A DNA stretch of 62,740 nt, the filler included, from Bonamia ostreae (lineage: Eukaryota): NCBI GenBank assembly GCA_040357525.1. It is 47 parts of 47 records of this genome, joined end to end, with 100 filler letters (N's around TTAATTAATTAA, not from the genome) between each part and the next. Parts side by side here need not be neighbours in the genome. Positions count along the whole stretch, not along the records: positions 25,517 to 26,754 come from JBDODL010002268.1; positions 26,855 to 28,092 come from JBDODL010002269.1; positions 28,193 to 29,429 come from JBDODL010002270.1; positions 29,530 to 30,766 come from JBDODL010002271.1; positions 30,867 to 32,103 come from JBDODL010002272.1; positions 32,204 to 33,439 come from JBDODL010002273.1; positions 33,540 to 34,775 come from JBDODL010002274.1; positions 34,876 to 36,111 come from JBDODL010002275.1; 39 more parts are not named here. One strand, given 5' to 3'. A program made the position numbers and the translations under genes. Of this stretch, positions 1-62,740 are shown piece after piece. The notes beneath the pieces are model-generated. The model ran no database searches. It was not told the DNA's origin and saw nothing but the letters and a program-made list of their open reading frames with translations. Position 1 is the first letter of the stretch. Each line of letters starts with the position of its first letter.

Positions 1-145
1 ACAAATTATCGCTGCAAAATTAGATCAGGTCGATCTACAACCACAAAAAACTACAGAACAAAAAGCTCAAAACAAAATTTAAGCCACAACCTATATACAA
101 AAACTTTAACCAGCTTTAAAATTTAGGAATAGGTTTTCTGTAGTG

Positions 146-1148
146 ATGAGTCTAGAAGAAAACGAGGTTTTTACCAACCAACGTCAGCAAAACGACACCG
201 AAGCTCCTCTCGGGGCAAAGCTTTCCAAAGACGACCAGATCGAGACCAACTGGGGCGAGATCTCGGAGCAGCTGGGCGTCCCCGAAATAGTCGAGCGCTT
301 CGAAGACATGGAAATCAACCCGAAAATCCTGCGCGGGCTGTTCACCTACGGCTTCGAGGAGCCTTCGTCCATCCAGCAGCGCGGCGTGATCGCCGTCAAC
401 ACCGGGCGCCACGTGATCGCGCAGGCGCAGAGCGGGACCGGCAAAACCGCCACCTTCGTGCTGGGCACTCTCAACCGCATCGACTTGGACCTGCCCAAGT
501 GCCAGGTCCTGGTGCTGGCGCCTACTCGCGAACTCGCCAACCAGATCTACGACGTCTACAACGCGATCGGCTACCACCTCAAAGCAGATGGCTTCGAAGT
601 GCTCGCCTGCGTGGGCGGCACCTCCGTGGACGAGGACCAGCGCGCGCTGCGCAAAGGCGTCCACATCGTAGTCGGCACGCCCGGGCGCGTGCGCCATCTC
701 GCGGAGAACGGTGATCTGCAGCTGAAACACATCCGCTCCTTCGTCCTCGACGAAGCGTTTCCAAATTCATCTTAGGGACGAGATGTTGTCGCGCGGGTTC
801 CAGGAGCAGATCTACGAGATCCTGGACGGGATCTCCAGCGACTACCAAGTCTGTCTGTTCTCGGCGACGCTCGAGAAGGAGACGCTCGACATCGCTGAGA
901 AGTTTATGAAGGACCCGATCATGATCCTCGTCAAGAAGGAGCAGGTGACGTTGGAAGGAATCACGCAGTTCTACATCTCGCTGAACGAGGAGTGGAAGTA
1001 CGACATTCTGTGCGACATCTACGACAGCGTCAAGATCAACCAGTGCATCATCTACTGCAACACCAAACGCACCGTAGAGTGGCTCGCGAAGCAGATGCTG
1101 AAAGACGATCACAGCGTTTCCATGATGCACGGCGACATGGAGGACCAC
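146..1148 (+). CDS. EIF4A: Eukaryotic translation initiation factor 4A (DEAD-box helicase), 3'-truncated; exons 146-756 and 776-1148
   Basis: Motifs GFEEPSSIQQ, AQSGTGKT, PTRELA, TPGR, SAT, LEGITQFY and HGDM. Removing 757-775 restores DEADEMLSRGF. The next donor GT is at 1149, followed by AT-rich intron. Confidence 0.95.
757..775 (+). other. 19-nt GT-AG spliceosomal intron (GTTTCCAAATTCATCTTAG) inside the DEAD motif
   Basis: GAC GAA GC|intron|G GAC GAG ATG gives D-E-A-D-E-M. It is an AT-rich insert in a GC-rich exon and explains the frame break. Confidence 0.93.
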
Positions 1149-1246
1149 GTACATTTTTAATTTTTAAAACATTTTTAATTTGACGACGAAAATATTAATT
1201 TTTAAATATTTTTGGCGATCTTAAAATTTTGTTTGGGAATGGTGGA

Positions 1247-1346
1247 NNNNNNNNNNNNNNNNNNNNNNNNNNNNNNNNNNNNNNNNNNNNTTAATTAATT
1301 AANNNNNNNNNNNNNNNNNNNNNNNNNNNNNNNNNNNNNNNNNNNN
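1247..1346. other. Artificial contig-joining spacer (44 N + TTAATTAATTAA + 44 N); first of 46 identical spacers
   Basis: The same 100-nt block recurs about every 1.33-1.35 kb. The core 12-mer carries stop codons in all six frames. Flanking contigs shrink steadily from 1246 to about 1228 bp. Confidence 0.98.
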
Positions 1347-1348
1347 AA

Positions 1349-1663
1349 TTCAACTTCAGAGGGAGAGATCAAAGCAAACTGGTCGGAGACTTGTCCGGGG
1401 GAGAAAAGAACCGAGTTGGATTGGCGAAAGTACTTTTGAATAACTGCAACGTGTTATTATTGGACGAGCCGTCGAACGATTTGGACATCATCACTTTAAC
1501 CGCGCTTGAGAGCTCCCTGAAAAGTTTTGGCGGGTGCGTTGTTTGCATATCGCACGACCGCTATTTTCTGAACAAAATATGTACACATATCATCGAGGTG
1601 AGAAGCGATGGTCGGGTAAGACTTTTTAACGGAAACTACGATTTTTACAAAAAAAATAAATAA
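1349..1663 (+). CDS. ABC-F ATPase, EttA/ChvD-like, C-terminal fragment
   Basis: FNFRGRDQSKLVGDLSGGEKNR...LLLDEPSNDLD...ISHDRYFL...FNGNY contains the signature, Walker B and H-loop. The FNFxGxDQxK segment is typical of EttA. Confidence 0.8.
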   Translation, partial: FNFRGRDQSKLVGDLSGGEKNRVGLAKVLLNNCNVLLLDEPSNDLDIITLTALESSLKSFGGCVVCISHDRYFLNKICTHIIEVRSDGRVRLFNGNYDFYKKNK

Positions 1664-2224
1664 TATTTTTCGTTGTGGGAATATAGAGGGCGAATCCATC
1701 CTCGACGTAGCCCCTGATACGTTCTGTAAATTTACAGCAATTTTGGAAGAGGAAATATTATAATTTATAACACCATCAAATTTCAGCAATTTTTTGGCAC
1801 TCAATAAAGTTCGCGACCAAAATTTTTAAAAGGACCTTACAGGAAACTAATAAACCGGACTGAGAATAAAAGGAATCAACTCTAATAGATACGAAAACTC
1901 TAAAAAAGGGAATCAACGAAAATTCTAAAAAAATCGGAACTATGATAGATCCATTTGTTAGAAGAAAAACTTTTAAAAAAAGTTATCAGTAGAAAAAATG
2001 AGTCAAAAATTGGAATGCTTAAAATGCATTTTGTAAGGTCTAGAGAAAAATTGCAAAAAAGATCAGAAATGGTTCAATAATGCATTCGCTGTGATTTAAA
2101 GAAATATGAAAAAGAGTTTCTAAAAAGATTAAATTGCAAAAAATGACATAAACGATATTTGGCTAGATACAGCCAAAAGATAGGTTCACCTAAATATTTG
2201 AAAAAAAAGATAAAATTTGGACAA

Positions 2225-2460
2225 TAGTTATTAAGCTAAAGCAACGGTTATGCATTCAATCAATCAATTTTTTTTGATTGTTAGGTGAATATATTCCCCA
2301 TGAATTTATGAATGCACAAGTTATTCAGCTAAGTCATATTGGCGTCCGTTTGAATAAATATCTCTGGAAATGTATCCCCAAATATATTGATGGGATTGCA
2401 GTACGGAGATAGTGCCGGCCATTCCAAAAGTTCCACTTTGTGTTTAGCAAAAAATGACAA
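2225..2460 (-). mobile_element. Degenerate Tc1/mariner (Tc3-like) transposase, C-terminal relic
   Basis: Minus strand reads KVELLEWPALSPYCNPI/(frameshift)YIWGYISRDIYSNGRQY...KKLID*MHNRCFSLI. This matches WPxxSPDLNPIENxW and LIxSMxxRC, with a frameshift and stops. Confidence 0.75.
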
Positions 2461-4520
2461 AGTTACATCTAATTTGTAGGTAAATCCAACAAATTAGATG
2501 TAAGTTAGTGTACATAAATTTTATATAAATTAGTTGTAATAATGTATATCAACTAAAAAGATAAGAATTACAACAACTCTATTTATAAACAANNNNNNNN
2601 NNNNNNNNNNNNNNNNNNNNNNNNNNNNNNNNNNNNTTAATTAATTAANNNNNNNNNNNNNNNNNNNNNNNNNNNNNNNNNNNNNNNNNNNNCAAGCCGA
2701 AAATCTAAATCTAAATTCTGAATTCTGTATCTTCAATTTGGGCATGCTTCAGGTGGTATTTGCAAAATGTTCAAAACCGTGATAGCATTTCAAAACTTGA
2801 AAATGCAGGTAGACAGTAAGTATTACACAAGCTCAAAATACCTCTGCAAACATTTAACAAGAAAAATGCCACTTACACAAAATCTAATCATTTTATTAGA
2901 TTACATTTACCACTGAGATGAGCTTCTTTCAACGATTGAAACGATAGTGAAAATTAAATGATGAGGGAGGATGGGGAATTCGCCAATTTGAATGTGGCAA
3001 CCTTTCAGATATTGTTTGAGAAAACCATACTTCTTCAAAGGCACATCTCGTAAAACCCGTGTATTTTAAAACAAAATGCAATATTAACGTGTTAAATAAA
3101 CATGAGATTCAATGCGGTTCTTTTTATAAACGAATCCTACAATTTATTGAAAACTAAAGTTTACGGAACTGTAATTTACGATGAAAACCAAATTCTAAAA
3201 AATCTTCTTACAACACTCTTTGCCCAATCTCTACAACATTGTGATACCTTTGTATAATATCTTCACAACGTCTGCATAATACCTGTAATACAACTGTATC
3301 TATTCAATCTTTTTACAAGCTCTGTGCAATGATCGGTTAATCTTTATACAACTTCTGTCCATTGTGTAAACATTTTTGCACAATCTCTTGGTATTATATA
3401 AAATCTATTCCAACGATAACTCTTGTCCTTTGAATTCAGCTCATGTAAGGCCTCATCTTAACGAAATCTACACCTTGTATTTCCTTTAAAACTGTACCTC
3501 TACTATCGAATCACAACGTTTTTAATGCAAACAACCTACATTTGTATGTGTGTAGACATACATTTTTAAGCGAAATCCACTTGTTCTTATTCTTTCAACT
3601 ATATTTCAGCTTTACAAGTCATTACTAGTGATAAACATATATTTAAAAATAAGCACCTGAAGACATTAATTTTAAAATGATCCGAAATTCATAGAATGTT
3701 TAGAGACTCATTTTCATAACTAAATCTCTCAAAGATTATACCAGACATACATGTAGTACTAAGTATGCAAGGGGAAATATTGTCAGAATGGATATACAGT
3801 ATGGGAGGCATAATGAAATAAATGTACAAATGTATGTTATTCACCTTTCTGTTTAGTTAAAAGAGAAATATGAAATAGTAACAATAACGAAGAGTGATCT
3901 ATCTCATCAAAGATGAAGATAACGAACAATGTTCAATNNNNNNNNNNNNNNNNNNNNNNNNNNNNNNNNNNNNNNNNNNNNTTAATTAATTAANNNNNNN
4001 NNNNNNNNNNNNNNNNNNNNNNNNNNNNNNNNNNNNNAACACTCTAACCTCTAGTTCTATCTTAATGACAAGACGTGTATACAGTTGTAGTTTTAAATAT
4101 TACTCACACTGTAGTAAACTCAGTCTGCAATCGATATAAACAATGCTCTATATCAGGTCTCGATGTGCTCTTGCTAAGAATTCGCCGAAGGATTTCACAA
4201 AGAGTGAACGTCCAATCTTCTTTCTCTTTCACACCCGACTGTACAGATGAAATCAATTGTAAATCATGATTTATACAAAATCATTACATTAATTAACTGA
4301 TGATAAATATTATTGGTGTAATAGTGTGTGCCAGAAATAGAACAGCAGGTTACATTTAGCTGTCTTTGCATCCCACAATCGCGCTACTTACAAGTTTGTC
4401 AGTCGTTCTCCCAAGTGTATCAAAGAAATTTGGAGACTCTGCAAGAACCTGCATCAAATAAACTATAGTTCAAAATTTGTACATATTTCATTTCATCTAT
4501 TATTCCATGAATCAATTTCT

Positions 4521-4596
4521 AGAGAGANNNNNNNNNNGAGAGAGAGAGAGAGCGAGAGAGAGCGACAGACAGAGAGAGAGAGACAGACAGAAAGAG
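4521..4596. repeat. (GA)n/(GACA)n microsatellite with an internal N gap
   Basis: Visible directly in the sequence. Confidence 0.9.
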
Positions 4597-4613
4597 ACTG
4601 ATATGTATATTAC

Positions 4614-4673
4614 TTGATACACGCTATTTCTATAGCACGTTAGTCCTAAATTTGGCAATCCTGATTCTCTCGC
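4614..4673 (-). CDS. 60-nt exon encoding a ubiquitin-specific protease Cys box (animal-type gene)
   Basis: cag|ARESGLPNLGLTCYRNSVYQ|gt matches the USP consensus GLxNLGNTCYxNSxxQ, with canonical splice sites. Confidence 0.7.
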
Positions 4674-6727
4674 CTGTAAGGATATAAATAATGAAGAATC
4701 ATTCTTGTAATGAAAATAATGTGCACATTGACCATCACAGATCATGACGAACTTTTGCACATGGTATGCATTCTTCAGTCTTTTTATCATGACACCTTTA
4801 CAGGTGTACAGTGGATCGTGTTTCCATGACAGCGTTGTCCCCATTTTACTTGTAAAAATAGAGGCCCCAGTTAATGCATATTTTTAATATTATATGTATG
4901 TATTTTTATTTAATCTCCCTTTACTATTTTACAACTCTTTGATCTGTGTATTTTTCGAAATAAGATAAATTTACTCAAATGCGTCAAAACATAAAATTCA
5001 TAAGATTCAATTGAAATTGAAAGAAAATTGTTTAAATTTTGGGCAGAAACGCAGATAGTAGTGGGAATTCTTAAATTTATAAATGTATACCACGTATATC
5101 AAAAGTAAAATAGAAATAAAGTGCATCGCAACGACACATGATGAGTCTGTTATATATTTATTCATTACAAACAAGTTATGTCAACCTCAAATGGTGTAAA
5201 GATTGCCTTTAGTTCTGAGGTAAATTCAATATTATTTCATGTAATGTGTCTATTGTACATTGTAATTAACTTCTAATTGCATNNNNNNNNNNNNNNNNNN
5301 NNNNNNNNNNNNNNNNNNNNNNNNNNTTAATTAATTAANNNNNNNNNNNNNNNNNNNNNNNNNNNNNNNNNNNNNNNNNNNNGTATGTTCACATTGAGAA
5401 CAATTGGAAAGGCAACACAGCTGTGAATACTATATAGCCCCGTGTATTCGTATTTGACAATTTGCACACGTTTATGTGGTTATTTCAAATGATATAATTT
5501 CCTATATAAATTCAAATGAATAAGAAACCATGCATCGTACGTATGTTTTTATTGACAATAAAAACGGATATTAAATTTTATATTTATTTCTCTCATATCT
5601 AGTTCTTTTGCACTTATATTTCATTTCGGTTATACATGTATAAGTACCAGAGTAGGCTTCCTTGCCAACTAACAGTTCCTATTAAGTTTATTTTACAAAT
5701 TTTGTGTTTTAGTTTTATTGAGTGCATCATTGACACAGATGTTTTATCAGCGATGGGTATGAGTTGGATTAGATATCTGTTGTTAAATACAAACATAGAG
5801 GGGCTATAAGATTGATCAATGTTTGTTATCTTTATTTCTTCATTGAACTGGGTAAGTTTTGCACGTATTTTTCATTATTCAAAGTCAAGAGAAAATGAAA
5901 TACAAATGGTGAATCCAAAACATGTTTCCAAATAGAAATTCCTAACTTGTAAAGTTTCCATCATAATGCAAGTAATATTGATGTTAGAAATGCTTCTTTA
6001 TTTTTCTAAAATTTTGAAATGCAATCATGAAAACACGGTAATCACCAGCCTCAGCAGAAAATGAGCTAATTCCTATGTCATACTACCCTGCTATGATTAG
6101 GAACATATATAATTGTAATGTCTCTGTGCCTAGGTTCTGGAAATTGATAGTTAAAAAATAGACTCCTTTGAATTCCGAAAGGAAAGTACGTCATGAATAA
6201 GCAATGCCCGGAAAATACTTCAAATGTGTGGTTCCAGGCTTTTTATGTCGCTATTGTATCATGAAATTAAATATCTATTAACTGTCGATATGCATGACTA
6301 TACCCCATAGTACACTACCGCACAGAAAAAAACCCCATATACTTTCGGGTAATCTGATTGGCGTGGCAATTGATAATGAAAATAACATTGAAAAGATGCT
6401 TTTCATCAAAAATATGCATTTAGTCTCCAACTTGAATGACTACGTGGTAAATTACTGAGACTATAGGTAATGCATATTAAATATAAAACATGTACTGTTG
6501 GGTAAGTTTTGTATTTTTTATCATTCAAAGTCAGAATATATAAAAAATATCTATAAAAATCAATCAGGTATTTTAGGTATAATTTGTTTGATAATTACTG
6601 TTTGCTTCACAATAAAGAAACATTGAANNNNNNNNNNNNNNNNNNNNNNNNNNNNNNNNNNNNNNNNNNNNTTAATTAATTAANNNNNNNNNNNNNNNNN
6701 NNNNNNNNNNNNNNNNNNNNNNNNNNN

Positions 6728-7972
6728 ACGGTGCGTTTAAACGAAATCGTTGACCATATAGCGAAAACTATAGATAGTCAGTCGCTAATCCATATAAGTG
6801 AGGTCGAAAATATAAAAACAATTGGATTGGCCCTTGGATGTGAACCAAATAACATTAGAAGCGAAGCTGGAATTATTGATTTCATACGCGAATTCGTTGC
6901 AGAAATTCTACAACGAGATAGATCCGTAACGGACACCTTTAATCTACGCGAAACAGTGGCAGATGAATTAGCAAGAAAAAACTCGGAAATTCATCGGCTT
7001 AATGGTTTATTGGGTTTGGCAAATAATAGATATGGAGATCTCAACATGGAGAACCAACAACAATCAACGATTGTCGCTAGATGTTTGAATAAATTGAATG
7101 CCTGCATTGTAAACAACGATAAGCGATCGCATTCCAGGCAACTAAACGAAAGCGATATTGAAGCTACTGTAGACCAAGTGTGTGCCGACATGACTGCCTT
7201 ATTCAAATCGAATGAGAGACTAACAGATGAAATTGGTAGGATAAATGATCGAACGGATGACTCACATAATGCAACAAATATAAAAACAGCACAACTTAAA
7301 CAATTAAAACAATCAAACAGAACATTAACAAAGGAGAAAAAAACATTAATTGAGCAAATACGAGTAGTGGAAAACAACCATGATATCGAATTGGCTGCGA
7401 TGAAAGCTGATAATGATAGATTGAATACAGACATAGCAAATGCAAATGCGGAAATTGTCAAACTAGTAACAGAAGTTGGTCTCAAAGAAAAATCTATCGC
7501 GTCGCATCGATCGCAACTCGACGGTTTACTGGGTAGATCGACCATTATTGAAGGACAATTGCGAGAATCGAATGTACGATGCACAAGTCTTCTAGAAAGT
7601 AATAATGTTGTGAACGCGGAACTATCCAAAATTAACGAATTATACGAGAAGCTTAAAATTGAGTATGATAGAAAACAGATAGATTTGACAGACGAATCGA
7701 GGGCACTACAGGAGAAGTTTGATAATGCTAATAAAACCGTGACCGATTTACAGACGCGACTCAGATTCGCATTACAAAAAACTGCCGAGTCTGAAAAAAA
7801 AACGACTGAATTTGCTCAACAGATATCGCACACGCTAGACACTAATCAATCGCTGAACAAGACTAATGTTGCTCTCAAAGAAAAATTAAAAACAAAAAAT
7901 GACCAATATACTACGATATATGATGAATTAGCTGAGAAAAGTATCAAATTGAAGACTGTTGAATCGCAAGTA
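6728..7972 (+). CDS. Long intron-less coiled-coil protein fragment, unknown family
   Basis: The frame is open across the whole contig (over 410 codons) and is rich in heptad L/K/E/N/Q. No diagnostic motif was recognised. Confidence 0.7.
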
Positions 7973-8072
7973 NNNNNNNNNNNNNNNNNNNNNNNNNNNN
8001 NNNNNNNNNNNNNNNNTTAATTAATTAANNNNNNNNNNNNNNNNNNNNNNNNNNNNNNNNNNNNNNNNNNNN

Positions 8073-8592
8073 GTTTTTTGGAAGGATTGGCCGCGCTGAA
8101 TCCGCAGAACGTGTTCATGGTCTTCTCTTGCAAAAATCATCCTGAGGATGAGGTTCCAAAAGAAGAGAAATGTTTTGGGGCAAGAAATGGAGTGGTAAAG
8201 ATGGATATTCCAACTAATGAGAAGTTAATGTCGGGGCGACTGAATTACTCATAAATACTTAGAGCCTACACTTTTCGAGGCGCCGGATTACTAAAAATGA
8301 CAAATTGGAGTCTTTGGGTTCATCAAGTCTTGAAAAATGATTTTCAATCTAATAAAATTTGCAAAAATCGGTTAAATAAAATTTTCCAAAATCGATTAAA
8401 TGAACAAAACGTCATTCAAAAAACTGCTAATTTACATGAGAACAAATAAATTTCTTTTACCTGAAGGAATGGATTATAAACCTCTTCGTTTTCCAAATCG
8501 CTACAGATCTGTTAAACAAATCGATCTTGCGTATTAACTCTCCCGCAGAAAATCCAAGAATAAGAGATCTTAATTTTTCGACATCGATTTGA
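8073..8592 (+). CDS. Hypothetical multi-exon protist protein, 3' fragment
   Basis: Three coding-like segments can be joined through GT-AG introns (about 8225-8263 and 8327-8467). No family was recognised. Confidence 0.4.
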
Positions 8593-8617
8593 GTAAAATA
8601 AAAAATAATGTAAGGAT

Positions 8618-9316
8618 TTATACGATGATCTCAAATACTTCTTCTTCGTTAGAATTTGTATTCGCGGATGTTTTATTCTTTGAATCTGTGAGCACTACAG
8701 TTTGAGTGGAAATTCCCGAAGATTTATTTCTGTTTTTTGGTGATCTGAAGCAAAGGATTCTTCGGAAAAAAGAGATCGTCAAGAAGAAAACAAGCAGTAC
8801 AACAACAATAGGCACAATGATCACAACATATAATGTTGGGGCTGGTTGGCAACAAGGTTGATGCACGAATCCGCGAAAAATGCAATCTTCCTCCCCATAT
8901 CTTGTCCCTAACCTGCTTTGGTAGAACATATCGCAGTAGAAGACGCATGGTCCATTCATTTTACAGCCACTCAAAATTTTTCCGTGATCTATCGATTCAT
9001 ATAGGCACGCTTGGGTGATTTTATACGTCATAATAGTCGTCACAGACGGAACCCCGTCATCAGAGCAGCTCACCCAAAGGGACCGCATATATTTCTTGTT
9101 CTGTTCAATAAAAAAGTTTTTGCCAGCCACTGCCAGGCATCTCCGGAAAAACCTTTGTTTTTCATCGTCACAATTTTCAAAAACAATTGATTTTGCAGTA
9201 GTCACAGATGGGTATGTACAACCTAAAATTAACTTGAAAACTTTTAACAAAGCTAATTTTCAACGAAGTTGGATCAAAGGTAGGAGAACATGGTAACAAT
9301 TTCGAATCAATTCTTG
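8618..9316 (-). CDS. Cys-rich single-pass membrane protein (5'-truncated), with a predicted 19-nt intron at 9223-9241
   Basis: Cys-rich ectodomain, then hydrophobic LYVVIIVPIVVVLLVFFLTISFF, a basic stop-transfer segment and a short tail. Removing GTTTTCAAGTTAATTTTAG extends the open frame to the contig end. Confidence 0.65.
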
Positions 9317-9450
9317 NNNNNNNNNNNNNNNNNNNNNNNNNNNNNNNNNNNNNNNNNNNNTTAATTAATTAANNNNNNNNNNNNNNNNNNNNNNNNNNNN
9401 NNNNNNNNNNNNNNNNCTTTATCGACTAAAAATTGCAAAATATAAATCTT

Positions 9451-9487
9451 GGCCAATCACGGCCAATCAAAAAAACGAGCCAATCAC
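9451..9487 (+). promoter_or_regulatory. Three tandem CCAAT boxes (RGCCAATCA) upstream of the RING E3 gene
   Basis: GGCCAATCAC (9451), GGCCAATCAA (9461) and AGCCAATCAC (9478) lie in AT-rich DNA about 250-280 bp before the ATG at 9733. Confidence 0.55.
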
Positions 9488-9732
9488 GGCTAGAAAAAAT
9501 TTTCAAGGGCAACCTCAAATAAAAAATTCATTGAAAACATTCAAAAACATTCAAAAACATTAAATTATTAAAACAAAAAATTTTATTTCCAAAACAAAAA
9601 ATATATTCGCTAATACTAATCCATTTTCAAATCAAATTCTTCCTTAAGCTCTCGACTAAATTTAAGCCTCAACTTATAACGAAAGTCTAATATCGCAAAG
9701 CTAAGTTTATAATAATCGGAACAGAAAATAAA

Positions 9733-10479
9733 ATGAACGAACCAATGCGGAGCATAGAACCTGACGTGCCCCGCCAGCAAATCGACCGCGAAACCGCCGC
9801 GCGCCAGGCCGAGATGACCACACAATACGACCCCCTCTTCCAAAAATTGTACCTCATTTGCTCCAGTGCCCTTGTTATCTTCTCCATTGCCATCGTCATC
9901 ATCCGCTGGACCGCGACTTGCAACATGCCTCTCCGCTATTGGCTCCTCGTCAACGCGGTCACTTCTTTAATTTACATGAATTTGAACGCTTTCGCGTTCA
10001 CCAATTTTGCGCACCGCTTCGTGACGATACGAGTCATCAACGCTTTCCGCGTTTTCTTCATACTTTTGTGGGTGTTCGGGCAGTTCTACGTTTTCAGCGC
10101 TTCGCCCAAAACCTGCGACGCGGTGCTGTGGGGTTCGTGTTTGGCGCTGATAATTCTGGAATACATTCGGATTTCATTCCCAGTACTCCTCATTCTGACG
10201 ATCTTTTGGTGGTATCCGCTGTTGGAGCGGTTTCTGGAGAACTCGCAGCATCCGGGGGCGACGCCGGAAGAGATTTCGGGGCTGCCGATAAAGAAGTTTG
10301 GGAAGGAAGAGAGTTGCTCGATATGCTTGAGCGCGGCGTCAATGGACGAGGAAGCGAGAGTGATCCCGTGTGGGCACCTCTTCCACGCAAAATGTCTGGA
10401 TTCGTGGCTGCAAGTAAAGTCGTTGTGTCCGTTGTGCAGGGCGTCGGTTTTCAAAGGAAATGAGAAGGAGTTGGTTTGA
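9733..10479 (+). CDS. Multi-pass transmembrane RING-H2 E3 ubiquitin ligase
   Basis: Several TM helices (CNMPLRYWLLV, WVFGQFYVF), a GATPEEISGLP segment and a C-terminal CSICL...PCGHLFHAKCLDSWLQVKSLCPLCR RING-H2. The ORF is complete. Confidence 0.92.
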   Translation: MNEPMRSIEPDVPRQQIDRETAARQAEMTTQYDPLFQKLYLICSSALVIFSIAIVIIRWTATCNMPLRYWLLVNAVTSLIYMNLNAFAFTNFAHRFVTIRVINAFRVFFILLWVFGQFYVFSASPKTCDAVLWGSCLALIILEYIRISFPVLLILTIFWWYPLLERFLENSQHPGATPEEISGLPIKKFGKEESCSICLSAASMDEEARVIPCGHLFHAKCLDSWLQVKSLCPLCRASVFKGNEKELV

Positions 10480-10879
10480 ATGTCTGAAATAAATATTTTG
10501 TGTTTTGAGATTTTTCTTTTCTGTTTTGAAATAAATATTTTGTTGTTCTTTTTGCGATGCTTCGTTTTTCTTAAAATTGTTCTTTTTGGAAGTTGTAAAA
10601 TTGATTAAAAAAAGAGATTTCAAAAAGATTGTTTTTTTAAGATTTCAGAATTGATAAAAANNNNNNNNNNNNNNNNNNNNNNNNNNNNNNNNNNNNNNNN
10701 NNNNTTAATTAATTAANNNNNNNNNNNNNNNNNNNNNNNNNNNNNNNNNNNNNNNNNNNNTAAGAAATATTCAATCATTCAATCAATCAATGGATATTAA
10801 AATTCAAACCGTATCCGTCATATTCGTTTCAATAGAGTGTTTACCTTTACCTTGACGAAAACGTACTATATAGTTTTCA

Positions 10880-10985
10880 AAACAGTGACCAATGTCATGA
10901 ATTCTATAAAGAATACAAAAAGTAAGAGTAATGCAAACACGGACCCTTGGACAACGTAGAAGTGGGATCTGGTGACTAGACGATA
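10880..10985 (+). repeat. Interspersed repeat copy (host-type); related fragments at about 3880-3935 (+), 5795-5845 (-) and 13025-13075 (+)
   Basis: A shared core resembling GAAGATAACGAACAGTGAYCAATCTCATAA occurs in four separate contigs. From memory it resembles an abundant oyster repeat. Confidence 0.6.
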
Positions 10986-11080
10986 TAAGAAAAAATCTTT
11001 TCATTTAAAGGTATGATATTTTGTTGATCATATGCGTTTTCGCTATCCAAGAACTACACGTGGGGTTTTTGTTTTTACAG

Positions 11081-11844
11081 CGAATCCAAATACATCTGTT
11101 TCAACTGGCAAAACCCATAGACATTCAAAAGCGTTATCATATATGAATTTAAAAACGTCAACAAGAATGACAACCGAAGAGGACATACGTGATAATGAAA
11201 TAACCACTACAAGTTCCACAAAAGCAACAGCAACAGCTGTAACAAAGTCGAATAAATTTCTATCAGGTTCTTCAATGTATATCATTACAGGTCTCATAGG
11301 ACTGTTTGTTTTGTTTTTCGGCATATACGTCAGTGTGTCTGTTTACAAAAAAACAATCCACGTCAGAGCATCAAGGAAACACATTGTTGAACAAATTCAA
11401 AAGGTTGATCCTAATTATACCGCACTGCATACACGATCGGAAATTCAGCCTCATGTGACACACTCGGGTCAACACGGAAATCCTGCGAGTAATTTTTCTC
11501 CAGTGTTTGATGATGATATTTATTATGAGGAAGTAGATGTGTACAACTCTGCAGATGAATCTAATATGCTGGAAAACTATCAGGTTCCAAGTGAAACAAA
11601 TAATCAATTCAATCCGCACACCTACTTGTCGCGTCCAACTGATTCGTATCAAACACCTGTAGCTGACGAATACCTGACACCTGTAGCTGACACATACTTG
11701 ACACCTGTAGAGGACGCATACCTGACACCTGTAGAGGACGCATACTTGACACCTGTAGAGGACGCATACTTGACACCTGTAGAGGACGCATATTCGACAC
11801 CTGTAGCTAATGCACGTCATGAATACATTGATGTGATAGAATGA
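11081..11844 (+). CDS. Terminal exon of a single-pass receptor-like protein with a Tyr-motif-rich cytoplasmic tail (animal)
   Basis: Acceptor ttttacag at 11080, Thr-rich stalk, TM segment MYIITGLIGLFVLFFGIYVSV, then YEEV, YQVP, 7x YxTPV and YIDV. Confidence 0.7.
11641..11812 (+). repeat. 24-nt coding tandem repeat (about 7 copies; EDAYLTPV)
   Basis: The unit ACACCTGTAGAGGACGCATACTTG repeats with minor variants. Confidence 0.92.
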
Positions 11845-13490
11845 AGTGCATAAAATCAAAAACAAATATTTCCGCTATTAAAAGGGAAAACCGTATGCAA
11901 ACTGGGAAAGACGCGTGTAAATAGCAGAGGAACAGAAAATTAGCACTATTCTATTCATTTATCAATATTATTATAGAGCAGCCTTGCAAAACTTCAAAAT
12001 GATNNNNNNNNNNNNNNNNNNNNNNNNNNNNNNNNNNNNNNNNNNNNTTAATTAATTAANNNNNNNNNNNNNNNNNNNNNNNNNNNNNNNNNNNNNNNNN
12101 NNNATATAAACATTATTATACAGGTGATAAAGGAATATTGATACACAATTCATTTTAAATTATGTTGAGATCCTTAGGACATCAATATGGGGTTTTCATT
12201 TTTCATGAGAATAAATATTGATTAAAATTGTTTGGTTAAAAATCACAGAAGCCCAACAATGGCAGACTCATTTGAACGATGTGACCAATGGATCTCTAGT
12301 TTTAAAATAAAAACTGTTAGTATAGGCGTCATAAGATGATATTAGTTTTTATTTTTTACTCGAGCTCTGAACATTTCATGATGTAAACATACGTTTGGTA
12401 TGAATTGAAAATAGATCTACTCTCATCCATGTTGAATCCCCACGGGTTTATTTTGGTTGTTGACTTATTTTCCTTATCTTTTATTTATTGGTTAAACAAG
12501 ACTATTTGGGATTTGGAAATTTATGTATTTCATTTATTTATTCTCCAATCAAGGGTCTTCAGGGAGGGTGTAAAATCTTAACAATTAATCATTATAAATA
12601 CATGTGAAATTTTAACAATTTACATGTATCATTATAACTGCATGGTGCAAATTTAATCATTATAAATACATGATACCACAGAGATGTTACGTGAACCCAT
12701 GTGAACAAAAAGCACGTGGGCCTACCGTACATGTATATTGCATCGTTTGACGGTCCTTTTAATATCCACATCTCTTATTTCCTAATGTGTGCGCACGCGC
12801 TGATTTCAATAGTTTTCTCGTTTCCGAATTGTTTTGTTAATTTCGCCAATGTATTAATCAATTAACGGTAATAGATAAAAATGGGTTCAAACTTGAAAAC
12901 TACAGTAAGATAAAATGTTTAATATATCAAAAGTGAAAGACAGTTCTCTCCCGATTCGCCGGCATTAAAGGACACAGCATCGAGTCCACAATGTTTACAT
13001 GTACATAGTAGTATTGATAGTATAGATGAAGCTAACAAACAGTGACCAACCTCATAATTCCCACAAATATACAAAATTAAAGTATTAACTGACTTACCAT
13101 TTATTGCACTCTTTCACCCCTTCTTCAGTTAAGTGTATATGCCCTTTAGTGCATCTACAATATATTTTAACACGATAAATAGCAGTTTTATTTGTAATTT
13201 TTCATCATTCCGTATAGTTTGTTTAAGCTTAACTATCATCGCTAGTTATAATTCCCTACTGGTTTGCAAAACAGTAAAAACACCAAACACCGACAATTAT
13301 ATTTATCAATAGAGTACTGTAAACTCTTTATCAACTCTTGGGGGTCNNNNNNNNNNNNNNNNNNNNNNNNNNNNNNNNNNNNNNNNNNNNTTAATTAATT
13401 AANNNNNNNNNNNNNNNNNNNNNNNNNNNNNNNNNNNNNNNNNNNNAAAAATTGTAATTTAAAATTCTGATTTCCAATTAGAGTAAATAC

Positions 13491-14082
13491 CGTAATGAAT
13501 TCCAGATTTGAGGAGCGAAACATAAGTCGCTTTTTGATAAGTTTCGGGATTCTCTTTAAACGACAAAATGTTTTTGTCCAGAAAATCTTTTTTGAAATGT
13601 CTTGTCTTAAATTCTTTTGGTTTCGGTTTATGAGAAAGTACTTTTTCCGCATCTTCTTTGTTGTATTTTCTCTCGTGATTTGCTTGAAACTTCACATCTT
13701 CTAATCTACTGTTTTCAGCAAATTCTTCGAGATGGTCTGTTAACATTTTGTAGCTTGGAATTCTGGCTTTTTTAATCAAATCGAGTCTTTTTTCGAAAGG
13801 CTTTTTAGCGATTCGCCAATTTTGATATTGTGTTTCAATGCTTTCTGTCCGGTCGTTATTTGGACCTGGAATGTCTTGAATAAATTTTTCGTCTTCGTTG
13901 ATAAGTTTGTCGTGGTCATAATGCAAAGAATATTCTTCGTCGTTAATTTGTTTGTTCTCTTTCGGTATTTTGTCGTCAATTTGATTTTCAGATTTTTGAG
14001 AAAAATATTTTTGACAAAAATGTTTCGAGTTGATTCTATTGCTCTGACATAAAATTTTGTGTCTTTTCAGAAATAGAGACAT
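13491..14082 (-). CDS. Mitochondria-targeted protein, probably ribosomal protein uS2m (first exon, 3'-truncated)
   Basis: Basic presequence-like N-terminus. The exon ends ATYVSLLKSGIHYG at a GT donor, resembling the uS2 N-terminal LLEAGVHFGH motif. Confidence 0.5.
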
Positions 14083-14183
14083 TTTTAAGCTTCGTTACTT
14101 ATCAATATATGAGAACTTGTCATATAATTGGTATTATTGAAAGCTTAAAAAGCTAAATGTTTTATAATGAAAATGTTTGAAAT

Positions 14184-14594
14184 TTAATTTGATTTTGTCA
14201 TGTTTGGATATTTTCCTGATCTAATTTGTTTTCTTCTTTTGGCGGCCTTTTTTAAGGCTCTTCGTTTTTTGGCAATCGCTATTTTGCTTTTTTCTTTGTT
14301 GACGAAAAAGTCCACCAAATCTGCGAGCTTATTTCTCGCTATTTCGCGATTCTTCTGTAACAATCGAGTTTTCTGGCACTAAATTTTATAATAATTTACT
14401 CTCACTGTGATTCCAGTCGGATTGTGCTTTAATATTACACAATTCGACTGTGAATCGACTTTTCTTCCGCCATTTCCGCTTCCTCTTTGGAATATTTCGG
14501 ATACTTCTTCTTCGTATATTTTAAAGCTTTGTCCAAAGCTTCGTTTTAAATTTAAGTGAATGGTTTTATTTTTTATCATTCTTATTGAGATCAT
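14184..14594 (-). CDS. Mitochondrial class-I release factor homologue (C12orf65/MTRFR-like); exons 14594-14400 and 14378-14184, 21-nt intron
   Basis: EEEVSEIFQRGSGNGGRKVDSQSNCVILKHNPTGITVR|CQKTRLLQKNREIARNKL plus a basic tail. The intron is GTAAATTATTATAAAATTTAG. Confidence 0.85.
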
Positions 14595-14953
14595 TTAAGT
14601 TTTTCGATATATTTTCGTTCAATTTTTAAAATTCAAATTTTTCGTTTGGTTTAAATTTTCTGTTTTGGAAGTGAGGCAAAGGCAAAACANNNNNNNNNNN
14701 NNNNNNNNNNNNNNNNNNNNNNNNNNNNNNNNNTTAATTAATTAANNNNNNNNNNNNNNNNNNNNNNNNNNNNNNNNNNNNNNNNNNNNAAATTCTTGCT
14801 CACACAATTTTCGCCATTTTTTGTAAATTGACTTTTTCGTTGGAAATTTTTGCAGATACAATTTTCGCCATTTTTTGTAAATTGACTTTTTAGTTGCAAT
14901 TTTTACTCGACAAATTTTGCAATTTAAAATTAGAACAAAATTTGCTAAACGAT

Positions 14954-16032
14954 TTATTGTAATTGAACTACTTTTCTTTCTTCACTAAACTTTTTATTTT
15001 TAGCATTGCTTTCCTCTCTCTTTCTTTTGTTAGAAATTCCATTTAAGTCATTTTCCAATTCTTCCAACAATTCGTCGTCGTTTTCATAATTTGGCAATTT
15101 TGTAATGTCTTATTAATTAAAAAATAGTACTCTAAAAAATATAAATTGGTCTTAACAAAAATGATTTCAACCTTCCGACAAAACTTCACTGACATTTTTA
15201 GATTCTTCCAAAATATTATTTAAATTAAATAAATTTTCATCGATTTTTTTGAGATCGATATTTGAATTTAAATTTGATAAAATTTCCGTTCCCACTTTTA
15301 AGCCATCAAAAGTCTAAAATTAATTTAAATTTGACAATTAACGACAAAAATGTTTTTAAAATCGCCTATTTTTAAATTTTAATAAATTTTTGTAAATTTG
15401 GTCAATTTTAATATCGAAAACCAGCACATTGACATATAAAGAATTGATTTCTAACAAAATCATATCAAGATTATTCAAATTCTTTATCCGATTATCTAAT
15501 AAAAATTCTAAATTTTTCTTAATTTTTAGCATCGCTATTGCTATGTTCCTTTTCCCTTCTTTAGCTAATTTTTTGATTATTTCTGATTTTCTTTTTTAAT
15601 ACAAAAATTTTTCGCTAAAATCTGTTTAGATTTAATCGCAAAATTTTTTTAATCGCTAATTTTGATTTAATCGCAAAATTTTTTTTAATCGCAAAATTAT
15701 AACTTTTCAATTTCAGTTAAAAGATGTTTAAGTTGCATTTTTAAAGTTTTTTTGGCAAATTTTAGTTTAGCTATTCTTTCGTCCAATTTTGAAAAACTTT
15801 CGTTTGAGTCGCCGGTCAAAACTTTAAAAAACTATTTCAATTTTAGCAAATTTTGGATAAAAATAATTTTGCTTTAAATTTGCCAAAACATTAAATTTTT
15901 GATTATTTGTTTTATCGATTAAAGCAATTTTTTTGTGTTTGTTGAGATAAAGAAGAATGAGTTTCAGATCGTCGGGATGAATTTCCTTTTGATTTATTTG
16001 AGCTTTTTCGTTGATATTTATAACAATTCCGT
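14954..16032 (-). CDS. ESCRT-III Snf7-family protein, CHMP7-like (multi-exon, 5'-truncated)
   Basis: Exons read DLKLILLYLNK..., DERIAKLKFAKKTLKMQL, KKLAKEGKRNIAIAMLKIKKNLE...NLDMILLEI, FDGLKVGTEIL and NDDELLEELE. This is a Snf7 core preceded by extra N-terminal sequence. Confidence 0.65.
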
Positions 16033-17549
16033 NNNNNNNNNNNNNNNNNNNNNNNNNNNNNNNNNNNNNNNNNNNNTTAATTAATTAANNNNNNNNNNNN
16101 NNNNNNNNNNNNNNNNNNNNNNNNNNNNNNNNAGGTATGGTGATGATATCTGATGCCATTGTAGTGATATCGGACTGTGATGAGATAATTTTAGGCCAGT
16201 GATGAAATTTGATGAAATTGTAATGAAATTTTAGAACTTTGATGAAATTAGATTGTGGTAAAACGTAATTGCTTTCTGTAGAACATCTCTGCTCTTACAC
16301 GTTTTAATTCCTTTTTGAAATGATGATTCCTCCGGGGTTTTTGGTTATCTTGCTGAGGTTCGACAAACATTCCATTGTCCCAGCTATTATTTGAATCATA
16401 ACCGCCTTGATGAAGTGAAACAAATGCACAGATAAAATAATATTTGTTCTTTCTTTACAAAATCGTATATACTTGCTGAATATTGTCATTTAATTCGGAT
16501 ATTTTCAGTTTCATATACATTTGTTTTTACAATTGCATGTATTGTTGGAAAATGTATTTCTACAAATATGCATTCCTATTTCTACTGAATCTCTCGTCGG
16601 AAAACATATCGCTTTATAGTAATACATTTTTGGAAAACACATTTCTACAAATATGTCTACATATTTACACTAGATCTACAGAATACAGCTTTGTAGGACA
16701 TCACACCGTTTGTCAATGGATCCTAGAAACGTCTTTCGTGTTTTCCAATTATCCATTTCTTTTGTCCTTCTCGTTCACGAGATTAAAAGTTTTTGAGTCT
16801 TTTGGAATCATATTTTCGAACACAAAGAATTCAGATAGCATATACATGTAATTCTATAATCCTTGTGATTTTTTGCGTGGATATCACTCCCTCAAATCGT
16901 TTATTTTGTGATTCATTGTAGCGGAGATATATTGAGGATATAATGTAAGAAAAAGTTGAAACTAACGAAAAGTGATCAATCTCATAATCAAATAAATAAT
17001 ACATGATTAGAAAAGGATAAACATGGATTCCTGGAAACAACAATGGTGACATAAAGTGGCTAGTATGCAAGCATCCCTTCTTTGCATATTGCATTTGTTA
17101 TAAGACATTCATCTTGATCAGATAAACCTAGTATTCCGTAGTCAACATCAGTATGTAAAATAACCCAACAATTGGTATGAAACACGTTTTGTGATGCTAC
17201 ATTTGGAGAAATGCATCGAAAACCCCTCTAAACAATCAAGTAAATATGCTAGTCATTACTTCCTATTGCATATTACTATTTTGAGTCTACAACGCACCTA
17301 ATGATATACAAGATAAAATATATACAATCGCAAAGTATTTAAGGCGAATACAGTTTATAATTATTGACAGATGCANNNNNNNNNNNNNNNNNNNNNNNNN
17401 NNNNNNNNNNNNNNNNNNNTTAATTAATTAANNNNNNNNNNNNNNNNNNNNNNNNNNNNNNNNNNNNNNNNNNNNAAAAACAAAATTTAAAAACAAAAAT
17501 TGTTAAAAACAAAAATTGTCAAAAACAAAAATTGTCAAAAACAAAAATA

Positions 17550-17997
17550 CAAAAAGGAAAAACGAAAAGATGAACGTTCGCCCAGAAGATCATCTCGTTA
17601 CTCGAGATCCCGCTCTTTATCACGATCGCGCTACTCCAAATCGAGTTCTTCCAAATCTCGCAATCGCCGCAGAAACAGATCACCTCGCCGCAGAAGAGAT
17701 GACCGCTACGAAGATGAGAATTACGACATTTACAAACCTCGTACACGGCCTCCTCCGACGCGAGCGTCGAGAGCTTTCACACAAGCGCAGGAAGGATTGG
17801 TGTGGGATGGATTCCAATGGACGCAGCCATCGGGATTGTCGGTGAAGCAGAAGTCTGAAAACTTAGCGACGAAGATAATGGACGTGATGGGCACCGACGA
17901 CCAGAAGAGGAACCCGAATGCGCAGCAGGCGATGGTGCAACAAGCGCATCAACAAGCGGCGTTGTTGAGAGAACATCTTAACAAATTAAAAAGATAA
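17550..17997 (+). CDS. RS-domain (SR-like) protein fragment with a WDGFQW motif
   Basis: RSRSRSLSRSR...RNRSPRRRR followed by LVWDGFQW and a Gln-rich C-terminus. Confidence 0.6.
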
Positions 17998-18004
17998 AAT
18001 TGGT

Positions 18005-18420
18005 TTTTTCTGAATATTTTTGGTGTTTTTAACGATTTTTTTGCCAATTTTTGTTGTTTTTAACGATTTTTGGGACTTTTTTTGTTGTTTAAGTTTTTGT
18101 GATTTTTTAGCCATTTTTGTCAATTTTTTTGTCAATTTTTGTTGATTTTAACGATTTTTGGGACTCTTTTTTGTTGTTTAAGTTTTTGTGATTTTTTCAG
18201 CCATTTTTGTCGTTTTTTTTGTAATTTTTGCGTCTTTTTAGTCATTATTTGCCAATTTATGTTGTTTTTAACGATTTTTGGGACTTTTTTTGTTGTTTAA
18301 GTTTTTGTGATTTTTTAAACATTTTTGTCGTTTTTTTTTGTAATTTTTGCGTCTTTTTAGCCATTTTTGTCAATTTTTCTTTTATTTTTTCTGTCATTTT
18401 TTTTATCTTTTTAATCGATT
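18005..18420. repeat. AT-rich degenerate tandem repeats between two convergent genes
   Basis: The block ttttaacgatttttgggact...ttgttgtttaagtttttgtgatttttt recurs about three times. Confidence 0.8.
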
Positions 18421-18475
18421 TTTCCTAAAACAAATCTTTAAAATTCAAAAAAACGACAACAATCTCATTTATTTA

Positions 18476-18717
18476 CTATCCTTGCAACAACCTGTCGATT
18501 ACAACCGAAACATTGCCATTCGTCTGTTTCAACAACGCGATATTCCTTTCCTTGTCCGTGAAGCCCATGTTCTTTAACTGATCCAATTCGCTTTCATATC
18601 TCTTCTCCCAATCTATTTCTTCGTTCGTCGGATTGTTAATTGTCGCTCCCGTTGGCGCCGTGTTCATTCTTGGATTTGTTGAAAGATTTGACGAAGCCAT
18701 TTGTTGTGCTGGCGGTC
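18476..18717 (-). CDS. Ubiquilin/Dsk2-like protein, C-terminal UBA domain
   Basis: EKRYESELDQLKNMGFTDKERNIALLKQTNGNVSVVIDRLL is a ubiquilin-type UBA domain. Confidence 0.85.
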
Positions 18718-19287
18718 NNNNNNNNNNNNNNNNNNNNNNNNNNNNNNNNNNNNNNNNNNNNTTAATTAATTAANNNNNNNNNNNNNNNNNNNNNNNNNNN
18801 NNNNNNNNNNNNNNNNNGAATGCGAAAAAATAATTTTCTTTAAAATTAAGTATCCTTATTTCTAAATAAAAAACTACAATTAAAATATCCTTTTTTAAAT
18901 AAATGCTGAAAATACGTCATCGATAATATTAAAATATCCAAAATCAACAAAAAAGAAGGAATCGAATTCTCTTTAAGCCACATAAAGCTAGGCGTTTAAA
19001 CAGTAAAATATTTGTTTTATTTGTTGAGCGATTTAATTATTTTTGGGATAAATAATTTAAATCAGATTTTAAAAGACAGAACAGTAAATATTCTTCTTTT
19101 GAAAGAAAACGTGGAGACACGTTAACGAAAATCAATTAAATCGCATGAAAATTTAAAAGCATGACTTCTATGGCAAAAAACCAGGATATTTGGAGAGTTA
19201 TCAATTTTTTAATTTATGAAAAAATGTTTTTTAAATAAATATTTATTTTTGAAAATTGATAATATTTTAATTCTCTTTAATTTCTCA

Positions 19288-19953
19288 CTAAAAGATTTGT
19301 TGATCATGTTTTTGTAACCGTTCGAAATAATTTTCCAATTTATCAATCAAATTTAACATATTTTTTGACAAAACTTTTCTTTTTTGAAATTTCCTTTTTT
19401 CAAAGTCAAAATTGTCGAAGATAAACACCCACGCGGGAACAGATTCTTCCAAATACTTTAATGATGTTTGGTGTGTTGAATTATTTTTTTGTAAAGACTC
19501 AGCGAATTCTTTTATCATTTGATTATTTGTCAGAACATCATTTTCCTGAATATCGTTTATCAAATTTTTGGCTCTTTCTTTTATTTGAGGATTCAATCTT
19601 GAATAAATATAAAGTATTATCAATACATAAGCGGGTTTCTCAACAATTGAACTCAAGACTCTAAACGATTCGGTATAACTCTGTTCCTGTAAATTTTTTC
19701 TAGTGGTTACAAGCGCATTTATTGCATTGAAAATAACGCCCAAGGAAAGTACAATAAAGACAATCCATGAAAAAATGTAAATTAGATTTAACGTTTCTGT
19801 GTTGATTTCCATTAAAACGGTTTGTTCGTTGGGCTTGTAAACTACCACTAAACAATATCTTTTTATTTGATTTAGTGATCTCCTGCTTAAGTTTTTATGC
19901 AATTTCCTGTATTCAATTTTGATAACTCTTATTTTAATTTGTCTTTTATGCAA
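19288..19953 (-). CDS. Hypothetical membrane protein (two predicted TM segments)
   Basis: 221-codon ORF in AT-rich DNA with hydrophobic stretches. The start is uncertain and no family was recognised. Confidence 0.5.
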   Translation of the reverse strand: MHKRQIKIRVIKIEYRKLHKNLSRRSLNQIKRYCLVVVYKPNEQTVLMEINTETLNLIYIFSWIVFIVLSLGVIFNAINALVTTRKNLQEQSYTESFRVLSSIVEKPAYVLIILYIYSRLNPQIKERAKNLINDIQENDVLTNNQMIKEFAESLQKNNSTHQTSLKYLEESVPAWVFIFDNFDFEKRKFQKRKVLSKNMLNLIDKLENYFERLQKHDQQIF

Positions 19954-22179
19954 AAAATTTTATAAAATGTATATTTTTAGGGGTAAGAAATTATTTATTT
20001 TGGAAAGATTGAAAATCCACACTTTTGAATATTCACCTCGTTCCAAATTAATAATATTTNNNNNNNNNNNNNNNNNNNNNNNNNNNNNNNNNNNNNNNNN
20101 NNNTTAATTAATTAANNNNNNNNNNNNNNNNNNNNNNNNNNNNNNNNNNNNNNNNNNNNCTTTTTGAGAACGTCTCAACCTCTGATAGTCCTAAAAGGGT
20201 GGTTTCAACTTCATCAATCGACTGGTCACACCGATATTATGTATTTTTGATATTGTGTTCATACAATTGCATTTTTGATACATTTTCTATTTCAAGACAA
20301 TTTTTCCGATAAGCAGACATATTACATCAACTGTGGTAACATCCGCTACAAACGTTCATGTTAAGAAACAATTAAAATATTGTCTCTGCTTGATCAAACA
20401 CAAACATACAAAAACAGTCGGCAAAGTATCGTCAGAAATCATGCAGAAAGCATGCAGAAATCGAAATCAACCACGTAATAACAGTCAGGCGCTTCTCTGC
20501 TTAAAGTTGCCAAAACACCTCATTCAAAATATTTTCTTCAACTTAAAATGCTAACAGGTATTCCGGTGTTTGAGAAAATTCATACTGAACTCCAGGAGGA
20601 AATATGCTTTCAGAGTGTAGTCAATATTCACAGATTCAATGAAACTTAGAATTAAAATACGGAAACCATTAATGAATACCTTCTAAACCATCAACATCCC
20701 TCAATTATCATTAAGTTTAAAAGTTGGATTTAGAAATTGTACAATTGCAAGAAACCTATCCGAAAGATATAGAAAAGTTATGTATCGAGAATAACACATT
20801 TAACAATCATTCCCTCAAGACGTTTCTTCAGAAGTAAATGACACTTGCAGACACATTCATTAACCCGAATGACGTCATTGAAAATTGATGAAAACTCAAA
20901 GGAGTCCGGAATGCTGGAAATTTATCGTCAGTATTTGGGATTGTTTCACGATCAAATCAGTTATTGTGTTGGCTGCCTGTAAAACCAATGTAGACCATCT
21001 TTGTTTCACCTAGTTAACGGTAACAAATGCAGAACAGTAAAGACACACGATCACACAAGCTCCTTTCATGTTCCAATATATATCACACACGGTTCCACGA
21101 GAAACAAATGAAAAATGATATGGCATTACCAGTACGTGTCTATCGCTGCTTAACTTAATATGGTGATTTCTCAGTCCACAATTAAATAATGCACCGACTT
21201 CACATATCTCCTCGTTTATCAGTCCATGACTTATTCTGACATGAACTGGGCCATATTTCGTCTTTTTTCCTGGTACGTTCCACAGTACAACCTCAGCTTC
21301 ATCACATTTGTCTTTCTTAGCAACATCCAAGGTCCCAGTATAGTCTTTAATGTCTATATGAATGTAAAACTTAAACATGTTTGCATCAAAAGATGAGGAT
21401 NNNNNNNNNNNNNNNNNNNNNNNNNNNNNNNNNNNNNNNNNNNNTTAATTAATTAANNNNNNNNNNNNNNNNNNNNNNNNNNNNNNNNNNNNNNNNNNNN
21501 GATATCATCGATATAGACATTCTTATAACAATATCGTGTCGATTTCTTTTTGTATGTGTTTGAATTAATAGGCTTAGTACACACGAAATAATGTCGGTCT
21601 ATGATGTCGATATCGTATCGATATCGTCAATATCTTCAAATGTGTTTGTATTAATAGGCTTAGTATACACCACTGTCTACAATTATCTGTTGTATTAGGA
21701 TTTCAATTTCATCAAATACAATTTTGTGTGTGTGAATTTTTCAAAATAATTGAGATGATGAATATGCCTTCAATGTTCAAAAACAAAGTTCCAAAATGTA
21801 GTAATAAAAAATAAGTTAAATATTTCATAGGAGTTACAGCAATCTGATTAAAATCAGTTCATCTGATTGGCTCACGTACATTGGTATCCAAGCTAAAATA
21901 AATTTAAAGTCAATTTTATTTTGTCAATATGAACATATGATGATAGATGTAATAAATTGCGTTTATTAAATATGTGTATAATAATTGCACTTTTCATATA
22001 GTTTGCAAGAATGTCTGCATAGACATAAACATTGTTTACATACACTATTCCTTTCCAATTTGAATACATCTCAGATTAAATCTTGTATTCTTCATCAATA
22101 CTGTTTGACACGTTTTGCATTCTTCACCAACTTATCATCATCAAAGATGTCACACATAGTCAAATGAAACAAGACTAGG

Positions 22180-22330
22180 TTCCGTAGTAAATTTTGAGAC
22201 ATATTTAAAAGTTTGTTCACATGCTTCCCTGTTCAAATTGCTAAATTCGGGAACTTCCTATCCAGAACACGATTTCTACTCTCAACCATCCAATCTCTTC
22301 CATAATGAATGTCATTGCACGCATGCCCTC
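22180..22330 (-). mobile_element. Decayed KDZ/CxC-type transposase-like fragment (host)
   Basis: EVPEFSNLNREACEQTFKYVSKF resembles the NTxxCEQxFxWLxxF motif. It is surrounded by stops. Confidence 0.4.
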
Positions 22331-22839
22331 GAATGAAGAACCATTTCTATACCTAAGCATATTTATTGAACAGATTACAATTTAATGTTAGATTTCTTAC
22401 TTAAGTTATTGCTAGCGTCCAGTTATCAAGAAATCATGAATTAAAAAAATCTCAATATCTTATTTCAAAATTCAATATCAGGGTTCCTTACATGTCACGA
22501 TCAATGGAATAAATTAGCCCGTTTTCAAAAAACTGTATCTCGGGTGTTGAGGGAGTACTTCTGCTTTAAAGAATGTTTGTAATAAACGTTCATATACCCA
22601 CAATTTTTAGAATTTAGATAATAGGCATTCCCTACAGATGCCTACATGCAATACCCCTGGATTCTACCCGCATTCCGTTCGAATACAGTGTATTTGGCAA
22701 ATTCTTTAGACCAATGTTTATATTGGTAAGACAGAACTTNNNNNNNNNNNNNNNNNNNNNNNNNNNNNNNNNNNNNNNNNNNNTTAATTAATTAANNNNN
22801 NNNNNNNNNNNNNNNNNNNNNNNNNNNNNNNNNNNNNNN

Positions 22840-23540
22840 ACGTTCCAGTCGATGCTCAAGATCACCCCGGACAGCAAATCAGACAGATGTTAATTAGAGA
22901 CAGGGTTTAGGTAATTAATGTGAATTCAATATCATGTCTTTTACAATCTTTGATTTACTACAGTGACTAATTATTTTTTACTTTTTTACTGATCCTCACT
23001 TCTTCCTTCCATTTGGATCTTCAATTCCATTTCAAATTTTACTAAATTTGTTATCTTTCGTAAATTCTAATTTAAGATACGACTCTTCTGTTTTAATAAT
23101 TCAAGTGCGTTCTTAACTAGTTGAAAACATTGCTGATTAGGAGGATGTTTGTCTTTATTTTCTCTCAAAAAAAAATTAGTGCAGCCATTTTATTTCGATA
23201 AAAGGAAAAAAATTCAGAAAAAATCTGACTTGTGTTCCTTGTAATATTTGTATTTTTAAAATATCCAAATCCTCACAGCTAAACAGAAACATACATCATG
23301 AATAATGTAGATGTAATCAAAATTGTCATGAACGCCGAGCTGTAAAGTTCATACTCAGAAGACGACTGATTTGTATAGCCATAACACGGACTAGATCGGA
23401 CACGTCGCTCTTCTTCCTGCTCCAATCGACGGCGTTCAATATTAAATCGCTCCTTCTTGATCAGTAGTCGTTCTCGTTCAACAGCGAGAGACTCTCTCTG
23501 CATCTGCACACTTTCCCGTTGTAATATCAAACTGTTAAAA
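22840..23540. mobile_element. Probable PIF/Harbinger element: transposase C-terminus (+, to 22910) converging on a Myb/SANT-associated coiled-coil ORF tail (-)
   Basis: Plus strand ends ...DHPGQQIRQMLIRDRV*, like the Harbinger C-terminal G..R..LI motif. Minus strand reads LAVERERLLIKKERFNIERRRLE, typical of the partner ORF. Confidence 0.45.
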
Positions 23541-25520
23541 AAGAACGCAATGATGATTATCGCTGACACTACGCACATATATAATACACACTTATTTTTT
23601 AACAAGTTGGCAACACGCACTTCCTCCCAAAGTTTTCAAATGGACAATTTAACATATTTCATTGAAATAAAACTTTTAGGAAAAATTCTAAAATTGAAAT
23701 GAATTTCCAATATTGCAAATACATCTTAAAAGAAACAGAGAAGTATTTTGAGATTTTTTTCTCTTATATCTCAGTGAATATAAATATTCATCAACATATT
23801 CACATGAAATGAAATCATTCCTTCCTGAAATTAATTTTATTTAAGTCAAGTATATGTGAACACGACATGTTAAGATTGAAGCATTGGTCACTCATCAGAG
23901 CATGTAGTAATGTATTTAGTATAGTTATATGTTAACACGTGTTTTATCGAACACGTGCTTATGTTTATTTACATCGAACATAGTAATGTCAGGTGACTCT
24001 ATTTATATTTAAATACCTATTCGACAGGTATGTAAATTAATACCCACGCTTTGGAGTGTGTAAGAATTTCTCGCATTCNNNNNNNNNNNNNNNNNNNNNN
24101 NNNNNNNNNNNNNNNNNNNNNNTTAATTAATTAANNNNNNNNNNNNNNNNNNNNNNNNNNNNNNNNNNNNNNNNNNNNACCTTTTCAACCAATCAGACAT
24201 TACTGGAACATACAATGAAGAATGCGTTAACAATAATCAAGGTTTGGTTACATGATTTATACTGACGAAATGTATTTCTGGACGAAGTTTGGAAGTTGCC
24301 TCTGCCACCACGCCATAGAAAACAGAACTAGCGATCAATACAGTTAACAATTTCTATTCGATGCAAGGTTGTAAATGGTTTGGTGCCAAAAACGAGTAAA
24401 TGATACAATATATACTCCATCCTGAAAGATATGTGTATAAAGACGGCTAAGTCAACAACAAGTTACAGATATTCAATAGAAAAATCCACATGTTGATTGA
24501 TGTATATTATATAAATATCAACATTACTCTAAATGAATGCGCGTGCCTATCAGAAATCAATACATACTGTCAATTTTCTGTAACGTTATGCTTCCCTAGA
24601 CTTAAAATTTTCCATTTGCTTAACTTTATAAAAACAAGTATATGATATAGAAGTATATTACTAAGTGCACTCTTTAGCCACTGTAGACATATTCCTTCAA
24701 CGAGACCAATGTTAAGTATTCCATAAAATGTGCACTTTCTTTTTCAGTGTATTTGGAGGAGGGAATCAATATTCGGAGTACAGAATCCAATGTCATTCCA
24801 GTGGATTTTCTGACTGCAACATCAGAGACCGGCATTTCTGTTCCAGATTAGTGTATTTATACTGCTACGGTAATTTTCATTGATACAGTCTTTAAGAAGG
24901 TTAAGAGGACTGGGACTGGAGTCCGTAGTAAATATTACTACAATATCTGAGGTTAATATTGCATGGTCATGATCTCTATAACCAAATATTGGGTATACGC
25001 TGAATTCGTTATTTGTTTACATGATATATACACTTGCAAATGTTCCTTCATATCAAAATAGTAATATCGAATTTGGCGCCATAAAAGATCAGTGCGAATT
25101 GCATGTAATTTTGAGAATTTGTGAATAATAGCATGTATTCTTTGGTAGATGAAGTTCGCTAACATTTTTCCAGTTAATGCGGACTATGTTCTTTTTCCTG
25201 CAATGTTTGCTATGATAATGTCTCGTTTTGCAAACCAAAGAAAGCTATATCATTATATATATTTTACTCTACTTTCAATTACGTAAAATACAGATATTAT
25301 TGACATGTAAGGTATATAGACGTAAACGCTGAAAGTTACCTGACCTTGATTTGTGTCCATATTTGGTTGGTTGTTTTACGGCCCGTCGAGAATTTTTCAC
25401 TTTTATTGAAAAGTCANNNNNNNNNNNNNNNNNNNNNNNNNNNNNNNNNNNNNNNNNNNNTTAATTAATTAANNNNNNNNNNNNNNNNNNNNNNNNNNNN
25501 NNNNNNNNNNNNNNNNTAGT

Positions 25521-26213
25521 CTACAGCTTCTTAGACTTTTTGGATTTCTGCGATTTGCTGAGCAACGCCTTGTGAATGTGCGGGATGACCCCTCCTCCAG
25601 CTATCGTCGCCTTAATGAGATGGTCGAGCTCTTCATCTCCTCTTATCGCCAACTGCAAATGCCGTGGAGTTATTCTCTTCACCTTCAAATCCTTCGACGC
25701 ATTCCCCGCCAACTCCAACACTTCGGCTGTCAAATATTCCAAAATGGCTGCACAATACACTGAAGCGTTTCCTCCCACCTTTATGTCGCCCATCGCTCTT
25801 CTCTTCAAATTTCTGTGGATTCTTCCTACTGGGAACTTTTTGTCGAAACAATTGGCAAAACAGAAAATTAGATTTTTGCGAATCGATTACTTTTGCACTA
25901 AACTAAAAACTTGCAAACCGGCTCTCATCGAACGCGAAATCGGCGTCTTCTTTCCCTTTCCTTTTCCTCCTTTCGCTTTTCCTTTCCCCTTCCCGGATTT
26001 TCCTTTTCCTCCTGGAACGACCTTCCCAACGCCCGTCGGCAACGAAACTTTGCCTCCGGGCACTACAGATGGCGCGGGCGTTTTGTCAGCAGTTGATTTT
26101 GCGGGCGTTTTGAGACCGGCGCTCGGCGCGGGCATTTTGACGCTCGTTTGAACGGGCATTTTGCCCGCGACAGTAGAAACGGGTATTCCTATTTTGCCTC
26201 CTCCTTTGTCCAT
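25521..26213 (-). CDS. H2A.Z: Histone variant H2A.Z with a long N-terminal tail; exons 26213-25911 and 25835-25521 (75-nt intron)
   Basis: [17 protein letters not shown]...[61 protein letters not shown] is diagnostic of H2A.Z. Confidence 0.96.
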
Positions 26214-26854
26214 GGTTAATTTAAAGTTTAGTCTGTTTAAGCTGTTATTTAGCTATTGGATATATAAAAGGAGTCTAAAAATGGTTTGAATTGTTTATTT
26301 TTTTATTAAAAACGATTATTTTATAAAAAGTAGTTGGGATGCCTAATATTTAAGTTTTTTCTATTTTTAACAGATTTTTTTATTTTTAGCAGATTTTTTT
26401 CTATTTTTATCAAATTTTGTCATTTTTTTATTTTTCTCGTCAAATTAAATTTATATAATTAAATAATCAGATATATTTTTATGAACTGAATTGAAACTTA
26501 ATATATAAAATTTATTATTATATTAATTCATAACAATTTGAACCTAAACCGATTCACGATATTTCATAAACCCGATTCATAAACAATTGCGAAATACCCT
26601 AACCCTAAACCGATTCATAACAATTTAAACCCGAAATTTGTTATAATAAAAATTTAAACCCGAAAATCCAAACCAGCAGTTTTTCGTTGATCAATAAAAA
26701 AAACTGGCGAAGCGGCAATTTTAACCGGTTTATAAATTAAGAAAAATTGAATAANNNNNNNNNNNNNNNNNNNNNNNNNNNNNNNNNNNNNNNNNNNNTT
26801 AATTAATTAANNNNNNNNNNNNNNNNNNNNNNNNNNNNNNNNNNNNNNNNNNNN

Positions 26855-27904
26855 TGTATCAACATTTTTAAAGTATGTTTAATATAAATTTGCATCGAAA
26901 TCAGATTTTGCAATTTGTTGCAAATTATTTCTACAAAAATGAAAATTGAAACGGCGACTGAAATTCCAACGCCTTGTGATAATTTTGTCGTTTCCGACAA
27001 TAAAATCGAATCAATGTTAAATTGCGTGAAAACTGAAAATCTGAAAATTATTAATTTTGGTAAAAATTGTAAAATTATTTCGAACAAAAATTTTGATTAA
27101 AGGAGAAAAATTAATTAACGGTGCATCACAAATGGAAAAAATAGGAAAAAATATTATTTCGATCGGAAAAATTATCGAAGAAATTTGCAAAAATTTGAAT
27201 CAGAATTTAAAAAATGACAAAACTTTAGACAAAAATTTGGAAAACGATAAATTTTCTGAAAAAGACCAAAATTTGAACGAAGACAAATTTTACGAGAAAA
27301 AAGAAAAATCAATTGAAGACATTGAACAAGATTTTTCGGTTTATGAAACAGACAGAAAGTTTGACGAAAACGAAATTTCAGACGAAATAAGATCGAAAAT
27401 CAAACTAAAAGCGATGGAACTTTTAAACAAACAAATTAATTTGAAAAAAATCGCAAATCGGAAAATTAAAAAAGTTAAAACGACTTCGATGGCTCAAGAA
27501 GATCTTACCATTGAAGATCCTCGTTTTTTAATTTCCAATTCTATTTTTCAACAAATTTCAGTTCTATTTTTGACCAACAAACAAAAATATCAATTTTTCA
27601 AAAAGATCTTATTCCTCCAAAAGGAAAAGCGGTTCACAAATGGCTTGAAAGTTGCCCTCAAAGAGTAGTCAGTGCAGAAGACATTGCAAACGCCAAAATT
27701 CGATATCGTTCGGTCCATTCGAATCCAAAAAAAGGACTTGTGAAAGGCAGAATTTACATTTTGTCTGAGCGAACTGACATCAAAAGTACAATAAACGACA
27801 ATTTGGGGAAGCTGTGGGATTTTATAGCTTGCAAGAAACATGCGAATTGTTTTGAAAGAGGGAGAAGTCATCAGCCGATGATAAAATATAAAATACGTGA
27901 ATAA
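26855..27904 (+). CDS. Hypothetical multi-exon protist protein (5'-truncated)
   Basis: Coding-like segments are joined by GT..AAG introns (e.g. about 27523-27605) and end ...PMIKYKIRE*. No family was recognised. Confidence 0.5.
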
Positions 27905-28329
27905 ATTGAATTGAGATTTTTTATTTTTAATCAAATTTGTCACGAAATATATTTATTCAATTTCTCAGCGCATTGATTGACATCATCACCAGAATGAAGA
28001 AGAGCCAAAAATTGACCTTTTTTGTCCATTAAGAACATATAAGTTGAATGGTCAACATTGTAATCATCTTTGTCGTTTTCATCAAATTTACTNNNNNNNN
28101 NNNNNNNNNNNNNNNNNNNNNNNNNNNNNNNNNNNNTTAATTAATTAANNNNNNNNNNNNNNNNNNNNNNNNNNNNNNNNNNNNNNNNNNNNCGGATCCC
28201 CACATAAATCTATATTTCTTATAGCTGATCATGCAAAATGTCTGTATGTTCCTTCTTTGGAATGCTTAAAAAGAAATATCACGGTTTATAAATCTATGGT
28301 ATATGTGAATTAGAAGATATGAGACACCC

Positions 28330-28640
28330 GTCGTGCTGTAACACTAGTGGGCGGGTTGCAGAAGAGATTGGCGGGATTCTCTCTGCAATACGTTCTACAA
28401 ACCCGTGAATGGAATCGAGAAATTTCATCATTTCGAATTTACCATCTACGAACCAGGTGTCATCTTAGCTAAGCAAGCACCTGCTATGAAGCTCCGACTT
28501 CACAGAGACGGGGTAAACATTGATAAAATACTTCGATAACATTTACAGCTGGGCTTTCCGCAGACAGCGTTGCTTCTTCAAGGAGATTAGAACATTCGTA
28601 AACACCTGACAGGGACTTAACTAGTGCAGCTCCATGTGAA
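28330..28640 (+). pseudogene. Decayed transposon-derived coding fragment (host)
   Basis: DWRDS...FYKPVNGIEKFHHFEF...PGVILAK...AGLSAD...FFKEIRTFV with frameshifts. It resembles a recurrent invertebrate transposon-associated domain. Confidence 0.4.
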
Positions 28641-29550
28641 AGCTTTATCATTCGGGTACATACTATCTACAATCTTGAAATCAGAACATGTGCATGTACA
28701 GCATTTTTAACGTTTTAGCATATGGGTTTATTTTCAATAGACATTGGAAATATTTGACAACGAAATTGCGTAATATCATAAACGACGTATTCATACATCA
28801 CTGAAAATAGTTAAACACCAACACCTTTCTTATCATTTCAGAATTTAAAAATTTGATCGCATTTTACCTTGTGAGTTATGAAATATTTACATTCATAACA
28901 CGTAAAAGATGGCATAATGCCGATGTCTTTATTATTTGAAGATTCGCTTTGAATAAAATTTCACCAATATTGCGGGATTTATCTTATCGTCAAAATCTTC
29001 CGTTTTCGCCAATATACCACATTTGACAAAAGTCGGTCATTGTTAGTAATATCGTGACACAAAAGTCGGTCTTTGTCAGTAATATCGTGACACAAAAATC
29101 TACGGCTGCTATAACATCAAGTTTAAAAAAAAATTACTTTTCATATTTATGCAAGAAAGTAAATGAAGTTTAAATCCATCACATAGCCCGCATTTTGGTT
29201 TACATATTTCTATTCATTCAACTCTATATATCCTATGTCTGGAATTCAGGTTTCAAAAACCTTACACCAATTAGCGCGTATGGAATTTGGCTCATTCAGA
29301 GCATAATAGTATGCTCTACTTGGTGTAATTATGATTTAGCACTTCTTCTAGGTGCCATCATGGACAAATATATTTTTATCAACGATCTAATACACGACCT
29401 AATACATGCTTCCCTGCCAGGGCAATACCNNNNNNNNNNNNNNNNNNNNNNNNNNNNNNNNNNNNNNNNNNNNTTAATTAATTAANNNNNNNNNNNNNNN
29501 NNNNNNNNNNNNNNNNNNNNNNNNNNNNNCAATTTTTAATCGTAAAAAAT

Positions 29551-30596
29551 TTACTTCGACGAATTTCCGATCCCCTTTTCATTCTCATCGCAAAATGTGT
29601 CCCATTCAATTTTCTTTTTTCTATCCTTTTCTTCTTCACTTGACGACATATCGCTTTCAGTCATGTCGCTGTTTTTATTATTGGCAACAGGATTCATATC
29701 ATGACAAGAATGATCAAAATCAGTTCTCAATTTGGTCGGCGGATTAAAACTTCTAAAAATGTGAGTTTTATCAGTCATTTTCAAAATTTTCTTCTCGATG
29801 TTTGTCGACTTTTCTAATTTTTGTCGATATTCTTTCAAATTTTTATATTCGATGGGTTCACTCAAATCGTTTTGAATATGAAAGATTTTTCCATTTTTAG
29901 CAAAATTTTTTCGATCAAAATTATTTTTAAAATTGGTCTGGCCTAAATTGTTTTGACTAAATTTAAGAGCGAATGGCTGTTCTTTTTTTAATCTTTTGAT
30001 TTGGCAAAATGAATTTTCGATTGAATATTCTATTTTTTTGAGGTAAAAATCTCTTTTGGTTTCTTCGTTTTGGCTAAATTGCGAATTTTTATTTTCCTTT
30101 ATTTGTTAAAAAAATTTTAATTTTGTAAATTGTAAACAGTCAAATAATCTCTTAAAATTCTCAATTTTTTAGTTTGCGCAATCAATTTTTCCCTCGAAAT
30201 ATTAATTTCCGATTTTTCTTCAAATTCGTTGACAATTTTTTCTGAAATTAAATTGAACTCTTCACAGAAATGCAAAAAATCGAACAGATATTCCAAAGCG
30301 ATTTGAATATGAGCACTTCTCTCATTTGTAACAGTGATCTTGGAATACAGAAGAGCCAAATAATATTTGCAGAGAATTATGGGCAAATGATTTGTGGAAA
30401 TATCGTCTATTTCTTCGTTTTTGGAGAACAAAAAAAGTTTTTCAAATTTATTGTGACAGTTTTTTAGATCGAAAATCATTTCTTTTACATTTTCGGGATT
30501 TGACTTTTTTGTTAAAATTTGAGTTGAAATTTGAAATTTTACCTCGTTTTTATCAATCTTTTCTGTAATTTTTGTATATTTTTCAAGATTTTCCAT
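29551..30596 (-). CDS. TAP42: TAP42/alpha4 (IGBP1)-like PP2A regulator, multi-exon
   Basis: LFSKNEEIDDISTNHLPIILCKYYLA, SREKLIA and the C-terminal KKIEWDTFCDENEKGIGN all match TAP42 motifs. Confidence 0.82.
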
Positions 30597-31322
30597 TCTT
30601 TAAAACTGCTTATTAAAATAATCTGTTATATGAAAAATTTAATTTTTTCTAAATTTTTTTATTTTTCTACTTTTCGTTGTCTCCCGAAGGAAGGAGGCGG
30701 TAATTTTAAAAATTGAGAATTAATGTTTTTAAAAATGGATTGAAGGTCATATTTGTGCAGGATTTCNNNNNNNNNNNNNNNNNNNNNNNNNNNNNNNNNN
30801 NNNNNNNNNNTTAATTAATTAANNNNNNNNNNNNNNNNNNNNNNNNNNNNNNNNNNNNNNNNNNNNAGCAGTCAAAAAATTAAAGAATCACCAAATTTCA
30901 CTTTTGAAAACGAAACATTAGTTCCGCCACAATAAATTTTTCGCAAGCAATCGATTAAAATATCTACAAATAAAATGACCATCAATTTTCATTAAAAGTT
31001 TCCAAGCCATGCAACCTCCAAAAATGATCATTTGCCATTTTTTCATGTTGTTACAAATAATTAAAACGTCAAAAATAAAATGTTTTTAGCAATTTAAATA
31101 AGATCGAGGTTGTTTTCTGCCGGAATTGAATAAAGGAAGTTGGAAATACGACTTTAGTAACAGAGAATTTTATTTGACATGCGGCACCAAAACATACAAA
31201 GATACCGTCCTGAATTGTAACTTTGACGAAGATACAAAGATGTACAGCATAAATGTAGACGGCATCGTACATTGCCCCTCAAAAAATTAAATTCAAAAAT
31301 AAATTTAAAATTCCAAAAATAT

Positions 31323-31574
31323 TTATTTCTTTTTGCGTTTTGGCTTTTGCTTTTGCTTTTCGATTGACCCCGTTTGCCAAATCAAATCGTTTTTCCTGTA
31401 AAACGGCCAATTCGGCACACAAACGACTACGGACAATAAATAGCCAGCCGTTGTTATATAAAGAAACATGACCATTTCTTGGCGCACATAACCGACAACA
31501 AATCCAATAAATCCAAAAATCGATATGCAGAATTTGTAAAACCACATCATTTTTTTCTGCACACGAAGATCCAT
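31323..31574 (-). CDS. SPCS1: Signal peptidase complex subunit 1 (SPC12)
   Basis: MDLRVQK, two TM helices and the VCVPNWPFYRKNDLIW motif. Confidence 0.88.
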   Translation of the reverse strand: MDLRVQKKMMWFYKFCISIFGFIGFVVGYVRQEMVMFLYITTAGYLLSVVVCVPNWPFYRKNDLIWQTGSIEKQKQKPKRKKK

Positions 31575-31867
31575 TTTAGCTTTCTTTCGATTTATTTTAT
31601 GTTTTGTGATATAATAATTAAAGCTGGTAATAATTGAAATGGTGTTAATGATTAAATAATAATAATTAAAATGGTAATGAAAATTGTAGTTTGAATTTAT
31701 TCCGTTTTCTTTTTAGAAGTAATCGAAAAGACGTAAATTCCGATATGTTCAGCAATTTCGTTTACAACCAAATAAGCGTAAATAAGCGAATATGAAACAT
31801 TGAACATAAAAAGAACCAAAAGTAACATTTCAAAAGTTATTTTTTCTCTTATAAAATTTGCCTGACT

Positions 31868-32103
31868 AAATGAACTTTAATTTTATGTTTAAAAATTTTG
31901 GTTTCTTTTTGCAAAATAAAAATGGCTTTTACAAAATGAACTTTAATTTTTTGTTTAAAAATTTTGGTTTGTTTTCGCAAATTAAAAATGGCTTTTACAA
32001 AATGAACTTTAATTTTTTGTTTAAAAATTTTGGTTTGTTTTCGCAAATTAAAAATGGCTTTTACAAAATGAACTTTAATTTTTTGTTTAAAAATTTTGGT
32101 TTG
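31868..32103. repeat. 66-bp tandem repeat, about 3.5 copies, running into the contig end
   Basis: Unit aaaatgaactttaattttttgtttaaaaattttggtttgttttcgcaaattaaaaatggcttttac. Confidence 0.92.
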
Positions 32104-32203
32104 NNNNNNNNNNNNNNNNNNNNNNNNNNNNNNNNNNNNNNNNNNNNTTAATTAATTAANNNNNNNNNNNNNNNNNNNNNNNNNNNNNNNNNNNNNNNNN
32201 NNN

Positions 32204-32640
32204 GATTGTTACCGATAAAAACATCCGTAATAGTTGATTCGGGATGGCCCGGCGTAAAACTTTCGATACTTCGAAATTCTCGTAGATCCTCCAGAGATAC
32301 CTTGAAACCGAAGAGATGCAACAGAGAATACAACAAAGCACTCGAATGTCCATTGGACAACACAAATCGATCTCTGTCGACCCATTTCGAATCGACATTT
32401 GATATTTTGAGAAATTTGGAGAATAGCACATGCGCGGTCGGAGCCATTCCGAGCGCCGATCCTTTAAAATTAAAATTTCGGTTTCAAAATTTAATCGATC
32501 TTTTTTACTGACAACAACGAACCGAAATGACCAGAACCGGCATTGCAAATTATATCGGCGCACAAACTCCGAAGAGAATGGGTGCATTTTTCGTCCAAAT
32601 CGTCTTTTGCCGAGTAAACAGGTTTCGTGTTTTTAGACAT
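32204..32640 (-). CDS. TKT: Transketolase, N-terminal part (intron about 32462-32522)
   Basis: [25 protein letters not shown]...[11 protein letters not shown]...LYSLLHL...[13 protein letters not shown]. Confidence 0.93.
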
Positions 32641-32761
32641 TGCACGAATTTCTGATGAAGCTTTTTCTAAATATCAAGCTTTATTGAGTTTCGTTAAACA
32701 AAGTTAGTTTGCGATTTTATATAGAACAATTTAATATAAAATGAGAATTTTTGAGCTTAAA

Positions 32762-33046
32762 ATGGGTGATGTCCAAAAAAGTGAATTTTGCTTGTTTGAT
32801 TTTCAAGGAGAGTTTAGAATTCCGAATATGGACATTGATAAGCTTCATTTGGGCAAATGTAATTATATTGAAAACGGTAAAATTGAGTTGAGAACGAACA
32901 GTTTGAAAATAAATGGTCAAATTGAACGTTTAAAAAAGCCGTTTTTAGTTTTGAAAAGAGACAGCGACAAAAATTTGAAAATCGAGGCCGTTTTAACCGA
33001 AAAATATGTTTTTAAGAAGCGACCTGTTTTCGTTTTGGACAAATAA
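32762..33046 (+). CDS. CTF8: Chromosome transmission fidelity protein 8 (Ctf18-RFC subunit)-like
   Basis: EFCLFDFQGE...LGK...INGQIERLKKPFLVL...EKYVFKKRP follows the Ctf8 pattern. Confidence 0.75.
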   Translation: MGDVQKSEFCLFDFQGEFRIPNMDIDKLHLGKCNYIENGKIELRTNSLKINGQIERLKKPFLVLKRDSDKNLKIEAVLTEKYVFKKRPVFVLDK

Positions 33047-33167
33047 ATTTGCCATTTTCCAAACTTTTTAATTAGCAATCTTTAATAATAAACAAAATAA
33101 ACTCAAATGATAACTTTTTTGTATTTCTAATATATACAAGATCTTTAATATCAACAAAAATAGACAA

Positions 33168-33439
33168 ATGACAGAAGAAGATATAGAATACTCTACTAAG
33201 TACACAGACAACAAATATGAATACAGGTGATTTGCGATTTTTAAACAAAAAAGACACGTTATTCTTCCAAAAGAAATGGCCAAAAACATTGCCAAAGACA
33301 AATTGTTGTCAGAAGAAGAATGGAGAGGAATTGGAGTACAGCAAAGCAGAGGATGGGTTAATTACATGCGGCACAGTCCAGAACCTCATATTTTATTATT
33401 TCGAAGACCGTTAGGAACCGATCCTGAAACAGGTCTTGT
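33168..33439 (+). CDS. CKS1: Cyclin-dependent kinase regulatory subunit Cks1; 27-nt intron at 33227-33253; 3'-truncated
   Basis: [21 protein letters not shown]...[36 protein letters not shown]. Confidence 0.96.
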
Positions 33440-33655
33440 NNNNNNNNNNNNNNNNNNNNNNNNNNNNNNNNNNNNNNNNNNNNTTAATTAATTAANNNNN
33501 NNNNNNNNNNNNNNNNNNNNNNNNNNNNNNNNNNNNNNNAATTTTTGCAATTATTCGCGACATTTTAATAAAAAAACAACAATAATTTTTGCATTTAGTT
33601 GCGACATTTTAATAAAAACAACAACAATTTTTGTAAATTTATTCAAAAAACAAAG

Positions 33656-34319
33656 CCAACCGGCGTCGACGAAAGAGACCAACAACTACAAGAAATAACA
33701 CTCGCCATCGACGGATTGTTAAAAAGAGTAGAAGATTTGGCGGAAGATGGATTAGTCGACGAATCCAGAGAGTTGCTGGCTCAGATCGACTAACTGAACG
33801 CCGAAAAAAGAAAACTTTTGTCTGACGTCACTTCTCTCCGCGTCGAAGCCGAAACTCGCGACAGAAAACTGACCGTCTGCGAAATCTGCGGGGCTTTTCT
33901 GGTCGGAGATGACATGTCTGCTCGACTCGAAAGCCACATCGAAGGCAGACAGCACAACGGATTTATCATGGTGCGCCAAAAAATAGATGAACTTGAGGTA
34001 CTCGAAAAAGCCAAATTTTGAAAAAAAATCCAAAAATAAAAAAATTTTAAAATATCAAATTTCAGAAAATTTTGTCGTGTTTAAAAAGCCAAATTTCCCA
34101 ATAAAAAGTAAAAAAAATTAGAATATGAAATTAGAAGAAGTGAAATCAGTATCGGTGACGCCGCCGCCATCAAGCTCGAGGTCAAAATCAGTGGAAAGAC
34201 GGCGGAGAAGAGATCGATCTCGAAGCCGCAATAGAAGACGTTCTTCGAGGCACTCTTCGAAACATTCTTCGCGGCACCGTCGTTCCAGGAGAAGTCGGAG
34301 TCGCCATAGAAGACGATGA
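33656..34319 (+). CDS. LUC7: U1 snRNP-associated splicing factor LUC7-like (3' part), with an in-frame TAA at 33791-33793; intron 33998-34121
   Basis: EDLAEDGLVDES...RKLTVCEICGAFL...RLESHIEGRQHNGFIMVRQKIDEL (second zinc finger), followed by an RS tail. Confidence 0.88.
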
Positions 34320-34544
34320 ACGCCATAAATAAGAATTTGTATATTTTACAAAACATTTTAAAATGGTGAAACTACTATTTTTGGTTGTCAATATCGATTT
34401 ATATTTCATCTTCTCTATCGTCAGTTTTTCCATCATAGTTAAAGATGCACCCGCATTCCAGACAAATCAATGAGAATAAGATTGGTACCATAGAGGCGTA
34501 TTTATGTATCTCTCCTTTTTTAATGTTACATTTACAACTAAAGC

Positions 34545-34775
34545 AAATTAACTTTTAAAAAGGCTGAAATTAAGTAAAAGGAAATTTGAAAATAACTAAA
34601 ATTAACTTTAAAATGGCTGAAATTAAGTAAAAGGAAATTTGAAAATAACTAAAATTAACTTTAAAATGGCTGAAATTAAGTAAAAGGAAATTTGAAAATA
34701 ACTAAAATTAACTTTAAAATGGCTGAAATTAAGTAAAAGGAAATTTGAAAATAACTAAAATTAACTTTAAAATGG
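34545..34775. repeat. 53-bp tandem repeat, about 4.3 copies
   Basis: Unit aaattaagtaaaaggaaatttgaaaataactaaaattaactttaaaatggctg. Confidence 0.93.
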
Positions 34776-36438
34776 NNNNNNNNNNNNNNNNNNNNNNNNN
34801 NNNNNNNNNNNNNNNNNNNTTAATTAATTAANNNNNNNNNNNNNNNNNNNNNNNNNNNNNNNNNNNNNNNNNNNNAAGATATGAATACTTTTGAGTTCTA
34901 CTTTTATTTTTAAACATGAATCTCTAATTTTTTGGAGGGATGATGAATCTAGTCCTTGTTTGTATTACGAAACGTAATACAAACAAACAATAAATTCATA
35001 CTGAGACGATGTTAGTTGAAATATAGGCTGAAAATTAAGGTGTCCTTTTTCAATAGTAAACACGTGATGCGTAATATAAATCACCGATGAATTATTAAAT
35101 GTGTATGTGTGCTTTTGCGATAATCATTATCTGATCTTGAAATGTAAAGAAAACAAATTACCTTTACCGATTGTGTTATCGGGGTTTTGTGTTTTGATTG
35201 ATATTGTATTGTTGACATTTTCGTAGATGTATTTGTAGAACAAATTATCTATTTTGTGTAAAAGGTTTATATATTCTCCACTACCGAAAAGGTATACATA
35301 AATTCGAAAAGATGAAAATAGCATGCATCTTTAAAACCATTTTCCTTTACAGATAGTTCAGTCAAACGTCGAACGGCTGTCCAGATATTGGTGAGTGCAT
35401 TTGGGATGAATCACAGGAAGGTACTGTCCTTAACTGTATTTTGTCCAGTAACGAGTAATATAGACTCGACAACTCGTTAACTAGCAACACTCCTACCATG
35501 CCGCTCACAAGTTTTTGTTGAGTGTATCAACTGGATATACAATATACCTGGAATACGCANNNNNNNNNNTTAAACCAAGTTGAACTGTGCTTGTTTTAAA
35601 GACATCGCTTGAATTTGACAGCATTTTTCTCAACTTAGAAGGATAAAGCTATCACCTTTCCATTTATAAGCATCTTAGTTAACTTTGAAAGCAGAAAAAA
35701 ACTTGTGTTTTATACCTTTCTTACCTTTTGCAGCACCAGTGACAACTGTCTACACATTACTGTTTCCTATTACAAATAGAATTGAGAAATTGTTCAAATT
35801 GATAAGTGAAACAGCAAACCGACTTACATTTCTAATTTTTTACAGCGTTCGCATTTCCAATATTCCTGACATTCATCTTAAAATAGATTTAAAATAAACA
35901 ACTTAAATAATATCATATTAAAAGATAACAATATTGTTTTCAATCCATGTGTAAAGGTATATGTGGCTATGCCCAAAAAAGACAAAATGATGATTTCAGC
36001 GCAAATTTATTTTTCAACACTTCTTTTTTTATCTTCCATCGGCAGAGAAACCTCGAATCTAGAAGTATGTTTGACGAAGAACATGAGGCCAGCCTTGTTA
36101 TAGAAAATGAGNNNNNNNNNNNNNNNNNNNNNNNNNNNNNNNNNNNNNNNNNNNNTTAATTAATTAANNNNNNNNNNNNNNNNNNNNNNNNNNNNNNNNN
36201 NNNNNNNNNNNTGAAAGATACAAATGAGAAAAACAATAAAGATCAATGAAGCTAAATAAATCATCATAAAATATTTCAAATATCGTTTTTGGTTTGTTCG
36301 TTTATATAAAGTAATAAATGTTAACAGTAAATAAATCAACAAAATTAAATAGTTTAAATAAATTTGTTACAAACCAAAAACTTTGAATAAATAAGCGACT
36401 TAAAAGGTAATAAAAACAAATATTTTTAACAAACCAAA

Positions 36439-37095
36439 ATGCCTCACAAAAATTCAATCAATTTTTTTGCAAACTTACTTCTCGGATTAAACATCCTTGC
36501 ATGGTCATTTTTTATAGCGTATTTTCAGGAATTAGCTGTAGTCGCCCCATATACGAATAATGGGGTGCTCATTTCGGCTAATGTCGGTTTATACAAACAA
36601 GATAATTTTGAAATAAACTTTAACGTAACTCAAAAAATCGATTTCTTTGAGAAACCAGAACTTATTTGCTATACTGAACATTGTTCAGACAACTTGCAAA
36701 CTTTCCAAATAGTTCTTTATGTCGGCTTTGGGATTATAATCCTTCTTGGGGTCTTAAATTTGTATCTAGTCGTTGCCAATTTCATGAGTATATTCAATGT
36801 CAAAATTTCTAATATTCTGAATTTCATTATTTATGCATTAGCCATTGTGTTGGGAATTTGTGTGCCTATCTATTTGAAATTTTTTTGGCGAAAATACTAT
36901 CCGTTTCCTAAGAACACGATGGAGTTTGGCATTTTTTTCTATATTCCGATTTCCTTTGCGCCAATCGAGGTTGTTAGCTTGCTCGTCTACTTATTCGCTA
37001 TTAAAAACGATGGAGAATCGGAAAAATCAGAAACAAAACAACAAAGTTCATATTATTCAAGTGACTACAGTCCTAGTAGTGCCGATAATGATTAA
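36439..37095 (+). CDS. Four-TM membrane protein, possibly of claudin/PMP22-like topology
   Basis: Complete 218-aa ORF with four hydrophobic helices. Loop 1 contains VGLY and two Cys; the tail is Ser-rich. Confidence 0.65.
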   Translation: MPHKNSINFFANLLLGLNILAWSFFIAYFQELAVVAPYTNNGVLISANVGLYKQDNFEINFNVTQKIDFFEKPELICYTEHCSDNLQTFQIVLYVGFGIIILLGVLNLYLVVANFMSIFNVKISNILNFIIYALAIVLGICVPIYLKFFWRKYYPFPKNTMEFGIFFYIPISFAPIEVVSLLVYLFAIKNDGESEKSETKQQSSYYSSDYSPSSADND

Positions 37096-39122
37096 ATTTA
37101 TTCTCTGCATTTTTTTATTAATTTTTTAGTATACTGACATTATCTGGGAGGCTGACCCAAACTATGTGGGGATCGTTGTCGAAGTGAATAGTATCGCATA
37201 CTGACCAAAACCTTCGTCAGCACCTTTACATTCCAAATAAAGATTTTCTGTTCGTATTCTTGAGACAATCAATAATTTGCCGGTCTGAAGACGAATTCTA
37301 TTTATACTAATTTCTTAAAACTTCAGTTACATTTCGTGTAGGTACCATATTTGTTTTTTTTTCTGATTAGTGTAATTACATTTACACTTCTTCTTCATTG
37401 ATGACCAATTTTCAATGTAACTGAAATATTCATTCTGTTTTTAAATANNNNNNNNNNNNNNNNNNNNNNNNNNNNNNNNNNNNNNNNNNNNTTAATTAAT
37501 TAANNNNNNNNNNNNNNNNNNNNNNNNNNNNNNNNNNNNNNNNNNNNACATTTTGCTACAGTATACGTGTTTTTTCTTAGATTGACTACGGAAAAAACCT
37601 TAAATGTACTTTGATTAAGTCTAAGGCAGGATATTTTATTGCTGATGTCCTTTCACAATGGAGATACAATAAACGAGACAAAGTTTCTGTATACTATGGG
37701 GTGTTACAAATAATATATTATTGTATTTGTATCTTTCAGTCTTAAAGAAATTTGTTTATTGAAACGACCAACAGGTATGTTTTAAGTATTTGTATTAACT
37801 ATAATAAATCAAACGCAACGTAACAAAATCATTATTTACATATCTTACTGTAACAGTACTTCAAAGATCGAGTTTTGTATTCCTTAATATCTAGAATTGA
37901 AGTAAGTAACTATGCTAGTTCACAAACTCTTTATTCAAACCAAAATCATGCATGTATCATTCGATATGAATGTTACTTAGCTCAATCTGGGATCTTCGCA
38001 TTTCCTTTTTTATTTGAAAACTGATACATGTACATGCACTAGGCCGTCGAAGGGGTTGGGGTGCGATGTCACCCCTGTTTTGAATTCTAGAGTTTACACA
38101 GAACCAATGATTCAAGGAGAGGTAACTCTATATAATTCAACATAATGATGCTTCTCCCCACACATACCTGGGCATGGTGTATTAAAATTATAATATACAT
38201 GTACACTTTAGTAACTTTTTCAGTGTAACGACTTATATTGGCCAACATACTAACATACCCATTTTCCTTTTTAAAATGCATGTTAAATGGAACATTCAGA
38301 AGAAAATATTTACATTTCATTTTAAAGTCTACGATAAACCCTTTTAATCTAACTCACAATATGTATCATACAGTTCCTGATAATTGAAACGTGACCCAAA
38401 TTATAAGTGACGTTGCTGTCTGTATGAATTTGAAGAGTTTAAATGAGTCCTATTTATGGAAAATGTTTAACAAATGCATCTAACAATTGTCTACTTTCAA
38501 ATGTAGATCAATTCATTCAGAAATTGGTCTAAGATGGGGATATGGTAAAACATTATTAAGTGCCTCAAAAGATTTAACACCCACTACACCCTAACTTAAA
38601 CATCGCAAATCTTTCCCATATTCAACGTTATTCAGGGCATATCAGTTACATTTCTAGGACTAAAAGACACATTCATTACGATATCCAGTAATTGTGATTG
38701 AATGTATATTGGTTAACGTTCCAGTTTGCGGTCTTTTGACTTTTTAAAAGTTTTAAGCTTTACAACTATCCAATGCATATGCNNNNNNNNNNNNNNNNNN
38801 NNNNNNNNNNNNNNNNNNNNNNNNNNTTAATTAATTAANNNNNNNNNNNNNNNNNNNNNNNNNNNNNNNNNNNNNNNNNNNNCCTAGTCAAAAGTACAAC
38901 TAAAAATAACCCTGCACCGTTTTTGTTTTTAATTTCTATGGTTGATATGCAAACGTTTGGAAAATATCGTTGTTTTGAATTACCAATGCGGCTTACATTG
39001 TAGGCTAGTTTTCTTAACTTTCCATTGCAAACCCGTTAAACCCGCCGATTGATCAGTCGTTCTACTGAGCCCGATCATTGTAAAAGAATAATATCAATTA
39101 ATTCTGTTTTTATTTCTTGTAG

Positions 39123-39964
39123 TATTCTGCATCGGTTGCTGGAGGTGATGATCAGGAAACAATGCGAATAAATCAGGTTAGCAAGTGATGTCTGAGATAT
39201 AGCTCTTTTTTACACAGAATGTTAATTTTTAACAGAATAACGTAAATATGAATACAGGAGATAGACGAAGGATTAAGGATGGAAACAAATGACTCCTTGT
39301 GGAAGGACTGTCCATTTCTTCTAGCCCTTAACGAAGACCATGCACTTACAAAAATTCTTCGCTACCCCATAAAAAAAGGTGAATATTTTAATAACAAAGC
39401 ATGTTTGTAGAACTTTAGGATTTACCATATAACAAAATTTGCCACGATGCTCGAAAGAAACATGAGTTCATATATAATTTTCATCAAGCTGATAAATACC
39501 AGAGGTTTTTTTAAATGTAGAACGCTGCCTGATGGCGGGATCGCATCGACCACTCGAATGTGCTAATGAAGAATACATCCAATTGCCAGGACTTGGGTGA
39601 GTTAACAATGAGCAAGATATTCAGAATACACAGGCATTTCAGAGAAGTTTCCTAATCTTTTTAGATATACACTCTTTTATTCTTTTTATTAAACTAAAAC
39701 GCACAAGTCTGCTTTGTATACAGAGTGGAGAAGGATATAATGTTTGTGTATGCATCCAAAACAAACTAAAGTATTATGTGCTTACGCCGCAATTTACGCT
39801 TTAATATATGACAATGTGAAATATATCAATAGGAATAAAACAGAATATGCTGTTCTTGAGAATCAAGATGGAATGGTCTACATTACTGCGAAAGAGGGCA
39901 TCACATTTGTCAATGGCAAAGAGATCCACGCAAAGGAAGCAAAGAAGCTGCAACATCGAGATAG
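39123..39964 (+). CDS. Kinesin-3-type FHA-domain region, several exons (animal)
   Basis: Exons encode CPFLLALNEDHALTKILRYPIK, IQLPGLG and IKTEYAVLEN...TFVNGKEI...LQHRDR, with canonical animal splice sites. Confidence 0.65.
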
Positions 39965-40217
39965 GTTAGAAAAGCTTTAACTTGGACTGAAAATGAGCTA
40001 TTTGTTACGGAAATAAACAAGCTTTGTTGCTTTTAGTCACTAAAATGGTAAGTATATGTTGGTAAACATTTCTCGAGTACGACGGAATTTGGTGCCGAGC
40101 AAAGCGAGTGATAAAATNNNNNNNNNNNNNNNNNNNNNNNNNNNNNNNNNNNNNNNNNNNNTTAATTAATTAANNNNNNNNNNNNNNNNNNNNNNNNNNN
40201 NNNNNNNNNNNNNNNNN

Positions 40218-41422
40218 ATAATGTTTCCATTTATTTTCGACATCGGACCGCGCTTCGAGAACAAAACTTTCCAATTCGTTTTTCAGTTCTTCGATTCGAT
40301 CATATTTTTTGTCAAAGTCGCTCATCTCTTTTTCTTTCAACATTGCTTCTTCAACAAATTTTAAAGGGACATATCCTTCATTTGTAACAAAGTTTATTTT
40401 TGTTTTTTTCTCTTTCTTCACTTTTTTGTTTTCTTTGTTGTCGTCGTCATTCAAATCTTTTTTGTTCTCTTTGAGATCTTTGTTTTCTTTTTCTTTGTTG
40501 TCAACAGCGATTTCTTCGTGCAGGAAAACGCTTCTAATGGCGATGAGACCGTCGAATGTCAAAGCGATTTTTACGTTGATGTAATTGTCTGTGACGTTTT
40601 TTGTTGTTGTCTTTGGCGGGTTTATTGTGCAGTTTGAAATAAATGTGTTTGTTCCCGGTGGCAGTTCTTCGGGATTGGCGTAGCTTTTTTTTGTCGATTT
40701 TTGCGAATTGTTTTGAAAACGATTTTTTTTAATTTTGTCGATTTTTGTGAATTGTTTTGAAAACGGTTTTTTTTAAATTTTGTTGATTTTTTGTGAAACG
40801 CCAAAAAACTTGAAAACGACTTGGAAAGGATCAGTTTTTCGGAAAGTGAGCAGTTTGGCTGAAGGAATGGCACTGAAACTCTTAAAAAGAACTAATCGCT
40901 TTTCAAGTTCAAAATTGCCTTTTTCGTCAATATTTCCCCACGCGATTTCTATTGAATAAGGAAATGTGTCGATCACTTTATATTCTCTTGCTCTAAACAT
41001 CGGAGAATTTATTGCACACTTTTTATTTTTTTTAATTTTAGTTCATTTTGACTAATTTTTTTTTAAATTTAAGCTCGTTCGACTAATTTTTTGCAGAACT
41101 TAAAAACTTTGTAAGTGCTTCCAATCGCAATTGATTCGTCTCCGTCACAAGTTTCGGAAATTTCTCGCCCTAAAAATCTTTTTAGTGTTGATTTGACCAA
41201 TGGAATTCGAGAACTTCCTCCAATAATTTCCAGTGAATGAAGTTGATTTTTTTCGATATTCGCCATTTTCAAAACTTAAAATTTGCAAATTTTAAAAAAT
41301 GGTATTTTAAAATATTAAATTTTATTAAAACGTTCTTCAGAAAAATATTCTATTTCGTCCATTTTGCTTTTAATAGAATTTTCGTATTCGTTTTTGGAAA
41401 TGTTTATCGACAAGTCAATTTC
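40218..41422 (-). CDS. HSP110/Sse1-type Hsp70 family chaperone, internal multi-exon fragment
   Basis: LEIIGGSSRIPLVK, DESIAIG, CAINSPMFRAREYKVIDTFPYSI, IPSAKLLTF and EKEMSDFD...KNELESFVLEAR. Confidence 0.9.
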
Positions 41423-44316
41423 CTTTTTTTTGCGATTTAGTTAATTTTTAANNNNNNNNNNNNNNNNNNNNNNNNNNNNNNNNNNNNNNNNNNNNTTAAT
41501 TAATTAANNNNNNNNNNNNNNNNNNNNNNNNNNNNNNNNNNNNNNNNNNNNCTTTGCAACCAGAGTATCAGCCTTTGTATGAACTTCTCTAATAAAACAG
41601 TAAATTGATTAGTTATTTCATTGTGTGTCCATTTCGGATGGTTTCTGTGGTATGTTCTAATTTGCTTATTTACAACTGCGAAGCCATAACTAAACTGGAA
41701 TATTTTTTTGATGTTAAACAAGACTACAGTTCAATATTAAATAATGTTCTTGTTTATCTAATACAACAAGTATTTGAAACCTTTCACCCAGGCATACGAT
41801 GGAGATCGATAATGGACAATTTACTAATTACTAAGAGGGAGTTAAACAAGATAAAAATACGCGCACCGGTGGCGGTTTATCGAAATAAGTAACACTTCTG
41901 AAATAGACTTCTGTGATAAAAACACTGTGGCAAATGGCAATAATTAATTTGACGAGAAATTTATTTGTTGGAGAAATGTTCCGAGAAAATGTGGCGTTAT
42001 AACGAAATCGGCGCCACAATGAGCGGCGATGAGTCCAGAGTTACCTATAGACGATGACCTAGACGAATCGGAGTGCAGATAATGTCGATTTGTTGGTGTG
42101 CATTCAAAGACTGTGTGATAAGTCATTCAATAATCTTTTTGTGCGAACATAAACTTCAGAATACAAATAGAAACAGACTTCTATCTTTTTAATATCCTGA
42201 GGTTCAAACCAAACCACCAACTCGTAGTCGACTGATAAGGTCTGCAGTAAATATAGTGATCGTCCTATTTAATGCAAATCAGTGGCACGTTAACACTTAA
42301 AAACCAGACATAGTTTGAACGGATATCAAATAGATGAGGACATCTATCTAAATTGTGTTAATCAGTGTCAGTGTGGATTTGTGGATGACCATTCAAAGGT
42401 CATGTATGACGAACAAAAGGCAAATAAAAATACGACAATCTTTATCGGCTTGATATCTTTATCACTTGAGTCAAGCTGATTTTCTGTATCATAATGATAG
42501 CACTTATCGTTAGGCGAACCCAGCACAGACAGAATGGGGATTAAAAAAAACTGTCGGATAGTATATTTTACCTCTACAGGTAAGGCATTAAACCTTTAAA
42601 TGGCAGACACTTATGTTTGATAATAATATAAGTTATCCACATGAGAGAGGAGCAAATCCCTGTATACCCACACCTGCAAATATTTTTTTGTATCTGAGAT
42701 TAAAAAATGGTTGGAAAGGATACTCTTTGATTTTAAAATCCTTTCCTAGCTTTGTCTCAATAAATCATTGACTGCTCCCTAAAACNNNNNNNNNNNNNNN
42801 NNNNNNNNNNNNNNNNNNNNNNNNNNNNNTTAATTAATTAANNNNNNNNNNNNNNNNNNNNNNNNNNNNNNNNNNNNNNNNNNNNTATATATATCCTTTC
42901 CGTTATGCAGATTAAAAGATTGATCAAAATCCTTGATGGTGAGTTGGATAGTATTCTTCAAAAAGACATGTCTCCAATGGAAACTGCTTTACTTATTCTA
43001 CTCTACCGCAAGCATACAGAAGAAATTGCTCGAAATGCATCCAACAGTCATTGGAAATGGGAAGAGGGTTCTTTAAAAAAGGAATACCAAAAAAGAAGAG
43101 AAAATATAATGACTAAAAGAAGCATTGCAAATACTGCTATTCAGAAGACGACAGATGAATTTATGAAAGAAATTGAAAAGGTATGTATATTGATTTTTAT
43201 TCATTGAGACATTTTGACTACAGGAAAAAGCGATGGATCCATCATAATGTACTTGAAAAATAGATAACATTTCAAACACCTTACTTGTAGACAAAATGGA
43301 GAAGTCATAGTAAAATATGACCACATATCACCCAGCTTCGAAACATCGCCCACCATCGCGGAAAAGACATAATCATGATCTAGTTCGTAATGTTTCTTTA
43401 CATCTGTTTCATTTGTTTCGGATCTATCAATTTCGTTGTTGTGAAGCAAGCATTATTTCTTGATTCTCATTCTATGCACATGAAGATTTTGTGGTCGACT
43501 TCATGAATTGCAACCAACTTAAAAAATCACATGCATGGGTGTACAATTACTTTCTCAGTACATTTAAATATCCATTCTGAAAATGGAGATTCTATACGTG
43601 TTACACAGTACTTCCGTTCTGATGGCGACTTACATAAGCTATGGTTCTGGAAATTAGATTTTAAACGCGGTTCGCAGTTCACTATTTGAATTTCAATATA
43701 GTGAACTTCATTCTTGAACACTGTTCGCAATTCACATCTTCTATGCATGAAATAGGAAAATAGACTAACACTTTGAGGGTAAGTTACTTAAGGGCATCTT
43801 ATACCACTCTGAAGGTACCAGCTTTTGGTTTGAAGATCCGCCTCTCCAACATTTATTCATAATGTATTACACTTCGTTTATAAACAAAGGTTTTGGTTTT
43901 TTTTAAATCCAAAAAAATCACAAAAAGGTGATGGTACCATGTCTTGTTTTTTATCCACCCATTCCAATTATATTCGGATTTAGAAACATTGTAGATCCCT
44001 ACCAAGGGGACTGAAATTTGGAAGGTTGGGATCTAGTTGTCAAATACCAATCCATAAAATTATGGTGCTGGTACAATAATCTTATTATGTGGAACCATTC
44101 CTCTTAATTTTTATTCACNNNNNNNNNNNNNNNNNNNNNNNNNNNNNNNNNNNNNNNNNNNNTTAATTAATTAANNNNNNNNNNNNNNNNNNNNNNNNNN
44201 NNNNNNNNNNNNNNNNNNACTCCGATTTTGCCCAGAAAACTAAAGACATTTTAAAATTATAAAAAGTTAAAATTTAGAAATTTGAAATTTAGAAATAATA
44301 TTTTGAAAGACTGAAA

Positions 44317-44996
44317 ATGGGTTCCCTTTTATCCAACATATTTAAATATTTTCAATCCGACAAAGATGTCCGTGTTCTTATTTTGGGCTTAGACAATGCC
44401 GGAAAAACAACAGTTTACACTTTGAAAAAATTAGATATTATATAAACTGAAAACACCAGAAGCCAGCACGAAGATACATGAACCGACGATTGGTTTCAAT
44501 GTAGAAACGTTGTCTTACAAAAGCATAAGTTTCCGCGTTTGGGATTTGGGAGGGCAAACGAACATTCGTCCTTATTGGAAGTTTTAAATTCCATAGCAAG
44601 ATGTTATTTCCAAGACGCGATTGCTGTTATTTTCGTTGTAGATTCGACCGACGTCGAAAGATTGGATTTGGCTCGACAAGAGCTTCTTTCGGTTGTGTCG
44701 GAAGAGGAAATGGCGAACATTCATCTTTTGGTTTTCGCGAATAAACAAGATATGGAGACTTCCATTTCGGAAGAAAAGGTTCATTTTAAGTATTTGTTTG
44801 GAATTAAAGATTTGATTTTGTTGAAAATTTTTCTGCTTTTAAAAATTTATTTAAAAATTTCTGTTTTTTTAAGGTGGCGGAAGGTTTAGGATTGTCGAAA
44901 TTGAAAAACGACAAATGCAAAATATTTAAAACTTCGGCTACAAAAGGTGAAGGGTTGAAAGAAGGATTTGATTGGCTGATTAAGCAGATAAAATAG
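44317..44996 (+). CDS. ARL1: ADP-ribosylation factor-like GTPase (Arl1-like), complete; introns 44413-44434 (22 nt), 44581-44600 (20 nt) and 44779-44873 (95 nt)
   Basis: MG...[17 protein letters not shown]...PTIGFNVE...[17 protein letters not shown]...FANKQD...[14 protein letters not shown]. Confidence 0.92.
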
Positions 44997-45846
44997 CCGT
45001 GATTAATTTTTAATAAATGGAATGCGTTTTCAAAAATAAAACAACTTTGCAGATAAATTAACATTAAATTAAACAACTTTATAAATGAAATTTAAGAAAT
45101 CTTGTTTACAATAAAAAAGAATTATAAAACTTTTGAACATTCAATATTAAATCATTTTTATACAATAAATATTTTGTCAAAAGCACATTTCCAATTCGTT
45201 GTTTTTATTAAAAATGAAATAGAATAATTTTATTAAATATTTTTTCATCAAATAGTTATTAAAATAGTTCAAATTTCGAAACAAAAATTTCCAAATTTCA
45301 AATGTCTGTATTTTTACAAACAAAAAAACAGCTTAAGACTTCGCAATACAAACCAAACCTCAAAGCCGTTTTTTGCCAAAAACAGTTTAAATATTATATC
45401 AAAGCTGCAAAACAAAAACACTAAATTTAGTATGTTTGATGCCCTATTTTCNNNNNNNNNNNNNNNNNNNNNNNNNNNNNNNNNNNNNNNNNNNNTTAAT
45501 TAATTAANNNNNNNNNNNNNNNNNNNNNNNNNNNNNNNNNNNNNNNNNNNNAAGAGGGAGAGCTCCGCTCTCCTGGCTCTTCGCGCCGTGAGCGGGCTTA
45601 GCACTCTATGATAACAATGTCATTCAGACACGGTCAAAATATCAATTGATGTAATGTTGAAATTTAATAATGACTTCAATTTACATAGGTATGTTCTAAT
45701 AGAAAAAATCCAAACAGCATATCATAAAGTTAAAAGGACCATAAGTATTTATAATCCCTGAAAAAGTTTGGAGAAAAGCTTGTAAATGTACCTTGCCATC
45801 CGATACAGTACTGAAATATTCTTACCCAGGTGATATGCTGGCTACT

Positions 45847-45990
45847 ATGGAATCTGGTGTGTGTATCGTGCTTTTTCTCTACCTTGGACTGACGCATGGA
45901 TACTGGTTTGAGGAGGGATACCATCATCATTACACTTACTCGTCCACCACTAACACCCTAGGAACGTATAATGTTACAACTGTTGTAAAG
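45847..45990 (+). CDS. First exon of a secreted protein, possibly of the large lipid-transfer (vitellogenin/apolipophorin/MTP) family (animal)
   Basis: Signal peptide, then FEEGYHHHYTYSS, then a GT donor at 45991. Confidence 0.4.
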
Positions 45991-47102
45991 GTACACTGTA
46001 TTGCCTACATATATGTAATTTTTTAAAATTTGAAACTGAAGTTAAATTAGGCTTGGATTTCTCGAGAAACAAATCTCAAACTCAAGTTTAATCTTCTATT
46101 TGATTTATCAAAATTTCGACTTAAGTTCTGTTCGAGAAATTTAGGCCTGGTGTTTTTCTTGTTGGTACATCACGCATACAAAAGATTCCTTTCTCCCTGA
46201 TAGTATTTGTAATGTTAAATGACACTTGGTTGTCAGTCATCACCAAGATACATAATTCATGCAGTGATCGATACGTCAGTCTTGTCTAACTGCTATTTTT
46301 CGGTTTTGACTACTTCGCTATAGCCGTCGCTATACGTGCCCTCGGATCCTCAGTATTGGCATCACAACTGTCTTCTGATGCACTGTGAACATCTTGGTGA
46401 CAGTTGCTCTAAATAAACCCGTCGATGTTGATGAGCTATTGTACGAAAGCTCATCGAGCAAACTTTCGTAGATAAGAAATAAAAATTTTCGCGAAACTTT
46501 AGGAATAAAGGCGTAACTTCCACGAATAAATGCCTGACTATCGTGATATAACGTTAAATGTTTGTAAATATACGTGGTAATTCGCGTTATAATGCGAAAG
46601 TTAAGAGTTCTTAAACGAAACTTTTGTGTTATAAAGCGTAATTTTTTTTTATAAACGCCAAATGTAGGTACATGTATATACTCTTATATATCGATTACAT
46701 GCGCTCAATATTGAAGTAGCATGAAATATGTTCATTAAAATGAAGAAGAATTAAGAAAATCTTGTGCAGTTGTCCTTTGAACANNNNNNNNNNNNNNNNN
46801 NNNNNNNNNNNNNNNNNNNNNNNNNNNTTAATTAATTAANNNNNNNNNNNNNNNNNNNNNNNNNNNNNNNNNNNNNNNNNNNNTATGAAATAAAATATTG
46901 TTCGAATATGAAATAAAATGTTCGAATTTTGCTTAAATATTCACTTGTATTCTTCGCAAGTTTGGTCATATCAGGTCTGATTGCCACATTACAATATCGA
47001 TATCAGTGAGATAATCTTAAGATTGTTTAATCGGCAAAATTTTATCTTTTTACAACAACAAAATTTAGAAGAAACGCAGAAAAAATTTAAGTCATTTAGT
47101 GA

Positions 47103-47983
47103 TCAATAATACAAGAACAAATCTTTGATAGTTAACTCTTCCTCCCCATTATAAATCTTCCCGAGAACCAAAACAGAGATGAACAACAGAATCAAATGAG
47201 CGTTCTCGACATGGCTCATCATGGTCACCAGCAGATACGCTTCAATCGGCATGAGCAAAAGCAACTTGGCGCTATCGTCAAAGTTATTTGCCAACACTGT
47301 TATCACAGAAGCAATCGAAAAAATGTGCGCGAACCTGATGCAGTAGTTCAACACTTCGCTCTTGATACATTTCTCCACCTTGTTTGCTACGGCAGACAAA
47401 TATTTGAGAATAAAGAGCGCCATCAACAAAACGGCTTAAAAATAGAATTGAAAACATGAAAATATCACGAAGAATTTGTAATGCAGATCTTTGCTCAAAA
47501 CACACTTTATTATTTCCACGGGCAAACTTAAAACGAGAAGGGAAGTCATCATCGCGATTTTGACAGGTTTCTCTTTAGGCGAATTCTAAAAATGGCTAAT
47601 GGAACCTGCTTGGGATGGAACGCAAAGTTGATCAACACAATCAAAGCAGGACTAAGAGCGTAGAAGCACAAGATGACTTTTCGAAGCGTTTCGTCTATCG
47701 CCGTGTGTTCGAACGCCACGTAAAAAACGGGGAGAGAAGTTATGACGAAGCAGTTGGTCGCGATTTGCAGGAAGAGGAAGTTGTTGTTTTCAAGGTTTCC
47801 TGCTTTGTGGCCTTTGGTGTAGATCCCGTAGATGTAGATTAGAAAGTAAGCGGTGAGGATTAAGATGGAGAGAAAGGTAACAGGAGGAGTAACGAGGATT
47901 AGAGGGCCCATTGCGACAAGATTTATCATAAAAATGGAAAAGATCGTAAATTCCCAATGGTCCGTTAGAAAATAAGTGAGCAT
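47103..47983 (-). CDS. Multi-pass membrane protein (about 279 aa) assembled across two tiny introns, 47586-47605 (20 nt) and 47435-47455 (21 nt)
   Basis: Removing GTTCCATTAGCCATTTTTAG and GTTTTCAATTCTATTTTTAAG fuses two ORFs into one stop-free hydrophobic frame (378+130+332 nt). Confidence 0.7.
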
Positions 47984-48228
47984 TTGGTTTGTTATTATAT
48001 TATTAGAAATTAATAAATTCGTTTGCCAGTTTATTAAAGCTCTTTATTGCTATTTGTTATATCGGATTATGTTAGTATTTATTGCATCTCGACTAAATTT
48101 TGTGGTAACAAAGATNNNNNNNNNNNNNNNNNNNNNNNNNNNNNNNNNNNNNNNNNNNNTTAATTAATTAANNNNNNNNNNNNNNNNNNNNNNNNNNNNN
48201 NNNNNNNNNNNNNNNTTCTAAACCAAAA

Positions 48229-49446
48229 TTAAAATTTAAACAGAAACTTGGCTTCAGAAGAAAATCCGTAATCGTTGTGGACTTCTTCTTCACACGGCGG
48301 TTTATCGAAGTCCACGTACGACCTCCTCTTGAAACGAACTCCGCGACGGCTATTAAATCGAGAGCCGCGACGTCCATTGAACCCATTTCTCGAATTTCTG
48401 TGTCGAGAATTCTCGTTTCTGGAATATCGAGACGATGTGTCGCCGGGTATTAAAGATTCGACCTTTTCAAGTTGGAAATGATCTTTGTCGTTCATGAAAT
48501 TTTGGAAAAAATCGTTTTGCTCTTCCTTCGAAAGGAAAGTTTTAGCAGCTTCGGCGTGTCGTTTGGTGATGTGTTGGTTGAGGAACTTTTGCAAAACAAA
48601 CATTTTCTTGCACAATTTACATTGCCATCTCACGTCGCTTTTTCTTTCGGTGTTTTCTTCCAAAAAAGTGTTCTTTTTTCTAATTTTGTAAATTTATTTT
48701 GAGCCGATTTTGCAATTTTTTGTAATTTTGAAAAATTGTTTGTTTTTACAAAACTGATTTAAAAATCTATTTTAAATCGCTTTATTAAAAATCGCAAAAT
48801 TAAAATTTTCTGCAATTTGGAAAATCGCTTTAAAACAAAAAAATGGACCTTTCAACCCATTCGGCAATTCCGAGAGAATGGTCGTTTTGCAAAATTTGGT
48901 CTATTTTTTTGTCCAAATCTTCTCGCCATTTTTTATAATCTTCGTCTGCGTCGTTTTCAGAATTGTCGAATCGACGTCTTTTCGAAAAATCTGATTGATT
49001 TATTATTGTTTCGCGCGGATGTCTTTTGGCGCATCTGCTCATTAGCCTTTCCTCCGATTGGTAATCTGTCCCGCAGTAATAACAAAAAAAGTGAACGTTT
49101 TGGAGATAAAAAATGAGTAAATTCAGTTTTGCAATTTTCTTTTATTAATTTTTAGTCATTTTTTTGTCAATTTTTAAATTGAGAAGAATCGCTAATTTGC
49201 GAATTAAAGACAACCGTATCACAATTCGACAATATTTCTTCGGTAAAGTTTTTTTCGATTTGTTTGCGTTTATTAAGGACTGTTATAAGCTTAAATATTA
49301 TTATTTTTTACTTTTTTGGCTTGTTCAATGTCGAAACCTACTCTGTTTTCGACGAGAGAATAAAAATTTGCCGGTTTTATTGATTTTGACGATTTTTTCT
49401 TCGGTAAAATATGCAAATAAAGCGGAGTATATTCTTCAGAATATTC
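48229..49446 (-). CDS. SRRT: ARS2/SERRATE-like RNA effector, C-terminal multi-exon fragment; 22-nt intron at 49290-49311
   Basis: FDIEQAKK|LITVLNKR, FCYYCGTDY...RC, the zinc finger WQCKLCKKMF...HITKRH, FFQNFMND and the C-terminal YVDFDKP. Confidence 0.75.
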
Positions 49447-49571
49447 NNNNNNNNNNNNNNNNNNNNNNNNNNNNNNNNNNNNNNNNNNNNTTAATTAATT
49501 AANNNNNNNNNNNNNNNNNNNNNNNNNNNNNNNNNNNNNNNNNNNNTATTTTTTGACGGCAGAAATTTAAA

Positions 49572-50167
49572 ATTCTTTTAAAAAGTTACAACTGAAGGAG
49601 ATCTCCAAATAACTTCGTTTCGACAAGCAATTGGCTACAATATCTCTTCAATAAGAAAAGTGACATTGCATCAAGACAAGAAGGTGGTCACTGTGAGGGG
49701 AACCAAAGCTTCGATTCGATTTAACGGGCGATTGTTCGATTCCAACTCGATTACGAAAATAAAAACGGCCGATTCGCTCGAAGCGTCTGATTTGTACGAA
49801 TCGCTGCGGCGGAGCATATATCGCCGCTTTCCGGAAATAGAACGGGCTTGTGTGGGAAGACTGAAATGGTGGGTTGATGTTACAGGTTTCTGTTTTGAAA
49901 TTTTAACAAAATTTGATTTTTGGAATTTGTCAATTTTCAAAAATTGCAAATCGTTTTTGTTAAAATAAATTAAAAGACGTTTTGGAAAAACTGATAAAAC
50001 GGAGAAACATGAGAAAATTAATGAGCGGCGATTTTCGAAACATTTTTAAAATCGACATTGAGAAGATTGGCTGCAACAGAGTGGATCGGCTCTTTCTGGT
50101 TGTCACTACTTCAAACTCTCTGCGGCAAAACATTTTTGACGAAGGGCAGCCCATTTTGTTCTCTTAA
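49572..50167 (+). CDS. Hypothetical protist protein, 3' exons
   Basis: Two coding-like exons joined by a GT..AAAG intron (about 49887-49976). No family was recognised. Confidence 0.45.
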
Positions 50168-50905
50168 ATGACATTTAAATGACATTTTACTATTTTTCAA
50201 TTGAGTTGTAATTGATAAAATTGAGTGAACTAATCAAATTTGAAATTTTTATTATCAAAATTTTTATCAAATTTCTGAAATTTCCGTAGCGAACCTTTTG
50301 TGAACGACTTTTTTAATAATAAAAAAGCAATAAAAAGAGAGCACTTTTTGTAATAATGGAAGATAACAAATTTTAGGTAATGTTATTTGCATTTGCAGAA
50401 CTACAACAAGAGTAAGAATTTCCAGTAACGGGATAATATTAAGGTATCCAGACAAAGAAGAAATAGAACAATAAATGAGAAAAAAATTATAAAAAGATAT
50501 TTTTGCAACAAAAAATTATTTAAAAACGATAAAAGATTTACTCAGACTAGATCATATCCTGAAACCACATATAAATAATTTGTTCATAAGAGGTGACCAA
50601 AATTAAACAGACTAGGCATTAGAATTAGAAGATGCACAAACGAAAATCACTTTAATACAAAAATAAGAAAACACCTCAAAAAACAAAAATTGAAGAAGTT
50701 TCGAAAATTACAAAGTCATAAAAATTACAAAAGAATTAACAGAAGCACCAATCTTGTAAAAGATAACAGCAACCATTNNNNNNNNNNNNNNNNNNNNNNN
50801 NNNNNNNNNNNNNNNNNNNNNTTAATTAATTAANNNNNNNNNNNNNNNNNNNNNNNNNNNNNNNNNNNNNNNNNNNNTTTTATTTTTAAATTTTTATATA
50901 TATTT

Positions 50906-52108
50906 TTATTTTTTTATTATATTTTTAAAATTTCGATCTATTACGGTACTTTTTCTGATTTTTAGCGCCTTAATTACATATTCCAGAAAGGGTACTAGGC
51001 TATTTTTGTTCCTTAACAATTTCATCTGCAAATATTTATTTTTGCATTTAAACGTTTTCATTAACTTTTTCCTCAAGACTTTGTATTTTTCACAGTAAAA
51101 TAAAAAATGTTTAACAGTTTCATTCGATTGGCAAAATTTGCATTTTGCTGTTTTTACAACAAATATGCTGTTTAAAAAATACTTTAGCTCTAACGCGCCA
51201 CCAACAACTTTTAAAAGGTTTATATAATAGTGAATATTTAAATTTTTGAATATATTGTAAACTTTTTGATTATTTATAAAAAACATTTCGAATATATCAA
51301 TTGAGAAATTAACATTTAAATTACTTTTATTAAATTTTTCTTTCTTAAATTTCTCGAATTGACAAGTGAAAATATGTTTTTTTGTATCTTTTAAATTTTT
51401 TGATATTTCATTTATATTCATACTCTCTAGTTTTGATTTTATAACATACGTGATACTTTTTTTTGAGTAGAATGTTTTTTTGTTAGGATCTTTACAGTTT
51501 ATTTCTTTAATACATTTTTTATCATACAGTTTTTTTATTAAAAAGATATAACGATTTTCAATTGTAAGCATATTCAGAGATGACAAAAGTAAAATGTAAC
51601 TCGCTCTTTTATTTATATTTAATAAATAGCACAGACACAGATGTTGAAAATTTTCTAACTTTTTTATTCTTGATTTAGTTAAAGACATTATCAATGGGTA
51701 CGCATACTCAAATACTGGTCTAATAAATGTTTTATATGCGTTTACTATATATTCTTTTTTAGCTCCTTTAATGTTATTAGAGAGATATTTTACTATATAT
51801 AATCTTTTTCTTGACTTTTTTAATTGTGTATTTACAAAACTATCGAATTTTAAACGATTATCAAATATAACTCCTAGGTATTTTATCTCATCTACATATT
51901 TTAACTTTTCATTATATATTTTTATGTTTATTTTGGGAATTTTTTTTGTATTTGACACAAACATAGCTACAGATTTTTCAATTGAAAACTTTAAATTTAA
52001 AATGCTTGTTTGTTTTGTTATTCTTTTTAATTCATTATTTAAATTTTCTATTAATTTCTTTTCATTTTTATTTATAGAATTATCAAAAACCATTTCATTC
52101 ATTTTCTT
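50906..52108 (-). mobile_element. Non-LTR retrotransposon ORF2, C-terminal half (end of RT plus CCHC zinc knuckle), very AT-rich, frame intact
   Basis: LKFSIEKS, KYLGVIFDNRLKF, YKTFIRPVFEYA and CKFCQSNETVKHFLFYCEKY, followed by an A-rich 3' end. Confidence 0.88.
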
Positions 52109-52719
52109 NNNNNNNNNNNNNNNNNNNNNNNNNNNNNNNNNNNNNNNNNNNNTTAATTAATTAANNNNNNNNNNNNNNNNNNNNNNNNNNNNNNNNNNNN
52201 NNNNNNNNTCGCTAATAAAAAAAAAAAAATCTTAAAAATACATGTATTCATACATGTAACCATTAGTGATAACATCATTATCTTATGAAAAACTATCGTT
52301 AGAGATAAAATGATAAAAAAATTCGTGTTTTTTTATCATTAGTGGACAACACTGTATATTTTCCACTCACAGATTATAAACGACTTGTCTGCCCTCTAAT
52401 GATAAAGATTTTTCATTAGCGAAAATTTATTATTAATGCTTATGATGGTGCATCATTCATGAGATGATTTTATCATTAGTGGCTTTTATATCATTTTAGT
52501 GGTTACTTCATGTACGTAAGTATGCTTACTTGGTATTTCTGATGAACTAGCTGGGTGAGTTCATCGCGGTTCTTAAATGTGATTTTCGTTTTAAAAATCT
52601 GAAACGCTGTGAACGGAGTCGTGTTTACCATAGTGGGAGCAGTTTGCATTGTTCAACGCCCCCAGACGGCATCAGCTGTACGTGACGCTTTCAAAATTTC
52701 TAACTCCATTACAGTAATG

Positions 52720-52795
52720 AGCGTAATCTATGATGCCAACTCCTACTATGACACGGGGCCTCCGTTTTACGGTTATATTAAAAAAGACCTGATGT
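52720..52795 (+). repeat. SINE-like host repeat fragment; related pieces at about 25360-25416 and 53540-53598
   Basis: The segments ...TGACACGGGGCCTCCGTTTT..., ...GACCTATTCTAACCCGG... and ...CCCGTCGAGAATTTTTCAC... resemble consecutive parts of an abundant oyster repeat. This is recalled from memory, not searched. Confidence 0.45.
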
Positions 52796-53139
52796 GACAT
52801 TTTTTACACTTTTAATGCCTTGAAGTTTTTAAAGAGACATCTTACATGTATGTTTGATGCGGTGCTCTGTTGCAAAGCACGTTCTCTGATCACTAGGCAA
52901 CTGCTACCAGATGTAAAGGGAATATGCATTCTGTTCCAAAGTACTGGGAATATAAAGAAAAAACAAAACAAATATTAGTCCCACAAACCGTGTATCAGGA
53001 GACCCAACACACATAACCAATTGGGTAATCTGATTGAAACCGTGTCACAAGAACAAAATTTCCCAACATGAAACATAATTATTTCCCAGTTGACAATGAT
53101 TCAATTTGAAATAGTAATAGATTAAGTTTATGAAAATCA

Positions 53140-53439
53140 TCACTCAAAGGGGATCAAAGTTTGTAGGAAAAATTATTTTTGGGATCTTCTCATGAAGAAC
53201 AGCCCCATTAAATCAGTTTAATATCCGAGCATTCATAGGTAGTGTAGATTAAAGTGTGTTCAAATTATGGCCTCCTGAAGAAAGTGGGACCACAAAGGGG
53301 GAGGGGTGAAAGTTTTACGTGGGGAAATATAGAGGAATGCATTATCTTTAAAAAAAAGATTTCATCTCATCAACAGAACAATGATTAGTCATAGTGATAT
53401 GCAAATATCTTGGGGGTCATGTACTTCAAAGTTTATTCA
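53140..53439 (+). repeat. Degenerate Helitron-associated satellite-like repeat (oyster type)
   Basis: The motifs GGGGATCAAAGTTT, GTAGTGTAGATTAAAGTGTGTTCAAATTATGG and GGGACCACAA..GGGG resemble the oyster ~170-bp satellite. This is recalled from memory. Confidence 0.5.
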
Positions 53440-56400
53440 NNNNNNNNNNNNNNNNNNNNNNNNNNNNNNNNNNNNNNNNNNNNTTAATTAATTAANNNNN
53501 NNNNNNNNNNNNNNNNNNNNNNNNNNNNNNNNNNNNNNNTTGCTTCACACGACAAGTAAGGGGCACTGGGGACCTATTCTAACCCGGGTTCCACCGGAAT
53601 CATTACTTAAAAAAATTGCTAGGAATATCAATTGCATGCATTTATTAGTTATTGCAATCATTCTTCTTAAAAAGCAAAAACAAATCAAATCATATAAATT
53701 CTCATTTGTCAAAATTGAAAGATGGACAACTGCATATATTCCAGACGCGCAAGTCATGGATATCACAGTGTCCAGACATGCAACTCCTTGAGCTAGATTA
53801 AAACAATACTTCTAGAAACAGCCCAGAATTATATTTCACAATAACATCTGCAATGTGTTCTCTTTGTTTAGACATAAAACATTGTGAAACTTCATATTTG
53901 AGTTAACTCTCACTTATTGATTGATAAGTGATAATCATTATGAATGAAATGTGAAGTAAATTGCGTCAACTGTTGATAATGACAAAACGTCAACCTGTAT
54001 GAGAGTCCATTCTATATTTACAAAGAAAGTTTCGCATGAAAATGAATACCTTTCTCTTTCAGCATAGAAATTAATAGGTTTTTCTCAGCAATATCCTTCT
54101 TTAGTTTTTCGACTGTTTCCCTTGAAGTGTAAAATTTTTCTACAACCAGTTTACTTCTTCTAAGACAATCTTTCTGATTTGCTAGTTCCTCTTGAATCAT
54201 TTTAATTTCAGCTTCTGAAAAAAATGCGAATGTATGATAAATAAATCGAAGAAATAAATAAATGATAAAAGTGAAAACTTTAATATTGATATTATTTCTT
54301 CTTGAAAAAAAAGCTGAGTATCTTTTGAAAGACTTGCATATGTGATAACGTTTTGTTTTCCTCCTGTGAAACTCAAATTTTAAAGCTTTTTTTTTTAGAA
54401 AGACCAAATCTTCTACATTTATGGAAGCAATTGTATTGAATATTAAGTCATGCTCATCACCACATATTTTAGTGAGAGGACACAAATCAAATTAGATAAC
54501 AAGCTGATGCTACTAAATACACTGTAGTGTTGATAGTTGTTTGTTGGCATTATCACAATAAGACATAAATGACCTAGCTATAACTTTGTAGTCATTCCCA
54601 TTACACTAGAGGCTAGGGACAGACACGTAACATCATTTCTTTTACGAAGTGTGTATGTAAGGGGTGTGTAAAATGATTGTCTGTTTAGTCTTTACAAACA
54701 AATGACAAAAGTTTATATTTCAGTTCAATTCATGGGTTCAGTTTTGTATACCAACCCATAAACGCCATTNNNNNNNNNNNNNNNNNNNNNNNNNNNNNNN
54801 NNNNNNNNNNNNNTTAATTAATTAANNNNNNNNNNNNNNNNNNNNNNNNNNNNNNNNNNNNNNNNNNNNAATTAAAAGAAAAGATTTCTAAGGGAGAAAA
54901 AAAAAATGGGGGAAAATTCATATTTCCTTTACATGCATTTTTCATTTTAAACCTATAATTTAGTGTCTACAATGTTGAAATCAACCTTCAGAAATGGTAT
55001 GTAGTTTCCAAATCTACAACCACTATTGTAATGAATTCTGGCTTTGAAGTCCTTCAAGGCAAACCTTCCCCTAAGATATATTTAGATAAGTTAAAATCTT
55101 CAGATAAGTTTACAATAGTATTTTAGGGACACTTCGGCATTGAAGTCGAAATTCAAGTAAACCGACAAAAAGTAGGGGACTGTTTTTGAAAATCTGTGGT
55201 ATATAAACATGGTCATTACTTGTCAGTGAGCCACACAACTGTCAGTATATGATGTGAATATGTTTGCAATCATTTCAATCCGTCTCACGCCACACTCTTA
55301 TATTTTATTTCGTATTTTCAATACCTTTCCATATCCTAAATAACCATGTGTACTTTTTCCTTTAATAATTTGGCTTAAATGCATATCCATGTTTTATTTA
55401 AAAGGCATTATAAGAGAATGTAGATTGTATGCAAACGTATAAAAAGTAGATCATACAAAAATACTTCACATTCCCGCTCAACATTAACATTTACAATACT
55501 TTTAAGGAAATGAACCACCGCTTTTGATATCATATATCCGAATTTATTATCGTAATATGAACACATCTCTCATTATATACTAGTAGTCTATTACAATGTA
55601 ATTTCCCGTAAAAATTGAAATCCAGAAATTGTACATTTCTGTTTCATGCTTTTTGTTTCCGGGAACCAGTAACCATGTAACACTTACTGCAAAAGACACC
55701 TCAATTTTGAATGCCGTATCCAAATTAAAGACTTGTGAATTCTGGCAATCGAACAGTTACTACCTGATTTATTGACCTATATGTAGCACTATCTATGCAC
55801 GCTCTTCTTTGGATTTCCATCTTTATAATTCAAATATATGTAAATGTATCATGCATCACTGACATGTTCTATTGTTGCCAGAAATGTCTTGTAGAATAAA
55901 TGTATATCAAGCAGGAAGTTAATCCGAAAGTATTTAAGACCGGACATGCCATTACAAAAATGAAAGAGAATGTAGAGTTCAAAGCGTAAACAATACATAC
56001 ATGTCTCATACTGGTATATCATTGTGGGAAATGAATAACAATATAAATGTGCAGTTATTGACAGAGGACTGTTGTACTTCCTATATTTTCTTGTTTAGNN
56101 NNNNNNNNNNNNNNNNNNNNNNNNNNNNNNNNNNNNNNNNNNTTAATTAATTAANNNNNNNNNNNNNNNNNNNNNNNNNNNNNNNNNNNNNNNNNNNNGC
56201 TTTAGCGATTTCATTCATTTCGATTGGGGTTCTAATCATAATGATCACCACAAAAATGATAACTATGTTCTTTAGTGAATTTAGAAATAAATCGCCGATT
56301 AAGCTTACAATCAAAAATATTTCACCTTTTGTATTTTTAAATATCGGAAAAATATTTTTGATAACTTTAATATTTAATAAATTTTTAAATACAATATTTT

Positions 56401-57589
56401 CGAATTTAAATTTTAGAAAAAATCGAAAAGTTTAAAAACGGCTGGGCTCGAACTGTTTTATCAAAAGACCATATCCAAATCCAAGAACACTGGCTAATAA
56501 AGTCAATTGAGAGTTTGGGCGAGTGGCCAAAAATTTTAGAATTTTGTTCATTTCTTAAAATTATATTTTGTGTTTTTGCAAATTGATTTTTCTTATCGCG
56601 TTTTCGAATCAAAAATCCCAAAATTTCGCAAATTTAATATTTGAGCAATAATTTCAATAAAAATAATTTTATTCCTACAACGACAAATCTTCTAAAATGA
56701 AGCGTCGCCCTTTAAAATAGGAATTTAAAAGTAAAAATTTATCGAAGCAATTTTCAACCAATATTTTTGGCGATAAATTTGTAACAACCATTTTTTGTGA
56801 ATTATAATAAATTAAAACACAAAAATTTAATATTCTTCACATCCCAAACAAATCTATTTAAAAATCGAAAAAACTTGCGAGTTTTGCGTTGAAAATAAAG
56901 TTCTTTAAGAAAAATGTCATCGCAATCTTCAAAAGCAAAGCGAAAATCAACGCAATCGCTGAACCAAAAATCGAATTTTTTGTAAAAACTTATTTTTACG
57001 TTTACACAAATTAATAAAACTGAAAATCGCCACGAAATTAGAGCTCAAGTTAAACAAATCGAACAAATAGACAAAATTAAAATTGTATTGCCAAATAAAA
57101 GTTAGGAGAGCTAACAAGCGCCCGAAATTTGACAGCAAAAGCGACAATAGTAAATATTTTGCGCTAAAGGTTAAGTGAAAACGATTTGTAGCAATTGTTG
57201 CTACGCCACGGAATATACTTTGACGCGAAGAGAACTCCTGAAAACAGAAGAAAACAGTTTAAAAGAGAAACTAAAAACAAGACGAACAAGTCTATTAAAC
57301 TCCATTCTTTAATTCCGGTTAATTTGGATAGTCTGACATATTTGAGGTGTAAGAAAATTAAGAAAATTTGAATTTAAGTCTAAACGTCTAAACGTCTATA
57401 TTTGATTAAAGGATATAAGCATCGAAANNNNNNNNNNNNNNNNNNNNNNNNNNNNNNNNNNNNNNNNNNNNTTAATTAATTAANNNNNNNNNNNNNNNNN
57501 NNNNNNNNNNNNNNNNNNNNNNNNNNNTTAAACTTTTTTGCGTTTTTCTGTCCTTGTGCTTTTTTGCTTTGCAAAAACTTTGATAAAAG

Positions 57590-58750
57590 CAAAGAACGAT
57601 GTTGCTGGACTGGACATTTGATCCAGACGAAAACATCTTCAATCCGCTCATCGACTCTCCGACCGAATTTGTGCAAGTTCACGGCGACTCGTTCGTCCAT
57701 TCGATCCATTTCGGAAAATCTTCCGCTTATCAAATCAACCTCTCTAAAAGCGTTTTCGAAGAAGGAATAGTGCAAAAGGACCTGAAAAAATCAATCGATT
57801 CCTTTCTCAACAACGGTTTCCATATTTTGAGCTGTCTTCACAAAATCAAAATAAACAAACTATTGTTACCAGAAATGTCCGACAAGCTTACAAAATGGCT
57901 CAAGAATACTATTAGCGCGGAGAATTGCCGAGTTTACAGATTGCCGTTCGGTTCGTTCAAAGCACCAGAAGAAAGCGAACCGATCACGATGAACGAGTTG
58001 AAAGAGCTGCTCCGTTTGCAAAACAGCCAAACGGCTCTGTCGCCGACCGTGATCGACGCCGACATTTCATTCTATCCCGACAGAATAGTGGCGGGCGCGC
58101 TCTTTAAGAGCCGGGAACCGTTTTGCTCTCGCTTCGAGCAAAATGTCGCCCCGAACTGCGTCGATCTGTTCCAAAGCATGCGCTATTTGGAACATCTCGC
58201 AGACAATTTGGGTTCAAAAAATGGCGAGAAAACAAGCTTAAACGAAATAAAACTGCGAGAAAAAGCTTTCGATTTGAAGAAAAATTTGTTGAAAGCGAAA
58301 GAATGGACGAAAAAGCAATCTCAAATGCTGAACGAAATATCGACTTTGTCTCTTCCGGACGCTTCGAACGTCTTTGAGGGAATGGACGAGGAAGCCGAAA
58401 ACGGCAATTTGATCGAAAAGAATAAAAGTTATAACCGAAAAACAGAAGATATGGAGAAAATGAGCTTTTATAAAATAGATAAGTCCGAAAAAAAGATAAA
58501 AGATATAAAAATGGCGACTGAGAATATGGTGTCAGTGAATAAAGTGGATTATAAGACGATTGTTTGGCTTTGCATAGAATTGACGAGAGCGTTAGAAAAG
58601 TATTCTTCTCAAACGATCGATAGTTCGAGCGAAATTCCCAAATTTGTTGTTTTTGCGTCTTTTAATAAAAACGTTCCGACTTTGTTGTCGAATGAAAGTC
58701 ATTTTGGGGATTTTGGGCCAGGTTTGCGATTATTTTGTGAATATTTGTGA
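57590..58750 (+). CDS. Hypothetical protist protein, long exon
   Basis: 383-codon ORF with coding-like composition. No family was recognised. Confidence 0.65.
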   Translation, partial: QRTMLLDWTFDPDENIFNPLIDSPTEFVQVHGDSFVHSIHFGKSSAYQINLSKSVFEEGIVQKDLKKSIDSFLNNGFHILSCLHKIKINKLLLPEMSDKLTKWLKNTISAENCRVYRLPFGSFKAPEESEPITMNELKELLRLQNSQTALSPTVIDADISFYPDRIVAGALFKSREPFCSRFEQNVAPNCVDLFQSMRYLEHLADNLGSKNGEKTSLNEIKLREKAFDLKKNLLKAKEWTKKQSQMLNEISTLSLPDASNVFEGMDEEAENGNLIEKNKSYNRKTEDMEKMSFYKIDKSEKKIKDIKMATENMVSVNKVDYKTIVWLCIELTRALEKYSSQTIDSSSEIPKFVVFASFNKNVPTLLSNESHFGDFGPGLRLFCEYL

Positions 58751-58995
58751 TTTTTTNNNNNNNNNNNNNNNNNNNNNNNNNNNNNNNNNNNNNNNNNNNN
58801 TTAATTAATTAANNNNNNNNNNNNNNNNNNNNNNNNNNNNNNNNNNNNNNNNNNNNTAAATTCTTATAAAATTTTTTTCGTTCTTTATTTTTAAAATTTT
58901 TATTTTTATGAATTTTTTTCGTTCTTTATCGCTATTTTTTCTATTTTTAAAAATTTGTTGAAAAGTGCTTTGAAGAACTAGAAATAAGCTCTGAG

Positions 58996-60085
58996 ATGGC
59001 ATCGATTTCTTCTTTTAAGAAAAAAGCTAATGGATATGTTGTAAAATTGGATTCTTTGACAGATTCGAGTTTTGAAACCAGTATTCTCTTCACGGAATAT
59101 TCCATTCCAACGAACAAATTAAAAATCTACAATTTAGCAAAATCTTTGCGAAACGAACAAAATGCCACAAAACCTCAAATCCAAGACATTTTCTCGAAAA
59201 AATTGGAAAAAATCTTAACCGATTTCGATCAAAATTTAGGCGATCCAAATTTAGAGAATCGAAAATTGGTCAAAAATGAAACAAAAACAGTTTTGAAAAC
59301 GGTCTTAGACAAATTGAGTGAAGGTTTTTCTATCATCGAAACAATGACGATTGATAAACCGATTTTGCAATTCATTCAAACAATTTCCGAAACAACCGAT
59401 AAACAAATTTTCGGAATTTTGAAAAACTTTTTAAGCTCAAATCTTCCGTTTTATTTGACCAAAAACGAAAATGAATTGAACGCGATGAACGAATACAGAA
59501 ACAAGTTAAAAAGGGAATTTGTTGAAGCGAAACAAACGAAAAACGTGAAAAAAGCTCTCGCTGCGAAAGAGGGCGGACAGGAAACTTGTAAAAAAATGAT
59601 GAAACAGAACAGAATCGTCGCAGAAAAACTTCGTAATTCGAAGGAACGAATCGAATTGAGAGGCCTTTTTAACAAATTGGTCAAATTTGACGAGAAAAGA
59701 TTTGATTGTGAGAAAACGGAAAAAGCGGGAGAAAGTGATATTGAGAACTTGAAGAGATCGTTCAAAGATTTGGTTGGAAAGTCCAATTTGAGAATTAGTG
59801 ATTTAAAGTTTTTTGTTTACAATTTTTTGCATTTTTTTATAATTGCTATTTTGACTAAATTTTCGATAAAATTTAATGAAGAGCTGAAAACAAAATAAAA
59901 ATGGGATTGATTAAAAAATTGCCACCGAAATCAATGTTAACGATTGAAGAATCGATAAAATTGGAATTGGATAGAATGAATAACGTTTTTGAAAACAAAA
60001 TCGGCATTATTTCGAATCAGAAAGAAATTGATTCAGAAGAAGACAAAAAATTGTTTTTTTACAAATGGAAATTGACAATAAAAAA
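58996..60085 (+). CDS. Hypothetical helical/coiled-coil protist protein (probably spliced near 59808)
   Basis: 300-codon ORF followed by a second coding-like segment. No family was recognised. Confidence 0.55.
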
Positions 60086-60681
60086 NNNNNNNNNNNNNNN
60101 NNNNNNNNNNNNNNNNNNNNNNNNNNNNNTTAATTAATTAANNNNNNNNNNNNNNNNNNNNNNNNNNNNNNNNNNNNNNNNNNNNATTTTTTTTTCCATT
60201 TCTTTTCAAAATTTTTATAAAATTTTAAGATTTTGATTCACGTCCATTTTATAGTTTTCATCCATTATTTTTTTGAATTCAAAAATTACATTTAAATAAC
60301 GATATTTGCATTTAATTGTTTGATATAATAATCGCAACAGATTTCAAATAATAATTTTCCGACATTTTCTGGATTCACAAAATCTTTAAATTTATAAAGA
60401 CAAATATAAACAATAAAATAACCGCAGAAAAATTTGATGTCTTAAAAATAATTTTTATTCTATTTTATCATTTTTTGAAAACTGTTCAGTTCTTTTTGCG
60501 ATCTGAGTTGTTGCAGTTAAATATTGTTACCAAAAAAAATCTTTGTTACAGCAAAATATGTTTTTGAAAAGAAATATTTTGTTACGAAAAGAAATTACTT
60601 CAAAGTCAAATTTTCAACGGAAATTCGCTTACAATAAATTAATAATTTTGCAGAACTTTGAAATTTTAAACGAGAAAAAAT

Positions 60682-61413
60682 TTATTTATCAACGTCACAA
60701 AAAGAAAAATTAGCAAAGTGTGCAAAATAGCCTTTTGCGCTCATTTTAGATTCAGCCAACGACTCTTCCGTGAACTCTCTATAAAAATTTGAAGTGTCGT
60801 CTTTTTCCGAACCCATTTTCGGTTTGTACGGCGGCGAAATCTTCCGCATCAACAATCGGTACCAATCGACTCCTTCAAAGAATTTGTGGCTCATTATTTC
60901 TGAACAGTCGCTTGGACCGCTTCCGAGGCGCTTCGAAGGATCTTTTTCGAGCAGTTTCGTGATTAAATCGACTGCGCTTTTGGACATTTTTGGAGGGAAT
61001 TCGACTTTTTTGTCTATAATTTGTCTTTCGATTTGATTGCGGCCGACGCTTTTGAAAGGCGATTTGCCGACCATCAATTCGTAGAGAAGGACGCCGAGAG
61101 TCCACCAGTCGATGGTGTGAGTGTATTCTTTGCCTTCTATCATCTCAGGCGCTTTTTGGAAACGAAAATTTTTATTTTCGAAAATTTAAAATTGGAAATT
61201 TTTGATAGAAACCGAGATATTCAGCGGTACCGCAAATGGACTTTGCGCAGGTCTCGCCTTTTCTGAAAATTTTGGACATTCCGAAATCGGTGAGACAAAT
61301 ATGTCCATTTTCGTCGAACAAGACATTTTCCGGTTTCAAGTCTCTGTAGATAATGCCGTTTTTGTGGAGATGTCCCAAGGCCATTACTATTTCTGCTATT
61401 ATGAACTCTTTTT
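60682..61413 (-). CDS. AGC-family Ser/Thr kinase (Akt/SGK/S6K-like), C-terminal half; intron 61152-61212
   Basis: [38 protein letters not shown] and the hydrophobic motif FANFSF. Confidence 0.93.
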
Positions 61414-62740
61414 NNNNNNNNNNNNNNNNNNNNNNNNNNNNNNNNNNNNNNNNNNNNTTAATTAATTAANNNNNNNNNNNNNNNNNNNNNNNNNNNNNNN
61501 NNNNNNNNNNNNNACAAACCATTACCTAAGGCTTTGTAATTATTATAAAAAAACCTCTATCATCAGTGGAATCAATTTGCTCTTCAATGTCATCAAGTTA
61601 ATGGCTCACAATTTTTGGGCTAGAGTAGGTAACCCCAAACCTGCAATTTTCGGCGGGAAAAAAGTATGCGTAGTGTTGAGGTTTATATCGCGGAATTCTT
61701 GCATTGCTGTCTCAAATCAAAGTTCAGAAATTTGGTTTTGATGATGATATGCTGCTCTACATGGGAAAATATTGTGAAGGACCAGAAAGTTACAGATCTA
61801 CCCCTGATAAAAAGTATTGATGTATGGTTCACACTTAAGGCCTTATATCGCCTTTCAAAAATTTCATATGAAAACAAATCTTCACATATTCCCCCAATAT
61901 ACTTGTCCTCAAACATACCTTCAAAACATTTATTGAAACCCAATATAAACCGAAATATCACGGCTTTAAATTTCCCCCCTGCTTCTTCCATTCACTAAGT
62001 TCGGTCCGTTCCTTTGTTTGTTACCATCAGTAAGGGAAAGTCAGGGTTCTGAACCAGTGGTCTCCCATAGGATTTTTTTTAGGCCTCCCGAGACATGATG
62101 CTACGTACGGCGCCATGAATGTGTTCAATCAAGTGTATGTAATTAATCGTTTAATCAGTCGATTATGCATAATTTATTGTTAATTTAATAAAAGTATGAA
62201 CACACTGATTACTTAGAATACAATATTAATATATCTAGTTAAAGTTTGTTTATTGTGTTTATTAAAGTATTGATTTCTACTGGTGCATTTTTAAATACCT
62301 CTGCTTTACTGTGTTGATTCGGACGCACTCATGCGCAACACAGGTAAAGTTTTCATAAGTGTCAGAACAGATCACAATAGACAAGTTTTAACTGTCTTAA
62401 AAATATATATTGCGACGCGATACTGAATATTTTAAACCAGGCTTTATCGAACATTGTATTTTCCATGTATTTAGATATTTGAATTTCAACTGCCCACTTG
62501 ATTTAAAAAAATAAGAACAGCTGAACTCCTGGAATAATTCAACCATCAGAATAAAAATTGAGACATTAACAAGTGTACAGCAGTTTACCAGTATATTGTG
62601 ACATCATGTACTGTGAAGTGCATTAAGGTACATTTCATGCTATTTCTTTTAAATTTACTCGGGACACTTCAACCCTGCTGTGTACCACAAATAATTTCCG
62701 TGAAGAATATAGTTAGAACAGGTCCCCGTTACTCATTGCA

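Follow-up and report, generated by a model that had tools for sequence, protein, structure and literature searches.

Introns of 19–27 nt, probably spliceosomal, beside introns of 57–169 nt in unrelated genes of an AT-rich eukaryote

Short GT..AG segments of 19–27 nt interrupt several conserved genes in the stretch of DNA analysed here (the window, 62,740 nucleotides, consisting of 47 unlinked 1.2-kb contigs chained by N/TTAATTAATTAA linkers), which raises the question of whether they are true spliceosomal introns and how they relate to the longer introns present in the same DNA. The first-pass annotation had proposed nine such inserts, of 19, 21, 27, 22, 20, 22, 19, 20 and 21 nt, recurring in unrelated genes (eIF4A, RF-1-domain, CKS, Arf/Arl and ARS2), and this recurrence was borne out, the genes being carried by separate 1.2-kb contigs. 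All nine start with GT and end with AG on the coding strand at exactly the coordinates of Table 1, and the same ends were seen in the ten longer introns that could be delimited. The inserts are very probably genuine nuclear U2-type (GT-AG) introns, shrunk to about the minimum spliceable length of the host, an AT-rich, fast-evolving eukaryote found in a mollusc-labelled RNA sample.

Table 1. Introns, candidate introns and one splicing-factor gene located in the window, in order of position.
Feature	Position	Strand	Evidence
19-nt intron, phase 2, in eIF4A DEAD box	757..775	+	GT..AG, Pfam DEAD profile, homologue alignments
Longer eIF4A intron, start only, at least 97 nt	1150..1246	+	Frame ends ...HGDMEDH, then GT and AT-rich sequence
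19-nt candidate intron	9223..9241	-	Joins 24 + 200 open codons
21-nt intron, phase 0, C12orf65/MTRFR-like RF-1-domain gene	14379..14399	-	Pfam RF-1, PDB alignment
63-nt probable intron, Snf7-family gene	15109..15171	-	Three-frame translation by eye, ...SEVLSE-D-ITKLPNYEN; weak
108-nt probable intron, same Snf7-family gene	15314..15421	-	...SLYVNVL/TFDGLKVG; weak
75-nt intron, phase 0, H2A.Z-like histone gene	25836..25910	-	Frame joined, Pfam downstream
61-nt intron, phase 1, transketolase	32462..32522	-	Frame joined, Pfam downstream
27-nt intron, phase 2, CKS	33227..33253	+	Pfam CKS
LUC7-like (U1-snRNP-associated) gene, splicing factor	33662..34018	+	Pfam LUC7
89-nt intron, phase 0, Hsp110/Sse1-like gene	41019..41107	-	...IAIGSTYK/CAINSPMFRA
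57-nt probable intron, same Hsp110-like gene	41275..41331	-	...EYFSEE-L-LKMANIE; weak
22-nt intron, phase 0, after P-loop of Arf/Arl GTPase	44413..44434	+	Arf profile 29 to 30
20-nt intron, phase 2, same Arf/Arl gene	44581..44600	+	Arf profile, X1 contig
95-nt intron, phase 0, same Arf/Arl gene	44779..44873	+	X1 and X2 joints; Arf profile 134 to 136/137
21-nt candidate intron, orphan membrane-protein gene	47435..47455	-	Joins 43 + 109 open codons
20-nt candidate intron, same orphan membrane-protein gene	47586..47605	-	Joins 146 + 43-49 open codons
169-nt intron, phase 2, ARS2/SRRT-like gene	48680..48848	-	...GIAEWVE-R-KKNTFLEEN
76-nt intron, phase 0, ARS2	49139..49214	-	...ILSNCDT/KIAKLNLLIFYLQNVHF
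22-nt intron, phase 0, ARS2	49290..49311	-	Spliced model vs 9 homologues
61-nt intron, phase 1, AGC-type protein kinase	61152..61212	-	...CGTAEYL/APEMIEG; Pkinase profile 164 to 165

Exact excision restores conserved protein at six tiny and six long introns, as judged from Pfam, PDB and homologue alignments, and the Pfam profile numbering runs unbroken over five tiny-intron junctions as well as over the long introns of the kinase and Arf genes. In eIF4A, exon A ends at position 125 of the DEAD profile, the split codon supplies position 126 and exon B continues from 127, and the junction is bridged by a single BLASTP alignment in 116 of 120 homologues. The RF-1 profile reaches position 46/47 before the 21-nt intron and resumes from 48 in the next exon; the resulting junction (...TVR/CQKTR) is compatible with C12orf65 chains, the PDB alignment stopping at the last exon residue. 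The CKS profile is taken up at its position 16 (of 68) by the exon that follows the 27-nt intron, with no Pfam match for the preceding exon by itself, and the 20-nt intron of the Arf/Arl gene interrupts the Arf profile at a split codon between positions 75 and 77. The 22-nt ARS2 intron leaves no gap at the junction (...GFDIEQAKK/LITVLNKRKQI) in any of the nine aligned ARS2 homologues, while the two small exons beside it gave no match when searched alone.

For the remaining three tiny introns, and for three of the long ones, the evidence is an open frame or a by-eye reading only. The claim of nine introns therefore stands by homology for six, the open frames of 9223–9241, 47586–47605 and 47435–47455 being at chance level: in a window-wide control, GT..AG pairs bridged frames in 115 of 5144 cases (22.4 per 1000) and 15 control dinucleotide pairs did so at 15.7–22.0 per 1000, so that frame-bridging as a sole criterion is no better than chance. 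No homologues were found for the genes holding these three candidates; the ORF with 9223–9241 has no Pfam family, and no family was found for the orphan membrane-protein gene. Candidate 9223–9241 and the tiny eIF4A intron share an initial GTTTYCAA motif. A codon-usage gene model is uninformative either way, because it did not distinguish GT-AG from decoy dinucleotides and missed the verified Arf introns.

The second, longer class described in the first-pass annotation is real, but its ten cases measure 57–169 nt instead of 39–125 nt. Among the 19 delimited introns, nine are of 19–27 nt and ten of 57–169 nt, with none of 28–56 nt, a gap that is to be read with the small number of introns and their sampling through conserved genes, a biased route. 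Eight of the nine tiny introns lie within 19–22 nt and one has 27 nt (a small sample, chosen in the first-pass annotation), and the two classes are mixed within three genes. The proposed 39-nt lower bound came from 33772–33810 in the LUC7-like gene, which is doubtful as an intron and more probably coding, with a TAA codon (33791–33793) in frame, since the LUC7 profile covers positions 121–159 upstream and 161–229 downstream of this codon.

In the Hsp110/Sse1-like gene the exon upstream of the 89-nt intron matches HSP70 profile positions 316–369 and the following exon aligns with Sse1 from its first residue (379–449); at 41275–41331, the sole GT..AG pair joining the frames there, the upstream exon has no Pfam match. 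The 169-nt ARS2 intron is crossed by a continuous alignment with nine ARS2 homologues, and the 76-nt one, which would shorten to 73 nt with an alternative donor located 3 nt further downstream, is followed by a block, L(D/N)LLIxYLRxVH, conserved in nine homologues. The downstream exons of the H2A.Z-like gene (Histone and Histone_H2A_C) and of transketolase (Transketolase_N 25–104) match Pfam, with no match for the upstream exon of the former or the upstream 39-aa exon of the latter. In the Snf7-family gene, exon 1 alone matches Pfam Snf7, and the exon upstream of 15314–15421 corresponds to Snf7 29–80. The second eIF4A intron runs past the contig end, its 3' end lying outside the window, and the relative P0122 ceases to be similar at the residue where this intron begins.

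Transcript evidence was obtained for one window contig, that of the Arf/Arl gene, where the two introns spanned are both absent from the contigs. From record 3 of run X1 the 20-nt segment 44581–44600 is missing to the nucleotide, as is the 95-nt intron 44779–44873, the latter with a GT..AG joint; records 1 and 2 end at 44580. Transcript support thus extends to one of the nine tiny introns and comes from a run labelled 'RNA?' by guess, which would fit removal at the DNA level, with the 'spliced' X1 contig representing somatic DNA after elimination of the kind seen for ciliate internal eliminated sequences or for the chromatin of dicyemid somatic cells (reported in PMC6543705). We consider this very unlikely. 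The 95-nt intron is also missing from record 6 of X2, a declared RNA-Seq run, the X1 contigs matched to the gene contain exons only and end at exon ends, and the boundaries are GT..AG in all 19 introns rather than the TA..TA of ciliate internal eliminated sequences.

Slightly less probable still are assembly or sequencing artefacts or frameshifted pseudogenes with coincidental GT..AG ends, a reading that the high fragmentation of the assembly into 1.2-kb contigs and the in-frame TAA of the LUC7 gene could favour. With window frequencies of about 0.05 each, GT and AG have a product of 0.0022, and yet the pair bounds nine of nine inserts; we infer that correct ends in all six homology-fixed inserts lie far below chance, given this joint frequency of about 0.002. 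Furthermore, the inserts are all of 19–27 nt with conserved residues restored at six junctions, and the ORF of a 68%-identical relative likewise begins just past the eIF4A DEAD-box junction. X1 differs from the window at four listed positions and so represents another individual or strain, whose transcript lacks one of the inserts to the nucleotide. Retention of the inserts in mRNA, with ribosomes skipping or shifting over them through programmed frameshifting or translational bypass, has a negligible probability, as the segment is physically missing at the one junction with transcript data and no slippery or take-off/landing motif common to the nine tiny sequences was seen.

Spliceosomal introns being the preferred reading, their signals can be described. 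Position +3 is T in 11, A in 2, G in 1 and C in 1 of the 15 introns tabulated, and T in four further introns; the bodies are AT-rich (22% G+C vs about 40% in exons) and the 3' ends are AAG or TAG, never CAG. A loose A-containing motif could be seen by eye 6–10 nt ahead of the 3' AG; judging from the 19 sequences, the putative branch point would be the A of this motif, which loosely resembles TTNA(T/C), at about that distance. The genetic code is standard: natural stops are TAA (RF-1 gene, ARS2, ABC-F), TAG (Arf, UBA protein) and also TGA, ORFs of 415 and 387 codons are free of TAA and TAG, and 4825 codons contain 167 CAA/CAG. A Paramecium/Tetrahymena-type code is excluded because all three triplets serve as stops, and the natural TAA/TAG C-termini contradict ciliate code 6, in which TAA and TAG encode glutamine. 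Three tiny introns have a length divisible by three and each would carry an in-frame stop, so that retention would truncate the protein (TAG next in 14379–14399, as read from the sequence, TGA next in 33227–33253 and TAA within candidate 47435–47455). Splicing-related genes in the window are LUC7, ARS2 and an RS-rich ORF; no snRNA or other Rfam family was found in its 62 kb. As the first-pass annotation had anticipated, gene predictors miss tiny introns, two of the genes being represented in the public protein collection by post-intron fragments only (P0121, 122 aa; P0241, 124 aa).

Its list of lineages with such short introns was incomplete, lacking dicyemids, myxobolid myxozoans and mikrocytids (PMC2222250, PMC6543705, PMC13644364, PMC4986447, PMC10245619). 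An ascetosporean, a dicyemid and a myxobolid parasite are the candidates for the host. Myxobolids offer the best match in size band and size mix. Median introns are 22–27 bp with reduced splice-site motifs in Thelohanellus kitauei, Myxobolus and Henneguya, with A residues ahead of the AG as putative branch point (PMC13644364), and in T. kitauei, whose genome has about 29% GC per scaffold, most introns are 20–25 bp with a long tail of larger ones (mean 240 bp; PMC4986447). However, the myxobolid 5' site is described as 'GTa' in the text of PMC13644364 and +3 is mostly T here, a mollusc, the label of X2 (mollusc metagenome; the sole declared RNA-seq run with a window transcript), is not a usual myxozoan host, and no cnidarian marker genes were found in the window. 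Dicyemids (Dicyema), which parasitize cephalopod molluscs and whose proteins have diverged strongly, likewise mix tiny and longer introns: 26.2 +/- 1.9 nt in seven genes (PMC2222250), a median of 27 bp with two thirds below 30 bp (PMC6543705) or a mean of 38 bp (PMC6736024). The 19–22 nt of eight of the nine tiny introns are well below 26 +/- 2 nt, D. japonicum is reported to have a 'GTa' 5' site (PMC13644364) against GTT here, and the window eIF4A falls outside animal eIF4A in a tree, although on a very long branch.

Mikrocytids (Mikrocytos mackini and Paramikrocytos canceri; Ascetosporea, Rhizaria) infect marine invertebrates, oysters among them, and have AT-rich genomes that evolve fast. 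Their spliceosome is very reduced, a mitochondrial genome is absent, and the 224 introns are all 16 or 17 nt long, a long class being absent too (PMC10245619). Their introns are conserved in sequence (PMC10245619), and three of the nine tiny introns here share the GTTTYCAA start; the window differs in its sizes (19–27 nt and 57–169 nt) and in carrying genes for LUC7 and for a mitochondrial ribosome-rescue factor. Introns of chlorarachniophyte nucleomorphs (18–21 nt), heterotrich ciliates (15–16 nt) and Paramecium (20–35 nt; cited in PMC2222250 and PMC10245619) are, like the tiny ones of the window, GT-AG and confined to a narrow band near the apparent splicing minimum, but essentially all introns of nucleomorphs and heterotrichs are tiny, and about half of the delimited introns here are of 57–169 nt. 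A uniformly tiny system with one band 2–4 nt wide, as in nucleomorphs, mikrocytids or heterotrichs, does not fit these 10 of 19 introns.

The suggestion of a spliceosome that recognises introns mainly by their length is unsupported, because introns of 20 and 95 nt are both removed in one transcript contig; the degenerate ends are common to both classes, and three genes mix them. One spliceosome would remove both size classes, since the weak signals are shared (GT usually followed by T, AT-rich body, AAG/TAG end), and no length-measuring recognition mechanism would lie behind the tiny class. The tiny class would, to judge from these 19 sequences, reflect deletion pressure that came up against a hard minimum of about 19 nt. 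Tiny introns are an already known phenomenon; here they stand beside introns of 57–169 nt in the same genes.

All nine segments of 19–27 nt proposed as introns in the first-pass annotation begin with GT and end with AG at the coordinates given, when read in the direction of the neighbouring reading frames. The accompanying claim, that conserved protein sequence is restored upon their removal, could be anchored by homology for six of them (eIF4A, the RF-1 domain gene, CKS, ARS2 and two in Arf/Arl). In the junction test the exons on each side of a segment were translated and scored separately against Pfam, and the profile coordinates were compared across the junction (see the table). The RF-1 gene is a homologue of C12orf65/MTRFR, and its PDB alignment reaches the final residue of the first exon. 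This C12orf65/MTRFR-like mitochondrial RF-1-domain protein (14400–14594, minus strand) carries GGR in place of the catalytic GGQ motif of solved homologues. One alignment crosses the junction of the spliced eIF4A model in 116 of the 120 homologues listed. No transcript-derived spliced eIF4A protein of the same organism was found, the best matches being the window's own fragment and a relative at 68% identity. P0122, a protein from a public assembly that is 68% identical to eIF4A 777–1148 (plus strand), has an open reading frame that also begins at a methionine just past the DEAD-box junction, and its similarity to the window eIF4A stops at the second eIF4A donor site; comparison of the two sequences hints that both eIF4A intron positions may be common to the window and P0122. 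For ARS2, the two small exons alone gave no Pfam match and only chance matches in a PDB search (E ~1), and the C-terminal exon drew no match when homologues were sought by word index. A full HMMER search with this exon retrieved ARS2 homologues amid many zinc-finger matches, and residues 9–304 of the spliced model were aligned with the best ARS2 homologue.

Introns and candidate introns of the window, with their lengths and the evidence at each junction
Position	Length (nt)	Gene	Evidence
757–775	19	eIF4A	DEAD profile 2–125, split codon, 127–164
14379–14399	21	RF-1 domain	profile 5–46 (47 is the last exon residue), then 48–108
33227–33253	27	CKS	downstream exon from profile position 16 of 68; no score possible for the short upstream exon
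44413–44434	22	Arf/Arl	profile 4–29, then 30–75
44581–44600	20	Arf/Arl	profile 30–75, split codon, 77–134
49290–49311	22	ARS2	junction gapless in MAFFT alignment with 9 homologues
9223–9241	19		open frame
47586–47605	20		open frame
47435–47455	21		open frame
44779–44873	95	Arf/Arl	RNA evidence; profile 77–134, then 137–174 (from second residue of fourth exon)
61152–61212	61	kinase	Pkinase profile 164, then 165
25836–25910	75	H2A.Z	AGLQ, then FPVGR
32462–32522	61	transketolase	homology
49139–49214	76 or 73	ARS2	homology
48680–48848	169	ARS2	homology
41019–41107	89	Hsp110-like	Sse1 alignment begins at first exon residue
41275–41331	57		candidate, read by eye only
15314–15421	108		candidate, read by eye only
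15109–15171	63		candidate, read by eye only
	at least 97	eIF4A (second intron)	runs past contig end

The search of public sequencing runs was aimed at RNA and yielded X1 (0.27 of the words sampled), whose type 'RNA?' is a guess, together with X2 (0.05), which is declared as RNA-Seq under a mollusc metagenome label; their assembled contigs, here called records, were compared over the Arf/Arl contig. The expectation that transcripts lack the tiny introns was borne out for one of the nine on this contig, where X1 record 3 (344 nt; 'RNA?' by guess) spans 44555–45013 with exactly 20 letters absent at 44581, which correspond to 44581–44600, and shows a 95-nt joint with GT..AG ends at which 44779–44873 is skipped. 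An identical 95-nt joint is seen in X2 record 6 (235 nt, zero mismatches), and X1 records 1 and 2 end at 44580, the final exon base. One tiny (20-nt) and one long (95-nt) intron are removed from the same transcript. The stretch 44219–44472, which includes intron 44413–44434, is without cover in X1 or X2. Since four listed positions differ between X1 and the window, X1 represents another strain or individual. The match of X1 record 4 (471 nt, 7 mismatches, 7 gaps) is confined to the last Arf/Arl exon (44874–45013, plus strand), and similarity breaks off precisely at the acceptor; this record would be a paralogue, or come from a related organism in which an intron or junction occupies the corresponding position.

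The three remaining tiny segments (9223–9241, 47586–47605 and 47435–47455) do restore open frames, as had been claimed, but no homologue or family was found for the genes that hold them, and the criterion performs no better than chance. In a window-wide frame-bridging control (30-codon flanks, 15–35 nt) GT..AG showed no enrichment, with 115 of 5144 pairs (22.4 per 1000) against 15.7–22.0 per 1000 for 15 control dinucleotide pairs, and the closeness of these rates makes open-frame restoration a weak criterion. In a cruder count with 50-codon flanks the GT..AG pairs were swamped by AT-rich control dinucleotides. A codon-usage dynamic-programming gene model, trained without the contigs tested, put the verified Arf introns in the wrong places and ranked GT-AG 129th of 256 dinucleotide pairs on the Arf contig and 22nd of 256 on the orphan membrane-gene contig; it lacks power and weighs neither way. 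The three candidates are like the verified introns in length and first bases.

A second class of about 39–125 nt had been described beside the tiny introns. A longer class does exist, but its measured range is 57–169 nt, and no intron of 28–56 nt was found among the 19 delimited ones, a small sample reached via conserved genes. For the Hsp110-like gene, the 107-nt intron of the gene model (40993–41099) was dropped for 41019–41107 after the Sse1 alignment. A 39-nt 'intron' at 33772–33810 is the less likely reading of the LUC7-like gene (33662–34018, plus strand): the LUC7 profile runs from 121 to 159 up to the codon before TAA 33791–33793 and from 161 onward (to 229), and because it is colinear through this TAA, at position 160, the segment is taken as coding sequence with an in-frame stop. 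Possible explanations of the TAA are a nonsense allele, stop-codon readthrough and an error of assembly; elsewhere in the window TAA is a normal stop. The H2A.Z-like histone (25911–26252, minus strand) has an N-terminal exon of 114 residues, rich in lysine, glycine and proline, with no Pfam match.

The splice-end signals are common to tiny and long introns. Over 15 introns the G+C content amounts to 22%, compared with 40% for the exons of AT-rich genes; T occurs at position +3 in 11, A in two, G in one and C in one, and position −3 holds A in nine, T in six and C in none. Four further introns all start with GTT, three of them ending with AAG and one with TAG. An in-frame stop is present in all three tiny introns whose length is divisible by three. 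The motif GTTTYCAA forms the start of three of the nine tiny introns and has 28 matches in the window against 15.1 ± 3.45 expected (28 was reached in 0 of 100 shuffles), an excess that comes partly from a tandem repeat; its matches across the window gave no convincing further intron. The repeat has a ~44-nt unit starting GTTTTCAAAACAATTC, with at least two copies at 40700–40830 (minus strand), downstream of the Sse1-like exon.

Both intron classes would be removed by one U2-type spliceosome, which may need no more than weak ends of the form GT(T) and (A/T)AG, a body rich in AT and a branch A close by. The pile-up at 19–22 nt would then correspond to introns eroded until a steric limit is reached, the argument made for mikrocytid introns in the available text of PMC10245619, rather than to recognition by length. 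Erosion is preferred because one transcript has lost both a 20-nt and a 95-nt intron and tiny and long introns are mixed within three genes; on the same grounds the proposal that the spliceosome defines introns largely by length is not supported. The first-pass annotation is thus confirmed as an observation and only partly as an interpretation, its recurrent tiny introns beside a longer class being upheld and its length-defined splicing not.

The window comprises 47 contigs of 1,227–1,246 bp each, ordered from longest to shortest and joined by linkers of the form N44-TTAATTAATTAA-N44. Each linker closes every one of the six frames with a stop, so that any feature seeming to cross two contigs is a concatenation artefact, and the genes of this finding lie on separate fragments, not linked to one another, of a highly broken-up draft assembly. 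The G+C content of the window is ~31%, with 0.21–0.42 per contig in 46 contigs and 0.52 in contig 1 (eIF4A, 1–1246), whose intron and flanks are AT-rich as in the other contigs. The composition of the eIF4A contig points either to a codon bias that is strong and particular to this gene, or to a second organism that shares this kind of intron. No Rfam family was found in an Rfam scan of the 62,740 nt, and no tRNA gene in a tRNA scan of the window. One contig holds an arginine/serine-rich, SR-protein-like open reading frame (17491–17994, plus strand) and a ubiquilin-like UBA/CUE C-terminus (18479–18715, minus strand). A 400-codon open frame (50909–52108, minus strand) fills a 21%-GC contig and, with no Pfam match at E 0.01, resembles the C-terminal portion of a reverse transcriptase from a non-LTR retrotransposon; its nearest Atlas clusters, from arthropod and mollusc taxa, have RVT_1 on 20–25% of members, and it could come from the host.

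The proteins are very divergent, eIF4A having at most 60% identity to any of the 120 homologues listed. In the eIF4A tree the spliced protein groups with 100/99 support with the P0009–P0014 clade (homologues from public collections, one labelled as an amphipod transcriptome), outside animal, fungal and plant sequences, on a branch 1.84 long for which the program flags long-branch artefacts. Habitat is hinted at only by the X2 contig, which matches without error and comes from an RNA sample labelled as mollusc. From this label, the ~31% GC, the mitochondrial translation factor gene, the misfit with dicyemids in intron length and with the 'GTa' sites, and the position of eIF4A outside the animal clade (on a long branch), an ascetosporean parasite is the reading that we favour, at best an evenly balanced one; the narrower form, a mikrocytid relative of haplosporidian or paramyxid grade that parasitises molluscs, with introns en route to the mikrocytid extreme, is put forward more tentatively. 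Published haplosporidian and paramyxid genomes are those of AT-rich shellfish parasites with 'canonical introns', and a haplosporidian retains a mitochondrial genome; the GC content and mitochondrial translation factor gene of the window are compatible with these features, as far as the available text of PMC11069148 goes. A dicyemid is unlikely, as the accessible portions of the sources give a length of 26.2 ± 1.9 nt (PMC2222250) or a median of 27 (PMC6543705) for dicyemid introns, and a 'GTa' 5' site in dicyemids and myxozoans alike (PMC13644364). The same 'GTa' site counts against a myxobolid, which is more doubtful still, even though introns of 20–25 bp, ~29% GC and a long tail of larger introns are described in that group (PMC4986447, in part). 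Other lineages take up what is left of the odds. Mikrocytids themselves are ruled out, since every intron is 16–17 nt in the available text of PMC10245619, whereas in the window a 19–22-nt class stands beside introns of 57–169 nt and LUC7 is present. TAA, TAG and TGA all serve as stops at natural C-termini, and CAA/CAG account for 167 of 4825 codons; the code is therefore the standard one, which rules out a Paramecium-type ciliate or ciliate code.

Ultra-short GT-AG introns are already known as a kind; novelty may lie in the organism, and in a collapsed class being evenly mixed with ordinary introns. No report of 19–27-nt introns in haplosporidians or paramyxids was found among the article texts searched; the word 'intron' is absent from the Bonamia transcriptome paper. 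If the organism were a dicyemid or a myxobolid, the finding would already be in print. If it is an ascetosporean, the window would represent an intermediate state, with a class collapsed to ~19–22 nt, whose GTTTYCAA start is conserved in part and whose GTT...AAG signature is unusual, beside 57–169-nt introns and a fuller spliceosome (LUC7). Introns of ~20 nt test the minimum sequence that a spliceosome requires, and the presence of 19–22-nt and 60–170-nt introns in the same genes allows their comparison under one machinery, which is impossible in genomes with tiny introns only. As had been anticipated, gene callers miss the tiny introns and split the genes, two of which the public protein collection contains only as the fragment downstream of the intron. 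For such parasites, gene counts, mean CDS lengths and the tally of 'missing' conserved genes will therefore probably carry a bias for as long as tiny introns are left out of gene models, and, in the case of an ascetosporean, published shellfish-pathogen gene models would be cut short wherever a tiny intron was missed.

Follow-up and report, generated by a model that had tools for sequence, protein, structure and literature searches.

Tiny and mid-size introns with GTTT donors and bare AG acceptors in the oyster parasite Bonamia ostreae

Bonamia ostreae (Haplosporida, Rhizaria) is a parasite of oysters and a notifiable pathogen. The window analysed here, 62,740 nucleotides in length, is composed of 47 separate contigs of this species, each of 1227-1246 b, with spacers of N44+TTAATTAATTAA+N44 placed between them. 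Introns were located in genes for a DEAD-box helicase, H2A.Z, transketolase (TKT), CKS1, LUC7, HSP110/Sse1, ARL1, an AGC-kinase, TAP42 and ARS2/SRRT, in a membrane-protein gene, and in one further gene on contig 21 (Table 1). Atypical splice signals had been predicted over the range 25836-61212, which stretches over 27 of the 47 contigs and represents no single locus. In the accessible text of the genome report, the introns of B. ostreae are termed 'canonical', with only two per mRNA (PMC11069148).

Table 1. Introns located in the window, with their splice signals and the evidence for each (a slash marks the position of the intron in the product)
Gene and intron	Position	Strand	Length (nt)	Donor	Acceptor	Evidence
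DEAD-box helicase	757..775	+	19	GTTTCC	CTTAG	contig of 52% GC; excision restores VLDEADEMLSRGF
H2A.Z	25836..25910	-	75	GTTTTT	CGACAAAAAG	PDB 9k3z_C and Pfam Histone
TKT	32462..32522	-	61	GTTCGT	TTTTAAAG	yeast transketolase alignment
CKS1	33227..33253	+	27	GTGATT	AAACAAAAAAG	exon-2 residue 1 opens the Pfam CKS match (profile position 16)
LUC7, 3' part (truncated by contig end)	33540..33655	+			AAACAAAG, ending 33655	relative P0026
LUC7, last intron	33998..34121	+	124	GTACTC	AAAATTAG	spliced product against P0026, junction gap-free
HSP110/Sse1 intron 3	40684..40809	-	126	GTTTTT	ACAAAAAAAAG	in NCBI model P0024; junction FQVVFN/YANPEELPP
HSP110/Sse1 intron 2	41019..41107	-	89	GTTTTT	AAATAAAAAG	P0024 junction GSTYK/CAINSPMFRAREYK
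HSP110/Sse1 intron 1	41275..41331	-	57	GTTTTA	AATTTTAAG	sole GT..AG pair linking both frames; junction shared with P0024
ARL1 intron 1	44413..44434	+	22	GTTTAC	AAAATTAG	GKTT/ILYKL; P0002/P0008 gapless; junction shared with P0001
ARL1 intron 2	44581..44600	+	20	GTTTTA	ATAGCAAG	IRPYW/KCYF, split Lys codon; P0002/P0008 gapless; junction shared with P0001
ARL1 intron 3	44779..44873	+	95	GTTCAT	TTTTTTTAAG	RNA-Seq contig and homology
AGC-kinase	61152..61212	-	61	GTTTCT	TTCCAAAAAG	RSK2 (3g51_A) and Pfam Pkinase 164/165
Contig-21 gene intron 1	27060..27102	+	43	GTAAAA	GATTAAAG	frame continuity alone, moderate support
Contig-21 gene intron 2	27523..27629	+		GTTTTT	27605 CAAAAAG or 27629 GAAAAG	frame continuity alone; either acceptor in frame
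TAP42	30097..30137	-	41	GTTTAC	CAAATAAAG	moderate support; single GT before stop
Membrane-protein gene	47435..47455	-	21	GTTTTC	TTTTTAAG	moderate support; drops in-frame TAA, links long ORFs
Membrane-protein gene	47586..47605	-	20	GTTCCA	TTTTTAG	moderate support; 164-codon ORF to next frame; 35-nt alternative
ARS2/SRRT	49290..49311	-	22	GTAAAA	ATTTAAG	moderate support; frame continuity alone

The curated set consisted of 18 introns of 19-126 nt, all GT..AG, a figure that is partly by construction since the boundaries were set assuming such ends. Seven introns formed a tiny class of 19-27 nt and 11 a mid-size class of 41-126 nt, with a median of ~50 nt overall. The A+T content of the introns was 76-90%, and a conserved interior was absent across the set. 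Words resembling yUnAy were too common in AT-rich sequence to inform on the branch point.

Excision of 12 of the 18 introns put the coding sequence back in frame and, at the residue level, collinear with its homologs. In the DEAD-box helicase, Pfam DEAD positions 2-126 were located in the upstream ORF and positions 127-164 in the downstream ORF. The tail of H2A.Z exon 1 corresponded to residues 2-36 of 9k3z_C and the first residue of exon 2 to residue 37, which is also where the Pfam Histone match begins (profile position 56). Residue 2 of TKT exon 2 matched residue 34 of yeast transketolase, with the split codon encoding Gly, and TKT exon 1 by itself gave no PDB match. The similarity of LUC7 to P0026, a 65%-identical relative, opened at the first residue past the AG at 33655 (query 1 = residue 118), while P0024 and yeast Sse1 (2qxl_A) aligned without gaps at the junctions of all three HSP110 introns. 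The alignment of the AGC-kinase to RSK2 (3g51_A) ran to residue 193 in the upstream exon and from residue 195 in the downstream exon, the split codon G/CG supplying Ala194. The ARL1 homolog alignment used a 180-aa spliced model from a contig of 1233 b; NCBI and UniRef list this ARL1 protein, like that of HSP110, under Bonamia ostreae. The third ARL1 intron was the one intron of the 18 backed by its absence from RNA: an RNA-Seq contig (run X2; 235 nt, 0 mismatches) omits the 95 nt, with GT..AG at cut shift +3, inside the 5-base ambiguity of the gap.

The remaining six introns were placed by reading-frame continuity alone, without homology. Pfam TAP42 positions 23-160 lie upstream and 175-233 downstream of the TAP42 intron, for which a 68-nt alternative is also in frame. 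A homolog search with ARS2/SRRT returned nothing beyond one ORF fragment.

The draft genome is very fragmented, with contigs of ~1.2 kb here and an N50 given as 1417 bp in the accessible text of its report (PMC11069148), and the segments might be read as assembly frameshifts or annotation artefacts. The NCBI model of ARL1 probably includes one false 21-nt intron, and an in-frame TAA is present in LUC7, both of which suit such an explanation. However, we regard it as extremely improbable, given that the segments share GT..AG ends over their whole range of lengths, that without them the products match distant homologs with no gap across 12 junctions, that the 95-nt segment is missing from the RNA contig, and that the segments are AT-rich even within a GC-rich gene.

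The usual eukaryotic donor is GTRAGT (GTAAGT), which is paired with U1 and U6. The original prediction that such donors are essentially lacking was borne out, as GTRAGT occurred in none of the 18 curated introns, and nine of the ten donor hexamers it named were present in the set, with GTAAAT not found there. GTT opened 14 of the 18 introns and GTTT 11 of them; the base at +3 was T in 14 and A in three, G at +5 was seen once, and GTTTGT was not seen (0/18). The background was taken from AT-matched sites, namely GT or AG sites whose 20 flanking bases had a GC of <=0.25. Against a background of 0.252, GTTT was carried by 8 of the 12 homology-pinned introns (P=0.003) and 11 of all 18 (P=0.001), which is 2.4-2.6 times the AT-matched frequency. 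The corresponding counts for GTT were 10/12 (P=0.013) and 14/18 (P=0.009) against 0.477. These results support a donor bias exceeding what AT content gives, and show that the information of the 5' splice site sits in GU plus U at +3/+4 (GUUU), without a G at +5.

The usual eukaryotic acceptor is YAG after a pyrimidine tract (U2AF). Among the 18 curated introns, AAG was found in 14 and TAG in four, with no CAG or GAG, which shows that the 3' splice site is AG after A or U, and never after C or G in this sample. The eight acceptors named earlier were all in the sequence, seven of them being fixed by homology (CKS1 33253, H2A.Z 25836, kinase 61152, HSP110 40684, LUC7 33655, TKT 32462 and ARL1 44600) and the eighth, that of TAP42 (30097), by frame continuity alone. 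Compared with the AT-matched background, the excess of AAG was no more than marginal (9/12 of the homology-pinned introns, P=0.055; 14/18 of the full set, P=0.010). At position -3, A showed no excess over T relative to the ratio in AT-rich background (P=0.31 and 0.16), from which we infer that the AAG look is mostly base composition (AT-rich, TA-poor) once a pyrimidine at -3 is not required.

Further upstream, A was mildly enriched at -7..-3 relative to the number expected from each intron's own composition (35/60 against 27.0, P=0.018; 48/90 against 39.2, P=0.024). Pyrimidines were not enriched in the last 18 intron bases, where their mean of ~0.47 equals the background. Runs of 5-7 T/C were present in this segment in nine of the 18 introns, so a weak pyrimidine signal may exist in some of them; runs of 7 were found in three (ARL1 intron 3, TAP42 and contig-21 intron 2). 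The earlier description of A-rich AAG acceptors lacking a tract thus stood with regard to the pyrimidines and the mild rise in A, whereas the AAG itself is largely compositional and some T runs do occur. In 9 of the 11 mid-size introns (41 nt and longer), the final stretch before the 3' splice site was free of AG over at least 33 nt. Inside the introns 16 AG were observed against 26.3 expected, a depletion that is not specific to splicing since that of CT and AC was equal or greater.

The same base composition raises the question of whether only GT and AG are read, with GTTT, AAG and the A runs being AT-rich background and no special splice code. In AT-matched sequence T follows 48% of GT and A precedes 48% of AG, which, along with the A+T content of the introns and the non-significant A versus T at -3, is in line with this explanation; the ultrashort introns of myxozoans and Dicyema, as described in the accessible part of their report, likewise retain just 'GTa' and 'AG' (PMC13644364). 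We nevertheless consider it unlikely, as the excesses of GTTT and GTT over AT-matched sites, the GTTTCC donor of a 19-nt intron in a gene of 52% GC, and the A enrichment at -7..-3 (P ~0.02) all argue against it. AT background, which might have accounted for the whole predicted bias, was therefore exceeded by GTTT but not by A versus T at -3.

The departure of the splice signals from GTRAGT and from YAG after a tract is thus supported. A relaxation or rewiring of U1/U6 pairing and of U2AF recognition, as put forward earlier, may underlie it. The earlier observation of atypical splice signals in B. ostreae introns is confirmed, as is, within a small sample (n=18), the presence of real, often tiny introns that start with GTTT and end in a bare AG without a pyrimidine tract. 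It is reasonably probable that these are genuine GT-AG spliceosomal introns, in which the tiny and mid-size classes use one common weak signal set of GUUU and bare AG.

LUC7 is a partner of the U1 snRNP, and the standard 5' end of U1 snRNA is ACUUACCU. The LUC7 gene in the window is conserved, includes the zinc-finger region and has 1030 relatives at E<=0.001. Because this partner is encoded here, the U1 snRNP is probably still present, and its outright loss is unlikely. No snRNA was detected in the 62-kb window by Rfam at the gathering score or at E<=1, and Pfam scans of the 47 contigs identified no U2AF or SF1 genes.

The 5' site could alternatively be recognised without U1 base pairing by a reduced spliceosome, as in the related mikrocytids, which share the class Ascetosporea with Bonamia. 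For these parasites, the accessible text reports 17-19 spliceosomal proteins and the snRNAs U2, U4 and U6 only (PMC10245619), and the snRNA-free window agrees with this, but short contigs adding up to 62 kb are much too small a sample for judging the absence of U1. The presence of LUC7, conserved and with a zinc-finger region, and the varied length and sequence of the Bonamia introns also speak against such a spliceosome, which we consider quite improbable. The mikrocytids Mikrocytos mackini and Paramikrocytos canceri resemble Bonamia in being parasites of marine invertebrates with introns at the short extreme; however, their introns are few (224) and all of 16 or 17 nt with a highly conserved sequence (PMC10245619), a uniformity absent in Bonamia, where introns vary in length and sequence around a weak consensus.

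Comparable systems, as far as the available portions of the reports describe them, share individual traits with Bonamia. In Entamoeba, the 5' splice sites are GUUUGU(U) and the U1 snRNA has co-evolved with them (Roy and Bowser, bioRxiv 10.1101/2022.06.08.495308). Common to both are U at +3/+4 instead of RA, short AT-rich introns, a branch region near the 3' end (which in Bonamia is inferred), and a donor with which standard U1 pairing is impossible. In contrast, +5 G and +6 U occur in 88-90% of Entamoeba introns, whereas these positions are variable in Bonamia; Entamoeba is intron-poor with very strict signals, whereas Bonamia has lengths down to 19 nt. The U1 of Entamoeba has been identified. 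The ultrashort introns of myxobolid myxozoans and Dicyema japonicum, with a median of 22-27 nt and a 5' site of 'GTa' (PMC13644364), belong to animals and share just the bare-AG 3' site and weak upstream A residues with Bonamia, in which T prevails at +3 and the median is about twofold longer. Chlorarachniophyte nucleomorph introns (18-21 nt) and heterotrich ciliate introns (15-16 nt; both cited in PMC10245619) are similarly very short GT-AG introns with no space for a pyrimidine tract; unlike those of Bonamia they fall in narrow length windows, and this comparison is by length, not consensus.

With genuine spliceosomal introns and weak GUUU and bare-AG signals as the preferred reading, the U1 snRNP would be retained in B. 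ostreae and would read GUUU with minimal base pairing or through the kind of altered 5' end known from Entamoeba. The 3' site would be the first AG past an AG-free, A/U-rich stretch that also bears the branch adenosine, chosen without U2AF65-type reading of a pyrimidine tract, and the AAG appearance would be mainly composition after loss of the -3 pyrimidine preference. More tentatively, and with considerable doubt, Bonamia (Haplosporida) could represent an independent further lineage with a transformed 5' site (GUUU) that is not intron-poor and has introns from 19 to >120 nt. Either a U1 with an A-rich 5' end would have co-evolved to pair with GUUUU, or the choice of the 5' site would have moved to U6/U5/Prp8, with 3' sites used without U2AF65-type tract reading.

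The lineages usually cited on the evolution of splice signals are yeasts, Giardia, Trichomonas, Entamoeba and mikrocytids. Bonamia would join them as an example in which U-rich donors, bare AG acceptors and 19-nt introns stand beside introns of ordinary size. Standard gene finders and aligners, which require introns of at least 20-30 nt and model splice sites as GTRAGT/YAG, will give wrong annotations for B. ostreae. As its assembly and RNA-seq are already public, the organism allows a direct test of the co-evolution of U1 and the donor site. If Bonamia is indeed a further transformed lineage, it would undo the reported link of strict transformed signals to massive intron loss.

The window has a GC content of ~30% and contains 94 runs of N. 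The 47 pieces are 1227-1246 bases long, are ordered from the longest to the shortest and are separated by 46 identical spacers (N44 + TTAATTAATTAA + N44); two extra 10-N runs resemble scaffold gaps. Since the window consists of short contigs strung together and does not represent one locus, genes are truncated at the piece ends and any reading across a spacer is meaningless. The range 25836-61212, to which the original prediction was assigned, takes in 27 separate contigs. According to the available part of the published B. ostreae genome paper, the assembly has an N50 of 1417 bp and a GC content of 33.3% (PMC11069148), with which the window is in keeping. Genes were placed by Pfam scans of stop-to-stop ORFs, which identified a DEAD-box helicase, H2A.Z, TAP42, SPC12, transketolase, CKS1, LUC7, HSP110/Sse1, ARL1, ARS2, Arv1 and an AGC kinase. 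When 108 short ORFs of 22-54 aa were likewise compared with Pfam, the two ARL1 exons were the only hits. Tandem repeats with AT-rich units were observed at two contig ends, and contig 32 presented no convincing coding frame on the minus strand, which was the strand inspected, unlike most other contigs.

A total of 18 introns were curated, in a set that leans towards conserved genes. Twelve of these, the strong set, were fixed by residue-level homology, while six were supported by frame continuity only. The features and their locations are listed in the following table.

Introns and other features of the window, with positions along the whole stretch
Feature	Position	Strand	Length (nt)	Evidence or remark
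DEAD-box (eIF4A-like) gene, contig 1	1-1246
DEAD-box intron			19	excision rebuilds VLDEADEMLSRGF; Pfam positions 126 and 127 flank the junction
DEAD-box second likely donor	near 1150			GTACAT, shortly before the contig becomes AT-rich
AGC kinase intron				upstream exon ends at RSK2 (3g51_A) residue 193, downstream begins at 195; split codon G/CG = Ala194
H2A.Z intron				exon 1 tail = 9k3z_C residues 2-36; exon 2 begins at residue 37
Transketolase intron				exon 2 residue 2 = yeast TK residue 34; split codon gives Gly of a 12-residue stretch
CKS1 intron				first residue past acceptor = Pfam profile position 16, where the profile resumes
HSP110 introns (three)	one at 40684-40809		126 (that intron)	junctions identical to NCBI model P0024; two, in the conserved part, gapless against yeast Sse1
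ARL1 introns (three)	one at 44779-44873		95 (that intron), 22, 20	180-aa spliced model gapless at every junction against homologs P0002 and P0008
LUC7 last intron				spliced product gapless against P0026, a 65%-identical relative
LUC7 upstream acceptor	33655			similarity to P0026 starts precisely at the next residue
TAP42 intron			41	frame continuity only
Membrane-protein gene introns (two)			20, 21	frame continuity only
ARS2 intron			22	frame continuity only
Contig-21 gene introns (two)			43, about 83-107	frame continuity only
ARS2, at least two further introns	48680-48848	-		candidate donors GTCCAT or GTTGAA; acceptors TTAG or AAAAAG
LUC7 in-frame TAA	33791-33793	+	3	conserved coding region, Pfam profile column 160
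ARL1 segment excised in P0001	44509-44529	+	21	GTTGTC..ATAAG, in frame, encodes LSYKSIS
ARL1 exon 2 variants	44503; 44523	+		A>C (synonymous); G>A (Ser to Asn)
Tandem repeats	31852-32103; 34560-34775			AT-rich units, contig ends
Contig 32	41552-42785
10-N runs	4528-4537; 35560-35569		10
Spacers (examples)	1247-1346; 33440-33539

Transketolase exon 1 alone gave 0 matches against the PDB. The homolog search for ARS2 returned nothing but a 124-aa ORF fragment from its own contig; introns 2 and 3 of this gene are therefore ambiguous (GTCCAT versus GTTGAA donor). An ab initio spliced-ORF dynamic programme, which scored codons by log-odds and allowed no intron ends other than GT..AG, proposed 30 introns and was exact for six of the 12 homology-fixed ones. 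As it also called a false 39-nt LUC7 intron, it served as a candidate source only.

RNA evidence consisted of assembled read contigs on one contig of the window, contig 34, which carries ARL1. A 235-nt contig of the RNA-Seq run X2 joined position 44775 to 44871 with no mismatch, leaving out 95 nt; shifting the cut by +3 gives GT..AG ends and the ARL1 intron in the table. No read contig spanned the 22-nt or the 20-nt ARL1 intron, a coverage gap that proves nothing. Two 112-nt contigs of a second sequencing run, X1, covered 44473-44580, and in both the match broke off at position 44580, precisely where the exon is predicted to end, leaving four unplaced letters each. As it is a guess that X1 is RNA, these stops are at most a weak hint of splicing.

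The ARL1 contigs also bear on the NCBI model P0001 (173 aa), which excises a 21-nt segment. Its residues are conserved in homologs as LNYKNIK, and two X1 contigs ran unspliced through the segment; this intron is probably a false call. The two exon 2 variants occurred in X1 at about equal depth, which suggests two alleles or close paralogs, and the variant Asn is the residue found in homologs. In LUC7, a 39-nt segment (GTTGCT..GAAAAAAG) around the in-frame TAA was considered as an intron and rejected. The Pfam profile runs from 159 to 161 across the stop, the region is collinear with the 65%-identical relative, and the alignment score, 499 with the segment in place, drops to 432 upon excision. 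The TAA aligns with Ser in this relative; more distant relatives have Q, A, L, K or other residues at this position. Since the other genes in the window terminate as expected on TAA, TAG or TGA, the in-frame stop is more likely to reflect an assembly error, an allele or read-through than a change of the genetic code.

The donor and acceptor counts were compared with two backgrounds, namely the whole window on both strands and AT-matched sites (20 flanking bases, GC<=0.25).

Splice signals in the curated introns, their background frequencies and P values against AT-matched sites
Signal	Strong set	All	Whole window	AT-matched	P (strong)	P (all)
GTT donor	10/12	14/18	0.389	0.477	0.013	0.009
GTTT donor	8/12	11/18	0.174	0.252	0.003	0.001
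G at +5	1/12	1/18
GTRAGT donor	0/12	0/18
AAG acceptor	9/12	14/18	0.389	0.479	0.055	0.010
TAG acceptor	3/12	4/18	0.211	0.272
CAG or GAG acceptor (P: no C/G at -3)	0/12	0/18			0.03	0.006
A versus T at -3					0.31	0.16

The obtained results bear out the predicted GTTT-type donors without GTRAGT, and this bias exceeds what AT content yields. The DEAD-box gene has 52% GC, as opposed to ~30% elsewhere, and its 19-nt intron, which together with its flanks is AT-rich, carries a GTTTCC donor, so that local composition alone does not account for the bias. The signal at the donor site is therefore real. On the exon side the consensus was weak at -3 to -1, with G at -1 in 7/18.

The acceptors present a more divided picture. 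The original prediction of A-rich AAG acceptors lacking a polypyrimidine tract stands as far as pyrimidines are concerned: CAG and GAG were absent, and pyrimidines made up on average ~47% of the last 18 intron bases, which is not above background. T/C runs of 7 were present in 3/18 introns. The AAG preference itself was marginal against AT-matched sites, and A showed no significant excess over T at -3. We observed a mild excess of A at -7..-3 relative to shuffled versions of each intron's interior (35/60 against 27.0 in the strong set, P=0.018; 48/90 against 39.2 in all introns, P=0.024). For the most part, AAG at the acceptor is the outcome expected of AT-rich, TA-poor sequence in which a pyrimidine at -3 is not demanded.

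The anatomy of the 3' end was further examined. Internal AG was absent from 10/18 introns, and at least 33 AG-free bases preceded the 3' splice site in 9 of the 11 introns of at least 41 nt. Two homology-fixed introns passed over an upstream AG: ARL1 intron 2 uses CAAG and not the TAG 4 nt upstream, and the last LUC7 intron uses TTAG and not the AAAAAG 13 nt upstream. These skipped sites fit a putative branch site no more than about a dozen bases from the AG together with a minimum distance rule. AG depletion within introns (16 observed, 26.3 expected) was rejected as evidence for AG scanning, as CT and AC are depleted equally or more and the effect is thus not specific. The 126-nt HSP110 intron contains an internal duplication, with two copies of ...TCGTTTTCAAAACAATTC.CAAAAATCGACAAAA....

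Intron lengths in the window were 19, 20, 20, 21, 22, 22, 27, 41, 43, 57, 61, 61, 75, 89, 95, 107, 124 and 126 nt, with 7/18 at 27 nt or below. This range differs from the uniform 16-17 nt given for mikrocytid introns in the available text of PMC10245619. Myxobolids and Dicyema, in the part available of PMC13644364, have 'GTa' donors, bare AG acceptors and weak A residues ahead of the AG. The accessible portion of the Bonamia genome paper refers to 'canonical introns' and two introns per mRNA (PMC11069148), while 'intron' and 'splic' occur nowhere in the text of the Bonamia transcriptome paper. In the open-access literature searched, we found no description of splice signals of this kind for Bonamia or haplosporids.

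The introns thus have GT-AG ends, with GUUU on the donor side and a bare AG as the acceptor. The 5' end of standard U1 is ACUUACCU, which would pair with little beyond +1 and +2 of GUUUUN; such poor pairing would imply either that U1 is altered, as in Entamoeba, or that its pairing is of little importance. For Entamoeba, the available text of Roy and Bowser gives a U1 5' end of 5'-AACAAAC-3' for GUUUGUU donors; +3U and +4U are common to both organisms, whereas Entamoeba retains +5G and +6U (bioRxiv 10.1101/2022.06.08.495308). An Rfam search of the window returned 0 snRNA or other matches, at the gathering score and at E<=1. LUC7 is a partner of the U1 snRNP, and a conserved LUC7 is encoded in the window, which speaks for a U1 snRNP retained in Bonamia. 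Judged by this gene, Bonamia would differ from its mikrocytid relatives, for which the snRNAs reported in the available text are U2, U4 and U6 only (PMC10245619).
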